From the NCBI GenBank assembly GCA_001179505.1, contig CDMY01000989.1:1-64000 (forward strand): a DNA stretch of 64,000 nucleotides, written 5' to 3'. The stretch is from Vitrella brassicaformis CCMP3155 (Eukaryota; Protista; Chromerida). The notes beneath the pieces are model-generated. The model saw only the letters and a list, made by a program, of their open reading frames with translations. It was not told the DNA's origin and made no database searches. Within the stretch, counting starts at the first letter, position 1, and every line of letters begins with the position of its first letter. Shown here piece by piece: positions 1 to 64,000 of the stretch. Made by a program: the position numbers and the translations under genes.

Positions 1-144
1 ACAGAAGAACGTCAGATGGGGGGGCGGAGTGCCAGCCGAAGGGGCAAAAGCCACAGCTCCTCCGGGAGGCATGGGCTGCCCTGATTTTCTATGCCTCCTG
101 TTCGTTTCGCGTAAGCCCTAAACCGGCGGACTTGCGCCGGTGCG

Positions 145-1351
145 ATGACGACTCGTCATCGATATCCGCGCCTGACAGATGCAGAAGGGCCCAAGCAGAT
201 CCCGAAAGCTGTATTCATCGTAAGTAGATAGAGTAGCTGCACAACACACCAGCACACCCATTCCCATACGTGTGTTTGTGTGTGTATGTGGTGGCTGCAG
301 GAGGACGTTGAGGATTACATCGGGCCTGCCAACCCACTAGAGGTGCACCGGAACCTTAATGAACTGCTGCAGTAAGTCAGAAGGCACACAACACGTGCAG
401 GAAGATGACCGCCAGACAGACACACGCCGCCCTCGCATGTGTGTGCGCGTGGCAATGTTTGTGTGTCGCGGCTGTGCGCAGGAAGTATCGATTCATGGAG
501 GAGGAGTTCGGCAAGAAGCAGCGGGCGCTGCAGGAGAAGCTGCCCGAGATCAAGGAGGCCATCACAGTCATCAAATTCCTCAAAGACAGAAGAGTCAGTC
601 AGTATGTCTGAGGTCGACACAGGAATGAACGTCGTGCATGGTCGGTGCTTTTGGTTGTGTGTGTATGTGTGCGTGTGCGTGTGTTGTGCAGGGTCATGAT
701 GAGCCGCTGGAGACCCACTATCAGCTGGCCGACTGCATCTACGCGGAGGCCAGTGTGCCGCCCACTGAAACGGTCTGCCTCTGGCTCGGGGTAAGCAGCG
801 GAGGGAGGGAGTCAGTCAGTCAACACCACGCCACACCGCCACCCCGCCCGCCCCTGCTGTCTTTATTCCTTCCTTTCTCTCTCTCTGTCGATGTGGATGC
901 GGTGCGCCGGTTGACTCGACCCATTCTGGATTGATCAACAAAGGCGAATGTGATGTTGGAGTACCCCTTGGACGATGCTTTGGCTCTGCTCGAACAGAAT
1001 CTCAACACCGCCGCGGCCAGCCTCAAAGACCTGGTGCGTGTGCATCCAAGTCACTCATCTGTTGACCGACCGACTGATCCACCCACGCGCACACTGTGTG
1101 TGTCAGGGTGATGATTTGGATTTTCTGCGTGACCAGCGGACGACGACTGAGGTGAATGTGGCCCGTGTGCACAACCATATGGTGCACATCAAGGCCAAAG
1201 TCCTCGCCCAGGCGCAGACACAGGCGCAGAGCACCAGAGCAGAAGCCACAGGTACGTGTGCGCGACACCCGGGCTGTGGTGTGTGTATGTGTGTGTGTGT
1301 ATGTGTGTGTGTGTGTGTGTGTGTCTGTGTGCAGACGGAGCCAACAACTAG
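145..1351 (+). CDS. PFDN3: Prefoldin subunit 3 (VBP1), multi-exon; start uncertain (ATG 145 or an upstream exon from ATG 71)
   Basis: Spliced exons read IPKAVFI/EDVEDYIGPANPLEVHRNLNELL/KYRFMEE...LQEKLPEIKEAI/LETHYQLADCIYAEASVPPTETVCLWLG/ANVMLEYPLDDALALLEQN/DLDFLRDQRTTTEVNVARVHN, which matches the prefoldin alpha-3 family. Junctions are GT-AG. Confidence 0.92.
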
Positions 1352-1484
1352 AGGAGCCGATTAGTGGAGTCTGAAAGAGTTTCATGCTCTGTGAGTGTGT
1401 GGTCGTGATACCGTCGGTGATCACGCATGGTGCTGTGCTGTGCTGCGGTCTGTCTGTCTGTATATAGCTCTATACAGCTCTCCA

Positions 1485-1503
1485 GCTAGCTAGCTAGCTA
1501 GCT
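1485..1503. repeat. (AGCT)n microsatellite in the convergent intergenic region
   Basis: agctagctagctagctagct seen directly. Confidence 0.8.
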
Positions 1504-1758
1504 GGTCAGGTGTGCGTATGTGTCAGACAAAATATGCAATTGAGGATGGGTGACACACATACACACGTGCCTCCGTGCCTTTCATCAAACATACATGTAT
1601 CTCACGCCCCAAGTAAGGCCCAACAAGCCTTTCTTGCGTCATTCATAGAGATTATCTATACACGCAGAGGTCCGGTCCGCCATTCCATCCGTCAGTCAAT
1701 ACATGTACGCATCCATCCCGGAACGAAACACAAACCAAGGTCCGTCCGGTCGGTCAGG

Positions 1759-3943
1759 TCATCTGCGCACACTAAGAGTCGACCCTGCCCACTGATACCG
1801 CCCACTCGACGCATGAGCAGCAGTAGCATGATGGTGAGCAGGCGGCCGGGGCCAGAGAGCACCGCCCCTCTGGCCGCTCTCCACAGATCCCTCAGCAGCT
1901 GCAGATGCGGGGTATGAGGGGTACACGGCCCTCAGCCCCGTGTGTCGCTGGTAAGAGGGGCTGTCGGACAGCTTGGCTGATGAAGGGGGAGGGGATTGCG
2001 GCACGGGGCCCGTGCCGCTACCTCGAATCAGCTCTGCCATCGAATTGCCCTCGTAAGCCTGATTGATACAAAGCGCAGCAGCACAAACGCGCACACACAA
2101 ATATTGAGAGACACTGTGTCTGATTGCAATGATGTGGTTATGTCTGCTTACTCACCCGGATAGGCGCCTGGCTCCTGGGGAAACGCACCTGCCCTGCGGA
2201 TGGCAGGGGGTAGGACGATGCCGCCGTCCCGAGCCTTCTGCTGCCGGTCCTGCCCTCCTCACCATCACGATTATTGAGCCGAGTGCCCCGCACATGATCA
2301 CCCTCACACCCACCTGCACCACTACACGAAGACGGACACGTGTCCAGCCGGCTCCGCCACAGGTGGCCGCCCCCAGGCTCCCCCGCCCCCCCGCCTGGCC
2401 ACCATGACGAGCCCGGATGCGGCTTGCGATCAGGATGGGTCGGCAGGTGTCGTGAAGACGGCGAATGAGACATGGCCTTGCGCGAATGGCCGTCACATGA
2501 CACGGCTGGCGGCTGAGGCGGGAGGGGTGGGGGCGTAGTGGTGAGGGGGATGTGGCGGGCGGGAGAGGGAGAAAAGCTCGTCTGCGTGTCCCTATTGCAG
2601 CGGCTGTGGTGGTGGAGGTTAGAGGGGTTCCCTGCTGACGCTGCCCCACTCCCGTCAAAAGAGAAGGGGTTAGATGGGCGGGGTGCCGATGGCTGCTGGG
2701 GCTGCTCGGCAGCACCCTGATAGTGCCGCTGGTCACCAGAGGCTGTCAACCGACGGGCCTGTCGAGATGCGGGCGGTGTGCTGTTCCCTAGTGGAGCGTC
2801 ATGGAAGTAGCGATGGTACACCACAAAGTTGTTTCCCTGACGGACACACAGCACAGCACAGCGAGCAGCAAGGAACAGACTGACAATGCGAAAAGGGGAT
2901 GTGTCGTGTCGGCCCTTCCTTCCTTTGTGTGCCCCGGCCCGCACCTGTTGCGTGTATTGCCTGAGGCCATAGTGGCGCGCGAGAAAGTTGATCAGCTTCG
3001 GGGAGGGCCGGTCGTACCTAAACACACAGCCGCACAATTAAGTATGCACAGGGCTGCGTGGGTCCGTGCAGTGCACCGCCCCCATATGCATGTGTTTGCC
3101 CACGCACTTACGCTAATTTGGCAGGGGCGTGGCTCTCCTCCCTCAACATATGGTCGAACAGCGCCTGCACGCAAACATTAACCATCCATCCATCCATAAA
3201 TCCATCCATCCATCCCAGAGCCCTTTCCCCCACTGCACTGGCCGCCCACCTTGCCATGGCCACTTCTCTGGCAACTCTCATGCACATAGAAATCTGACCT
3301 CTCACACCACACGAACCGAACCAACAACAGGCATAGGCATGGATGCAATCAATGCACTTACGTGACCTCTCCCGAACACCCACCCATCAGCTCCACTCCA
3401 CTCACCCAGCACGCAGAGCGGCTCCATCTCCCGCATGTTGCCCAGAGGGTCACGAATGAAGAGCTTCTTCCTTCCTACCTGCATGCCATTGGCTGAGTGA
3501 GTGCATCCATCTCTCCGTGTGGTGTGTGGTGAGGTCAGCTCCCGGCTAGCCTTACTTTGATGAACCCGAGTGCCCTGTTGGCCTCGACTTTGCAGTACAT
3601 TCGCGTGTCGGTGCTGAGCATCTTGACGTACGACGTTATCGGCACCTTGAGCCCCTGAGCCCTCGCGGACGCCTCACCCAACCTGTCGACGACGCTACGC
3701 ACATGGTCCTCTGACACCAAGAGCACACACCACAAGCCACTAGATGGTGGAGATGCAACGACCGGTGTGCTTTGCCTTCTCACGTCGGTCATCGGTGTGC
3801 TGCTGCGGGGCGTATGAGCTTCCGAAGCCGTAGAGAGCGGCTGCACGCTGGTGTTGGAGCTTCAGCAGGCCCTCCCTATCAATGCACACAATGCCCTGCA
3901 TCCGGACGCCCACAGCCAGGCGCACATCAAAAGGAAACTCCAT
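1759..3943 (-). CDS. ATAT1: Alpha-tubulin N-acetyltransferase (MEC-17/ATAT1) with a long low-complexity C-terminus
   Basis: Exons MEFPFDV..., VVDRLGEASARAQGLKVPITS, ALGFIKV/GRKKLFI, PLCVLD/FYVHESCQRSGHGKALFDHML, YDRPSPKLINFLARHYGL, QGNNFVVYHRYF are diagnostic of the ATAT1 GNAT domain. Confidence 0.93.
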
Positions 3944-4402
3944 CTTCTACCCGCCTCATCGCAATACCTTTTCCGGGCGATCGCCGTTCTCTTGTGTGGG
4001 GATGTTTTCCATTGTCTGGGCCATTCAGCCCGTTCTATGGCTCCAGTAAGCGTCACCCTACCATGACGAGACGGAAAACGGGAAAGTTTGCCACACAGAA
4101 GCCACACCAACATCATGTTCATTAGGTGAGCAGCATGACCAACCATATGTTGCCAAATGGACTGAAAAACGTCGGGCCACAGTCGGTGTACGTGTGTATG
4201 CATTGGGATAGACTTCCTCCTCCCCCTTTTGCATACGAACTCACGATAATGGCACAGCACGGCACTAAGGGCATTAGGAGCGAGCATGGAAGAACGACAT
4301 CAAGCTACACACATCGGGGCCGGGCTGTACAGCGGGTGCCTATGCTAATATCGACACGCACCGCTCATACTCACTCACTCATCACTCACTCAGTCACTGA
4401 CG

Positions 4403-6451
4403 TCATGTCAGCCTTAATCGATATTCAAACAGCGCCCACACGACGCACAAAGCCGCAACAGAGAGCCACGCTATGCCTCTCCCTGCCTCCCCGCTCGTGT
4501 GCCCTCCCTCTCCCTCCCCCGCCCTGATGGCGTGCAGGTGCTCCTCGACCTCCTCTATGAGCTGTGGCTGCTCCCCATCGCCGTTCCGCGGCACCAGCAC
4601 CATCGGCCACCCGCCCTCACTCCTGAACGTCAGGCCGTCCTGTGTGACATTGTAGCACAGAGGCACGTCGGGTGACGCGGCGGGGCCGTCTGGCTGGGGT
4701 GTGCTGGCGTCCTCGGCCCAGAGGCGGGCGAGCAGGTTGCAGGCCTGCCCGCCTGCTTGGTATTCGATCGGTAGCGTGGAGAGGGGGAGGTTTTGGGTGA
4801 AGACCCCGAACTTGCCCACATTGCTCGTCATGACGAGAGTAGTGCCGCGCGCAAAGACATACACGTGGTCGTCGACCTGATGACAGACGAGGCAAGCAAA
4901 TAGACGCACACACATGATGCACTCGAGAGCGTCTGTGTGTGCCTTCTTTCAACGCACCCATATCTCTTCCTGTGGTCCGTCGAAGACCCCAGCGTGTCTG
5001 AGGGAGTTCATGGTCTTGATGAGCCTGAAGAGGGGATGCTCTGTGCTGTAGCCAAGGCGCCAGAGGGGCTTGCGGTTGTGCTCGTCAGTCCACTCCTCCC
5101 CATCTACCTCGGGGCTCGCATCTACACACACACGCCTCCATGGTTTCTCTCCTGGTCTATGTCCGAGCGTACCGTCGCCTTGTTCAGTGCCGTAATAGAT
5201 AAAAGGGATCCCTTCGGTCGAGAGGACGAAGGTCAGCGCGCTTTTGTAGAGCTGCACATCCTTTTGAGACCGCAGGAAGCGGGGCAAATCGTGGGAATCG
5301 ACGAACACGCCTAATCCTCGCGGATCCCTGCACACACAGACAGGGAATGTGGGCATGACAGTGGGCGGGCTGCTCACTTAATGTTCCGCTTGACGTCATT
5401 GAGCGTCCCGCTGATTTTCCACATAGACCCCCGATCCACAAACACGTCGCGCAGCGCGAAATACAGAGGGTAGTTGAAGAGACCGTCGAGAGCCGTGCCG
5501 CCCGTTTTGCGGTCGTACTGGTAGGGCGCCACATCGGCGGCCTTTTGGCTGAGGACCTCGCCGATGGCGTATGTGTCCTCACCAATGGCCGCACTCAGCT
5601 CCTGCCAGAAGGCTATCGGCATGTGCTTGACGGCGTCAAGGCGAAGACCGTCGAAGCCCCACTTACTGGAGAGACCTGCTGTCCACTGATGGGCACACAC
5701 ACGACCGATGCACACGAGGAAGACAGATGGCTGTGTTGTGTGAGTTACGTTGATGAGGAATTCTCTGACGAATGGTATGGACTCGTTGAGGTCGGGCAGC
5801 TTCCACAGCCAACAAACCTCGTTGGAGGTCTCATTCTCAAAGTCCATCGGGCAGTAGGGGTGGTAGTACTTGGGCGAGTTGAACGGCACCACCTGCGTCC
5901 AGTTCATGGGCTCGGGAACATCAGTATTCGGACCCGCATTGTTGACCACTGATCAAGGAAGCCGCCCAATGGCACACACGACACACAGCCAGCATCATGT
6001 GTGCGTGTGTGTGTGTGTGTCCTCCCTCACCAACATCGACCATCACCCAAATGTCTGACTGGTGCGCCTTCGCCACCAGCTTCCTCAGGTCCTTCGCAGT
6101 GCCCAGCCGGTCGTTAAGGGACGTCCAGTCGAGAGGATGGTAGCCGTGATAGCCGCACGGCAGGTTCTTCATGATGGGCGAGATGTAGATGGCGTTGAAC
6201 TCCATCCCCTTTATGTACGGCAGGTTGTTGGCCAGCGCCTCCCACGTGCCGCCACAGACGTTGCCGCCCGTGCAGTTGCCGATGCCGCACGTGTCCTCGA
6301 AGGAGGCGAACCGGTCCACTATCAGCTGATAGACCACTCGACGTGAGCTGATCCATTCTGCCGGAGATTTGGCCTCGCACGCCAGGGCCAAGAGCCACGC
6401 CACCAGCACCTGCAGCGACGGCCCTGTCCTCGTGCTGACAGAAAGCAGCAT
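4403..6451 (-). CDS. Secreted GH13 alpha-amylase (Taka-amylase-like) with signal peptide and C-terminal hydrophobic anchor
   Basis: Conserved GH13 regions: AEWISSRRVVYQLIVDRF, YHGYHP, VMVDV/VVNN (I), FDGLRLDAVKH (II, catalytic Asp), AIGEVL (III, Glu), VFVDSHDLPRF (IV), GIPFIYYGTEQG. N-terminus has LVAWLLALACEA; C-terminus has IAWLSVAALCVVWALF. Confidence 0.9.
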
Positions 6452-6962
6452 CGATGTAACTTTTTTGCCCTTCGCCCGTTGAGTCGACGCGTCCGGCCAG
6501 GCCTCTGATATCGTACTATTATTTCGTCCATGGGGCCGTGGCGAGACTGGCCAGTCGTGTACGCTGGCATGTGAATGTATCCGTCTTTGTGCGATGCGTC
6601 TGCGGTGAGGCAATCAGTTCAATCGCTGCAGCCATGCAGCTGGCAATGCAGAGCGAGCGAACTAGTGCACAGGCACACTCAGCTTTCGATTCTCTTGCCG
6701 CCACGTCCGGTTCTCTCTGACATGAATCTGTACAAGTCCAGCGCACAGGCAATCACGCACTAGCCATGCAGCGCCCCCACGCCAGCCACGCCAATGATGG
6801 GACCATCCCCTCCATTGTGGCAGCTCCCTCTGCAGCTCATTCGTTCTACACATCAGCTATCGGTGGGCCGACCTGGCGGACAACGATGCACCCAACACAC
6901 ACCACCGGCAGTGGAGATACGCGCGCATGCAAGGTGGCCAAACCGTACCTTGTCGTTGTCTT

Positions 6963-9156
6963 TTAGGTGTCAAGCGGCTTGAGAGTGAGTCGATCCCACT
7001 GTTCCCCCCGGCCCCACTCGACGTCGAAGCGCCCGTCCAGCCCTTCGATGGTGTCGCCGTGCGTCCGCTCCTCCACCAGCCGCTTGAAGGAATGCTCTCC
7101 AGCTGGCCACAGCGCGAACTGAAGCCGCTTGAGGCCACGGATCTTGAGCAGCGACTTGATGCACGCAATGCTGAACTCGCCAGCAGCGCCGCCATCGCCG
7201 TCGCCCAAATCCTGAGGTACTGCACTCATACAGACAGACAGACAGCATATAAGCAGCCTCGGAAGCTGATGCAGCCGATTGCTTCCAGCTCACCTTTGAC
7301 GGCAATAACCAGCCGTTTGATGGTCGGCAGCTGGTCCGCTATGTCACCCCACGAGAGCCCCCCTTCCCCCACACCCGTCACCCGGCCGGCATCGAAATAG
7401 TCCAGGTCCCTCTCCCCGCCCACCGCCTGCACCACCCCCACCGCATCTGCATGAGTCGGGCAGGTCCCCCACAGATCGATGCTCTTCACGACGGGCATCT
7501 TGGCCAGCAGCCTGCGGCTAATCGCACACCCCTTGCTGCTGTGGCTCCGGAGGCGCGATGCGGCGGGGAATGCGTTGTGTGGCATGCTCTCCAACACAAC
7601 GGGGTCGAGCTCAGCGTCAGCGGCAGGCTCCAAGTCGTGCGGCGCCGTGACAGTCACTCCCTTGGCGTTGGGGAACGTCAGGCACTGTGCGAGGACGCTC
7701 GCAGCCGTGCTAGGCGCGTGGAGAGGGGCGGTGAGATGGCGGGGACGGATGGTGAAGTAGGCAACTTGTGATGCGGCTGCCAGCTGCTGGATCTGCTTCT
7801 GCACGAAGAATGAGGGGGCGGGAAGGGTGGGGACGTCGCCCAGAAGGCCAAGGTCGAAACTGTCGATGCCGGCCTTGATGCCGACGGGGATGTCGGGCCT
7901 CACGCACACGGCACGGGTGAAGGTCTCGATGGCCAAGAGGGTCTCAAAGATGCGGCTGTCGATAAGATGAAACTGCACCTTGACGCTGAGCTTCTTGATG
8001 GAGCGACAGCCACGATCAACAAGAACGGCCTGCACAGAGATACACGCACATACCATGCAAGCTCTCGCCCACTCCTCTGTCTTGTGCATCTCGAATGCTT
8101 CGTCGCATACCTGAAGGCGCGTTAAATCCTCAGCGCTACCACTCAACATTCTGAGGGTCCCAATGTCTTCCAGCTGCGCCAAGGGGCCCGGCTGGCCAGC
8201 AGCTGCCACCGGGATGAACCTCAGCGAGTCAGCCATGACGTCAGTATCGCACTCCACGTGCAGCTCCTTGAGGCTCCGCGACGTGCACACCAGCTCCCCC
8301 AACACCTTCGGCCACACCGTCCCGTCTGTCTGCACCCTCTCGAGAGACGGCAGCCGCCAATGCCGCCCGCGGCCGAGGCAGGAGAGCTCGTCTCCGCCGG
8401 TGAGGGATGTGATGGATGTGAGGGACATGAGGGTGGGAGGCGGGTCGAGGGAAGGGGGAAGGGCCGCCGACTGCTGTCTGGCGGCTTTGATGCCGCGATA
8501 CTCATTCTCGGCGACGGCTGTGTTTCATTCGCTGCTACTGAACTCGAGCGACTTCAAGGTGCTCCGCGCCTGCTGCCCGGTTGCTGCCGCCGCTGCGGCT
8601 CTCTGTCCCTCAATGTGCCCCTCCACTAGTGCTGTGGCGATCTTGCGGCCATCAGGAGTCCCACTTGGGAAGCGGAGGCCAGTGGGATACTTGACGACAA
8701 TGGATCTGAGACGTGTGAGCCGCCGGCCCCACTCGAAGGCATCACCGAAGGACAGACCGCACCAGAAGCGCCGCTCGGCCGTGTCGTAGGCGTTCATCAC
8801 CAGATGGGTGATCTGGGAGCCGACGGGGCGCCACAGCCGCTGCGGCAGCGCCGCCACCCAATGAAGCGACAGGAACGAGAAGACGTAGGCAACGACAACA
8901 GGCTGAGTGCCAACACACACCACACAGAGAGAGAGAGAGAGAGAGAGGAAACAATGAGGACGTGTGTATGCTTGCCGATGGTTCTGTTGGTGCATACAAT
9001 TTGGCTGAAGCGCTGTGCAAAGGCCTCCAGATCTATGCGGTGCGTGACTTTCGACGGCGCCACCTGCTGCTGCTGCTGCAGCTGCTGTTGGCCCTCCAAG
9101 TCGTTCCCCTCTCCCTCGGCCATCCGCCTCCGCCGCTTGGATGCCGACTCACTCAC
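6963..9156 (-). pseudogene. Member of a lineage-expanded LRR/F-box-like hypothetical family; coding frame broken by an in-frame TGA at 8525-8527
   Basis: The ORF 8525..8995 ends in TGA, and the same frame continues NTAVAENEYRGIKAARQQSAALPPSLDPPPTL into the ORF 7226..8428. GT-AG introns lie at about 8905-8998, 8031-8111 and 7215-7293. First codon at 9156 is GTG; the first in-frame ATG is at 9123. Family assignment is from recall of style only. Confidence 0.6.
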
Positions 9157-9307
9157 ATCTGTTGTCTATCTACCAAACATGCGTCGCCTGCCGACAGCGG
9201 TGCCGAGCCGGATTTCAACCAACTGCGACGGGGTGGTTGGTTGGTTGGTCAGTGTGTTTAACGACTCGTGGGGTGAGCTCCGGCCAGACGAACAGGGTGT
9301 TGGGTTC

Positions 9308-9326
9308 AACCCTAACCCTGAACCCT
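9308..9326. repeat. Short telomere-like (AACCCT)3 tract
   Basis: aaccct aaccct g aaccct, whose reverse complement contains TTAGGG and TTCAGGG units. Confidence 0.5.
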
Positions 9327-9644
9327 CGCGCGGCGAGCATCGAGTGATTTGCTTGAGTCCCTCATACATATGTCCGACATACGTTGTATCCATCGCTCCA
9401 TCCACCCGTCCATGCAGCGCAGCGTCCGCCAATCCAATCGGCCTATCCACAAGTATGCACGGACGACGCCACAGAGCTTAGCCTACATACATGTGTGTCC
9501 AACACTGCCTGCCTGCCTACCTGCCTTACTGCTTGCCTGCCTGTCTGCCTGACTGCACATGAGCGTCGTACACCGGCAGGATACACCGGCAGGAAACACA
9601 CAACCTGATGCACCTCTGCCTGACTGACTACATATCACTACTCG

Positions 9645-10759
9645 TCAAGCGGCGGCCGGCCGTCTGCTCAGCACCAGGCAGAACTCGCCCCTCGGCGGCC
9701 CCTCAGCACGCTCCAGCTTGTGGACAGCCTCCTTCAGCGGCATGACATAGTGCTCCTCGTAGATCTTGCTCAGTTCCCGACACACACACAGCTCCACACA
9801 TCCCCATCCCCTCCCCCCAGCACGCTCGGCCTCTGCATCCCTCAGCTCCCGCAGAGTGGCGAGCAGCCGGGCGGGCGACTCGTACAGCACCACACGCCTA
9901 CCCTTGTCAATCAGCTCACGCATCACCTCCTGGATAGCTTGCCGCCGCCCCCTTTTCACCGGGAGAAAACCGAAGAAGACGACACCCGATGACGATGAAT
10001 GGCCGGTCGGGGGGTGTGGGCGTGCTTGTGGGCGGCAAAGGGCAGCCGATGCCGTGAGGGCCGCGGCCAGCGCGGACGCGCCAGGGACAGGGCTGCACGG
10101 GGGGGCCGGGGGCGACGCAAACCACTCTTTGCCATAGGATATCCCCATCTGCTCAACCTCTCGGTGCCTTTCCCAGGCCACAGCCGCCAGCTCGCCACCT
10201 GGATCAGAGATGCCAGGAGTGCCGGCATCGCTCACGACAGACACACCCAGAGATGGCCGCGAGAGAGGCGGATCAACAGAAGCATAAGCATGTGATAATG
10301 GTGGTGGTGAGGACACCGAGCGCATGATCTGCGGGATCCTCGTTCGCCAGTTGTGTTCGAACAACAAGGTCAGGGGCCGCTGGGTCAGGTTGTAGGCGGA
10401 CAGGAGGGCGCGAGACCGCCGCGTGTCCTCTGCAGCCGTCAGGTGTGTCGAGTTCAACACGGCCACACCCCGGACAGTCATATCCTGCAGGAAAAAGGCA
10501 GGCAGGGGATGAGTTCACCTGGTCCAGTCAAAGCTTGGCGTGGCGTTGGTCGATTTGTGCTCGCTTCACTTGCCTGAAGGTTTCCAATGGGCGTCGCGAC
10601 ATACCACAGGCGAGGCGCGGGGAAGACGGACGGCTCTGCTGGAGGCTGCTCTGATGACCGTGACATCCTTCGGCGTCCCCGGATCTGCTTTGACAACAGC
10701 AGGAACCCATCTACAGAAGCTCCAAAGGCCATAAGCAGCGGGAAAGAAGCCCCAATCAT
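9645..10759 (-). CDS. rsmI: RsmI-like 16S rRNA (C1402) 2'-O-methyltransferase (tetrapyrrole methylase family), probably plastid-targeted
   Basis: LWYVATPIGNLQ/DMTVRG, AAEDTRRS, VVSDAGTPGISDPG, VPGASALAAAL, FFGFLP, VLYESPARL, CRELSKIYEE and PRGEFCLVL are all RsmI consensus motifs. Intron 1 is GC-AG. Confidence 0.92.
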
Positions 10760-10788
10760 GAGTTTCGGAAACCCAACCCTGCGAACCC

Positions 10789-10801
10789 TGCGAGCTTAGC
10801 T
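10789..10801 (-). promoter_or_regulatory. Candidate promoter/5'UTR motif AGCTAAGCTCGCA (exact copy 1)
   Basis: Plus strand tgcgagcttagct in the 182-bp spacer between the divergent rsmI and PKD2-like genes. Confidence 0.6.
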
Positions 10802-10941
10802 GAAGGGAGGCCAGAGTGCTTCACACAGGATGCAGAACATGGAGCAGTCGAGCGATCTCTGAGAAGCCCCCCAGCCGTCAGTCTTTCTGTCCAAGGAAAA
10901 CCATAGCCATCTGCATCCCCCGTAGGCGACGAGGAAAAGCA

Positions 10942-11197
10942 ATGGCGGAGGTGAACTTGAGCGACGATGAAGGGGAGCTGACCATCAGCCAGCTGCAGCA
11001 CAAGGTGCGGGCTTTGCAAAGCGACCGGCACAAGAGACGGGAGTTCGCCGAGCGGTTGCAAGAAAAGATGAAGGCCCTCAACTCAGAGCTGGCGGCGAGG
11101 AGGGAGCAGGTGGACACACTCAATGAGATGCTCAGCTTCGAACGGAGGCGCGGACACGACGAGGTAATTAAAGCAACCGTCGGTCCGCCCGCACACA

Positions 11198-11238
<41 letters not shown>

Positions 11239-14200
11239 GTGTGCCGATTTGGCGCATGTACACATGCATTCGGATCATTGCATGCAGGCGACGGTTGAGA
11301 GGATGGAGCACGAGAAGCGGCTAGCAGAGCAGGACGAGCGCATCCGTGAGATCCTGGAAGAGGTGCTCTTCTCGAATGTGCCGCAGGGCATGGCCAAGTC
11401 GACCCGCGGCGGGCTGCTGCCCACCAACGTCGACGAGACCCAACTCATGGTCAAAGGGTGGGCGGGGCGCAGAAGAGACGCACCTCCAGGGGAAGAGGAT
11501 GAGCAGCTCGCGGTTGACACGGTGCTTATCACCTATGTCCCGGAGAACAGCGACCTGCGCTTCAACCTCACTTATCGCATCGATCCGACCACAAGACTCC
11601 ATGACCTCAGAATAGGTACGTCCACATATTCCGTTTGACTGTCTGTCTGCCCGTGGTGTGTGCAGATGCGTGCAAATATTGGGGGATCAGTGAGGTGGAT
11701 TATGTTTTGAAGAACGAGGCCAACTCGAAGGCGCCCGACTCGGGCGCCGTCTCGTCTTTCTTCCGCGACGCAGAGATGGCCCGGCTCTACCTGGTCAAAA
11801 AGGACACACAGCAGACCAAGCTCAGCGAGGCCGAGCAGAAGGCCGTACAGATACGCAGGGGGGGCAGAATCGGTCTCGGCTTGGCCACAGAGAGGGGCGG
11901 ACAGGGAGGTGGGGAGGGAGACAAGAAGCGCGGCATGGGTGTGACGATGCTGGGCTCGACGATGCTGGGCTCCACTGGCCCAGCGCCGAGCAGCATCGAC
12001 TACCACGAGGTGGCGAAGCAGTTCCCCGGGCTGCTGCAGGTGCTCAAGGTGCACGATATGGGCCCCTCCTACCACCTGGAGAAGATCACACCCCCAGACA
12101 TATGCGCTGTGCTTGCCTTGCTCACCATCTGCCTCGTTCTTTTCATCATGCAAAATCCTCCAGGTAGGTATTCGAAAATTGAGAGACCACGAGAGAGAGA
12201 AAGAGAGAGAGAGAGAGACATGGCCACGTATACTGTTTGTTTGCTTGTCTGATGCAGGTGCGTCGTTTTGGTTGCTGTCTGGTATGAGTGCCACCTTGCT
12301 GGAGCCGCGGTACGAGTCGGAGCTGGACAGCTGGACGCCCTCGTTCAGGTCCATCGGCCGCGGGGGGGATGCACTGCGGTGGCTCAACCAGTCACTGGCA
12401 TACGCCCTCTTCGACGATACATCTGACTTCAGACGGTCAGTCAGTTTGACCAATGTGGGGTCTCTCGGAGGCAATCAGGTAGGTGCCTATGTCCGTGTGC
12501 AGTTTCAATTCAGCTCCTGGATTCTTGAGACTGAGGCAGCAGCGGGTGAGCAGGCAAGGCAAGGGACATCCACACACAGAGGCCGACAAGAATGCTAGTC
12601 TGTGTGCGGGCCTGTACGTGTAGGTGAAGTCTGAATCGTGCGAGCGCACCGACATGGAGCCCGTTGTGGCTGCTGACGGTATGCCTGCATAAACATTGGA
12701 GAGGATTCTCTTCCCTTCTTCCGTCTCTTCACCTGTTTGCCTTTGTTTGGCAGGATGTTATCCCGCCCTGGTATCATCGGCCACCCGGGAGACGGCAGAC
12801 ATATCGTCCGTCGCTGGTGTGCCAGTACAGCCACGATGCGTCCTCTCCACTGGCACTCAAATCGACTGCGGAGACCCTGCAACATTTGTCGACGCAAAGG
12901 TAGTAGAAATAGACGAAGACACAGAGATGAGTGAGTGTCTCTCTCTCTTCCTCTCTCCCTTATGCGCGTGTGCCGACCATCAGGCCAATTCCAAGGACCA
13001 TCGTGTGTCGTCCTTGCAGGGTCGTGTGCAGCGATATGACGCGAGCGGGTACCAGACGGACGTGCCGATCATCGTTGGCGACACGGACACGTCCTCCACT
13101 CCTGCAGACTTCACACAGTGAGTGGCTCACATGTAGTCATCAAGCGTTGGTTTCATTTGTGTGTGGTGGAGTATAAATATCCTCGCAGGCATCTGACGAA
13201 CCTAGTGGATGCCAAGTGGGTCGACGTGTCCACACGGATGCTGCTGGCGGAGTTCTCCGCCTACAATGGCAACTTCGACAGATGGTGCGTGCAGTGCAGT
13301 GCAGTGCAGACCTGCCTGCGTGACCCAAGACACACAACAACCACATCTGCATATCTCTGTGTGCGTGTTCCATGTGTTTGTGTGCGTGTGCAGGCTGTCA
13401 TTTCAGTTTCTGTTTGAGCTGTCACCGTCGCACTCCGCCCTGCCCACAGCACGCATATTCCCACTCAGAGTAAAGCAATGCGACACAAACACAATGATCC
13501 ACATGTGGATCATTCCTCGATGATGGTTGGCAGTTGCACACGGCGGAGACGTACAGTGAGAATTTCATCATGTTCATGGACTACCTGCGGCTGGTGCTGG
13601 TGCTCTATGTGGGCCTCTTCATGATACCCAAGGGCGTCAGACACAAACACAGACACAAAAAGGCCGGTGCGTTCAACCTCAACACACTCCCACACAGTCC
13701 ACCCATCCATCGATTCTCTATGTGTGTATGTGGTCGATCAGGCTACCTGCATTTCCTCACTGTGGACGGTCTGGTGGACACGGCGACGGTGCTTTTGTTC
13801 TTCATCACGTTCCTCTCCCGGCTGGTGGTCTTTCAGCGCCGGTCGCTCAAGTCGAAAGAAGTCATCAAACAAATGAAAGAATCATTCCAAAGCTGGTCAA
13901 TCAGAATCCGAGAGTTGGGAGTGTGCGTGTTGAGCGGTGTGTGTGTGTGTGCAGGTCAGAGATGGGCGCCTTATATGATTCGATGAACATCCTGGAGGGC
14001 CTCTTGGTGCTCTGTCTGCTCATACGCATTGTCACATTCTTCAGACTCGCGAGACCGGTGTGTGTATGCAGCGGGTGCCCATGGACTGCGCGCACACTCC
14101 CTGTGTGTCGCTCTCTATCTCTGTCTGTGTTTAGGTGTATCTGTTGTGGCGTGTGTTGGGTCGCGCCATTCCCCAGTACATCTACTTCGCCTTTGTCTTC

Positions 14201-15069
14201 CTGCCCGTCTTCATGGGATTCGTCTTCGCCGCACACGCCATTTGGGTACACACAACACACCGTGCGCAGAGGAAAACAGAGAGGCAGCAAAAGGCACACA
14301 GTGACATCCATCCATCCATCCACTCTCTCTCTCTCTCTCTGTCTTAATGACAGGGTCCTTATCTCGAGTCCTTCGAGAGTTTTGGTCGATCGTTCATCTC
14401 ACTCATGATGTTCCTCAATGGGTCAGTGAGAGAGAGAGTGAGGGAGAGACGGATACTGAGAAGGGACCGAACAGGGGATGTATCGATGTGTTTTGTGCCG
14501 GTCTGCTGTCTGTCTGGTGTATTTGTCAGCAATCTGAATCTGCGTCCTCTGCATGATGTCCAGCAGTACTGGACGGCCGTCTTCGTGGTCAGACACACAC
14601 ACACACACACAGAGACAGAGAGAGAGAGAGAGACTCAAAGATTGAAAAGGTGACTGTGTGTGTTTTGTGTGCGCAGTTGCTCTTTTTCGTCGTTGTGTCC
14701 CTTCTGCTGGTCAATGTGTTCATCGCAATCATGGTCGACGCACAATACACAGTCCGCATCACTGACGGTCAGCCAACCACACAGACAGGCACCCAGCCAT
14801 CCAGCCACATCATTACATGGTCCATTTGTGGGCGTGCAGATGGTCAGGAGGTGTCCAAGTACCGCTGGGGGGTGAGGGAGTGGATCAACTGGATGTTTCC
14901 CACCTTCATCGCGGGTGTCATGATCGACTACCTCGCACCCCTCATCCCCGGCCTGCAGACCGACAAGCAGCCTCCACATGTGAGGCAGACAGGCAACAGG
15001 GCGACACAGAGAGAGGGCGGACACGCAGACACGACAGAGTGGGACAGAGAGGGGGGAGAGGAGGAATGA
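10942..15069 (+). CDS. Polycystin-2 (PKD2/TRPP)-like cation channel with an N-terminal coiled coil; 3' end approximate
   Basis: Exons give a coiled coil, a first TM (ICAVLALLTICLVLF), a TOP-domain motif (LVDAKWVDVSTRMLLAEFSAYNGNFD, FLFELSP), and further TMs (YLRLVLVLYVGLF, LEGLLVLCLLIRIVTFFRL, YIYFAFVFLPVFMGFVFAAHAIW, FFVVVSLLLVNVFIAIMVDAQY), typical of PKD_channel proteins. Confidence 0.8.
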
Positions 15070-15450
15070 ATGACACTACCTACACATGGGGGGTTGGGGG
15101 CCTGTGTGTGTAGTTGGTGTCTTGTGTGTGCGAGCGTTTGTAGTTAGGGCATATGTGTGTATGCGATGGATGGTCTGGTGCGACGGTATGTATGTGTCTG
15201 TCTGGGTGATAGATAGCCAGCCGTGTCGACGTGATTTCCATAACGTTGCACTCAGGTCGCGTCTCTAGGCCACGCACACACGCACGACGGACGTCCACTG
15301 GACATCCGGTGTGGGTCCTGTCTCTCTCCTCTCACACCACACCATCTCCCCCCAATATGTACACATACGCAATCGCACACATGTATACACACAACAGCTA
15401 AGCAAAGCTATGCTAGGGTAATTAAGGGCATCAACCCATCCAATGGTCAC

Positions 15451-17053
15451 TCATTCGTCCTGCAGCTTCGCCTCCACCTGTCGCCGCACCTGCATGATAA
15501 CACATACCACACCACCACACAGGCCAATGAGGCTGTTTCCTGTCTGCCTGTCTGTCTGTGGGTGTTACGAATTCGAGTGAAGATCTATCGAGTTCATTGA
15601 TAAGGGCTAAGACAGCACACAGGATGTTGTCATTCCGCGATGTGGCAGACGGGGGGGCCACCACACCTGAACGAATGCAGCACCCCGCCAGCCCAACGAC
15701 ACAACACATTCTCTGACCATTCATGTGGCTCATTCCTGCACCATCTCTCACCGGCGCTCGCGTGTCTGCCTATTTGGTGTCGTCTGCCCGGGTGTTGCGC
15801 AGCTGCTCTTTCAGCCCTGCTCTTCTGCCGCTCACCCACACCCACAGCTGCAGCTGCTGCAGCAGCAGGAGGGCCGCCAGGAGAAACAGAGGGAAACACG
15901 GCATCGCTCAAGCTGCGATGCTCTGAATGACGGAAACAAACACGCACACAGAGATTGCGTCCCGGGTCTTTTTGTGTGTATGTTGCATGCATGACTGACC
16001 TCTTTCCAGTTTCTGCACGTTTGTCGGCAGGGGTGAGGGCGAGGGCGATGATGTGGGCACCCGCCCGCCCTCTCGCTCCCGCACACCACCGGCCCTGTTG
16101 CCTTTGCTGTCCACAGCAGCGGCATCCGCACCATCTGCCACATACCACCAGCCACCTTACACATCACCGCACTGACGGGCACCTGTGTTCTTGTCTGTCG
16201 TACCGGTGCGTTCGGGTGTTTGTCGCTGCACGGCACCGCCCCCGGCCCCGTTGGGCAGACCACCACCACCACCAGCGGCCTGTGATGACCCGACCACATC
16301 GGGGAGGTCGGATGGGGGCGTGAAGGTGCGGAATGCGTTGTCCCGGGCTAATGCAGCGGCCTCCTCACGCTCCTCTGCCGACACATCTGCAGCCCATGGA
16401 CACACACAGTGCGCGCGTGTGTGTGTCTGTGTGTGTCGTGCCTTTGCTGTCGAGTTTGGTGAGAGTGGGTAGGCAGTGGATGACGAACGGCCGATACAAC
16501 ACGTCACGCGAGCAGGGATTGTCGCTCAACCTATCGCACGCAGCCGACAGACAGCAGAGAACAAGACACAAGGACCCTGTGCGTGTGTGTCATCTTGCGT
16601 GTGTGTGTGTTACTCACCACAGGACGCGCAGATTGGTGAGGGTCTGGAGGTAGTACAGTTCGCCCAGATCCACTATGTCGTTCTTGCGAAGATACAGCTC
16701 AGCCAACCGCGGACCTGACGCACTCACAGCAAGAGAGCCACACATCTCCTCGACGAGACTCAGTGCATGTGTGTGTATTGCTACACTGTGCGAAGTCTTT
16801 GAGCGAGGCGATGCGGTTGACCGACAGCGAGAGCACCTCAATGTTCTTCAAACGACTCAACACCGACACCTGCAACCACAACCAATCACACGGCATGCAT
16901 GCATCGAAATGATGAGTGCGCCTTTCTTCCCCTCCATCCCGCCCATCTCTCTCTGTGGCTCACGTCGTGTATGTCATTTCCCCAGAGGTTGAGGTTTCTG
17001 ACGTTGGCGAGGCTGTCCACTTTGGCCCTCGCGAGGATCAGCTCCTCAGTCAT
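15451..17053 (-). CDS. CFAP410: CFAP410/C21orf2-like ciliary leucine-rich repeat protein
   Basis: MTEELILARAKVDSLANVRNLNLWGNDIHD/VSVLSRLKNIEVLSLSVNRIASL, LAELYLRKNDI, LRVLW/L.DNPC, YRPFVIHCLPTLTKLD, and the C-terminal NDNILCAVLALINELDRSSLEF/VRRQVEAKLQDE*. Confidence 0.88.
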
Positions 17054-17174
17054 CGTCGAGCCTGACGTACGCATCATGACGCTCCAGTTTTTAAAAGCTC
17101 GCTGCCGCGGGGGCCACAGGGGGCCGCAGTCTTTCCGAGTCGAGCTGCAGTGGCTGGTAAACAGTCGACCACCG

Positions 17175-18159
17175 ATGTTCGGGGAGGTCTGCTTCCGCAG
17201 CAATGTACAAACAAGCCGACATACTGATTGTGTGATGGCTGTGTCCGTCAGGACGACATCTTCGAGGCTGTGGACAAAGGCGATTTGCTAGGCGTCACGC
17301 AGCTCCTCGACAAGCACGGCAAGGAGATGTTGGACACACGAGACGAAGATTCACTCGGCAAGGTAGGCAAATGTGAAGACAGACATGCCTTCCCTTTCAA
17401 TGTTCATTCCTGTGTGTGAAGTACACGCCCTTCATCACGGCTGCATTGAAAGGGCACGTTGAGATCATGGAGGTCATGTATGACAGCTACGGCCCGTCGA
17501 TACTGCAGCAAAAGACCGACGTACCACCACATCCAGAAATATATGCATCTGGTGATGGGATGTTCTGTGCGGTTGTGGACTGCAGACCGGTGCCACTGCC
17601 CTGCACGCGGCTGCATGGGGAAAGAATCTTGCAGCTGTCAATCAGCTGCTGGCGTGGGATCCCAAGCTGATCGACGGACGCAGCAACGCAAGAAAATACA
17701 CATTTCTCCAATGGGCTGTCGTGTGTCGATTGTTTGTTTGTCAATGCAGACCAAGCGGACAGCCTTCCACGAGGCTGCCGACCGCAATGCTGTTGATGTG
17801 ATGAAGGTCATCCACGCCATCAAAGGCAACAAAGTGAAGGAGCTCCTCGCAGAGACGGACAACGTGAGACGCATACACAGGGAGGGAAGGACACACACAT
17901 AGTGTCTCTCTCGTGTGACGTGTCAGGGCGGAAACACGGCACTGCATATGGCTGTCACCTATCGCGATAATCTGGCTGCTGCGGCTCAGCTGTGCGAGTG
18001 GAGCGGTGGTCAGCTGCTGGACATCAAAAACAACGAGGTAAGTCCACACAAGTCTGTGTCATCGGTGATCGTGACCGATGGCAACAGGGTGTGACGCCGT
18101 GGGATATGGCGGCAGAGAAGCCCAAAATGAGAAAGGCCATCGAGAAATACAAACAGTAA
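17175..18159 (+). CDS. Small ankyrin-repeat protein, tandem copy A (7 exons)
   Basis: MFGE/DDIFEAVDKGDL/YTPFITAALKGH/TGATALHAAAWG/TKRTAFHEAA/GGNTALHMAV/GVTPWDMA...KYKQ*. The intron-4 donor is GC (17688) where the paralogs have GT. Confidence 0.8.
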
Positions 18160-18356
18160 ACCGATCGTCAGCGCTGTGGGTGCGGGTTGCGTGGCGTGGG
18201 GCGTCTAGTCTGTGTGTCGGTGTCAGATCGGGAAGCTCGCCTGGGTTTCAGGGGGCTGGCGTCTCCTCAAGTTCGGAGCAACCTGAAGACTTGCAGTCTT
18301 GTCCAGCAAGGGTGCTGGAGGACTGGAGCGCCAGCACTGTGTAACAAAACGACATA

Positions 18357-19311
18357 ATGATTGTGTCGTGGCTGTGTCCGCAGGACGACATCTTCGAGCC
18401 CGTCACTAAGGGCAGCGTCCCTGCTGTTATTCAGCTCATCGACAAGCACGGCAAGAAGATATTGGAGACACGACACGAAGATACAGGCGCCAAGGTATGC
18501 AACCGTGAAGATGACAGAAGTACAAGTCTTCCCTTTCTGTCTTCTCCCATTCCTCGCATTCCGTGTCAGGCCACGCCGTTCATTGTGGCCGCACGGTGGG
18601 GGTACGTTGCCATCATGAATATCATGTACATTCGTTACGGCCCGTCGATACTGCAGCAGCGAGACAACGTACTGACACAGCCGAATATCCGTTTATCCAT
18701 GCTTGATCCATGCTGCTCGTGGACTACAGACCAATGCCAGTGCCCTGCACTGGGCTGCATTCTACATGCATCTCGAGGTCGTCAATCAGCTGCTGGTGTG
18801 GGATCCCAAGCTGATCGACGCACGCAACGATGTACGAGAACACATGTCACCGATGGCCTGCCGTGAGTCGACTCTATGCATGTCGAATCCAGACAAAGCA
18901 GACGGCCTTCCACAAGGCTACCGAGTCTGATGCTGTTGACGTGATGAAGGCCATGCACGCCATCAAAGGCAATGCCCTCCTCACAGAAACGGACAATGTG
19001 AGACGCAAAGAAAAGGGGAGGACACAGAATGTCTCTCATATGTATGTGTAAACACACAAGAATGAAGACACGGCTCTGCATCGGGCTATCGACTGCGGGA
19101 AATCAGCTGCTGCGGCTCAGCTGTGCGAGTGGGGCGGTCCTCAGCTGCTGCACATCAGAAATAACAAAGTAAGTCCGCTCAAGTGCGTTCATCATCGATT
19201 GTTTTGCGTAATGTGACCATCTCATGACAACAGGGTGTGACGCCGTGGGATATGTCGGCTGAGATGCCCACAATGCGAAAGGCCATCGAGAAATACATGT
19301 ACACACAGTAA
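18357..19311 (+). CDS. Ankyrin-repeat protein, tandem copy B; ancestral exon 1 degraded, in-frame ATG inside former intron 1
   Basis: Exons 2-7 are intact with GT-AG junctions. The exon-1 equivalent reads caagggtgctggaggactgg versus caatggtgagggaggtctgg in copy D (ATG and donor lost). ATG 18357 runs in frame into DDIFEP. Confidence 0.7.
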
Positions 19312-19390
19312 AGGAATTGTCAAAGCAGGAGCGCCAGCGCTTTACAAACAGCCGACATGATAATTGTGTGATCGCTGTTTCCGCAGGGCG

Positions 19391-20328
19391 ATGTCGATCT
19401 TCGAGGCTGTGGACAAAGGCGATCTGCTGGGTGTCACGCAGATCCTCGACAAGCACGGCAAGGAGATGTTGGACACACGAGACGAAGAGCTCGGAGTATG
19501 TCACCGTGAAAACGTGAAATGCCTTCTCCTTCAATGTTCTCCCTTTCCTACTTGCGTCAGGCCACGCCGTTCATTGAGGCTGCGGCGAAAGGGCACGTTG
19601 CCATCATGAAGGTCATGTACGATCGCTACGGTTCGTCCATACTGCAGCAACGAGACAACGTACCGACACAGCCAAATATCCATCCGTCGATGCTGCTGTG
19701 GTGATGAGATGTCTTGTGCTGTCGCGGACTGCAGAATGGTAGGACTGCGCTGCACTGGGCTGCATGGGGAAAGAAGCTTGCAGCTGTCAATCAGCTGCTG
19801 GCGTGGGATCCCAAGCTGATCGACGCACGAAGCAATGTAAGCGAGCACATGTCTCCGATGGGCTCTCGTGTGTCGATTGTATGCATGTCGAATTCGGAGC
19901 AAGCAGACAGTCTTCTACACGGCTGTCCAAAGGGAGGCGGTTGACGTGATGAAGGCTGTGCGCGCCATCAAAGGCAACAAACAAAAGGAGCTCCTTACAG
20001 AGACGGGCTATGTGAGACACACATACGGGTGGACTACGTACATGTACAAAATGTCTCCTTGTATGTGTGATGCGTCAGGACGGAAAGACGGCGCTGCATG
20101 TGGCTGCTTCCTGGGGTAGACCGGATGCTGCGGTTCAGCTGCTGGAGTGGGGCGGTTCTCAGGGTTCTCAGTTGCTGGACACCAAGAACGACGAGGTAAG
20201 TCCACCCTTCACCATGTCCTCTCTTCACCATCGATGATCGTGACGTATGACAACAGGGTGTGACGCCGTGGGATATGACGGCCGAGAAGCCCAAAATGAG
20301 AAAGGCCATCGAGAAATACAAACAGTAG
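19391..20328 (+). pseudogene. Ankyrin-repeat copy C; new ATG at 19391, exon-5 acceptor apparently mutated (possible pseudogene)
   Basis: MSIFEAVDKGDL..., ATPFIEAAAKGH, NGRTALHWAAWG, DGKTALHVAA, GVTPWDMT...KYKQ*. The acceptor atccag of copy B is attcgg here, and the flanking exons lie in different frames. Confidence 0.55.
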
Positions 20329-20626
20329 AGGAATCGTCAGCGTTGTGGGTGCGGGGTGCGTGGCGTGGGGCGTCTAGTCTGTGTGTCGGTATGGAGATAG
20401 GACAGTGGTATACACCAAGGGATAGGCTGTGTGACGTGACTGTGTGTCTGCGGACTGGTCACCTTGGTTGCTTGCATGGGCGTCTCTCGAAGACAGAGAC
20501 TCGGCAGCAGAGGTCTCTGTGCTTTGGGGAAGACAGATGCTCTGCACTGGTTTGTTGGACGAAGGAAAAAACCACAGAGGTACCTGATTCAATTTGTCGT
20601 TCACACCTGTGGTGGCTGGTTGGTCA

Positions 20627-21071
20627 TCATAGGACGCGCAGATTGGTGAGGTTCTGAAGGTAGTATAGTTCGCCCAGATTCACTATGTCATTCTTGCGAA
20701 GATACAGCTCGGCCAACCGCGGACCTGACACACACACAGCAGAAGATCCACACCTCTCCTCGACGAGTGCATGTGTGCGTATTGTTACACTGTGCAAAGT
20801 CTTTGAGCGAGGCGATGCGGTTGACCGACAGCGAGAGCACCTCAATGTTCTTCAAACGACTCAACACCGACACCTGCAACCACAACCAATCGCACGGCAT
20901 GCATGCATCGAAATAGATGTGCAGTGCGCCAAAGTTTCTTCCCCTCCATCCCGCCCATCTCTCCGTGTGGCTCACGTCGTGTATGTCATTTCCCCAAAGG
21001 TTGAGGTTTCTGACGTTGGCGAGGCTGTCCACTTTGGCCCTCGCGAGCATCAGCTCCTCCGAGTCAGTCAC
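20627..21071 (-). pseudogene. CFAP410: Truncated CFAP410 duplicate (first three exons only)
   Basis: Near-identical to 16620-17053, but the start ATG is GTG (21071) and the Trp codon before the third donor is TGA (LRVL*). No downstream exons follow. Confidence 0.85.
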
Positions 21072-21150
21072 CGTCGAGGTGGGGGCGGAGGGGGGCTGCA
21101 GTCTCAGTGACACCCTCGAGTCCCAGCCGCATGCCAGTGCTTGTCCAGCA

Positions 21151-22142
21151 ATGGTGAGGGAGGTCTGGAGCCCCAGCACTGAACAAACAGCCCACAGCTT
21201 GTGTGATGGCTGTGTCCGTCAGGACGACATCTTCGAGGCTGTCAACGATGGCAATTTGCTGCGTGTCACGCAGCTAATCGACAAGCGAGGCAAGAAGATA
21301 TTGGACACACGAGACGAAGATTCCTTCACCAAGGTAGGCAACTGTAAAAGGTCGCCTTTCTGTGCTTTCCCATTCCTGCACTCTCCATTCCTTTGACTGC
21401 AGTTCACGCCCGTCATTGAGGCTGCAGAGGAGGGGAAAGTTGACATCATGAAGGTCATGTACGAGCGGTACGGCCCGTCGATACTGCAGCAACGAGACAC
21501 GGTACCACCACAGCCAAATGCCCATGCATGGCCATGGTGATGATATGTCTTGTGCTGTCGTGGACTGCAGGGTGGTGAAAGCGCCCTGCATTGGGCTGCA
21601 TTCTGCAAGCAGCTTGCAGCTGTCAATCAGCTGCTGGCGTGGGATCCCAAGCTGATCGACGCACGCGACAGAGTAAGAAAGTACATGTACACATATCTCC
21701 GATGGGCTGTCGTGTGTCGATTGAATGCACATTGTATGCAGACCAAGCGGACAGCCTTCCACGCGGCCGCCGACCATGATGCTGTTGATGTGATGAAGGC
21801 CATGTGCGCCATCAAAGGCAAAGACCTCCTCACAGAGACGGACGACGTGAGACACACACAGGGGGACTTGCATGTATATGGTGTCTCTCTTGCATACGTC
21901 AGAATGGAGACACGGCACTGCATGTTGCCCTCACTATGGGTCATTTGGCTGCTGCGGCTCAGCTGCTGGAGTGGGGCGGTCCACAGCTGCTGGAAATCAA
22001 GAACGACGAGGTAAGTCCACCTTCACCATGTCCTCTCTTCACCATCGATGATCGTGACGGATGGCAACAGGGTGTGACGCCGTGGGATATGACGGCCGAG
22101 AAGCCCAAAATGAGAAAGGCCATCGAGAAATACAAACAGTAG
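21151..22142 (+). CDS. Ankyrin-repeat protein, tandem copy D (intact, 7 exons)
   Basis: MVRE/DDIFEAVNDGNL/FTPVIEAAEEGK/GGESALHWAAF/TKRTAFHAAA/NGDTALHVAL/GVTPWDMT...KYKQ*, with canonical junctions. Confidence 0.85.
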
Positions 22143-22440
22143 AGGAATCGTCAAGGCCGCGCTCTGTCTGTGTGTCGGCGTCATATAGCACCAGGGGTAT
22201 CTATCCTTCACGGGATAGGTTGTGTGACGTGACTGTATGTGTGGAGTGGTCACCTTGGTTGCTGCATGGGCGTCTCTCGAAGCCAGAGACTCATGCAGCT
22301 GAGGTCCGTGCGTGGGGGGAAGACAGATAATCTGCACTGATGAAGGGAACAATCACAGAGCTGTCTGACTGTCCGTTCACACATGCAAACATGCAATTTG
22401 TCAGTCCCGCCACCTCCAAGCCTGTCTGTCGGGGCCGAAA

Positions 22441-23080
22441 GACGCAAAAGACGCCAACGCACCATTAAACCCACAGGATGGATAAAAGAGTCGAAAGAAA
22501 AGAGGCCAGCGATGCACAGTCAGGGCCAAAAAACACCCTAACGACACGCACAACCGCCTACATGGGACCAGCCAGCTTTCACTCTGTCAGCTTATACACA
22601 TGCACACCACGATCCGAGAATATAAATGTCTTCTCCTCGACACAGTCGCCTTCGATCGTCCATCAGGGCTCCGCTGTCGCGTAATACTTGTCGAGCACCG
22701 CCAACACAACAGACTGAAACAGACACACAGACTTGGGAACGGCTCACATCTATGAGACGGCCCTGCCAACTGAGGGCAGAAAAAGAAAAGGCCCGTCAGA
22801 TCGGTCGGCGACCCCACACGCAAAAGACACCAACGCACCATTATCAATGAAATAGTTCAAAGCGTCGAAACGAAAGAGGCCAGCGATGCACAATAAGGGC
22901 CAAAAAGCACCCTAACGACACGCACAACCGCCTACATGAGACCAGCCAGGTTTCACTCTATCAGCTCTACACACGTGCACACGACGATCCGACAATATAA
23001 ATGTCTTCTCAACACAGTCGTCCATCAGGGCTCCGTTGTCGCGTAATACTTGTTAAGCACCTCCAACACACTCGACTGGA
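22441..23080. repeat. Diverged tandem direct repeat (about 270 bp x2) containing the serine hydrolase terminal exon and 3' flank
   Basis: 22441-22715 aligns by eye with 22817-23080 (e.g. ccctaacgacacgcacaaccgcctacatg in both). On the minus strand they encode VLAVLDKYYATAEP* and VLEVLNKYYATTEP*. Confidence 0.85.
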
Positions 23081-24897
23081 ACAAATGATCGCTGTTCTGC
23101 ACCAAACATACACACATACGATTGGTGGGGTGGATGCAGCCCGGCCAGCCCCCCTCTCTCTCTCTCCCACCTCATGGTTGTTGAGTGTGCCGGCCATGAC
23201 GAGCCCATATTCGGGGATGCCGTAGGCAAAGGACCGCCCGTAGCCGCTGTGGCCGATGATGCTGCCGGCCCCGTATACCCTCTTGTTGATCCCAAGCCCA
23301 TAAGACACGCCTTCCTCGTCAGTCGGCTCGAAGTTGGTCATCGCCTCCAGGCTCTCGGGCGACATCAGCCGGCCGCTAAACAAGGCTTTCAGGAACGCAC
23401 ACAGGTCACTCGCATCGCTGGGGGACAACAAGAGCAACGACAGGAGGACATGTGCCCATTTTGCTCGGCTCCTCTCTGCGTGAATGTGCATGTGTGCTTG
23501 CAGACCTTGCCATGGCTCCTCCCGCCCATTCAGCGGTATTGCGGGGCGTGGCCCGCATGTCGATCAATCCCAGGCCACCTTCGATAGCATACCGAGCTAC
23601 CTCGCCATCGGGATTGCTGCCCACACACACAAGTGTGGATGGACGGATGAGTGCATATCTATGCGGGTGCACGATTGCTGCTTACGGATTATCTTCTCGG
23701 TATTGCGAGTAGGTGTTGTTCATCCCAACTGGGCCGAAGATGCGCTCGCTGTACGACTGGCTGAGCGGTTTGCCCTCCACCTTCTCGATGATCAGCCCTG
23801 CCAGCATGAACCTGACAAGGGCAGAAACAACACACAATACAACACACATGGGCACACAAAAAGAGCACTGTGTGTATGTTTTCCGCGTGTACTTACGCGG
23901 TGTCAGTGTATTCGTATCTGCCGGGGGTGCCAGGAGGGAAATGGGCCTCCACCTCTGCGGGGTAGATGAGCGTCTCGGCGCCAAGCCAATACCTGACACC
24001 CACACGCATCCCACTCACACTCACACCCACAATCCGCCTTCTCTGGTGATTTTCTCTTCATACTGACCTGTCGGCCTCCCTCTCGTAGTCGCCAAGGAAG
24101 GTGTCCAGGTCCCAGTAGTTCTGCACTCCCGACCGGTGGTCCAGCGTCATGCGCACGGTGATGTTGGCCGTGTAGGTGGTGTTGCCGATCCGGTGCAAAG
24201 ACTCGGGGATGACGAAGCCGCCGCCCTCGCCCACCGAAGGGTCGTCGCCCACCACACCCACCTCTGATATGTTGCCGAGGACGAGATACTCAGTGATGGG
24301 GTCGTCAAGGGACACCTTGCCTTCATCCTGCGCGGGCATCCATCCATCCATCCATCCCAAGTGTGTGTCCGCCTGTCTCTGCCTGTCGATCTCACCACCA
24401 GCTGCATCATGACGACCGCTGTGAACATCTTGCCGATACTGGCAATCTCGAACTGCATGTCGGGTGTGGTGGGTGTGTCGCTGGGGTCGCTGTTGTTGGT
24501 CCTGCGGCCGGCCGCGCCCTCGAACACCACACCAGCGGACGGGTCAAGCGACTCGACCCGAAGGATTCCGCTCCCGTAATCGCCGTTGAAGCCAACCTGA
24601 AGGTCGAGAGCCTCCTGCAAATGACATACACACCCACAGACAAGCAGTCAAGCAGTCAGATGACACAATGACATGCACTCACTTCCCTAGTGTGCATGTG
24701 CATGTGCATGTAGGTACCTGGAGAGCGCCCTGCACGTCGAGATCTGTCCTGTTTTCAATCAGGGGGAACACGGACTGGGGCTCCTCTATCTCGCGAAGCT
24801 CCAGACGGCGACGCAGCCTGGCATTCGAGCAGCTGGCGAGGCCCAACGAGGCAGCAGCGAGAAGCAGCAGCAGACTCTGTGACGGACTCATGGTCAT
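23025..24897 (-). CDS. Secreted beta-lactamase/DD-peptidase-family serine hydrolase
   Basis: Signal peptide LLLLLAAASLGLASC, SxxK motif FEIASIGKMFTAVVMMQLV, EGKVSLDDPITEYL, ITVRMTLDHRSG, YEYTDTAFMLAGLIIEKVEGKP, IFGPVGMNNT, YGLG and IIGHSG. Confidence 0.88.
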
Positions 24898-24967
24898 GGC
24901 CGGTCTGCTGAATGAATGGGGTCGAGTACAGCCAAGGCGTTCAGAGGTCTGCCCTTCCCTCGTGCGA

Positions 24968-24980
24968 AGCTAAGCTCGCA
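24968..24980 (+). promoter_or_regulatory. Candidate promoter/5'UTR motif AGCTAAGCTCGCA (exact copy 2)
   Basis: Exact 13-mer in the 124-bp spacer between the divergent hydrolase and transporter genes. Confidence 0.6.
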
Positions 24981-25021
24981 GAGGTGGTCTGTCGGGGTTT
25001 CTGCGTGCACGGGGCTTCAGC

Positions 25022-27154
25022 ATGGCGACGCCATCTGGAGGTGTGCAGGCATCGGTCTTCCAGGACAAGACACTGCTGCTGTTCCTCGTCTTGTTCGCCG
25101 TGGCATACTGCTCGCAGCCACTGCTGGTGAGTCACCACCCCAGGAATGAGTAGATCAGCCATGCATGGATGAATGAATGAACGAGCAGATCAGCCAGGCA
25201 GGCAGGCAGCGAGAAATGCCGTGGTCATATGAGCCGTTTGTGTCTGCTTATGTGTGTGTGCTTTGCTTCACAGGTGGATGCTGTGAAGTATCAGGGCGCT
25301 GCAAGCGTAAGCAACGAGGAACTTGAAGCACGCACACATGAATGCATCAGAGAGGCGGGACCCATTCAGTCAGTCATTCACTCATTGGAGTGGCTGTCTT
25401 GTCTGTCTGGTGTGCTGTGTGTCTTGCCATCGGTCCATCCATCAGGCGTCTACGTTTTTGTACTTGATCCCGCACTACCTGTCCATGTCACTCGTGGGCT
25501 TCCTCCCTGACGACGAGCGACACACAGAGGAGGAAACACGAAAGAACCCTTGGCTGGCGTGAGCAGAGAGGAACCAACACACACACACACACACACACAC
25601 ACAAGTGTGTTGTGGTGTGTTGTCAGTTGGAAGAAGGCGGGCATCATTTCTGCGATCGACATTGCACACCAGCTGACGGAAAAGGGTACCTATGCCCCGT
25701 CGATGACGGGAATGATTGCATTGCATGTCCATTTTGTGCGTTCTGTGTTGTGTGTATGTGTGTGGTTATCTTATCAGCTGGTTTGGTGTTTGCTGGGAGT
25801 GCGGTGTACATAGTGGTGGGCAGGTAATAATTGGCTCCATAATTACCGCTATGAAGCCAGAATTCTTTGAATATAATCATGGTCAAAAACACGTTCCCTT
25901 TCTTTTAGCTCTACCATCGTGTGGACAGCCATCATGGTCACCATCGTCAACAGACGGCGGCTGGCACCAGCTCAGTGGTTCAGCATCGCACTCATCTGCG
26001 CCGGCATCTCTGTCAAGGTGAGTCCTCACACAGCACGGCATCCACTCCGTGCGATTCCTTGTATGTTTGTATGTGTGTGTGACCAACACATATCACACGT
26101 ATATACCAATCAGGCTTTCTCGATCGACTTTGATTTCCACAATGATGAGTTCGTGGGCGCCGTGCTCACACTCGGAGCCGCCATTCTGGTCAGCCAGGCC
26201 GCCAGGCAACGACCAGCCACACAGACACCCAGCAGAAACGACGTGTGTGTGTGTGTGTGTGCATGTGGTTTAGCAAGGGCTGACTTTTGCTGTCAATGAG
26301 AGATTCCTCACCGGGTAGATTTGACACGGAAGTGATTCACTCGTGATGGATGGACGGATGTGTGCAGCCCCGGTGCGGTGTCTGGTCCCAAGTTGGTTGC
26401 CATGATGGGCATCATCAACCTGGCCCTGCTGGTCGTGTGGACGGCCGTGTGGACGGTCCCGCAGTTCGACAAGCTGGTGCTGTCCAACATCCGGCGGCAC
26501 AACGGCCATACGGGGGCCATCCTGATGGGCTTCCTGGGGCTGTTCCTCTGCGGCTTTGTGCACTCGGCCACACTCTGGTACCTCATCAAGAAAATCGGTA
26601 AGGCTGTGGGGTCATGCATCGACAGCTGGGATGGAGGTGGGAAATGGATCGAGGTTCTATGTGTGTGTTTAGGTGCGGTGAGTAGTGGTGTGATGAAGGG
26701 TCTCAAGACGGCGAGCGTCTTCGTTCTCAGCCACTACTTCTTCTGCAGCATACAGGTCAGTGAGTCGGCCAGCACATCACCCCATTCACTCCTCCGTGCT
26801 TGACTGTGACTGTGTGTGTGTGTGTGTGGGTGTGTGCAGTCGAGTCAGTGTCTGACGCCCACCAAGGCCATCTCAGCTGCCGTGTGTGTGCTGGGCGTGC
26901 TGCTCTACTCCATCTGCACACCACCCGACGCAGCCGCCGCAAGAGCCGCCGGCCCCCCACCTCCTCCCGCCGACAAGACCGTGAAGCGCGGCGACAGCAA
27001 GCCCTTCCGCCTTCGGTCGAATGAGCACCTGGGCCTGCTCGAGTCCTTTGCGGATGAGCAGCTCGAAGAAGGGGCGGCGTTCCACTCTAACGAAGAGGGC
27101 GGCGGCCAGAACAGTGATGACACTGGCAAGGGGGAGGCGGGGGCGAAGAAATGA
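25022..27154 (+). CDS. Drug/metabolite transporter (DMT) superfamily, nucleotide-sugar-transporter-like, about 10 TM
   Basis: Multiple hydrophobic exons: LLLFLVLFAVAYCSQPLL, AGLVFAGSAVYIV, VWTAIMVTIVNRRRLAPAQWFSIALICAG, FVGAVLTLGAAIL, GAVSSGVMKGLKTASVFVLSHYFF, AISAAVCVLGVLLYS. Confidence 0.72.
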
Positions 27155-27280
27155 CAGAAAGTGTAGCGAGTGGTCGGTCAATGAAGCAGTAAGGTCGGGG
27201 TGGTGTACAGTGCGAGCAGAGCTATGAAAGGCTGAGTGGGTCTCTTGGCAACGATGCGAGAGACAGAGAGAAAGAAAGAA

Positions 27281-27311
<31 letters not shown>

Positions 27312-27871
27312 GTGTCGGACAGGTATGTATGTTAGGCATTTGCATTTGGTTGCTATGCACGAGATCGATGCATGGATGGATGGATGGATGGCCTGCCCGC
27401 CGCCCTCTCTCTCTTTGGTCACTCTCTGTGTGACTGTGTGAGAGTGTGGTTGTATTTATGTCTGTGGCGGCGAGGACCGGGAGGGACTTTCACAGACACA
27501 CTGGCCGAGAAGAGTTTTGGAGCGCTTTACTGACTACCTCAATCCTTATGAAAGGAGCCTGCTCGTTTCCCCTTGAAGGATTTACCGATCCGTAAATTCG
27601 CACAAAGGCTCCCTTACTTGCCATGCCCTCCCTTGTCCCTCACTTGTGTGTGCAATCACATTCAATGAAATTTGACGGACAAGTAAAATTGGCCGTCACA
27701 GTCAGCCCAACAAGCGAGACACGAGTGCTATGTCTACTAGTTAAGCGTCGGAAGCCCTTTCGCCGAGTCTGCACACGCCCTACACGCATGACGTGATGCC
27801 ATACACGTACACTCAGCGACATGGATGGATGCAATCTATCAAGCCGACAACATGATCCATACAAACCTGCA

Positions 27872-30800
27872 TCAGCGTTTCCCCCTCCTTATTTTGCCGT
27901 GTCTCACTCCCTGCCGAAAGCCTCTTCTCCATCGATCAGCTAAAGTGCTGCTGCCAAGGCTGCTTGACGGCATGAAGCGCCGAACAGAGAGGCTCAGTCT
28001 CCCTCTTGTGGCACTGAGGCAGCCCCTCTCGCCTCCTCTGTGTCCATCTTCACTCGCAGCGCTGCATGTGTGCGACCGAGACGACTGCGCTTCGTCATGA
28101 CGGTGAACAGCATTTCCGCCATCCGCTTCTGGATCAGCAAAAGGGTTGATGATGCGGATCATCGTTCCGTCGTCAGATCGAGCGGCAGTTTCCCCGCTCA
28201 GCAGAGGCACACTTGGGCATGGTCCTTGATGCGTCGCGGGAGGCGGCAGGACACAGGGCACATAGCCGCACATGGGCTGGGGTGTCCTCGCGGGCACGAA
28301 CAGATGGCAGTGAGGCAGATATGGCGATGTGCTGTGGTCCAGGTGACGAAGAGCGTGAAGATCGGCGGACGAGCGCGAAGAGCCGAGCAAGACAGGCGGG
28401 GAGGAAGGCGGGGAGAGCGCGGGGACCGCCACCATTGGGATACTCGCGTATGAGCGGGTGTGCGGTACGCCTGCTGTCTTGCTCACACCGTCGACTTCTG
28501 CCGAGTCCTTCTCTTTCGTGTCTCGCTGCTCATCATTTCTGGCCGCCGCGGCTTTCTTGCCCCTGCCACCGAGGGTGAGGCGCCGGCAGCGCTCATTTCC
28601 ATACGCGGCCAGGCTGAGCCGCACGCCGGGGCTCTGTTGTCTCTCTGCCGAGGGACAGTGCTGATAGTAGCAGCTCTCTTGGCTGAGGCGGCCTCTGGCT
28701 GCTGGGGAGTGTGCTGCAGGAAGCATTGGGGGTGAAGTCAGCTGTGTGGCCTTCTTGCTTCTGCGCTTGCGGTCCGCCCGTCCGATTGCCGAAGAAGGAC
28801 ATGTCTCGTCTGGAGATGGTTGGTGAGGGCTGCCCTCGTTCACAGGATCTTGCTCTTGGCTTCCCTGTGCATCGGTCTTCTCGCTTTCTTGTTTCTCTTG
28901 ACAAGCCTTCTGCGGGATGAACCGACACGTAAGCGGGGGCGATTCCGACTCATCACCCGCTTGTTGCTGAGAGAGGGACGCGTCATGTCTTTCGGAGATG
29001 GGGGGGCTCATGACAATGCCGTTGATTGGAACACTCAAGCGAGACACAAAGGGAAAAGACGAAGACGCCGGAGCCACACCGCCGTTGTCGTCATCCTCTG
29101 TCTCAGAAGCCTCCACGGCATGCATTTCCTTGGGCGAGCGCAGCTTGTCCCGACCTGCCGTCGCTTCAACAGCTGCGGCTTCCCTTGCCGCCTCTTGCTT
29201 CTCCTCATGCCTCAGTGCCTCAGCCACCAGATCGGCGTCCTCCTTTCTCAGAAGCGCCGTGACATCAGCCACATTATCCCTCGGCATCTCGGTTTTCGTT
29301 TTTGCTGCCTTGATTCTGCTCCCCGCTGCCGCGACGAAGTCCCCTCTCATCGCCAGGTGCCCATAAAAGGCCATCGACATGCTGCCGTGACAGGGCGGCG
29401 GTCCTTCCCATTTGCTGGGTTGACCAAATTGCACAGACGCAACCATGGTGTGTGCAGTTGGTGGCGGCGGCACACAGGGCCGTGGCGGCGAAGGGATCAA
29501 GGCGTGTGTGTGCCCCAGGTGCTGGTGTCTCTTCCACTTCTTGGAGGTGCCTTTCGTGTTGAGCAGTGATCTGCGCGGCGGCTCCCTCAGTGGGGATCTC
29601 GGTGGCGACGACGTGTTGAGCTTGACTGCACACGCTGGCGACGTCGGAGGTCTGGCTGAAGTATTGGTGCCGGTGGCGGTGGTGCTGTTGCCGCCAGCAG
29701 CGTTGCTCTGCAAACAGAAAACAGCAAGGGAAGACAATGGAAAATACTAGTTGTCGCACTCGTCTCTTTGTCTGTCTGTCTGTCTGTCTGCCTTCCTGGT
29801 TCTCTGTACAGGAGATTCAAGGATTGGCAAGGGCTCGGTGAAGAGGCTGTCAAATGGTCCTTCCATGGGGAGCGGGACAGTGCGAGGACGGCGCACTATC
29901 ACGTCAGTCGCCTGTGAAAGAACCGGCGATGACACTTTTCGCATGTGTGGCCATCTATCGTTCACACTGCACATACCTGGTTGACATCATCGGCGTCCGT
30001 CTTAGCCTTGTCGTCCGTGTCGCCCACAACACCGCCTGTCGGCGTGGGAGGCTCCTGCAGCTGCATGTCTGGAAACTTCCTCATCAGCTGCTCCACATCC
30101 TCACTGCTCAGCACCTTGTCTGCGTCCATCGCGTCACCAGCATCCACGCCTCTCGTCTCTCTGGAGGACTTCTTTTCTTCTTCCAAGCTGGTGTCTCTTT
30201 TCTCAACCTCGCCCTCGGGCGTCCGTGGCACTTCAATGGGCGGTGGTGGTCGCCGCTTCCGGGCCGGTGTGCGGGCATCGGATCTGTTGGCCGGCCTAGA
30301 TGGACGCTGCGATGGCCTGGCCTTCAGGTCCTCCTTCAGGTGCTGAGCTGCTACTGCTGGCGTCTTCGGCACCTGTGCGGACCTGCCCGCTTGACCCTTC
30401 TCTTCGACGGAGTCCTTTTGGGAACCAGGCGGGGCGGGAGACGCGGGCATCGACTGAGAGACCTCCGTCTTCTGCTGGCCTTCCTGTTGTTCTTGACATA
30501 GAGGTTGCGGAACCGGCTCACGTGGTGAGGGCGGAGGCGGCGCTGTCACTGTCTGGGGGTGGCTACTGGATGATGAGGGGGGCGGCGACGGTATGCCCAT
30601 GCTCCTCCTCTGCTTGGACAGCAGCAGCTGCCGAATCGCACGGTTGATCTCCGCCGACGTCACTGTCTTGTCTATCACGCCGGCTGCCTCGCCCTCCTTC
30701 GCCTGCTGCTCCTTTTCCTGCAGCCGGGCCATCCTCTTCTCCTGCAGCTCTTTCTGCTTGTCACGCAGCCGTTTGATCTCAGCATTGAGGGCTTGCAGAC

Positions 30801-31866
30801 GAGCTCGGGCTGCAGGGGAGACATCCCGGTTGCGCAGCGATGCCGATGGGACGCCCCCTGCACGCATGGGGATGAGCTTCCGCGACGGCGAGCGGCTGAC
30901 AGCGGCTGGTGCGTCTGCTGGATGCGCAGACTCGTCCTGTTGTTTTGGCTCTTCCTGCACTGGCGCAACTGCTGCTGCTGCTGCTGCTGCTTTGGCGGTG
31001 ACGACGGAAGGCGTGTTCTGCACGGCTGGGGCCGAAGGCCTGACTCGCCTCTCTCTCACGCGGATGCAGCTCTTGGATCGCCGGTCGATGCTTGTCGCTG
31101 TGGCGTCTTTGGCCTTCTGTGGCTCGCCTTGTTTGTCTGTCACGGTGAATCCTGCCTTGGTGGGCGACGACGGCTGTGTCCGCAGGTGGGTGTGCTTCTC
31201 GACGCAGCAGGAGTCCTCTCCCTCCTTGTCTCTGGGTGAGACAGGCGACTGGTCTGGGGGGAAATGTGAGAGGATCTGCTGGTCGGTGAGACGGCCGCCG
31301 GTCCTGAAAATGGCGTTCTCCCACTCCCATGGTGAAGGAATCTCGTTGGTCTCGCCCTGTGTTTGCAAAGTGGCCACACGGGAGAGATGGATGCATGGAG
31401 TGTGTTTGTGCTGCTTCGTCTCTACCAGTGGGTGGATGCCCTTAGCAGTGGCGAATTTGAATATGTCTCGCACCAGCAGGGCAAAGTCGGGGCCGTGGTT
31501 CATGTGCTTGAGGTGCGCCAGCTCGTGGAAGAGAATGGCCAGCTGCGTCGGACGGCTGATCAAATCCTGACACAGCCGGCGACGCGAAGGGGACTGTCGT
31601 TTTCTCTGTCTCCGTTTATGTGTGTTCATTGGGTACGTTTGGTGCTTCTTTCTTGCGTATGCGTATGCGTATAGTGGCGAGCCACCGTATCTCGGTGTAC
31701 ACTTCACCGTCACTGCCCTCACGCCTGCACACACCGTCACCCTCTCTTCACTGCAGCAATCCATCGACGGATGGATTGATTCACTCACTTGACGATGAGA
31801 GGGTCTTTGATCGTGACCCCGGCCTTCTTGGCCTGGCAATCATGCTCAGACAGAAACGAGTACCTA

Positions 31867-31904
<38 letters not shown>

Positions 31905-32275
31905 TGAAATATGTAATATGTCATGTGTGTCCCTTTGTCTGGCTTGCGAGTCATTCATTCATTCATTCATTGGATGGTCCACCGTAGTTTGAAGTGTCTG
32001 CAGATGGGCGCGGCCACCTTGGTGTGCAGCTCGTGAAGAATCTCAGTCACCTCCTTCCGACGACATAGCCACACCCTCTCACCATTCAACTGGGTCAGCA
32101 CACACGCACATTTGAGCACAGAGAGGCGCTTGTCGCTCGATTTGCTCACGATTGTGTGGTTGAAGGTGAAGTAGTGTGCCTGCAGCATCGAGTCACCGGC
32201 AAGGGCGCCGCGAGGAGGGGAGCGCACACCGCCGACAGCAAAGGGGGACAGCGAACGGCGATGTGACGGAGACAC
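27872..32275 (-). CDS. WLM/Wss1-like (HExxH) zinc metallopeptidase domain followed by a very long low-complexity region
   Basis: EILHELHTKVAAPICRHFKLR/YSFLSEH...AGVTIK and LAILFHELAHLKHMNHGPDFALLVRDIF. The long ORFs 29962..31839 and 27872..29737 can be joined by GT-AG introns. Confidence 0.65.
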
Positions 32276-32298
32276 ACCTGATCGACAGATCAGAGCAC

Positions 32299-33969
32299 CT
32301 ACTCACATGTGTTGTCACACCATGTGTCTCGCCGCTGACCAGCTCTTGCAGCCGCTTCCCCTACAACATGTCTCTGTCTGACGGGCGAGCAGGAGCTCCC
32401 CCGCCTCATCCGCGCCCTCTGCAGCGCCTCGTTCTCGCCCCCCCTGTCCACCGCAGTGTCCATCGCCCTTGGCGTGTGCTTGACCGTCGTGACACTGGTG
32501 TCGCTGATCTGAGGGCCTGGCCCTTCAGGCGGTGCGGGCTCAGCTACAGGCAGCGGGCCCATGGCAGTGTCTATCCGCGTTCGCTGTGTGGTCACCACAC
32601 TCTGAGAGCGATAGCAGGGATGGTCATTATTCGTGATGAGAGGAAGGGCTTCCCGTCTCGCTGTGAGAGGCGGCTCCTGGCTGTCCGCAGCCGTTTCCTC
32701 CCCTTCAATCTTACGATGGGTGGGCGGTGGAAACTGTGACGTGCTGTCATTGGACGCACCGCTGCGGCTTTTGCTGCAGCTCCGAGAGCTCCCACCATCT
32801 CGACGAGACATCCTGGGCGGGCCAACGATATCTTCGCTCTCTTGCCGTTGTTGGTCTTCCTTCCGTCTGGCGGAATGGGCCTCACTTTGGCTTCCCGGCG
32901 CCGCCAGGGGAAGACTGCCGATCCCCTCCCGGGTGGTTTTCTGCTGCATACGTCGGGTGAAAAGCCTGCCCTCCTCCTTGAGCGTCCTCCGCACAAACGC
33001 CACGTACTGGTCATCCTTCGCGGCATAGTGCATCAGCCGTCGATTCTCTGGGGACGTGGTGACGGGGTGCTCGTCGCTGCCCGGCATGGACTGGACGCCG
33101 TCCGGACGGAAGAGCGACGAGCTGCGGATGGGGTATATATCGATCCTCGCCCGAGTGCTGACCGACTCGTGTCGCTTGCGGCCGCGGGAAAGCTCCCGCT
33201 TGTGCTTTGGCTTCCTGTGCTCGACGGGAGGGCCGCCCGGCTGACCAGAGGGGTCTGAATGGGTGTGTTGGAATGGCGAAAGAGGGGACGGGGGAACTTG
33301 GGGCTCTTCGACTGGCTCTTGCTCCGATGCAGTGGGGCTCTGCTGCTGTTGCCGGTGGCCACTTGTGTGGATGCATGAGGGTGGCAGTGAGGGCGTGGTT
33401 GTGGCTTCTGTTTGAATGGATGGCTGAGCAGGCCGTTGCAGTGGCGGAGACACCAACAAGGGCGAGCCAGACGAGGCGGCCTGGTCCCCCCCTCCCTCAC
33501 TTGCTTTCGTCCTCACGTCGCCGCCGCCGTCCTTTCTGGCCCTCCTGCCGTCTTTCCGTCTGGAGGGCGTGTGTTTGTCCCTCTGCTCGCTGCCGATCCT
33601 CCGCTCAATGTGCTTGAGCCATACCGACTCGGAGGCCGTGCGATTCATGGCATTGTTGTCGTGGTGCACTCCAGAGCGGCTTTGCACTCTCTTGTGGAGC
33701 TCCTTGCGATGCGCCACCACGCACATGCCGCTGCCGCACGCACCACTGCCATCCGACTCAGCGCCGTCAGCAAGTGAGGGAGTCGCCCCGCATTCCGCTC
33801 CTTGTCCCTCCAGGACCTCTGCTGCATTGTAATTGATGCTCGGGGACGGGAGAGAATCGCAGTGGCTCTTTGTCACCTCCATCGATAGTTTTACTTCTGC
33901 CACAGTGCATGCATGGGGGGGCTCTTGGGGGGCGCGAGCTCGGGGCAGTCTCCCTCTGAAAGTCTCCAT
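32299..33969 (-). CDS. Long low-complexity ORF, probably the 5' exon of the metallopeptidase gene
   Basis: An open frame of more than 550 codons from ATG 33969 with a plausible donor near 32345 and an acceptor near 32280. No recognisable domain. Confidence 0.45.
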   Translation of the reverse strand: METFRGRLPRARAPQEPPHACTVAEVKLSMEVTKSHCDSLPSPSINYNAAEVLEGQGAECGATPSLADGAESDGSGACGSGMCVVAHRKELHKRVQSRSGVHHDNNAMNRTASESVWLKHIERRIGSEQRDKHTPSRRKDGRRARKDGGGDVRTKASEGGGDQAASSGSPLLVSPPLQRPAQPSIQTEATTTPSLPPSCIHTSGHRQQQQSPTASEQEPVEEPQVPPSPLSPFQHTHSDPSGQPGGPPVEHRKPKHKRELSRGRKRHESVSTRARIDIYPIRSSSLFRPDGVQSMPGSDEHPVTTSPENRRLMHYAAKDDQYVAFVRRTLKEEGRLFTRRMQQKTTREGIGSLPLAAPGSQSEAHSARRKEDQQRQESEDIVGPPRMSRRDGGSSRSCSKSRSGASNDSTSQFPPPTHRKIEGEETAADSQEPPLTARREALPLITNNDHPCYRSQSVVTTQRTRIDTAMGPLPVAEPAPPEGPGPQISDTSVTTVKHTPRAMDTAVDRGGENEALQRARMRRGSSCSPVRQRHVVGEAAARAGQRRDTWCDNTCE

Positions 33970-34019
33970 TGTGTTGGATCTTGAGCCGTGTCGATTCACT
34001 GTCACAGTGACGTCTCAAG

Positions 34020-35364
34020 ATGAAGGTTCCCCCGTGCATGCTCGTGGTGCTGATGGCGGTTGTGATGACGTTCTCGGCACAGGTCACAGAAGAAGCCGCT
34101 GGACACGAGCAGGGCCCTGAGGATGTTGTGGGATTTCCTGTTATTGATATTCAGGTGGCCTCCACCGACGCGAAGGCTGGCCTGCTGCGGTCCCTTGGAA
34201 CACGGCATCGGAGATAGCGTGACTGGCGTGGATGGCGTCGCTGGGCGAAGGGACACCATGATTGCAATTGGAGGGTCACTTGCTACCATCCTCTCAGTTA
34301 TGCCGATGAGCACGACGACGGTGCAGGGCCCTTCGGGAGCCTCGAAGACGCCGCAGACGACACCAAGCGTCCCTGCGTCGACTCCGGAGTGTACGTGCAA
34401 TAAAGGAGACAGAGACGCCGTCCATTCGGCAGACACATACCTGCATGGATATGTGTGGCAGGACGGGTTGTGTGTATCCCGAGGTGTGCGAGGCGCAGTG
34501 GAATAGCCACACGGGATGGACATTTAAGGGATGCAGAACACCCGAGAGTGAGAAGAAGGGAGGGAGTCTCAGAGACACGCACAGAAAATGCCCACATATG
34601 TCCATTTCTCCGATGCAACGCAGCGGGTCGACTTCGGATGCCCGCCGGCCGCGGCTCTGCCAACACACGTACGTCCACCACCGAGAGTGAGACGGACGAC
34701 AAAGTGGATGAGGACAACTCTGACCCGCTGGATGTCCACACCGATGACGGGGGCAACAGATATGTCGTCCTGCCCGGTAGGCAGACACGCAGAAAGGCTT
34801 CCTTTGGTCGCATATATGTATGTAGGCGTGTGTGTGCACGTGTCTCTCCTTTAGACGGCAGCAGACGCTACATCGTCGACGACACGGACGACGACACACA
34901 AACAAAGGCCACCAGCCCCTCCTTCAATGCCACTATGGTGACCCCCGGCGACTTCACACTCCTCGGCGAAGGGGTGTGCCGCGGGTGGGACAAGGATGCG
35001 AGTCAGGTGCCCGATGGGGCAATAGTCAAGGAGAAGGTGAGAGGAAGAGACCATGTCACGTGTCTCGTGTCGAGTGTATAGAGGGGACTGACAGACGTGT
35101 GGCATGCATGTGTGTGTCCACAGGGTGTGCCGTATGTGCAGTGTTTTCAAGGCTGCCGAGACATGGGCTGGTGAGCAACTGGTCACAGAAGTGTGGGACA
35201 GTGCCAGTGCATGCCCTTCGCTTCTTTGCTTCAGGGCGTGCACGGGCATTGACTACGTCCGTGAGGGGCTGATTTGCACCACCTACCAGTTCGTGATCGA
35301 TGAGGCCAAGCCGGTGTCGGCTGGCAAGGCCGCGAGATGCTTCAAGTACACACCCCACACCTGA
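34020..35364 (+). CDS. Putative secreted protein with an acidic linker and a C-terminal PAN/apple-like Cys domain; 5' exon structure uncertain
   Basis: Hydrophobic N-terminus MKVPPCMLVVLMAVVMTFSA. The spliced C-terminus FTLLGEGVCRG...KEK/GVPYVQCFQGCRDMGW/ACTGIDY...ICTTY...AARCFKY has six Cys with CxxxC spacing. Confidence 0.55.
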
Positions 35365-35674
35365 TGGCTGTCTGTTTGTGTCGGCTTCGTGCGCCCGGCC
35401 TTCCGTGGATGCGATTGATGCATGTGTACATGTGAGGGTTTCTGTGGGTGGGGGGTCTGGTCATGCAGTGCTTTGGGTGTCACGGGCCGCAGGGAATTGT
35501 TCTCTTTTCTGTGTGATGTGACTGACATGCATCATATCAAGAGCTACAACGGATCTGATTGTTTGATGAATAAAATAAAGCGTCACGGCACGTTGCGGTC
35601 CATAGTGTGTATGTATGTATGTCACAGCAATTTATGTACATCATACTGACATACACTCTGTCTGTTCTGTTCTC

Positions 35675-36624
35675 TTATCGGTCGAGCCGTCTGCCGGGCC
35701 CCCAGTCGTCCCCACGCCCGTCCCACCGCCGCCCCAGCCACCCCCAGAACGACCCCCACGCGTCGCTCAAGCATTCGAACACACTGAATGACGACCGCTC
35801 ACGGGAGAGCCACAGCAGCAGCAGCGCCACCGCCAGGAACCCCTGACACATAGACGGCCGCAGGGAGTCCAAAGACAGCCATGACGAGGGAGGTGCGGCG
35901 CGGGTGTGTGGCTGTGGTGTGCTGTGCGAGTCGAGTTACCTGAAGGGCTTTGTCCTGCCTGATGTGGTGTATCGCCGTGTGTGCCGCCAGCACAGTGTGG
36001 TGCACACTCGGCCAGAACAGAAAGGGCATCACCTCCTAACACAGCGCAACACACACCACACAGACACATACAGCTCGACACACACGCACATACACAGTAA
36101 CAAGTGTGTGTGTGTGTGCGCACCGCACCGCACCGCCCCTCACCTCCACCACGAGCAGCGTCCCGTATGTGTAGACGAGCCGTCTGAGAAGGGGGTACTC
36201 GTCCAGCAGCCTCTCCGACAAGGGATAGGCACACGCCAGCAGAAACGACAGGATCTGGAACCGTGGCGATAAGGGCAGGTTGGCGTAGTAATCGAAGAGA
36301 TTGGCGTTGGATGCGGGAGGGAAGTCCGTCAAGTAGTAGCGGAGATCTTCTCGCCACGCCAGATGGGTCACGCGCCTCATCGTGAGCAAAGAAGACCTCC
36401 TGAGAGCAAAAGAAGGAACGATGCAGGCACAACACAGGAAGAATCGATGGATGGATGGATGGATGTGCAGTCCACGTGAATACTGAATATTCTTACCACA
36501 TTTGTGCCTCGTCTGCTTTGCTGACGAGCGTCGTCGGGGCGCCCTGGACCGCCTGATTGAGCATGGCCGTCAGGTTGTTCTTGGCTCCATCAAGCGCACC
36601 CCAAAACCCATCACCAGCCGTCAT
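35675..36624 (-). CDS. Hypothetical membrane protein
   Basis: Four exons can be spliced: MTAGDGFWG...AQMW/RSSLLTMRR...FQILSFLLACAYP...TLLVVE/VMPFLFWPSVH...DKALQ/GFLAVALLLLWLSRE...RRLDR*. Hydrophobic segments present; no family recognised. Confidence 0.6.
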
Positions 36625-36759
36625 GCTCACAGCCTGAAGGTAGCCTGAAGGCTCTTCCCAGCTGCTGCGACGCGAGTCTGTTTGTCTGTGTTGCCGTGGC
36701 TTCTCGTGACGATGGTGGATGCCGACAGGGGATGCTTTCAGCAGCTGACGGAGGAGGTC

Positions 36760-36772
36760 TGCGCGCTTAGCT
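36760..36772 (-). promoter_or_regulatory. Motif variant AGCTAAGCGCGCA (1 mismatch)
   Basis: Plus strand tgcgcgcttagct between the divergent ATGs at 36624 and 36921. Confidence 0.5.
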
Positions 36773-36920
36773 GCGACACAGTGCGAGCTGGAGGTTTTGC
36801 CGATGAGATCTCCATGTATGTCCGATGCTCCGCCGAAGAGCTGCTGCAGAGAACGACTGATGGAGAGGAGGGCCGTGGATTGGATTGAGTGATTGATCTG
36901 TCTTGTGTGTGGAGGGGTAG

Positions 36921-37270
36921 ATGCAGCTGGCGTCCTCCTCCTCCCAGGCACTCCCGTTTCACTACCAGCCGACGCCCAACTGCAACAAACTCCTGCACCT
37001 CTCGTGTGAGCAATTCCACAGACAGACAGACAGACAGACAGAGAGGGAGGGTGGCAGCGGGAGGGTGTGTCACATGCATGGCGGAGATCCCTCCTTGTGC
37101 GCTTGTCTTGCTGTTGTATCCAACCAACCCCCCGTTTGTGTGTGGTGGTTCGTTTGTTGGTCGATTGGTTGGCTGTGCCTGTCTGTGCGTGGCTGCAGTT
37201 CTGGGTATCCGTGGCCTGGCCACGTCATCTCCACTCGTATCGTCACCCTCCTCGACCAACGAAAGTCAGC

Positions 37271-37308
<38 letters not shown>

Positions 37309-40300
37309 ATGAATGAACCCCCGACAAGCCACAAGCAACAACCCTCCTCTCTCTCCCCCTCTCTGTGCACATTGCGACTGACTGTCAGAGGATGTGTGGT
37401 CGGAGCGTGATCGCATCAAGGTGTCCGACCTGCTCCCGCCCGCCATGCGGCCCGGCGTCAGCGGCAGTGGGGCGGTGGTTGGCGGCCAGCCACAGGGCAT
37501 GGCGCAGCACAAGGAGCCCGAGGTGGTGCTGCTGGCAGAGACCAACGAGTTCCAGACGGCCTGCAGGTGGTCCAGCAGGTCATCACACTGCATCGTCGTG
37601 TAAGCTGGAGGCAGGGAGGGAGGGGTGTTGTCAATATGCATGTGTGTGTGTGTGGATGCTTGAATGAATCAGTCCTGCGACCTTCTCATGGCCCATTGTG
37701 GTCCACCTCGCCGTCAAGCTGCCGCAGACACAGACCCTCCACAGAGTCGGGTAAGACCGCAGCGCAACCACCACCACCACCACCACCACCACCACCACAC
37801 ACACACCACACACACACACACTCTCTCTCTCTCTCTCTCTCTGTCCCCTTCTCATTGCGCCCACAGAGAGCTGGACCTCACCCCTCCCCCCCGGCCCCCA
37901 TCCTCGCTCTCTCACGGCTCCCGCGCAGCTTCCCCGCCAAACAGCACCACCACCACGACCACCACCAGCACCACCACCACCACGAGTGTGAGTGTGAGTG
38001 TGCCGACCCCTGCGAGTGACAGCGCGCCGACGAGTGCTGCGGGTGAGGTGCCCAATCGCGTCTTCGACAAGTGGGTGCCGCTCAAGCTCCACGTGCACAG
38101 GGACTCGCTCACACAGAGGGACAAAGAGAGGTGAGGTGCGCCGGGCCGGCGAGGGAGGGAGGGAGGGAGATCAAATCAGTGCAGTGGGCAGTGTGTGTGT
38201 ATGTGTGTATGTGTGTGTGAAGGTGTGTGGAGGTTCGTGTACAGTTGGCCTATGCCACGCCTCTGCCCTTCTGGTCGAGCCAGCCACCGCCGGCCGACGG
38301 ACTCACCAAAGAGGACAGACAGCTCATTGAGGTTGGTTGGTTAGCAAACCGAGGGAGGCAGTGCAGTCAGGCTGTTCGTCCTTCACGTCATGTGTACGTG
38401 TATGTGTGTCTCGTTGTGATTGATATGTTTGTGTTTGTGTAGGCTTTGAATGAGACTTCCTTGGCGCTGCCGTTGAGTCTGTATGACGTGGCGGGCGTCT
38501 CTATCGCAGGTCGGCCCGCTCTCTCCGTGCGTTGATGTGGGTGTGTACCTCTCTGTGTGTGTACATCTGTGTGTGTGTGTGTGTGCACAGACAGGGTGTG
38601 TGAGGCCCTGATGGTGCTGCTGGAGCCCACCAGGAACGTGCAGCTCTTCAGGCGAATCGTCCAGACCGACACACACAAGATGAGTAAGCAAGCCCACCCC
38701 ACACCCACACCCACACCCACACAGGTGCACTCTGCAGAGGCATGTTTGTTTGTGTGTGTGGTGGTGTGGTGGTGTGTAGCGTCGCGTGACGCGCAGAGCA
38801 ACGTGTACATAGCTGACCGCCGGCTGCTCAGCTGCATGGCCGTCAACATCTCCCGCTACCTCCGGGCCTACAGCCGGCTCTTCCTCCGCTCTCGCATCAA
38901 GAAGACCTTCGGACCCGTCATTGCCAAGGCCGTCCTCAACCCCCACGTATGTGTGTGCTGTGCTGTGCTATGTGAAGCATCGAGAAGCACACACACGGAA
39001 TGTTTATCTGTGTGTGTGTGTCTGTGTAAGGTGTGCGACGGCGCCATAATGGACAGCTTTCTGGACGGGGCGATAGAACTCATGGACACCATTGCACCGT
39101 GAGCAAAAGACGGAGAGCCAAGCCAAGCTTGGGGCCACCACGAGCTTGGCTTGGCTGTGTTGGATGGGACAAATGATGGCGGTGTGTCTCTCTCTTGTGT
39201 GATGCTATGCTGTGCCCATCCATGCCGGTCGGTGTGCAGGGGTCTGATTCGCGTCATGGCCGACACCCTGTCGCTCAAAATGGCCAACCCCAGAAACGCC
39301 ACATCAGGTCAGTCAGGTACACACACGAGTGAGTGCAAATGGCGGGCGGCTGTCATGCCATGCCAATCAAAATGGCGAGTGAAGTGAATACAACCTGTGT
39401 GTGTCTGTGTCTGTCTCTGTGTCTTTGTGTGCGTTGGGTGGCTGCAGGATGTCTGATCACGCATTTGTTCGGCCCTTGTCTGGTGCTGCCTGTCGAGTAT
39501 GGCGTGCTCGACACCAACCCCACGCCCAACGCCAAGAAACTACTCGTCAGTGAGAAAGGAAGAACCCACATGGGGCGCCCCCTTCCTTACACATGGCTGC
39601 ATGCGTGTGTGCATGTGCATGTGTGTGTGGGTGGTGTAGGTCCGGTGCTACCGCGCCTTGGTTGCGTTTCTGACGTCCCACATCTATGCGCACGGCGACT
39701 ACTGGCCCAACGTCGACTACCTCGTCGACACCATCTCGGACGACAAAATGCCGAGGATCGCATCCAAACTCGAGCAGCTGCTGGTCAGTCAGGGACCACA
39801 CACACATGGACCAATGCCTGCAATGCCTGCCGCTTCCACGTGTGTGTGTCGGTTGTGATGAATTCACTCATCGACCAACCAGCACAAGTCTCGGTATCGG
39901 TATGCCGAGTACTGGGATGCGACAACCTTCTACCCCGACGGACCGCCGACCGAACCATTCAAGTAAGAGTGCACTCAAGCCAGCACACAAACGCAGGGAG
40001 GGCCTGCCCGTCTTCACTGGTTGGTATGTGCAGGTGTCTGGCCTGTCGGTTTGTACGGTCGCTGCTGCGCGAGCGCCTCCCCTTCATCCAGAAGACCCAC
40101 CTATACGGAGTAGGGGAGGGAGGGAGTGAGGCATCGATCGAATGAGCAGACAAACAAGAGAGCCAGCACACGTCGCCATCTGTCGTGCTGCAGGAGCAGT
40201 TTGCGCCCCTGACCTACCGGCTGCAGCAGATCCTGGCCACCGGCAAGGTGGGTAGCACAACACCTCTTGTGTCTTCCCCATCCCGCAGGGCACGTGTGTG

Positions 40301-43269
40301 CAAGTTAAAAGTTGTGTTTGTCAGGGTGTGGACGATCGTCGGTCGAGTGCGTCTAGCGTGGCGTCGCCGCCGCCCCGGGAGACCCCCGACGAGCTCATCA
40401 CCGTCACCACCACACCACACGGCGGACAGGGGCTGCTCTATAAAGGTGCCGGGCGCTGGGGGAGACCTACACTCACACCGCTCCACACACACATACGTCA
40501 TCCACACGCAGTATCTGTGAGGGGCGCGCTGTTCCTCATCCTGTCTGTGTGCGTGTGCGTGTGCGTGTGTGTGTGTGTCTGCAGGGAGTTATGTGCGGTC
40601 TGAGGTGTGTCGTCGGCTGAGTTGGCTGCTGGAGCGGAGTCTGCAGGTCACCAAGAGGGAGCTCATCGAGAAGAATATACTCAAGGGTAGGCAGGCCAGC
40701 TGGGCTGTCTTGGGCGCCGCCCCTCGTTCGTTTGTTCAAACTCCTGTGTCTGCCTGCCTGCCTGTGTGTGTGCCTTTGTCCATCTCCATGTGTGCAGGCA
40801 TGTCGATAGTGAAGCGGTCGTCCCGCCCGCTGGCGGCCTTCTTTGCCAACAGGAGACCCAAGCTGCAGGACCTCATCAACCAAGGCAGTAAGGACACCAC
40901 ACACACAGACACACACACAGACGCACACACACACGGCGCAGACACAGAAGGACCGCATGGATGGTCGGCCGGTCTGTCTGTCTGTCTGTCTGTGCAGAGC
41001 TGCCCCCCGACTACCTGTCGACCTTGTTTCCCCCCGAGCGTCGTCTGGCGCCCCTGTCCACCCCGCCCCACCTGCTGCCCACCATTGCCCTCTCCTCCCC
41101 CACCCCCTCGCCCAACGCAGCATTCCCTCCCGTCTCGGCCAACAGAGGGGCGGTCGTGGCTGGACAACATCCCACTGGCAGGACACACTCACCCCCAGCG
41201 CTCATTCAGCAACAGCAGCAGCAGCAGCAGCAAAAACAGCCGCCGGCGGTTTCTGTATCTTCACCTGCACCTGCGCCTGCAGCTGCACCGCCCGCATCTG
41301 TCGCGAGGCGGGCAGAGGAGGAGAGGGACCCTGCGATTGTGGAGATATGGCGCAAGGGCGAGGTGGTCAAGGACGGCACTCCTCCTGGGGTGGGCGTGGG
41401 CGTGGGCGTGGGGGTGGGGGTGGGGGTCAAGAAGAAGAACAACAGTCACCACGTCAACGAGGCCGTGGGAATGATGAACGGCCCGGTGCAAGTGACGACA
41501 GCCCCTCAGGTGGACTTCATCTCGATGCTCGCCAAGGGAAAAAAGCAGCAGCAGCAGCAGCAGGATGCCGCCATCAATCGGCACGTATACCCCCCCGCCC
41601 CGCTGATCCCCCCGCCCACCCTCTCACCAGCACCAGCAGCAGCAGCAGCATCAGCAGCATCAGCAGCATTAGCATCGGCAGGAGGAGGAGCCCATGTGAT
41701 GGAGAAGTCTCTGTCCAACCCCAATCTGGCGCGGCTCCACCAATCGCCCAGTCCCACGGGCAGCGACGGCCCTGAGGTGCGCGTGTACCCCTTCGACCAC
41801 CACCAGCAGCAGCAGCAGCAGGACGCTCCTGCTGGTCCTCCTGCTGCTGCTGCTGCTGGTGGTGGTAGTAGTGGGGGCTGGGGAGGGGGCAGCACCAGAT
41901 CGCAGGCATCGGACCAGGCGGTCAGTGAGGGAGACAGACAGACAGACAGGCAGACAGAGAGACAGAGAGAGAGAGGGGGCAATGTTCTCTGTCTGTGTGT
42001 GTCTGTGCATCAATCCATCCATCACTCAATCAGGACATCGAGTATGAGGTTGAAGAGACGGTGGTGGTCGACCAGTGCCAGTCATACGTCTACCTGAGGA
42101 ACAGGCCCAACTACTACGACGACGCCATTCCCACTGCCACCAGTACTAGTGGGGCACGAGGGATACTCGCCAAGGGCAGGAAGGGCCGGTCGGCTGACAG
42201 CAGCCCCACCCCCCACCAAGTGGACCACGACCACGGCTCAACGTCCTCTCCCCGAGACCTCACCATCGCCGCCCTCGGCCCCCCACCCCTGCCGAGCGGG
42301 CTCAGCAGCCTCATCACCGACAAACGATCTGGTCAGTGTCGACCAAGGAAGGCGCGAGAGCACACAATGGTGGCACGGAGGAGACATGTTGTGTGTGTGT
42401 GTGTGTGTAGGTCACCATTACCAGGCGTGGGCGTGTGAGTCTGCGGACGTGCCGCCTCCGCCCCCCCAGGCGCCCCACCAGTCGGGCCTCATCGGCGGCC
42501 AGTGGGCGAGGGCGTCGCCCGACGACCTCCGGCGGCACATCAAGTCGCTGCAAGAAGTCATCACTAACCTCAACGCACAACTCAACCATGTCAGCCGACA
42601 CGCCCACAGACAATGGGAGACTGTGTGACGATCTGTCTGTCTGTCTGTCTGTCTGTCGTGTGCCTGCAGGAGCGAGAAGAGCGTCGAGCGGCCGAATCTC
42701 AATGTCAGACGCTGCAGAGCCAACTCCGCACCCTGGAGGCGGCGGCCTCCCTCCCTCCTTCGCCTCCCTTGCTGCCCCCATCCCTCTCGCCATGGCACCT
42801 CTCGCCCATCCCACCTGACCTGGACCAACACCAGCTCCACAGATCATCCTTCGCCCACCCGCATTACCGCCACCTCTCAGTGCGCACACGGACATCAGCC
42901 GACCTCTCGCAGCCCTCCTCGCCCCTCCCGCCACACTCACCAGCCGAAGAGCCCACCCAGGGCGGGTTTGCCATCCCATGGGGGTTTGGTCGAGGAGGTC
43001 GGGTGGCGGCCATCACACCAACCCACCAGCAGCAGCAACAGCAGCAGCCCCACTCGCCTGTGAGCCCGGCGGGCGGTGGCGGCGGCGGCGGCGTTGGTGT
43101 TGGTGTTAGTGTTGGCGTTGGCGCTGTGGTGATGCGGGCGGCTGCTGGCGGACATGGCCCGCCGGGGCATCGTCTGTCCCTGACTGATGAGATGGGCAGG
43201 AATGCGCCCGCTTTTCTGCAGACAGTCCAAGGCTTCATTAGGAGTGACCACGGCCGTCCGCAGAGATAG
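36921..43269 (+). CDS. Large multi-exon C2-like + RasGAP-like protein with two RPEL-like motifs and a C-terminal coiled coil
   Basis: C2-like strands (LHRVGELDL...FDKWVPLKL...EVRVQLAY). GAP-like helices (YLRAYSRLFLRSRIKKTFGPVIAK, ITHLFGPCLVLPVEYGVL...PTPNAKKLL). RELIEKNILK and FFANRRPKLQDLINQG. Coiled coil LRRHIKSLQEVITNLNAQL/ERRAAESQCQTLQSQLRTLE. The start codon and domain calls come from motif recall. Confidence 0.6.
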
Positions 43270-43943
43270 ATAGGGGACCGGACAAGTGACTGATTGCGTG
43301 AATTGGTGGGACGATGTGCGAGCGACATATACACACATGTGGGTGGCCGTATGGATGATGATGGTGTGGTCGGTGAGTAAGTGTGTATGTGGCGGGTCGC
43401 TCATGGCCGGATGGATTCTCTCGATCGGTCGGCCATGGGTGTGGCTGTGGAGTGAGTGAGGGTTCGTGTGTAAGGCGTTTGTCTGTGAGCTGAGTGTATC
43501 TTATAGTATTTTGTTGCATGGCATGCATCTGTCCGATCCGCGCGCCTCCATCAAACCGGCCAGCCGTTTGCAAAATCAGTTGCCACACTTGCCATCATCA
43601 ATCAATCATCCGATCCAGTGTCCCTCTCCGTCCAGGCCGCGCTGCTCTTCATCTTGACGGCCATCTCACCCTCACCGTCAATATCCTGTTTGCTGGTCTG
43701 GTTGGCATCCCTCTCGCGGCAGATCACCGCCAGAACGACCGTGGTAAGCTACACGGAGCACATCTGCACCGAACCGACCATAGAATCACGGCAGATCTGT
43801 CCTCCTGGTCTGTGGATGGCTGCAGATGGGTCGGTAGTAGCTCATCGGCTAGGTAGGTTGGCTGCACCCATCCTCCATCCATCCATCCATCCATTCTTTG
43901 CTGCTGCGGTCATGCAGGTGCGTCTTGGGCGAATGCCACACAC

Positions 43944-44708
43944 ATGGCGGGGTTGAGGCTCTTCCAGGGGAAGATTCAGCTGGCCAAACAACTCAGCCAG
44001 TCGTCCCTCGCCCTCAGCAGCGCTGCCCATGACATGCTCACCGGAGCCACGGGCCTCATCGACACCCTGGCGGCGCACCAGCAGCCGGGCACCTTCGTGC
44101 AGATGGGCGAGCACTTCAACCAACCAAGGCCGCCCCCGAGGGGGTACAAGAAGTGCACTCTTGAGGAGATGGTGGAGTTTTTGAAGCCGAGGCTCCTCTC
44201 AGCCCTCCTGCCAGAGAACGGGGTCTGCATCCGCGACACAAAGAAGATATTGAAAGAAAAGCGCGGTCACGGCCGCTTCACCCGGTGTTTCCTGACGTGT
44301 CCACACACGGACTCCTTTTTCGACTGGCACCACCCCATGCTCGGACGCATCTCTTCTCTCGACCTCGCAAACGATCCCAAAATCCCGCCGCCGGGGGCAG
44401 TATGCCACCTTTACGACAATTCGGGCAATCCGAAACACAATGAGTGCCAACTCGGCTCCGAAGCCACCAAGTACAGCTTCTTCGCCCTCGACAGGATCGA
44501 TTTGGCGATGCAGAACCTGGTCGAATACCATGGCCAGTGGGGCGAACGATTCCGTGTCTACCCGGGCCGGCACTATGAGGGGCAGGACAAGTGCGAGGGC
44601 ATTTACGTGGAGTCCTCGTGGTTCCACCGCGACCTCCCTGAGGGCTATCAGAGGTACAAAATCCCACTGCCCGACCTCGGGGCATGGTCGCACTGCGACG
44701 GCTGGTAG
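43944..44708 (+). CDS. Intronless 254-aa hypothetical protein
   Basis: ATG-to-TAG open frame of complex, globular-looking composition rich in Cys, His and aromatic residues, with no microsatellites inside. Confidence 0.65.
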   Translation: MAGLRLFQGKIQLAKQLSQSSLALSSAAHDMLTGATGLIDTLAAHQQPGTFVQMGEHFNQPRPPPRGYKKCTLEEMVEFLKPRLLSALLPENGVCIRDTKKILKEKRGHGRFTRCFLTCPHTDSFFDWHHPMLGRISSLDLANDPKIPPPGAVCHLYDNSGNPKHNECQLGSEATKYSFFALDRIDLAMQNLVEYHGQWGERFRVYPGRHYEGQDKCEGIYVESSWFHRDLPEGYQRYKIPLPDLGAWSHCDGW

Positions 44709-45406
44709 GGCGCCTGACGCACATACACACACAAGACACACACTGCAGGCAGCCCATAACGTAGTGAGGGAGGGACAGTGGTGAGGGAGGGGAGGGGGGA
44801 TGTATCGATCGGGTGATTAAGCCATGGACACTCCGTTTTTCACCTTGCTTCCATCTGCGTCTCGCCGTGCTTCTCTCTCTCAATTTGTCGCACAACATCT
44901 TTCTTTGTCCTTTCCGTTTGGCCCCCTTTGTTTCCTCGAGAGAGAAAGGCACACACTTGCAGACAGACGGTTGAAAGAGCCATGCAGGCTTTTCCTGGAA
45001 TGTCTTGGTTTGTCGACGCTGCTGTGTTGTGTGTGTGTGTGTGTGTGTGGTGTGACTGTGACGCCTGCCTGTCCTGACCACACTCTCTCTGTGTGTTCCC
45101 GCTGGCCGGCAGGACAGAGACACCTCACTCACTCACATACACACACGCAGACTGACGGGGGGATAGTGAGTGTGCGGGAGTGCGGGAGTGTTAGTATGGG
45201 GCTGGTTGGATGGCTGGATGGCTGGCTGGCTGGCTGGCTGGATGGAATGCCCACGATTTACTTACAAACCACTTACTTACGTTCAGCACTTACTTACATG
45301 CGTCCCTTGAGCTGGTGGCAGCAGAAAGAGACGACACACGTCAATCAAAAGGCGGCATGGACGTGTCCATGGGCATGGAGAATACAGAGACGTATGCACC
45401 AATTGA

Positions 45407-46229
45407 TCAATGAAATCGTCTCTCATTTATAAAGAGTAGAGACCGAGAAGAACAGAAAGGTCTCGACCTTCCAATCACCACCCACCCGGCATAGTGCGCC
45501 TTCATAGCTGCCGAGCGGGCCTCAAATGTGGCTGTCGCGGCCTCCATCTGCGTGAGGGCCGCCGCGCAGTCGCCGACGGCCTCTCTGTATCGGTGCAGCT
45601 TGAGATAGCAGGAGGCCCGGTTGGGCAGGAGGGTCCGCTCAGCCGATACGACTATGCGCTGCGGTCGGCCGACGTCGTGCTGGGCTGCCAATAGGACTGC
45701 AGGAGGTCCAGGGCGCGGTCGAGGGCTGCCCGGTGGTCGCCTCTGCTGAAAAGCTCATTGCCTTTGGCCTTTTCCTCGAGGGCCGACGAGAGCAGAGCGC
45801 GTCGGGCCCCCCCCCTTGCCGATCTGCACGTTCATGGGGCTTCCCTTGCCTCCCCTTGACAAAAGCACTGCCTGCATGGTGGTCGGTGGTGGTCACGCGT
45901 GATGGTCGCCGCCCGTTGGTCAGCCCCGGCGCCTCGGTCAAGCCTCTGCCTCTTGGTCAGCCCATCTGTCCCAGGCGGCGTAGTAGGCCTTCATGTCGCC
46001 CTGTGCGCTGCAGCTGACGCGCCTCGCCCTCCCCCTCCCCCTGGTTGTCCTTGTGCGGGGCAGTGGCGGTGTCCTTGAAGGGGTTGTCCACCTTGTGTTT
46101 GGTCGTTGGGGCCTTCCTGAAGTTCTCCTGCCACTGGTAGAGGTCGTCGATGTAGCTCCTGGTCTCATCGGCGTTGCGGCGGATCTGGTGCTGAATCTCC
46201 ATGACGTTCCGCTGGCCACTGACTGCCAT
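45407..46229 (-). pseudogene. RPAP3: RPAP3/SPAG1-like TPR co-chaperone pseudogene
   Basis: N-terminus MEIQHQIRRNADETRSYIDDLYQWQ and DMKAYYAAWDR (RPAP3-like), TPR1 EEKAKGNELFSRGDHRAAL and TPR2 LLPNRASCYLKLHRYREAVGDCAAAL lie in different frames. Stops intervene, and no phase-compatible GT-AG intron was found between the two TPRs. Confidence 0.65.
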
Positions 46230-46441
46230 TGTGGTGGGCTAGGGACTGACAGGTGATGCTGGCGACCAGTCGCTCTGGTCTCTTCGTCAAAGACGGCAAG
46301 AGCCGCGAGACGCCCCCACGCAACGTGCTTCCGTGTAAACCAATGGAAGCATGCAAATCGTTTGCCTCAAATAACTTGGCAAGTTAAAAGTTGGTGTTAT
46401 CGTGTTGTTGTCTTCTCTTTCCTCCAGCGGTTGTCGGCATC

Positions 46442-46842
46442 ATGGATGCAAAGCATCCAGTTGAGGAGGTGGCTGTGCCATTGCGGGCAATGCTCGGTGT
46501 TGTGGAACTCGGCATAATGACGCAGGTAGGCACTGCATGCGACGCGATGACTGACACGGAGGGAGCGGAGGGCGCAGAGGCTGCACTGCATGCGTGTGGC
46601 TGTCGTCTGTCTGCCCTGCAGGTGTCCAGGACTTTTGAGGAGTTGGTGACGAATCAGACGCTCATCGCCCGCATCCAGAACGTCATCCAGAGCCACAACC
46701 TCGGCGGCTTCATGCAGTACAGTGAGCGGCGCTTCACTCGCTGGAAGACCACTGAGGACTACGCCGTTGAGCGCAAGAAGAAACTCTATTACCTCAGCTA
46801 CGTGATGGAGAACTGCGGCAAGCTGGGCAGCTGGGTATATAT

Positions 46843-46877
<35 letters not shown>

Positions 46878-47462
46878 CATGGGCGACAGGGAGGGGCACA
46901 TTGATTGGTGGATTGCTCCTCGGTGCTTGCTGTCTGTGTGTGTGCAGGCGCCTCTGATGTACTATGCCGAGTCGTTCAAGCGTGTCAAGCTGCCCATCCA
47001 GGTGGGCAGGCACCCCAAGGGCACTCATTGATGCGGTCGTCGGGGTGCATTCCTCTGTGTTCTCACCCCCACCGGCCGCAGGTGTGTGAGGACAAGGTCA
47101 GCTCTCTGGACAAGGCCGTGTTCGACAGCCGCCCGCACAGCGTGCGAGCCTGGTCACTCTTCAGGTAGGCGCAAGCGTACCCATCACCCCATCCAGCCAC
47201 TCCCTGTGCCTCTGACTCTTCATGTGTGTGTCCTATGCATAGTCTCTTTGTGGAGGGCTGCACTCGCGAGTTGTCGTTGAAGCGCATCTTGGTGGGCGGC
47301 CAGCTGCGCGACAAGCTGGGCAGCAGCGTGCTGACGGTCTATGGCCCGGGGGACCTGCACGCCAACCACCCCTTCGCTGCAGGATACGATGGCACCGACC
47401 CCCGCGTCAGCGGTAAGTTCAAGAGAGAGGTGGTGGGAATCAGCCGAGGTAGAGGCGGCTCA

Positions 47463-47493
<31 letters not shown>

Positions 47494-48128
47494 TTGTGTG
47501 TGTCGGTCAGTGTTGAACGCTGACTATCGCGGCATCATGGATGTGGTTGTGCAACGGTGGGACCCTGGCGCACGCCACACACACATAGACCAGTCCACAC
47601 AATGACCACCTGGATGGATGAATGGATGGATGTGTGTCTGTCAATGGATGCAGTTTGCAGAAGAAGGCCAAAGCCGAGATGGTGGCGGGTGAGATGCACT
47701 TGCCGGCCCCTCTGGTGGCCAATCCGGTGGAGTTCCTTCGCTGCCGCGCACTCATCACGCAGGTATACACACGCACACACACAAAAACACACACGCGCAC
47801 ACACGTGTCTGTGCCTGTGTCTGTGTGTGTCCACCCACAGGCGCCCGACCAGCCCCTCTGGGGCCCCACACGTCGACTGCTGTGTGACACCTACACCGGC
47901 GCCCACCGCAAGCGCACCATCGCGCTGTCCGGCCACCGCCCGGGCGACACATTCATGGCCTTCATCGAGCTGGATTGGACCGTGTCCGTGACGGCCATCC
48001 TCTACACGACCGAGAAGCGCCGGGCTGGGCAGCAGAATCACCCGGATGGCGAGTTCCCCATGACGGTACAGCTGGTGCGCGACGCACTGGGGCAGCAGGA
48101 GGCATGGGACCTGCTGGAGCTCGTGTGA
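46442..48128 (+). CDS. Multi-exon hypothetical protein
   Basis: Seven coding-like exons with canonical junctions (MDAKHPVEEV.../VSRTFEELV.../APLMYYAESF.../...AWDLLELV*). No domain recognised. Confidence 0.7.
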
Positions 48129-48477
48129 GGTGGATGGATGGATGGGGGACGGTATGTATACCATTGCTGGGAGAGATGTTGATACGTTGGCGGGATTGGG
48201 ACGGATTTCTTCCTTGCCTGTATGCCTCTGTGTGTGCGTGCGTGTGGATGGACGGATGGACAAATGAGAGATGGGATGGACTGAGAGAGAGATGGGCCAG
48301 CACATATATTGCTACTGGAAGAGACGATTTTCTTCCCTTCATCGGTGGTCGCGTCATGTCACATAGAGTTGGCAAAGCTACGCAGATACACTGACCCGGT
48401 CATTCACACGCTTCCATCCATCCATCCATCCGTCCAGCCGACCTACGAAAGGCGCTCACGCCACGTGAGTCAGGCGG

Positions 48478-50919
48478 TCAGTCGTGTGTGTGCAGTAGGA
48501 AGCTGAGAGCGGCATGGAATGTCGAGAAGAAGTATGACGACTCGGCCAGGCGGCTCTCGGACGGCTTCTGCGACATGTGCAGGTCCACTAAGGCCGCGTG
48601 CGACAGCACCTGGACCAAACCGCTCATCGCCAACGCTCCGATGAACAGACCCAAGACGTCGTCCGCTGTGATCTGTCGGGGCAGAAAGAGATGACTGATG
48701 TGACTGATTTCTCCCTTCATTGTGTGTATGTGCGTGTGTACCTCACTCACCTCGACAGGTCGCCTTGACTGCACGGCTCCCCTGGCCGCTTTCTTAGTGT
48801 GCTCTTCAACGCTGCCTGAATACAATGCACACACGCATCCCTCCATCCATCGATCGACATGGAGTGCGGGGATGCGGTGTAATGAGTGTGGTGGTGTCAT
48901 CTCATGCAGTGCAGTCAGTGTGTAGTGTCCTGTACGGTGGATGAGTTGGCAGCTGTCCCGGATGCAGTCGAGCTTCTCGTGAGGGGACGCCAGATCCTCC
49001 AGCTGAGTGAGTGATACACACGGTGGACACACACACACATCCACTGGCATTGATGTGCCTAAACCAGTTCCCCCGTTCACTTCACGTGTGTGTGTGTGTG
49101 TGTACCTCTTTCAGCTTGTCTGCCGGTGGCTGCAGGTTGACGTCCCGCAACGCCGAAGGAATCTGCGGCGGGCCGGGCCACGACAGACAGTCACACATTG
49201 TCTGTCAACTGGCTGCTCGTGCGCAAACCACCAACCAACCTACCTGGAAGTAGTCGAAGAACTGTCTGCTGACGGCGAGGCTCTTGAGTTTCCGCTGCAC
49301 GATGGCCTCCTTGTCGCTGAGGGCCTTGGTCAGGTGGTCCCACAGAAAGGGGTGCAGCTGGCTGTAGACGTACCTGCACACAGACATAGGGAAGCGGTAC
49401 GAGATGAGAGAGTGGTGGGTGTGTCCATCCCTCCATCCCTCCATCCATCCATCCATCTGTTGTGTGTGGTGTGGTGTGCGTGCCTTTCCATGGTGAGGTG
49501 TAGCTGGTGTCTGTGTTGTCCCATCGCCCCACCGACTTGCTGGCTCTGCTGACGCCATACACGACCCACCTGTGAGTACAGATGCACACAAGCAAAAGGC
49601 AGGCAGACAGGCCGGGCACACAGGAGGACAGAATCGTGTAGGTCGGTGGCTGCCTGATGGATGGATGGATGGATGGATGGCTCACTCCTTCACTCTCTGA
49701 CCGCTTCTGAGCAGATCTCCTGCAGTCGGTACGCCACATCGTCCTCCAGACCAGCCACCTGCAGCCATCGACACCCGCCCGCACACACATCCCTCCGTCC
49801 CTTTATCCCTCCCTCCCTCCATCCCTCCCTCCCTCCCTCCCTCACCAGCACGTATGTGTTCTCGAATCGTCGAAGGGTCCTGCTGAGGCTCTTCTGCAGC
49901 GTCTGATCCAGCTGAAACCACCTGTTTATGGGGGGCGGACACACGCACACGACCACACACAACAGGGCAATCATGACTTGGGCTGCCATTCGCCAAGCCA
50001 TCCATCCATCCATCCCCTACTCGTGCACGGTTTGCTCCACGGCAGCTGCGGTTGACATGGCTGCGGCGGATGGCGACCCCTGTGACCCACTGCGTGACGA
50101 GTTGCGGCCCCGGCTGGTGGTGCCGCGGCCCGACACGGTGCCGGTGCTCTCAAATCGACCCTGGAGAGGGCGGTCGATGCACACCACTGACGGATGGATG
50201 GATGGCACAGACATAGAGGTAGAGTGGTGTTTGAATGAGTTCATTGGATCGTTGTGTGGTGCCTGCCTCCCTGCCACTGACAGACCTTTGAAGGTGTTTC
50301 CATGGTCGTACAGGCTCTCCTCTTGCACGACGGCGCAGACGCGCTGCTCTTTGAAGCCGAACGACGTGAACACACAACTGTTGCGGATCTCTGCAGCAGG
50401 GCGGGTGAACGGACTCACTCATAGGACGCTTGGTAGCCTGTGGATGTCTGTCTGCCTGTCTGTCTGTCTGTCAGTCTGTCTGAGTGGGTGTGGTGGCTCA
50501 CCCACTCCCTGCCCTATGACATTCAGAAAGTGGCCTGGAATCAACACACACGCACTCATCAACCAATCGATGGCTGCACTCCTCCTTCAGGTCTGTCTGT
50601 CCGCTATACGCACCGCACCTGGTATGTGTGTTGCCTGCAGAATATGAGTCTCTGACAAACACAAACACACAACACACACAAAGATTCAACTCATTGCACT
50701 GCATGTCTTCTTTGCCGCAGACAGACAGACAGACAGACAGACGGCCTGACCGATGAGCACTTGTGTGATGTGGACGCCCAGCAGCGACGACGCGCACGGC
50801 AGCAGCAGAATGGTCTGCTTCTCCGCCACGAACTTGTAGAGTTTGTCGAAGTTTTGCCGCAGCACAGTGAGGAACGGGTTGGAGCTCAGATCTTCGCCTC
50901 CTGGGACACCTGCACTCAT
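48478..50919 (-). CDS. VPS9-domain Rab GEF with a VARP/ANKRD27-like N-terminus; 3' end approximate
   Basis: EDLSSNPFLTVLRQNFDKLYKFVAEKQTILLLPCASSL and EESLYDHGNTFK/VVCIDRPL resemble the VARP N-terminus. SPHEKLDCIRDSC, ITADDVLGLFI and ESSYFFSTFHAALSFL are VPS9 motifs. Confidence 0.82.
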
Positions 50920-50963
50920 CCTGATAGCCCGTGAGCAGATCTTTTCACCGCCGATCCATCCAT

Positions 50964-50976
50964 TGCGCGCTTGGCT
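50964..50976 (-). promoter_or_regulatory. Motif variant AGCCAAGCGCGCA (2 mismatches)
   Basis: Plus strand tgcgcgcttggct in the 129-bp spacer between the divergent ATGs at 50919 and 51049. Confidence 0.4.
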
Positions 50977-51048
50977 GGCAGACTCCCCCTCTCGGGGTTT
51001 TCACTCATCGCTGGTTTTGGCATGTTCTGAGGATGGTGGTTGGAAGCG

Positions 51049-53018
51049 ATGCTCAGCTCCCGTGATCTGCTGAAGCTGAAGCAGTCATCGACATTTTTGA
51101 TGCGCATCCGGCCCTTCAGCACCACTGCAGCAGCACCACCAGCAGCAGCTACACCAGCTCCACCAGCTACACCATCAGCACGCCCAAGCAGGGCACCATG
51201 CAGCTCTGCCCATGTGCACCAGCATCTCGACGTTGCGCGCGCCCTCAACAGCCTGGCAAGAAAGCGCGGCCACACGGCGGCTGACCGCGAGAGCTGGCGG
51301 GTGTCGCTGCTCAGATCTCTCAGCCAAGCCCACCGTTCGTCGGCAAGGGAGACCGCCCTGGTGCTCAACGCCTGCAGAAGATGCCCGTTGGTCGCTGATG
51401 AGGAGGGCGGCGACTTGGTGCGCAGCGTTGCGGAGGCCTACACGCGACGGGCGCGGCAGATTGTCCCGTCGTTCAACGCTCTGGGTCTGACGGTGGTGTG
51501 CAAGGCCTGGTCGCAGCTGCGGCCGCTGTTGACTGGGCTGGAAGGAGGTCTGGTGGACGACGACCTGCTGCTTCGGGTGAGCGAGCGGCTGCAGACCCAG
51601 CTGCAGCGCATCACGCCCCTCACCCTAGGCAACCTCCTCAACGCGCTCGCCCGCCTGGACTTCCGCGACAAGGCGCTCCTGACGAGTCCACCGATGCAGG
51701 AAGCCGTCAGGCGGTGCCTGCCGTCGCTCAAGGCTTTGGACTTGGTGCAGGTCATCAACGCGTTTGCGCGTCTGGAGTGGCGTGATGTGCCGCTGCTGCA
51801 CCTGCTGGCGGACCGGTGTGTGGACCAGGTCGAGTACATGGACTGCGGCGGGCTGAGCCTGGTGGCGAATGGGTATGGGCGGCTGGAGGTGAGGCATGAA
51901 CGGCTGTTTGGCCGGATGGCGGACAGGCTGGCGTCGTGTGGGCACTCGTGTGGGCTCAGGGATGTGGCCATGATACAACACGCATTCGCTAAGTGAGTCG
52001 AGTCAGTGGGCTGGGCGATGAATGGATGGATGGATGGATACCAAGATGATTGATCGATTGCATGTGTATGTGGCGCAGGTTTGACTTCCCCTTCACGCCC
52101 AGCGTGTTCGAGGCCACCTGCAGTCTGCTGCCGGCATGCCTCTCGTCCGCCCCGTCCGCCTCACCCCCCTCCCCCTCCGACCAGCAGCACTCCCTCACTC
52201 TCATCCTGACGGCAGCGGCCAAGGTGGGCTTCAGGGACCTCAGCGCCATCGCCCCACTCATGCAGGTCCTGTTTGACGGGTCGGCATCGGCCCCGCTGCT
52301 GCACTCTCTCACTCCGGGGCAGCTGGCCATGCTGACATCAGCCATGGGGCAGCTGGCGCAAAGCGACGAGAGGCTCGTGGTCGGCCAATTGGCTGAGGGG
52401 GATGATGAGCGTGTTTATCGCGAGTGGCGTGGGTGGTGGGGTCAGCTGCTGCAGCAGCTGGAGCAGCAGCTGCAGGGCAGGGCCCTCATAGTCACGGCTG
52501 CAGCCGGCACTGAAGAGGCCTCTGGACCACATCGACAAACAGCGGCTACAATCCCCCCTCATCAGACAGGCCCAGCAGCAATCGTCGACCTGGACGAGCT
52601 GCCCGATGGACAGGAGGACAGTGACAGTGACGACACCCACAAGAATGATGAGTGGGTGGACGGGCGGGAGACGGCTGAGGGGAAGGGCGACGGGTGGGGG
52701 GAGATGGAGCTGTCCACTGTGTGCCGGGCGCTGGCGGCCGTCAAGTGCCGTCACATGCCTATATTCGATGCCGTGGCGCAACTCATCCAGGTCAGTCGAA
52801 CAGACAGGCAATGAGGGGGCCCGTAAGACACCTATCACACACCGTGTGTGTGGTGTTCAGGCGCCTGAGAGTGTGCGTGGCTGGTCGGCGTGGTCCCTCC
52901 TCACTGTTCTGCGGGCCTTCGCCACCCTCAAAGTACACATGCACACTCACACACTCACACACACACAGACAGACAGACAGACACGAGTCCGCCCTGGCGG
53001 CTGGTTGATCGATGCATG

Positions 53019-53054
<36 letters not shown>

Positions 53055-54718
53055 TGTGCAGCATCACCATGACGGTTTGTTGAGGCGCCTTGACAGTGCT
53101 GTGGATGATGTGAGTTGGGAGCTGGACCTGTCAGCTGCGTGTGAGTGGGCCTCGCTGAGGTGGGCCCTCACCGGCCAGCATCACGACGGCCTCCTAGCGA
53201 CCGTCGAGCACCTCATTCAGCGGCACAGACACAGAAACACAGCTCGCCAACCGGCCAGGCAGCAGCAGCCACCACCGTCATCGGCTCCACATGTGCCGCC
53301 CCGTGACCCTGAGAGATGGACGGTGGCGGCATCGCGCCCAAGTGGCCTGCAGACGCCCCTTGTCGACCTGTTGGCCTGCCTGGCCGTGCCAGGGGGGCCA
53401 AGATGCATCGAACAGAGCGATGATGCCGCGTCAGCCGCTGCGTTGCGTTGGTATCGGGTGATGCCGTGCACTAGTGAGGGTGTTGGGGGGTTCGACGTGA
53501 GCACCGTTGGTGTGCTGGAGAAGGGATTGTCGGCACATTGCAGGTGGGATTGGTGGAGAGAGAGAATGTTCTCTCTCTCGTCATGCATACAAACTTGTGT
53601 GTGTGTGTGTGTGTGTGTGGTTGATGCAGGCGCTATGGTGAGATGGCTGAGCGGCTGGGTGGGGCGCTCTCCGCCGAGATCGGTGCTGTCATCGACGCGC
53701 AGACACTACCCACAGGTGAGCAAGCAGCCAATCGACCTAACCTGCCCACTGTGGGTGCATCGCCCATCTGTGTGTGTGTATCCCATTGGTGGCTGTTTGC
53801 TAGGTCTGTTAGCCAAGTTGGATGGTCTTCAGCGGCTGCTGGACTTGACATGGCCCCAAGGTATGTGTGTGCGTGTGCCATGCAGGCCATCCATCCGTCC
53901 ACCTACCTCTGCTCTCCCTTGCAGTTGCAGCAGCAGTGAGGCCGCAGATCGAGTCGGCTCTCCAAATCAGGACCACCAGCACCAAAGACAAGCAGCCACA
54001 GCCAACCGAGGCACCGCCCCCACAACCGCGCATGGCCGCCCGCCTCCCCTCGTCCACCATGAGGTCCCGCGGGCCGTTCAGCACCACAAGGCGGCGACTC
54101 GCACCACCACAGCAGACATCCACAGCTGACAGGGGGCGGAGGCAGGACACTCCACCATCACTATGCCTCAAGGGCGGTCATGCTGCGGCTGACGATGGTG
54201 GTGGTAGTTCTGAGGTGTGTTGGTCGCTGTCGGCTGGCCAGGCGGCCCGCCAGCTCATGAGAAGGAGGATGGCAACTGATCAAGGTGGTGGGAGTGACGG
54301 TGTCTGGGGTGTTGGCCATCCTGTGATGGTGCCGCGGCAAGTACTGGAGGCCTGGTGCGAGTGCGGTGATGACGGTGATGCTGCGGGAGACGGAGGACGA
54401 TACACTGAAGACGACCGGGCTCGACCGCTGGGAAAGGCGCTGGTGGATGTGTCGAGGCGGATTGTGAGCCATGAAGGCCTTGGGAGCGGCATGGTGGCCC
54501 TTGTGCTGCTGCCGACCATGGCTGACTTCGGGGCGACTGGTGTGTTGGGCGGCGGCGGTGGCGGCGTGTCTATGGCGACTGACTGGTGTGCATACCGACG
54601 TGAGTTGGCAGCGGTGCTGCGGGTGAGGGAATGGGCGCATGGTGATGATAGTGGCGTTGGTGGTGCTGGTGTGCCCGTGCCAGTGTGTGTTTCGGTTAGA
54701 GACTCGACGACCGAATGA
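51049..54718 (+). CDS. Helical-repeat organellar RNA-binding protein (heptatricopeptide/OPR/FASTK-RAP-like), probably mitochondrial
   Basis: Repeats of about 37 aa such as ITPLTLGNLLNALARLDFRDKALL, LKALDLVQVINAFARLEWRDVPLL, MDCGGLSLVANGYGRLEVRHERLF, LRDVAMIQHAFAKFDF. The presequence MRIRPFSTTAAA is basic and Ser/Thr-rich. Confidence 0.75.
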
Positions 54719-56685
54719 CCGACTGAATGACTGCTGATGGATGGATGGATGAACCACACACACACAGACACAGACACACACACACACACAGGTGTCACTC
54801 ACTGCCGTCATGCTGTCATCATCATCATGCGATCCGATCCGTTCCCACCCACCCACACAGACAAACCTCCCTCTGACTCTCACAAGTGCAGACAGTCGAG
54901 TCGGCCACTCAGTCAGGTTCATTCAGAAACACAGCATTAGTGAGCGGGCTGGTCAGTCTGGATGGCTGCAAAGGTGCCAACTGCTGAACCTCCGCTCTCC
55001 CTCACTCCTCCCCTCCCTCCACCGTACCATAAACACCCACCACCCACACCACAGAAACTGCTGCAGTCAATGCGTCCACCTACTCTCTCGGCAGAGTATT
55101 TCGTATGTGTGTGTGCGGGTCGATATCTCTCTCCCTCCCTCCCTCCCTCTGGACAAGTATGGGTGTGACCAAAAACACTTGTCTGTGAGCTGAGCTGTGT
55201 GCGACCGACCAGTCATCGAGTGCACCCTCACTCTCAGCCAGTTAGTGCTGCCTTCGGTCTGGTCGCCAGTCAGTCAGTCAGGTCGTGGCTGAGTAATTCT
55301 GTGTGGCTGGCCGATGGGAGCGAATCCGTCGATCGATCGACCTTCTTTCTCTCTACGCGAGAGTGAGTGAGTGTGTGGCCCGGCCCGCAGATGTGTGCAT
55401 GAAATGGATGGAGCCTGGCCGGCAGGGAGGGCAGTGGGAAGCACTGACCGGCCGACCGGCCGACAAAAATAAGAGAAACACCATTAGCCAGCCAGCCAGC
55501 CAGCCAGCCAGTCTCTCTCTTTCTGCCAAAATCTCTCCGATGGAGGGAGGGTTGGACGAGTTAGCATCCTGCTGGTTCCTTATCAAGAGGGCTGGTCAGG
55601 GTCCCACATATCCACGCAATATGTGCAGTCAGTCAGTGCCATCCAATTGCGCAAAGCATGCCGGCTGGTTCCACGCCACCATACTACAGAAAAGGATGGC
55701 GGCAGCCCTGTGCTCTCTCTCACCTGTCTGTCTGTCGTCCATACGCACCACAGCCGCCCTCCCAACACACACACACGCATCATGATGCACACACGCCCCG
55801 AGGCAGGATGGTGAAAGAATTCCTCGGGGGGAAAAAGACAAGACATCATTACGAGAGTGAGGGGAGGGCAGGGCGGGGGGAGAGCACCGATCGGCCGGTC
55901 GATCGGCCGGCCGATGGACATACACACACAAAACTGCTTGCAGACGTCGGCCAGCAAGAGACGAATTCGCCTGGAGCGAACCGCCCTGCTGGCTGGGCCG
56001 CGCTACGCTACGGATGGACGGATTGGTGGGTGGATGCATGGATATGCACACGGACGCACTCATTCACGTAGGCAGGAGGCAGACAGGCAGGCAGGCAGGG
56101 GACAAGAGTCAGGAAATCTCATCTCTCTTTCGGCAGGTATCTAGTGTAGCAGTCAGTCATTTCTCGCGTCATTCCAAGGGTCTGGACTGCCCATGTTCCA
56201 TCTCTCCGCGCTGCTCTCTCCATCATGAGCCCGACGCGACGGGGCGCGGGTGGCGTATGTGCACATACGTCACCGCGACCAGTCACACAGAGGCCATGAT
56301 GGACAGAGCAGCACCGAGCAGCAACACTGAGAAAGATACACACCGATGAATGGTGCTGCACCAACAAGCACTTGGAGGGAGGGAAGAAAGTCAGTCTCAA
56401 CCAACCGACTCTACTGATCTGATCTCAACCAACTGAACTGAACTGAACTGAACTCTCGCTGCTGAGCAGAACGAGTCGACTGCCTGGCGCACGTCCGTCC
56501 AGTCAGGCAGGCATTTCTTTATATGCATGCACGTATGCATCCCCCCTCCATATGTCTCTCTTACAACAGACAGACAGACAGGCGGACGGACGGACAGACA
56601 GAAGAAAGAGAGGACAGGCAGGTCAGCCGCCGAGTGAGTGAGGGAGTGTGAGGGAGTGTGTGTGGTGTCCGTGTGTGGTGTGTGT

Positions 56686-59600
56686 CTATGCGGCGGCCTT
56701 CTCCGTGGCGTTGGTGGCCGTCCCTGCTGTCGGTGCCGCACCGCCGGGCGGGGCGGCGCCCGTCGCCGTCTTGGGCGCGTTGGGGTCGAAGTTCGCTGCG
56801 GCGGACACACACAGACCACACACAACACAACACAACACAGTAGCCAATTTCGCTCTCTCTCTCAGAGTGTTTGGTGTCTGGTGTGTTGTGTTGTGTTGTG
56901 TTGGTTGTCGTACCGAAAGACCTGACTCTTGCCATGGGCGACTGGTCTGGTGCGGGTCGCTCGGCGTCCTCGAGCTTCCAAATGATCTGGCCGTACTCCT
57001 TGATGGAACGGTCAGTCGTGAACTTGCCCATACTCGCGGCGGCCTGATTGATCAAAGAAAGGCCCAGTGGATGGAGCAACAGATGCACCGATGGCCGGTG
57101 TGGGTGGGTGGGTGTGCGTCAATCATCATGTGACTCGCCTTGATGGACGTCTTGATCCAGTTGGTCTGGTCTTTGTACAGCGCGTCCACCTGCTCGTTGG
57201 CCTGCACACACACCACACACACCACACCACACAGATCCGTGTGTGTGTATGTATGCAGCAGCAGCAGCTGCTGCTGTGTGGTTGGCCTTGACCCACCTTG
57301 CAGTATGAGGGGAAGTCGTGGCAGAGGATGTAGAAGTCGCCGTTGTACCCTCCGCCGTTGTTCCTGATCTTCTCAATCTGTCACCCACACACACAAACAC
57401 AAACACCACACACACAACAGACATGCAGTCCCTCCCTGCCTCTCTCCCTCTCCCTCCCTTGCTACCAGTCCGACGAACTCCGAGTGCGCCTCTCCGTCTC
57501 CGAGTGAGAATTTGCCGCTGACGATGGCGTCCATGACCTCCCGCAGCTCAGCGCTGATGGGGTAGTTGCCGTTCTTGGCCTTCTCACGGATGCCGGCCAC
57601 CTCGGGCTCCAACGCGCCAAAGATGAACATCGTGTCCTACACACAACAGACAGACAGACAGTGGGGGGTGGGCGAGAGGGGTGGCAGGTGTGAAGGGTCA
57701 AGGTACCTACCTCTCCGCATTCCTCCCTGATTTCGACGTTGGCTCCGTCCATGGTGCCGACGATGAGCCCGCCGTTCATGACGAATTTCATGTTGCTCGT
57801 GCCCGACGCCTCGGTGCCGGCCGTCGAGATGTGCTGAGATATGTCTGATGGAGGGATGAATGGATGGATGGAGGCACAGAGGGACAGAGGGACAGATGGG
57901 TGGAGCAAATAACACCGCGTGTGTGGTTGGCGCTGACCTGATGCGGGGATGATGGTCTGGGCATTGGACACGTTGTAGTTGGGCATGAACACACACTGAC
58001 AGACAACCGGGGACACACACAGAGACAAATGGACACACACAAACGAAAAGGCCACAAACGAACGGGGCAGCAACCCACCACACAACACGCCACACACTCT
58101 TGTGTGCCACCCAGCCGACCTTGAGGTACTTGGATGTGTCCGGGTCGTTGTTGAGGACGAGGCCGATGTTGTTGCATAGCTTGATGATGGTCTTGGCCAC
58201 GGCATACCCGGGGGCCGCCTTGCCGCCGATCAGACACGCACGCTTGACCTGCTTATCGCGGTCGCCGGGGCTCATCTTCTTCAGCTTGAAGTAACTGCGT
58301 CACACACACACACACACACGGGTCATGACCCACACAGAGAGGAGTGAGTGTCTGTCTGCCTCTCTGTCTGTCTGTCTGTCTGTCTGTCCGTGTGTGTGGG
58401 AAGGGGGATGTTACCGACCGGTGGATGATGTAGAAGCAGTTGATGAGCTGTCTCTTGTACTCGTGGATGCGCTTGACCTGGATGTCGAACAGCATGTTCT
58501 CGGGGTCCAAGTCGATGTCGCAATTCAACTTGATCTACACAACACAACACAACGCAGGCCCACACAGCGGAAACAGAGAGACAGACAGAGTTATCTGCCT
58601 GCCTTTGATGTCGTGTGGTGTGTGTGTGTACCCATTTGGTGAGTTTGACTTTGTTCTGCTTCTTGACGTCAGCCCACTGCTTCTGCAACTCAGTGCTGTC
58701 CTGTGCACATCACACACACACACACACACATGGAGCCCAGTGTGTCTGTGTGGTTGAGTGGACCCGTACGAGGTGGTTGACGAGTCCCTGGAGCATGGTG
58801 AGTTCCTTGAGCCAGCTGTCGGACCCCAGCCACTCGCTGAACAAGTTGGACAAGCCACGGTTGGCGCAGTGAATCCTACACACACACACACGCACACACA
58901 GACATACACACGAGATGATAGCCAGCCGCACGAGAAGGCGTGTGTGTACCATCTCCGGGGCGTGACGCCGTTGGTGACGTTGACGAACTTGTCGGGCTGG
59001 CCCTTGGCCTGGTCATCGACACACACACCCATACACAGATGGGATGCATCCACGCATCTCCCTGTCTGTCTGTCTGTCTGTCTGTGTCTTGTATGTGACG
59101 GTGGGTGGGTAGGTGGGTACTGGACCTTGTAGTAGTCGACGAACTCCGGGAAGAGGTCCTTCTTGACGAGTTCCGAGTGGATGGCTGCCACGCCGTTGAC
59201 CTTGTTGGAACCGATCACCGCCTGATCCACCCATCCAATGTGACGCAACACCGCCCGCACAGCACACAGGTGACCCTGCTTGCTTGGTGTGTGTGTGGAG
59301 GGGGGGGCAGTACCTACCATGTTAGCCATTCGGATCATCTTCTCGTATCCCTCTTGGTAGATGGACATTTTGGAGAGTTTCTCGCCGACGTCGCCCCACG
59401 ACTCGCGCACCTCACACAGGAACTTGTAGTTGATGTCGTTGATCAACAGCAGATGGCTGACAGACACAGACAGACAAAGAAACAAACAGAGAGAGAGGGA
59501 TGTCGAGTGCACTGTGTGGTGATTTGATGGCTCTGTGGCTGCCCTACCGCGGAAGCAGTTTCTCGATGAGGTGTGCGGGCCATTTCTCGAGGGCCTCGGG

Positions 59601-61243
59601 CAGCACCGTGTGGTTGGTGTAGTTGAAGCACTACACACACACATCCACACACCACTCCTTGCCGTGCGTGTGCATCCCTCTCTCCCAACCTCCCTCTCTC
59701 GGTGTGTCCGCACCGACCTGTCTCGTGAGGTCCCATGCCTTGTCCCAGTCGAGCCCCTCGATGTCGATGAGGAGGCGCATCATCTCAGGGATGGCGATGG
59801 TCGGGTGGGTGTCGTTGAGCTGGAAACACACCTTGGACGGCAGCTCGTCCCAACTGCGGCCCTCCTTCTTCTTGAACCTGATGATCAATGGATGATCAAC
59901 CCACACACACTTGTTGGTGTGTTGGTGTGTGTGATTGTTGGCCGGTGCGGTGTGGTGTGGTGTGCGGCACGTGCCTTCTGAGGCAGTCCTGGATGGTGGC
60001 GCAGACGAAGAAGTACTGCTGCTTCAGACGCAACTCCTTCCCCTCCCACCTGACCAAACACACACACACGTCTCCATCTGGGCACTAGGGTGTGTGAGTG
60101 TTTACGTGTTGTCGTTGGGGTAGAGGACGGCCGAGATGTACTCGGCACGCTGGCGCTCCTTGACAGCCTGCAGACCACACAGGATCGACATACACACACA
60201 CACACACACACAGAGGGAGGGAGGGAGGGAGGGAGGGAGATGACCACAATGGTGGCGTGGGAGTGCATTGTGTGCAGTGTGCGTACGTCGAGGAACTGGC
60301 CACGGTTGAAGGCATGGAAGTCAAACTCCTTGCCGGGACACGCTGCATCCAACACGCAACACACACACACACACACAGATGGATGGATGGGATCCCCTCA
60401 CCCTCTCCCTCTCTCTCTTTGGCAAGGCACGCACCTTTCCAGAGTCTGAGGTTGATGGTGTTGTACGTGTCGAATCCCGGGATGGGGTTGTCGTACGCCA
60501 TGGCCTGCACGATCTCGCCGCCCGTCCAGCGGTGCCGCTCGCGACCCTTGTCGTCCTTGTAAGTGTCCACGTGACTGACACACAACACAACACAATACAC
60601 ACACAAAGAGCCGCCGATAAGTGGAGCGGACTCATGTGGTGTGTGGTGTGTGTGTTGCCCCTCCATCAATGCAGTGGCTCACGCACGCACCCGTAGAACC
60701 GCACGGCGTAGGTGACGTCGGGTCGCTCGATTTCCCATGGGTTGGCGGTGACGAGCCAGTAGTCCGGGTGCTCCACCTGACGGCCCTCGACGATCTTCTG
60801 CTCGAAGATGCCGTACGTGTACCTGACACACACACCAAGGCAGCCCATCTGTCTGTCTGTCTGTCTGTCTGTCTGTTGTCTGTCTGTGTTGTGTGTGTGC
60901 GAACTAGCCTGATGCCGTAGCCCCAGACGGCATAGTTGAGCGTGGCCATGGAGTCGAGGAAGCAGGCAGCCAGACGGCCCAGACCGCCATTGCCCAGCGC
61001 CGGGTCGTGCTCGTGCTCATACAACTCCTCCTGAGGGAGGGATCGATCCATCAACCAGCCAACACCATGTTAGCCACCGACTGGCGAGTGAGTGAGTGTC
61101 TGTGTGTGTGTACCAGGTTGTATCCGATGTCTGCGAGTGCCTTCTTGTAGTTGGGCTCGATGTCCAAATTCACCAACGCGTTCTGCATCGCTGCACAACA
61201 CAACACAACACAACACACAACACACAGGACAACACACACCACA

Positions 61244-61276
<33 letters not shown>

Positions 61277-61800
61277 TGTGTGTACCCCTTCCTAGCAGGA
61301 ACTCTAGGGAGAGGTAGTAGCACCTCTTGACGTCCTTGGCCGTGAAGAACTCGTTGGTGTCGTTGAAGGTCTCGATCAGCCGGTCGCGGATGCTGAAGGC
61401 CGTCGCACGGTAACACTCCTCCGTCGCAAAACTGAACCGCGTCGCCGCCAACGTGTACTCCTAAACACACAAAACAAATCACAAACCAAACCACGCATCA
61501 TAACACACCACACCACACCACACCCCGCCAGAGAGGGGCAGGTACTCGACACAAGTGCCCACGCACTACACCATCCATCCATACCACGTGGTTGACGATT
61601 CCCCTCTGGATGGAGCCGACGTCCGGTCCGAGGTAGTACTCCATGAGCTGCCATATCTTGTTGCGCTTGGCGTCGGCGTTGGGGTCGAAGTCCTTCTGGT
61701 GCATCCCCGCCATGTCTCGAGGCACGGCGCCCGTCAACTTGGAGAACGATGCCTTGCGCATCATCTCAAAGTTGTGGTCAGCGTGAGGGTCAAAGGCCAT
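56686..61800 (-). CDS. Glycogen/starch (amylopectin) phosphorylase, GT35, more than 20 exons
   Basis: [92 protein letters not shown], the PLP-lysine motif [24 protein letters not shown] and [14 protein letters not shown]. Confidence 0.97.
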
Positions 61801-62180
61801 GGTGCTCAAAGTGAGGGGAGAGAGGGAGGGAGGCAGTCACAGACGGACGCAGCCTCGCAGTCAGGAGGCTCTCACAGTCACGGTCAAGAGAGCAAGGGAG
61901 GCAGCCAGGCAGGCAGGTGACAACCCTGACACAGACACACAGACAACACACAGACGCCATTCAAGCCGAGCGGCGTGTAGTGGTGCAGGCAAACACGGGG
62001 CAGACCGGCAGACAGCCGGCCACACCCGCAAGCACCCCACCCCACCCTTGTGACGAGCCCGTGTGTGGTTGTCTCTCTGTGTGTGTCTGGCTGCTCACCA
62101 CTGCTGCTCGCACCAAACGCTGTAAAACCACGCACAGGAGCCGACCAAACACACTCCCAGCGGAAAAAAAGGCGTTTTCA

Positions 62181-62206
62181 AGCTAAGCTCGCATGCTAAG
62201 CCCGCA
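62181..62206 (+). promoter_or_regulatory. Motif AGCTAAGCTCGCA (exact copy 3) followed by the tandem variant TGCTAAGCCCGCA
   Basis: Seen directly between the divergent phosphorylase and Trm10 genes. Confidence 0.6.
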
Positions 62207-62258
62207 GACTCAGAAGGCTGGAGTTCTCGCCAAGGGCCCAGCGAGCAGTCCGCAATTG

Positions 62259-64000
62259 ATGCCCCTGTGCCTGCCTCTGTTGCTCATCCTGATTCTGTGT
62301 CATCGGTGCTTCACTCTGTCATCTTGCTTCATCACGTGCACTATCACTGCTCGTCATCGACAGCACCTCCCATCTCATCGCGAGCGGCAAAGGAGCGCAA
62401 GAGCATTCATGACGGATCCAGCCGACAGCCACACCTGCACCCACACAAGCAGAACTGGCGAATGCGGAGCCGGGCCACCACTGGCCAAGCACGACGCCGA
62501 GGCGCCCAGTGCACCAGATGGGCCGGGGGATGGGAGCGCTTCGCGTGGGCAGCCCCCGTTGGTGCGGCTGACCAAGTCTCAGAAGAAGGTGGAGGCGCGC
62601 AAGAGGTACCGGATGAAGAAGCGTGCGAGGCAGAAGGAGACCAGGAGGGAGAAGCGCATCGAGCAGAGGGAGCAGAGGAAACAACTGCTCGAGGGCATGA
62701 CCGAAGGTGAGTCATAAATGGGCACATGGGCAGCGGGGCAGCATGCAGACGTCAGATGGACACTGAAGGAATGACTGTCTTGTGTGTGCTGTGATGGTGC
62801 CTGACATTGGTGTGTGTTATCGTGTGTCAGAGGAGCGGGCTGCCTTTCTGGAGGACGAGAAGCGCCAGAAAGAGGCACTCGAAAAGTCCTACGAGGTAGG
62901 TAGGCCGCTCACCGACCGCCTAAGCAGATCCCTCAGCCGATGCAAGTGTGCCCGGTATTGTGTGATCAGGGTCACTTGGCCGCGGCGTACGAGAGCGGGA
63001 CGAAGGTGGTCTTCAACTGCAGCTTCATGGACCAAATGTCAGACAAGGTGGACTGATAGAGCATCACCGACGGCCGCACCGCCTGGAGCGGTTTCTCTGT
63101 GTCGCTGTCTGCCACGATCGATGGATGGTTCAGGAGAAGTCGAGTTTGGCCAAGCAGCTGTCGTACGCCTACAACGCCATGAAGACCAGCGACCCCCCTG
63201 TCAGGCTGCAGATGCATGTCACGTCTTTCGACAAGGGAGGGGAGCTCTGGCAACGGTCGGTAGGCAGGAGCAACACACGAAGCACTGACACAGCAGCCTG
63301 AAACATGGTGGTGACCGAATCCCCCTCTCTCGTTGCTTTGTCAGGATGCTGCACTTCGGTGCTGAAAAGTGGAAGGTGGGCAAACATGTCAGTCAACCGA
63401 TCGGTCGGTCGCACTGTGTGTGTGTGTCATATAGATGCACTATCACGAGGGTTCAGCGTGGGACGTCTTCTCCCTCGATGACATCGTTGTGCTCTCACCT
63501 GACGCTCAGGAGGTGAGGCGAGGCCGACACACCCACACCCACACCCACACACAACCAGCTACCCATCTGTCAAATCCATCCCTCCGTCTGTCTGTCTGTC
63601 TGTCAGGAGCTCGAGTGCGTGGACGAGTCCAAGGTGTACGTCATCGGCGGCCTCGTCGACCGAAGCATTGCAAAGGTGGGCGGCCCAGACACACCCATTT
63701 TCCTCACCCGCCTTTTGTGTAAGCTTTGTGTGGTTGGCTGGCTGGTCGTGCGTCTGCAGTATGAGTCGTGGAGTCAGGCGCAGCAGTACGGCCTCCCCTG
63801 CAGAAAACTGCCATTCACCGTACGTACGGACGGATGCACACACCGACTGACTGACTGACTAAGTGACGTGCACACACACTCATGACTCAATCGGTGCTGT
63901 TGTTGTGTGCCTGTCTGACTGGGTGCGGTGCGGTGCAGCGTTACATCAAGGAGAACCTGGGCACGGTCCTCAATGTTAACACCGTCGTGGAGGTCAGTCA
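62259..64000 (+). CDS. TRM10: Trm10-family tRNA m1G9 methyltransferase (SPOUT), truncated by the window end
   Basis: KVVFNCSFMDQMSDK/EKSSLAKQLSYAY, IVVLSPDAQE/ELECVDESKVYVIGGLVDRS, RKLPF, VLNVNTVVE. The start could be 62193, 62259 or 62409. Confidence 0.9.

Follow-up and report, generated by a model that had tools for sequence, protein, structure and literature searches.

The consensus AGCYAAGCNCGCA is a putative site for a sequence-specific DNA-binding protein in the very short promoters shared by head-to-head gene pairs of Vitrella brassicaformis, a reading to which a probability of roughly 0.6 is assigned. The window analyzed comprises the first 64 kb of scaffold CDMY01000989.1 of V. brassicaformis CCMP3155, i.e., one sample with five independent motif loci. 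The assignment to a chromerid implied in the initial annotation is thus correct. Chromerids are the photosynthetic sister lineage of the apicomplexan parasites, and V. brassicaformis is a free-living relative of the malaria parasites. To our knowledge, almost nothing is known about the transcription of nuclear genes in chromerids. In such an organism, a high-information motif present in most divergent spacers of a random 64 kb would make a strong candidate general promoter element.

The consensus was derived from six strong copies at five loci, and the exact copies and variants reported in the initial annotation were all recovered at their positions and with their mismatch counts. Exact copies of AGCTAAGCTCGCA occur at 10789..10801 on the minus strand, in the 275-bp spacer between the genes of an RsmI-like methyltransferase (annotated CDS start 10666, -) and a polycystin-like channel (start 10942, +), and at 24968..24980 on the plus strand, in the 130-bp spacer between a beta-lactamase-domain gene (start 24891, -) and a UAA/nucleotide-sugar transporter gene (25022, +). 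The former is followed by a short duplication, namely two units of TCGCAGGGT. The third exact copy (62181..62193, +) is the first of an abutting pair between the genes of a glycogen phosphorylase (ATG 61800, -) and a TRM10-like tRNA methyltransferase (ATG 62259), with the second member, TGCTAAGCCCGCA (62194..62206, +), carrying two mismatches; this spacer (61801-62258) is the longest of those bearing the motif. The variant AGCTAAGCGCGCA (36760..36772, -; one mismatch) is located in the 296-bp spacer between two unnamed genes encoding 215 aa (start 36624, -) and 1346 aa (36921, +), and the variant AGCCAAGCGCGCA (50964..50976, -; two mismatches) in a spacer of 129 bp that separates a VPS9-domain gene (ATG 50919, -) from an HPR-like gene (ATG 51049, +), both starts having been deduced from ORFs. 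An extra core, AGCTCGC(A), at 36783..36789 (-) precedes the 36760 copy by 10 nt and has the same orientation, and local duplication at some loci thereby gives rise to homotypic pairs (62181/62194 and 36760/36783).

The head-to-head arrangement holds at all five loci, at three of them according to public gene calls and at two (50964 and 62181) according to our own reading of the ORFs. The identities of the flanking genes bear out the earlier view that they are functionally unrelated. Pfam searches on several ORFs between 44 and 64 kb were mostly uninformative, and for the 347-aa gene at 43518, the possible models numbered 405 with two introns and 5,127 with three, their coding scores being nearly equal. 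A query with an exon of the HPR-like gene returned no match, the gene itself included; about 70 HPR genes are described for Vitrella (PMC6212722). Furthermore, a metagenome scan with the protein of a WLM-domain gene yielded no relative, and the only matches to a chimeric protein query were this WLM-domain gene and a Tara Oceans transcript that is unrelated.

The recurrence of the motif is clearly non-random. Three exact copies of AGCTAAGCTCGCA compare with about 0.01 expected in the 64-kb window, and nine matches with at most two mismatches compare with 0.91 expected; none of 100 dinucleotide-preserving shuffles reached either three exact copies or nine matches. A position weight matrix built from the six sites scored these sites at 18.5-22.4 bits, the next-best match in the window reaching 15.8 bits. 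Among the 13-mers listed with at least three dispersed copies, the others are stretches of ankyrin paralogues or simple repeats of introns, CA-rich or otherwise. A chance recurrence, or a functionless remnant of some short sequence, dispersed or mobile (e.g., a target-site or terminal fragment), is nevertheless conceivable in a GC-rich genome with many simple repeats, the more so as exact copies number only three. Besides the shuffles, however, the confinement of all copies to 2.5% of the sequence, a similarity that ends at about 14 nt and the distribution of substitutions render this explanation highly improbable: the substitutions fall at positions 1, 4, and 9 of the 13-mer and the remaining ten are invariant, which is the pattern of a binding site and not of decaying repeat copies.

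When 50 nt of either flank of the copies were aligned, no conservation appeared beyond the 13-14 nt core. A dispersed repeat or transposon fragment, the outcome which the initial annotation had itself named as speaking against its proposal, is rejected in view of these dissimilar flanks. A structured RNA gene or element is rejected as well, since searches of Rfam at gathering scores and for tRNAs gave no match and the motif sites do not fold more stably than shuffled sequences (z from -0.86 to +0.96). Dissimilar flanks, the lack of RNA structure and the lack of an Rfam or tRNA match thus characterize a short autonomous element rather than a repeat fragment or an RNA gene. A literature search with the literal sequence returned unrelated matches only, mostly studies of human mitochondrial DNA, and no motif study was found in the literature on chromerid promoters. 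No description of the element thus turned up in the searched literature, in line with the earlier statement that it was not recognized as a known motif.

The location of the copies argues for a promoter function. The window contains eight head-to-head spacers with a total of 1,622 bp (2.5% of its length), and all six strong copies fall within five of them (P about 1e-8), each 5' of the flanking genes as proposed at the outset; none of the six tandem upstream regions contains the motif (5/8 vs 0/6; Fisher P = 0.028). The AGCTCGC core is present in two more head-to-head spacers, at 17095 and 33934. A de novo k-mer scan of the promoter regions, in which the motif was not used, ranked AGCTCGC, GCTAAGC and AGCTCGCA first among 7- and 8-mers, with 6 of 10 (in six different spacers), 5 of 7 and 4 of 4 of their respective occurrences in promoter regions; in the corresponding 6-mer scan, AACCCT was ranked top, followed by fragments of the motif in second and third place. 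From ATG to ATG, the spacers span about 100-460 bp. Genome-wide, the intergenic distances of Vitrella have a median of 92 bp and head-to-head pairs are in excess, because of which compact shared promoters are to be expected in this organism (PMC4501334).

The same distribution could also be produced by a boundary or nucleosome-excluding site which, like an insulator or the site of a general regulatory factor, would part two divergent units and activate neither. The restriction to head-to-head spacers, the roughly central position of the copies in four of them and the unrelated functions of the neighboring genes are all compatible with such a role. Still, the sample is small, the 62181 pair lies off-centre, and this improbable alternative overlaps with a protein site in shared promoters to an extent that sequence alone does not separate the two.

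The partial cores give a more mixed picture. The sequences noted earlier are present, i.e., AAGCTCGC at 17095..17102 and 18233..18240 (both +) and GCTAAGCTC at 9474..9482 (-), while their proposed setting in front of two ankyrin genes, with the orientation of the full copies, holds only in part. The core at 17095 resides in the 97-bp head-to-head spacer between an LRR gene (start 17077, -) and an ankyrin gene (17175, +), and it points away from the nearest ATG, that of the LRR gene at a distance of 18 nt. The core at 18233 is found about 70 nt ahead of the second ankyrin module and inside the annotated 631-aa ankyrin gene (17175-20328), where no spacer is annotated; a duplicated promoter may have left it behind as a relic. 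A comparison of the four ankyrin modules as paralogue footprints placed AAGCTCGC ahead of modules 1 and 2, which is weak evidence as no clean alignment was obtained. The core at 9474 belongs to a tandem intergenic region, 351 nt upstream of a 167-aa gene (9123, -); it is a weak case and possibly a chance occurrence. A further AGCTCGC core (33934..33940, -) is situated in a spacer of 137 bp, which has the WLM-domain gene (start 33882, -) on one side and a 262-aa gene (start 34020, +) on the other.

With respect to the position within the spacers, the distances from the motif to the next downstream ATG amount to 29 (10789), 41 (24968), 65 (62181), 135 (36760) and 44 nt (50964), in agreement with the rounded values given earlier. 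The ATG used for the first of these, at 10759, is an upstream in-frame ATG, the annotated CDS start at 10666 being 122 nt away. At all five loci the motif is oriented toward the nearer start codon, as had been claimed, whereas the stronger claim of a fixed orientation is not established by five loci with a binomial P of 0.03 and small margins between nearer and farther ATG at two of them (122 vs 140 nt and 135 vs 148 nt). At 24968, the corresponding distances are 41 nt to the plus-strand ATG and 76 nt to the minus-strand ATG. Since four of the five copies occupy a roughly central position (fraction 0.39-0.63) in spacers that are very short, the nearer ATG is a weak criterion at these four loci.

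These observations bear on a further explanation, according to which the motif would be a strictly positioned core-promoter or initiator element, or a transcribed 5'UTR element, acting on the one gene it points to and not as a shared site; it would either set the transcription start site (TSS) or affect translation or stability from within the mRNA leader. Sense-strand placement relative to the nearer gene is seen at the five loci and also for the second copies (62194 and 36783), and at four loci the stretch between motif and target ATG is free of other ATGs. Moreover, the pair in the 458-bp spacer is gene-proximal and not central, with 65 nt (62181) and 52 nt (62194) to the TRM10-like ATG and about 380 nt to the glycogen phosphorylase ATG. 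Against this explanation, which consequently appears rather unlikely, stand the weakness of the orientation statistic, the mid-spacer position of most copies, the opposite direction of the 17095 core and the lack of a conserved RNA structure. In addition, the ATG distance varies from 29 to 135 nt, with no fixed spacing to any landmark seen at the five loci, and two ATGs directly after the 50964 copy (offsets 0 and 4) would open out-of-frame upstream ORFs if transcribed.

The preferred reading, a protein-binding site in bidirectional promoters, would place the motif no more than a few tens of bases from the point where transcription begins, because the spacers are only about 100-460 bp long and the start codon pointed to is 29-135 nt away. 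There, it could recruit or position the transcription machinery or hold a shared nucleosome-free region open, and it would serve housekeeping-type genes of unrelated functions rather than a specific regulon. An information content of about 20 bits, together with conserved positions that form no palindrome, suggests that a single oriented factor reads the motif. The constant sense-strand placement with respect to the nearer gene would be just as compatible with an RNA-level or initiator role. As a more far-reaching and tentative possibility, the 13-mer may be a signature of the bidirectional promoters of Vitrella, perhaps of all chromerids, in which a lineage-specific factor, e.g., an expanded ApiAP2 protein, would set TSSs or nucleosome-free regions at thousands of gene pairs; ApiAP2 as the binding factor is a conjecture. 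If this were true, it would provide a first handle on how promoters are generally built in the free-living relatives of Apicomplexa. As an object, the motif is of an ordinary kind, and its value is that of a concrete and testable lead. As a general promoter element, it would offer an entry point to its factor, to the annotation of transcription starts and to expression tools for chromerid algae, and it would help to ask whether apicomplexan promoters stem from an architecture of the Vitrella type.

Several known systems offer themselves for comparison. Apicomplexan motifs bound by ApiAP2 proteins, e.g., TGCATGCA, belong to a related lineage and are short promoter-proximal words, as is the motif in Vitrella. 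The core word of TGCATGCA is absent from the consensus; GCATGC arises only at the junction of the tandem pair (62190-62196), and TGCATGCA itself occurs six times in the window, once in a head-to-head spacer (33906). The INR/FPR elements of oomycetes and other long initiators of protists overlap mapped TSSs at a fixed position. They are lineage-specific, high in information and oriented, and in compact genomes without obvious TATA boxes they precede the start codons by a few tens of bases. The Vitrella motif would share these traits, but its distance to the ATG is variable, in contrast to their fixed TSS position. The sites of the yeast factors Reb1, Abf1, Rap1, and Tbf1 and the telo-box and site II elements of plants recur in many promoters of unrelated genes, where they contribute to nucleosome-free regions; the sites of the general regulatory factors and the telo-box resemble the Vitrella motif in their recurrence across unrelated promoters and not in sequence. 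Telomere-like AACCCT blocks are enriched in the promoter regions of the window, which resembles the Tbf1/telo-box situation. Finally, bidirectional promoters of mammals are enriched in GABP/ETS, NRF-1, YY1, and ZNF143 SBS motifs near the TSS, some of which (YY1, ZNF143) depend on orientation. Their sequences are unrelated to the motif of Vitrella, a chromerid alga, yet in both cases specific sites, putative ones in Vitrella, are concentrated in compact head-to-head promoters of housekeeping genes.

Five loci in one 64-kb window form the evidence base for the 13-mer AGCTAAGCTCGCA, which is a real promoter-proximal motif tied to head-to-head spacers and apparently an undescribed one. Exact copies are located at 10789-10801 (-), 24968-24980 (+) and 62181-62193 (+), variants with at most two mismatches at 36760-36772 (-), 50964-50976 (-) and 62194-62206 (+), the last abutting the copy at 62181-62193. 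The three exact copies compare with a mean of 0.01 in dinucleotide-preserving shuffles (0/100 reached three) and the nine matches with at most two mismatches with 0.91 expected, which confirms the copies and variants reported in the initial annotation; likewise, its distances to the next ATG (about 30, 41, 65, 135 and 44 bp) were correct, and its partial cores were present at 17095, 18233 and 9474-9482. Alignment of the six sites gave the consensus AGCYAAGCNCGCA, with ten invariant positions and only positions 1, 4 and 9 varying. The derived PWM scored its own sites at 18.5-22.4 bits and the best other window position at 15.8. Set beside this invariance, a relic without function is a highly improbable reading of the repeated 13-mer. 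Among the matches listed, all other 13-mers with at least three dispersed copies were ankyrin paralogue modules (17-22 kb) or CA-rich and other simple intron repeats. The motif copies are themselves not parts of a longer dispersed repeat, since their 50-base flanks on each side are unalignable beyond the core.

The exon at 9648-10481 (-) showed 100% identity to an annotated Vitrella brassicaformis CCMP3155 protein in a protein search, and the corresponding gene maps to scaffold CDMY01000989.1 (228,309 bp, assembly GCA_001179505.1), of which coordinates 1-64000 are the window coordinates. G+C content is 54-62%, and neither tRNA nor Rfam families were found in the 64-kb window. Public coding sequences start at 145+, 3943-, 6451-, 8428-, 9123-, 10666-, 10942+, 17077-, 17175+, 21050-, 21151+, 24891-, 25022+, 33882-, 34020+, 36624-, 36921+ and 43518+. 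Four starts at 44-64 kb were inferred in this analysis and not taken from public gene calls, namely those of a VPS9-domain gene (50919, -, Pfam match on a later exon), a heptatricopeptide-repeat-like gene (51049, +, presequence-like N-terminus), glycogen phosphorylase (61800, -) and a TRM10-like tRNA methyltransferase (62259 or 62409, +, match of a hand-spliced fragment to PDB TRM10 chains, E = 2e-4). Public and inferred starts together define eight head-to-head pairs, in which 97-458 bp separate the two ATGs (1,622 bp summed over all spacers).

Several gene models deserve separate mention. The ORF from 51049 to about 55800 (+) features clear heptatricopeptide/FASTK-like repeats and a strong third-position GC bias; a protein database search returned zero matches, its own entry included, and the gene may be absent from, or differently modelled in, the public annotation. 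Two head-to-head LRR/ankyrin pairs, 17077/17175 and 21050/21151, are duplicates of each other (15451-22142). The annotated 631-aa ankyrin gene (17175-20328) comprises three modules that each share 45-64% identity with the separate 199-aa ankyrin gene; module 2 no longer has a start codon (AGG in place of ATG) and retains an AAGCTCGC core about 70 nt upstream. The WLM-domain gene has nine introns of 60-157 nt with weak consensus. CA-rich microsatellites (56.8, 58.5, 60.6, 61.2 kb and many introns, e.g., CACAA repeats in those of the phosphorylase) are abundant and the source of most repeated 12- and 13-mers in the window.

Five of the eight head-to-head spacers between them contain all six strong copies, and the confinement of five independent loci to 2.5% of the sequence has a P of about 1e-8; none of six tandem upstream regions holds a copy (Fisher P = 0.028). 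Every 6-, 7- and 8-mer was also compared, blind to the motif, between promoter regions (3,062 bp) and the whole window. The top-ranked 7- and 8-mers were AGCTCGC (6/10 occurrences in promoter regions, in six separate head-to-head spacers, P = 2e-6), GCTAAGC (five of seven), AGCTCGCA (all four) and AAGCTCGC (four of five), while AACCCT alone stood above motif fragments among the 6-mers. As AGCTCGC occurs in six different head-to-head spacers, this core also marks 17077/17175 and 33882/34020 (ATG positions of the paired genes), both devoid of the full 13-mer. Some version of the motif is present in seven of the eight spacers, the exception being 21050/21151.

Other words recur in these regions. 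Promoter regions are enriched in telomere-like words (AACCCT/AGGGTT, CCCTAAA; 9308-9326, 10775-10790, 116-122), which may represent a second, telo-box-like promoter element. The first-ranked 6-mer, AACCCT, has 7/14 occurrences in these 3,062 bp (P = 1.5e-6). Examples are AACCCTAACCCTGAACCCT, a block located about 190 bp upstream of the 9123 (-) gene, and a CCCTAAA that precedes the prefoldin ATG by 29 nt. GGTTTT[CG] has four of nine window occurrences in three motif-bearing spacers (10896-10902, -; 36793-36799, 50996-51002 and 51013-51019, +), a sample too small to judge; at 36793 and 50996 it and the 13-mer occupy opposite strands, and it points toward the partner gene.

The motif strand is the sense strand of the gene with the nearer ATG at all five loci (P = 0.03, n = 5). 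Two loci are nearly equidistant from both ATGs (122 vs 140 nt; 135 vs 148 nt), and four copies lie at 0.39-0.63 of spacer length. Such mid-spacer positions would suit a boundary or nucleosome-excluding site, an improbable reading. The long spacer 61801-62258 is the sole informative one: its motif pair lies 52-65 nt from the ATG of the TRM10-like gene and about 380 nt from that of the phosphorylase, suggesting gene-proximal placement. Because the spacers are so short, the motif is predicted to sit no more than some tens of bases away from transcription starts, on either side. An initiator or leader element working on one gene would share this orientation and proximity and is unlikely, yet of some weight. 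At 50964, two ATGs directly follow the motif and would form out-of-frame upstream ORFs if transcribed, which argues mildly for a site upstream of the TSS. The ATG nearest to the 10789 copy (10759) shares its frame with the annotated start (10666) and adds a hydrophobic N-terminal stretch, so that the real leader of the RsmI-like gene may be shorter than 30 nt. Starting at 10759 (10666-10759, -) would yield 31 extra residues with a signal-peptide-like beginning (MIGASFPLLMAFGASVDGFLLL...), a feature expected of plastid-targeted proteins, and the N-terminus may be incomplete in the public model. The sole intron of this gene (9645-10666, -) measures 89 nt and is of GC-AG type (donor cag|GCAAGT).

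The flanking pairs are an RsmI-like rRNA methyltransferase and a polycystin-like channel (10789), a beta-lactamase-domain protein and a UAA transporter (24968), two proteins of unknown function (36760), a VPS9 and an HPR-like protein (50964), and glycogen phosphorylase and a TRM10-like enzyme (62181). These genes are unrelated in function, which favours a general role in promoters over a regulon. Local duplication is seen in the abutting copies at 62181/62194, an additional AGCTCGCA located upstream of the 36760 copy at a distance of 10 nt, and two TCGCAGGGT after the 10789 copy; protein-binding sites typically form homotypic clusters of this kind. Folding of 73-86 nt of RNA around each site gave energies no better than shuffles (z -0.86 to +0.96), and the sites had no Rfam match. 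The most economical reading is a predicted binding site of one oriented, sequence-specific DNA-binding protein, which would act in compact bidirectional promoters that serve housekeeping-type genes. The observation in the initial annotation is confirmed, and its interpretation as a core-promoter or 5'UTR element is supported in part, an ApiAP2-type factor being a conjecture.

According to the genome paper, which contains no cis-element analysis, the median intergenic distance in Vitrella is 92 bp and head-to-head pairs are in excess (PMC4501334). A full-text literature search for AGCTAAGCTCGCA and chromerid promoter motifs returned nothing relevant, and a metagenome scan with the WLM protein found no relatives. 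The apicomplexan word TGCATGCA is absent from the 13-mer; it occurs at 33906-33913 within the spacer 33882/34020, and five further copies all lie in gene bodies, among them the two in the duplicated LRR genes (16896, 20900). In function, the 13-mer resembles yeast general-regulatory-factor sites, the oomycete INR/FPR, a long lineage-specific core element, and motifs enriched in mammalian bidirectional promoters, each by analogy and not by membership.

Follow-up and report, generated by a model that had tools for sequence, protein, structure and literature searches.

The locus and its introns

The window analysed here is the whole 64-kb stretch formed by bases 1-64000 of contig CDMY01000989.1 of the alga Vitrella brassicaformis, an alveolate, as a preliminary description made from the DNA alone had correctly supposed. 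It contains one fully verified gene, an alpha-glucan phosphorylase gene on the minus strand, whose 25 introns serve as the reference set, their splicing having been confirmed by two independent cDNA assemblies (Table 1). A further 104 introns from 23 other genes were predicted by a composition-blind gene finder that capped introns at 200 nt and recovered 23 of 24 coding gold-standard introns exactly. This gene finder under-calls coding sequence in poorly conserved genes and thereby adds false introns, so that the weaker signal of the predicted set is a lower bound. When five annotated neighbouring genes were parsed, the annotated protein length was recovered for just one, which lies outside the window, and exhaustive enumeration of parses for such genes is degenerate.

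The verified introns are canonical U2-type introns with a GT or GC donor (22 and 3, respectively), a YAG acceptor (AG with C or T at -3 in 25/25) and an upstream adenosine, and their removal is seen in mRNA. Vitrella introns are short, with a median length of about 95 nt. Neither a match to Rfam nor a U2AF gene was found anywhere in the 64-kb window.

Table 1. Introns and control regions in the window, grouped by gene.
Feature	Coordinates	Strand	Evidence and remarks
Phosphorylase 5'UTR intron, strict	61926..62098	-	cDNA L003; strongest predicted hairpin, -84 kcal/mol, 54 bridging bp
Intron, G/T-rich 3' arm only	61461..61584	-	cDNA; position and phase common to Eimeria and Cystoisospora (coccidia)
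Intron, strict, (AC)12(AG)8 then 53-nt A-free G/T tract	61191..61285	-	cDNA; ancient position, shared with coccidia; predicted hairpin -38.4 kcal/mol, z -0.79
Intron, AC arm only, CTAAC branch-like motif	61031..61113	-	cDNA
GC-AG intron, strict, AC + (CAGA)n then (GT)5	60823..60908	-	cDNA
Intron, strict	60575..60690	-	cDNA
Intron, AG-rich 5' arm then (GT)9	60343..60434	-	cDNA
Intron, strict, CT-rich middle	60168..60286	-	cDNA
56-nt intron, strict	60050..60105	-	cDNA; z -2.6
GC-AG intron, strict, 4 bridging bp	59878..59974	-	cDNA; predicted fold
Intron, strict, 2 bridging bp	59631..59717	-	cDNA; predicted fold
Intron, AC arm then CT/TCTG arm	59457..59547	-	cDNA; ancient position, shared with coccidia
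Intron, strict	59222..59317	-	cDNA
Intron, (ACAG)n 5' arm then GT arm	59009..59125	-	cDNA
Intron, strict	58876..58949	-	cDNA
Intron, strict, (GT)10	58701..58769	-	cDNA
Intron, strict, nearest upstream A 57 nt from 3' splice site	58535..58631	-	cDNA
Intron, strict, AC + (CAGA)n then (GT)9	58295..58418	-	cDNA
Intron, weak AC arm, long G/T arm	57996..58119	-	cDNA; ancient position, shared with coccidia
Intron, AC arm then C/T-rich 3' arm, no bridging helix (-5.4 kcal/mol)	57845..57937	-	cDNA; predicted fold
Intron, C-rich 5' arm then TCTG/GT arm, no bridging helix (-7.0 kcal/mol)	57637..57710	-	cDNA; predicted fold
Intron, AG-rich 5' arm then G/T arm	57378..57465	-	cDNA
Intron, strict, internal (CAG)n(CTG)n palindrome	57202..57296	-	cDNA
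GC-AG intron, C/A-rich then C/T-rich, 1 bridging bp	57044..57138	-	cDNA; predicted fold; ancient position, shared with coccidia
Last intron, strict	56796..56913	-	cDNA; z -2.7
Unspliced 3'UTR, internal control, all four tract types in mixed order	54761..56685	-	transcript-verified
Candidate intron, GT..AG ends	25559..25626	+	sequence only, no gene model; fold z -0.59
Predicted intron, AC/CAGA then (GTCT)n	40888..40997	+	exact gene-finder prediction; fold z -0.33
Predicted intron, (AC)15 then GT	46835..46947	+	exact gene-finder prediction; fold z -2.74
Candidate intron, GT..AG, 129 nt, in frame, stop-free	52933..53061	+	inside annotated 1048-aa gene 51049-54718; fold z -3.49
Ankyrin paralogue 1, intron 3, possible conserved end-to-end helix	17521..17585	+	
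Ankyrin paralogue 2, intron 3, helix lost by deletion	18669..18729	+	
Ankyrin paralogue 3, intron 3, helix kept, with compensatory changes	19660..19734	+	
Ankyrin paralogue 4, intron 3	21502..21570	+	

Polarity of the intron halves

The 5' half is A+C-rich and the 3' half G+T-rich in 24 of the 25 verified introns (sign test p=1.5e-6), and polarity is likewise positive in 75 of the 104 predicted introns (p=7e-6). A polarity of CA-rich 5' and GT-rich 3' intron halves had been proposed in the preliminary description, and it proves stronger than first stated. The five intervals given there as examples, namely the four predicted or candidate plus-strand introns outside the ankyrin genes and 61191..61285, read as described; the last is transcript-verified, and two of the others are predicted exactly. 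The proposed range, 25559-61285, does show the polarity, but its starting point is arbitrary, as the pattern holds over the entire window.

The AC-GT layout can be defined strictly as ACACAC in the first 50 nt after the 5' splice site together with GTGTGT in the last 50 nt before the 3' splice site (Lin et al. 2016, PMC4691745). Sixteen of the 25 verified introns (64%) are of this type and none has the reversed arrangement; the corresponding counts among predicted introns are 15 and 2 of 104, giving 31 strict introns among the 129 sampled (about 24%). Profiling by intron position, a check that had been suggested beforehand, places AC toward the 5' end and GT toward the 3' end: over the deciles of the verified introns, AC-tract cover begins at 0.32, 0.50, 0.36, 0.28 and 0.11 and declines to 0, and GT-tract cover starts at 0.03 and ends at 0.41, 0.57, 0.63 and 0.57. 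Perfect sense runs across the window tell the same story, with 31 AC-type runs in 5' halves vs 7 in 3' halves and 11 vs 53 for GT-type runs (Fisher OR 21, p=1.9e-10). AG and CT tracts are polarised in the complementary sense (5' vs 3' halves, 17:5 and 5:13, respectively), and base composition changes from A.29 and T.13 in the 5' half of verified introns to A.09 and T.38 in the 3' half.

This polarity is restricted to introns. Tracts are present in unspliced UTR and intergenic DNA, but the AC-then-GT order is absent there. With gaps of up to 100 nt, AC is followed by GT 33 times within introns, against 12 for the opposite order; outside genes the counts are 24 and 22, and the orders are flipped across exons (6 vs 25). 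A strand-symmetric count of such transitions is uninformative as a test of polarity because the two orders alternate by construction. A cause acting at the level of DNA, such as palindrome-generating mutation or Z-DNA or nucleosome effects of (AC/GT)n, would agree with the invariance of the AC-then-GT order under reverse complement; the order is identical on both strands, and strand arguments alone therefore do not dispose of it. Such a cause is nonetheless disfavoured and very improbable, given that neither order prevails at short range in the 27 kb of DNA outside genes (13 vs 11, 24 vs 22), that the order is reversed across exons, that the tracts abut splice sites and that the arms, as detailed below, are independent in presence and length.

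The 3' tract and the 5' stretch

The GT tract lies just before the acceptor. The last 30 nt before YAG consist of G.37, T.42, C.14 and A.07, in keeping with the earlier suggestion that a GT run stands in place of a polypyrimidine tract. The frequency of the AG dinucleotide drops to 0.016 in the fourth intron quintile and to 0 in the fifth, and the nearest A at least 10 nt from the 3' splice site lies at a median distance of 26 nt. The GT arm occurs without an AC arm in 5 of 25 verified and 29 of 104 predicted introns, whereas the AC arm alone is rarer (3/25 and 14/104); a GT tract is kept in 5 of the 6 verified introns lacking an AC hexamer. The longest perfect (GT)n in verified introns has 10 repeats and most have 2-5. 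A reading as pUG folds was dropped for this reason, as such a fold is reported to require about 12 GU repeats.

These properties bear on the possibility that repeats arise neutrally through high AC/GT slippage and are removed only where they harm splicing, the arms having no positive role. GU near the donor would then mimic 5' splice sites, and A-rich or AG runs near the acceptor would make decoy branch points or acceptors. The occurrence of all four tract types in UTR and intergenic DNA, the independence of the arms, the exclusion of AG from the last 40% of the intron and the scarcity of perfect runs in exons, which hold just 5, all speak for such a filter. On the other hand, introns are about three times as dense in tracts as the unspliced UTR of the same phosphorylase transcript (AC 15.9 vs 4.7%, GT 26.4 vs 10.8%), and the GT dinucleotide near the donor occurs at 1.15 times expectation after base composition, which indicates no specific avoidance. 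Moreover, some 3' signal is needed where there is no pyrimidine tract, the G/U tract being the sole candidate, and direction is kept in diverged paralogues lacking repeats. Purely neutral repeats are therefore an improbable explanation. The threefold density of tracts in introns over UTR requires more than passive filtering.

Folding and independence of the two ends

A second possibility is that the AC- and GU-rich ends were selected for base pairing, forming a helix that joins the splice sites, as in the (AC)m-(GT)n introns of teleosts, on which the two lineages would have converged. The helix would enforce the pairing of the right sites in genes packed with short introns and lower dependence on a polypyrimidine tract and U2AF2. 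Several observations agree with it. The strict definition taken from fish describes a majority of the verified introns; the five example introns all fold as end-to-end hairpins in predicted structures, as do most verified introns (mean 18.9 bridging bp, predicted). Comparison with dinucleotide shuffles, another suggested check, shows strict introns to be 19% more stable (-37.6 vs -31.7 kcal/mol, p=2e-4). The two halves mirror each other in composition (A5.29 and T3.38; C5.33 and G3.32), AG and CT tracts are polarised in a complementary way, a classical pyrimidine tract is absent, intron 3 of the ankyrin genes carries compensatory changes, and function has been proven in fish (PMC4691745).

Against this stands the independence of the two arms. 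The preliminary description had named independently distributed repeats as grounds for giving up its proposal, and this is close to what is found: the 5' AC and 3' GT arms do not co-occur beyond their marginals (OR 1.07, p=1 and OR 1.7, p=0.27, neither significant; Mantel-Haenszel OR 1.6), a result from two intron sets in one window with limited power. Arm lengths within introns are uncorrelated in this window (rho -0.18, -0.01 and -0.10), and no co-occurrence of complementary motif types within an intron was found. Foreign arms pair as well as cognate ones in verified introns (-22.0 kcal/mol for cognate vs -23.0 for non-cognate), while predicted introns show a weak advantage of cognate arms (permutation p=0.02). 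AC and GT arms co-occur across exons as often as across introns (15/24 vs 16/25). As arms of different introns pair equally well and cross-exon co-occurrence is as frequent, a helix says little about which sites match.

Bridging also survives shuffling within each half (16.7 vs 18.9 bp native), so the extra stability comes from compositional polarity. No more than 5 bridging base pairs are predicted for six of the 25 verified introns, which are spliced all the same, and in several introns the predicted helix would bury the 5' splice site itself. The structure-guided pairing first proposed thus holds insofar as the arms can fold into intron-bridging hairpins, but not as regards matched partners: the arms are independent, their lengths uncorrelated and, in the verified set, without cognate specificity. 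From their sequences, there is little sign that both ends evolved as matched pairing partners. Selection for pairing is a tentative explanation, less probable than not. Doubtful to a slightly greater degree is a genome-wide structured-intron system in Vitrella, and perhaps in chromerids, in which generic co-transcriptional AC.GU and AG.CU helices would define introns and replace recognition through the polypyrimidine tract and U2AF2.

Evolution of the introns

Five of the 24 phosphorylase intron positions are common to coccidia, including that of the most extreme AC/GT intron, 61191..61285. The 3' ends of the orthologous coccidian introns are rich in G+T and poor in A (T.37-.40, G.27, A.11-.14), and these introns showed neither an AC arm nor repeats. 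Shared positions combined with coccidian introns that lack repeats show that the polarity arose in place, within old introns. Descent of the introns from mobile elements with AC/GT terminal inverted repeats finds some encouragement in their inverted-repeat ends and hairpin potential, which resemble the introner elements of Amoebophrya (PMC7789003). For the introns at shared positions this origin is largely refuted by the coccidian comparison, in which position and phase agree, and in general it has very little probability: the arms consist of simple repeats that vary in type and length, the introns have no unique sequence in common and show no target-site duplication, GT/GC-AG splice sites are canonical and the arms are independent. 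The Symbiodinium orthologue has one doubtful non-canonical intron.

The ankyrin paralogues offer a view over shorter distances. Their introns preserve direction without long repeats. In intron 3, four two-sided changes fall in a possible end-to-end helix, a number reached by 35 of 500 shuffles, and the consensus fold varies with the alignment; two ankyrin introns have no common structure across paralogues. Both the alignment dependence and the missing common structure weigh against selection for pairing.

Two proposed end-specific signals

The explanation we favour, with a probability of about one half, is that two independent end-specific signals have been amplified by repeat slippage, pairing being a generic and possibly helpful by-product. 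Vitrella introns are ordinary short GT/GC-AG spliceosomal introns, and would follow a rule of their lineage at either end. On the 3' side, the stretch between YAG and the nearest adenosine upstream, probably the branch point (median 26 nt), is G/U-rich, nearly A-free and entirely AG-free; it lies where a polypyrimidine tract would be and would act both as a 3' splice-site signal and as an AG-exclusion zone. On the 5' side, the stretch after the donor is A/C-rich, sometimes A/G-rich, and U-poor; it would exclude from this part of the intron sequences resembling a donor (GU) or a U-rich acceptor, and may serve as a binding site for an enhancer protein. Visible microsatellites would result as replication slippage lengthens the simple repeats compatible with each zone, with AC, AG and CAGA in the 5' zone and GT, CT and TCTG in the 3' zone. 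We infer that the arms are read as protein or snRNP signals and that slippage and selection together build them. Many introns can fold an AC.GU helix joining their splice sites because the compositions of both ends happen to be complementary; this helix may aid some introns, and would be neither a partnership selected intron by intron nor a requirement.

By itself, such a two-signal rule does not account for the use of G/U instead of C/U in the 3' tract or for the abundance of C in the 5' tract. Counting against it are the mirrored compositions of the halves, as selection for pairing would produce, as well as the stability excess of strict introns, the two-sided changes in the ankyrin genes, the weak cognate advantage in predicted introns and the threefold tract density of introns over UTR.

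Either way, the polarity rule should improve gene prediction in chromerids, and the G/U-rich tract is the likely 3' splice-site signal of the lineage, with a milder form in coccidia. A layout of the fish type dominates the verified gene of a free-living relative of Apicomplexa, within introns older than the split from the parasites. If pairing is functional, this would be a striking convergence with fish, offering compact natural introns of 60-120 nt in which to study RNA structure replacing U2AF-type recognition; a genome-wide system, if true, would be the first outside vertebrates and the majority splicing mode in some genes. If it is not, introns can mimic the fish class with independent arms, a caution for structured-intron calls made from sequence only.

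Relation to known systems

The AC-to-GT layout was previously known as a splicing device in fish only. As the preliminary description had presumed, no report of it for any alveolate was found in the literature, and, the host lineage being alveolate, any likeness to fish introns is convergent. The (AC)m-(GT)n structured introns of teleosts and lamprey account for 0.09-2.29% of fish introns (Lin et al. 2016, Genome Res 26:12, PMC4691745), far from the Vitrella proportions given above, and exceed the stability of their dinucleotide shuffles by 33% (-88 vs -66 kcal/mol; PMC4691745), against 19% in Vitrella. Both have AC after the 5' splice site and GT before the 3' splice site, a pyrimidine tract that is weak or missing, a predicted bridging hairpin and native folds more stable than shuffles, and in both individual repeats are not conserved between orthologous introns. 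Fish structured introns are hundreds of nucleotides long, compared with about 95 nt. Unlike those of fish, Vitrella arms co-occur no more than by chance, long runs do not match long runs, cross-exon co-occurrence equals cross-intron co-occurrence, and AG, CAGA, CT and TCTG tracts share the polarity.

CA-repeat or CA-rich intronic splicing enhancers are known from metazoa, where hnRNP L is involved and YB-1 binds CAUC/CACC (PMC3458536). By analogy, the Vitrella 5' arms, AC-rich and near a splice site, could work through a protein and not through pairing; such enhancers are not known to be locked to the 5' end of every intron. Introner elements have been reported in Micromonas and Aureococcus as well as in Amoebophrya. 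The Amoebophrya elements have complementary ends of 8-20 nt whose hairpin can join exon boundaries, and these introns are mostly non-canonical, carry direct repeats at their boundaries, belong to families of repeats and are regarded as mobile (Farhat et al. 2021, PMC7789003). Vitrella shares with them an alveolate host and complementary intron ends, and differs in its canonical splice sites, simple-repeat arms, lack of families and some ancient positions.

The Vitrella 3' tract resembles the polypyrimidine tract and AG-exclusion zone of U2-type introns in being A-poor, AG-free and U-rich from branch point to acceptor, and in its position and range of lengths (median 26 nt, up to 57 nt). It departs from a polypyrimidine tract in having G and not C as its second base, often as (GU)n, and coccidian 3' ends show a milder G/U bias than Vitrella, free of repeats.

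Intron sets

The window has a G+C content of 58% and no gaps, and no Rfam family was found in it. Alpha-glucan phosphorylase is encoded on the minus strand at 56.7-61.8 kb; its hand-spliced product matches PDB 4bqe (alpha-glucan phosphorylase, E=1.5e-212) and is 100% identical to Vitrella brassicaformis CCMP3155 protein P0121, encoded on CDMY01000989.1 (assembly GCA_001179505.1), whose bases 1-64000 form the window. Transcripts from two independent sources (Logan SRR646408, contig L002; JGI 3300017297, contig L003) match the window in blocks that are each 98.5-100% identical to it. Threading of the cDNA defines 25 verified introns, of which 24 interrupt coding sequence and one the 5'UTR; they range from 56 to 173 nt, with a median of 95. 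Donors are GT in 22 and GC in 3, and acceptors are YAG in 25/25. The GC-AG type accounts for 3/25 verified introns and 13/104 predicted ones (~12%). Its share in most eukaryotes is roughly 1%.

Other genes in the window encode an alpha-amylase, four tandem ankyrin-repeat proteins, LRR proteins, a beta-lactamase-like protein, a polycystin-like channel, VPS9, TRM10 and a RESC6-like protein. A predicted set of 104 introns from 23 genes other than phosphorylase was obtained with our own generalised-HMM gene finder. Its intron state shares the intergenic background model, and its splice weights draw on nothing but exon-side bases, the donor (GT/GC) and acceptor (AG) dinucleotides and position -3, so neither the amount of AC/GT sequence in an intron nor its order can influence a call. 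When intron length is limited to 200 nt, the finder recovers 23/24 coding verified introns exactly, matches the annotated gene ends at 62409, 51049, 50919 and 48128, and places exact boundaries on two introns cited in the preliminary description (see table). When the four ankyrin paralogues are aligned, conserved blocks coincide with predicted exons and indels with predicted introns, a pattern that supports these predictions. Where genes are poorly conserved, the finder misses some of the coding sequence; the predicted set therefore includes false introns, and the signal measured in it is a minimum. All counts derive from a single 64-kb window, in which one gene is fully verified and the remaining introns were called by our own predictor.

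Coordinates of introns and other features in the window
Feature	Coordinates	Strand	Basis
Most extreme AC/GT intron, phosphorylase	61191-61285	-	transcripts
GC-AG intron	60823-60908	-	transcripts
GC-AG intron	59878-59974	-	transcripts
GC-AG intron	57044-57138	-	transcripts
Intron with central palindrome	57202-57296	-	transcripts
Phosphorylase 3'UTR	54761-56685	-	transcripts
AC-rich tract after stop codon	56656-56685	-	transcripts
(AC/GT)n run at end of one transcript contig	54774-54790		transcripts
Intron cited in the preliminary description	40888-40997		gene finder
Intron cited in the preliminary description	46835-46947		gene finder
Candidate optional intron	52933-53061	+	
Open frame around it	52492-54126		
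Ankyrin array	16614-22160	+	
Ankyrin intron 3, four paralogues	17521-17585, 18669-18729, 19660-19734, 21502-21570	+	
LRR gene copies in array	16614-17053 and 20624-21050	-	
Very long ORFs	27872-34005	-	

Polarity of introns

Polarity is nearly universal in the verified introns. The preliminary description had pointed to introns with an A/C-rich 5' part (AC arm) and a G/T-rich 3' part (GT arm), and the sequence is as described at all five of its intervals. AC-type tracts cover 32, 50, 36 and 28% of verified-intron deciles 1-4 and 0% of deciles 8-10; for GT-type tracts, cover is 2-9% in deciles 1-4 and reaches 41-63% in deciles 7-10. The compositions of the 5' half (A.29, C.33, G.25, T.13) and the 3' half (A.09, C.20, G.32, T.38) mirror one another, and 24/25 introns are more A+C-rich in their 5' than in their 3' half (sign test p=1.5e-6). 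As defined for fish (Lin et al. 2016, PMC4691745), the (AC)m-(GT)n class (here called strict) requires ACACAC no more than 50 nt from the 5' splice site and GTGTGT no more than 50 nt from the 3' splice site; 16/25 verified introns qualify and 0/25 have the reversed layout, against a share of 0.09-2.29% among fish introns. Other tracts are also skewed, with AG at 17:5 for the 5' half, and CT at 13:5 and TCTG at 16:4 for the 3' half.

The predicted set shows the same polarity in weaker form (75/104 positive, p=7e-6). AC hexamers lie near the 5' splice site in 29 cases and near the 3' splice site in 5, GT hexamers near the 3' splice site in 44 and near the 5' splice site in 5; 15/104 introns are strict and 2/104 reversed. 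For all perfect runs window-wide, the ratio of 5' to 3' intron halves is 31:7 for sense AC-type and 11:53 for GT-type (Fisher OR 21, p=1.9e-10). Only 5 perfect runs lie inside exons in the whole window. A reading in which the repeats are neutral and subject to a purely negative filter strikes us as improbable.

The 30 nt preceding YAG contain G.37, T.42, C.14 and A.07, and therefore form a G/U-rich tract, not a pyrimidine tract. Across the last two intron quintiles the AG dinucleotide frequency is 0.016 and then 0. The nearest A at least 10 nt upstream of the acceptor lies at a median distance of 26 nt; in 9 introns this distance is at least 35 nt, and its maximum is 57 nt, so that the G/T tract occupies the span from the probable branch point to the acceptor. 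Donors follow the consensus GT-A-(C/G)-G-(T/C), and in four GTACAC donors the AC run begins at +3.

Link to splicing and age of the introns

An AC tract followed by a GT tract is its own reverse complement and reads the same on both strands, so a DNA-level process needed explicit exclusion. Among tract pairs no more than 100 nt apart, AC-then-GT versus GT-then-AC order is 33 vs 12 in introns and 6 vs 25 across exons; in 27 kb outside gene models it is 24 vs 22. The unspliced, transcript-defined 3'UTR of the phosphorylase gene (~2 kb) served as an internal control; its AC, GT, AG and CT tracts follow no fixed order and are roughly a third as dense as those of introns (cover of 4.7 vs 15.9% for AC and 10.8 vs 26.4% for GT). 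The order counts outside introns and the mixed order in the 3'UTR therefore make AC-then-GT a property of introns, and a DNA-level cause of the polarity is very improbable. One transcript contig stops within an (AC/GT)n run, and the true 3' end of this UTR may thus be further on. An AC-rich tract, acacacaccacacac..acaccacacacac, directly follows the stop codon and is retained in both transcript assemblies.

Vitrella belongs to the chromerid algae, which are free-living and sister to Apicomplexa; the preliminary description was thus correct in assigning it to the alveolates. Orthologous phosphorylase proteins of the coccidia Eimeria flavescens (L004) and Cystoisospora suis (L006), threaded onto their genomic loci, give 7 introns in each species. 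In the protein alignment, 5/24 Vitrella coding introns have the exact position and phase of coccidian ones, corresponding to 4-5 per 7 coccidian introns, and the most extreme AC/GT intron is among these five. None of the coccidian phosphorylase introns contains ACACAC, and no more than one contains GTGTGT. Over the final 45 nt they are G+T-rich and A-poor (T.37-.40, G.27, A.11-.14) without repeats. Polarity and repeats therefore arose in place, in old introns, in the Vitrella lineage. The milder G/U-rich 3' bias seen in coccidia may be ancestral and the starting point from which the 3' arm of Vitrella was built. Introner elements have been described for Amoebophrya (PMC7789003), and a similar origin of Vitrella introns has a very slim probability, as the in-place rise of polarity at positions shared with coccidia speaks against it.

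Predicted pairing between intron ends

The preliminary description proposed that the two arms pair with each other. End-to-end AC.GU hairpins are indeed predicted in 5/5 of its examples (z -0.33 to -3.49 against controls), and predicted base pairs bridging the first and last 45% of the intron average 18.9 per verified intron. Stability also exceeds that of shuffled controls: the 16 strict introns reach -37.6 vs -31.7 kcal/mol for dinucleotide shuffles (p=2e-4), a smaller gap than in fish introns, at -88 for native sequence vs -66 for shuffles (Lin et al. 2016, PMC4691745). In ankyrin intron 3, a predicted 19-pair terminal helix is retained in 3/4 copies with four two-sided changes and is lost by deletion in copy 2. 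In this helix 88.9% of cells are paired vs 20-49% with slid partners, in a structure derived from the same four sequences and equaled by 35/500 shuffles; applied to the alignment made by the tool, RNAalifold arrives at a weak consensus that differs from it. On weak support, intron 3 may keep an end-to-end helix from the donor G, with putative compensatory changes such as CCA/UGG vs CCG/CGG. For two ankyrin introns, comparison of the paralogues yields no shared structure.

The proposed co-occurrence of the arms did not hold up in either set, nor did any preference for the cognate partner in the verified set. Arm presence behaves as an independent feature at each end: both arms are expected together in 15.96 verified introns and observed in 16, and odds ratios are 1.07 (verified), 1.7 (predicted) and 1.6 (Mantel-Haenszel), in tests that detect an OR of ~3 or more. 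Arm lengths are uncorrelated (rho -0.18 and -0.01; perfect runs -0.10), and motif matching within introns reveals no association of CAGA with TCTG or AG with CT (OR 1.1 and 1.2). Verified 5' arms pair with 3' arms of other introns at -23.0 kcal/mol vs -22.0 with their own (p=0.78), and among predicted introns the arms of one intron have a slight edge at most over mismatched arms (-18.6 vs -17.5; permutation p=0.02, rank test p=0.17). AC/GT pairs are as common across exons (15/24) as across introns (16/25), whereas in fish those across exons are rare (Lin et al. 2016, PMC4691745). Shuffling within halves leaves energy and bridging nearly unchanged (z -0.67; 16.7 vs 18.9 bp), a GT arm without an AC arm is commoner than the converse, and 6 verified introns of the well-expressed phosphorylase gene have 5 or fewer predicted bridging pairs, two of them folding at -5.4 and -7.0 kcal/mol. 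Pairing as the selected function of the arms is, on this evidence, rather unlikely. One phosphorylase intron carries a perfect (CAG)3(CTG)4 palindrome between its AC and GT arms, with a predicted -50 kcal/mol yet only 5 end-bridging pairs.

We favor, with a probability of about 0.5, independent end-specific signals with incidental or auxiliary pairing. By one rule, the G/U-rich, A-free 3' tract would act as the equivalent of a polypyrimidine tract; by a second, the tract after the donor would be A/C-rich and U-poor. Slippage would build the repeats at both ends and, since the two end compositions are complementary, a bridging helix would be thermodynamically available in most introns. What independent signals chiefly leave unexplained is why the two halves mirror each other in composition and why the 3' tract is rich in G and not C. 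On introns, the Vitrella genome paper gives number and size only. A literature search on Vitrella and Chromera introns and the topic of the fish study turned up no account of such a layout in organisms other than fish and lamprey, which, given incomplete coverage, is absence of evidence.

Other observations

The ankyrin array consists of four ankyrin-repeat genes in ~1 kb units that are 70-79% identical, introns included, and also holds two LRR gene copies; it is a segmental duplication and a useful natural experiment on intron evolution. One cited candidate intron, of 129 nt and free of stops, lies inside an open frame of an annotated 1048-aa gene; its retention would add 43 residues and its splicing would keep the frame, making it a candidate for optional splicing. 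Elsewhere, very long minus-strand ORFs coincide with a strong negative AT skew, and their predicted protein contains the YgjP-like metallopeptidase motif HELAHLKH.
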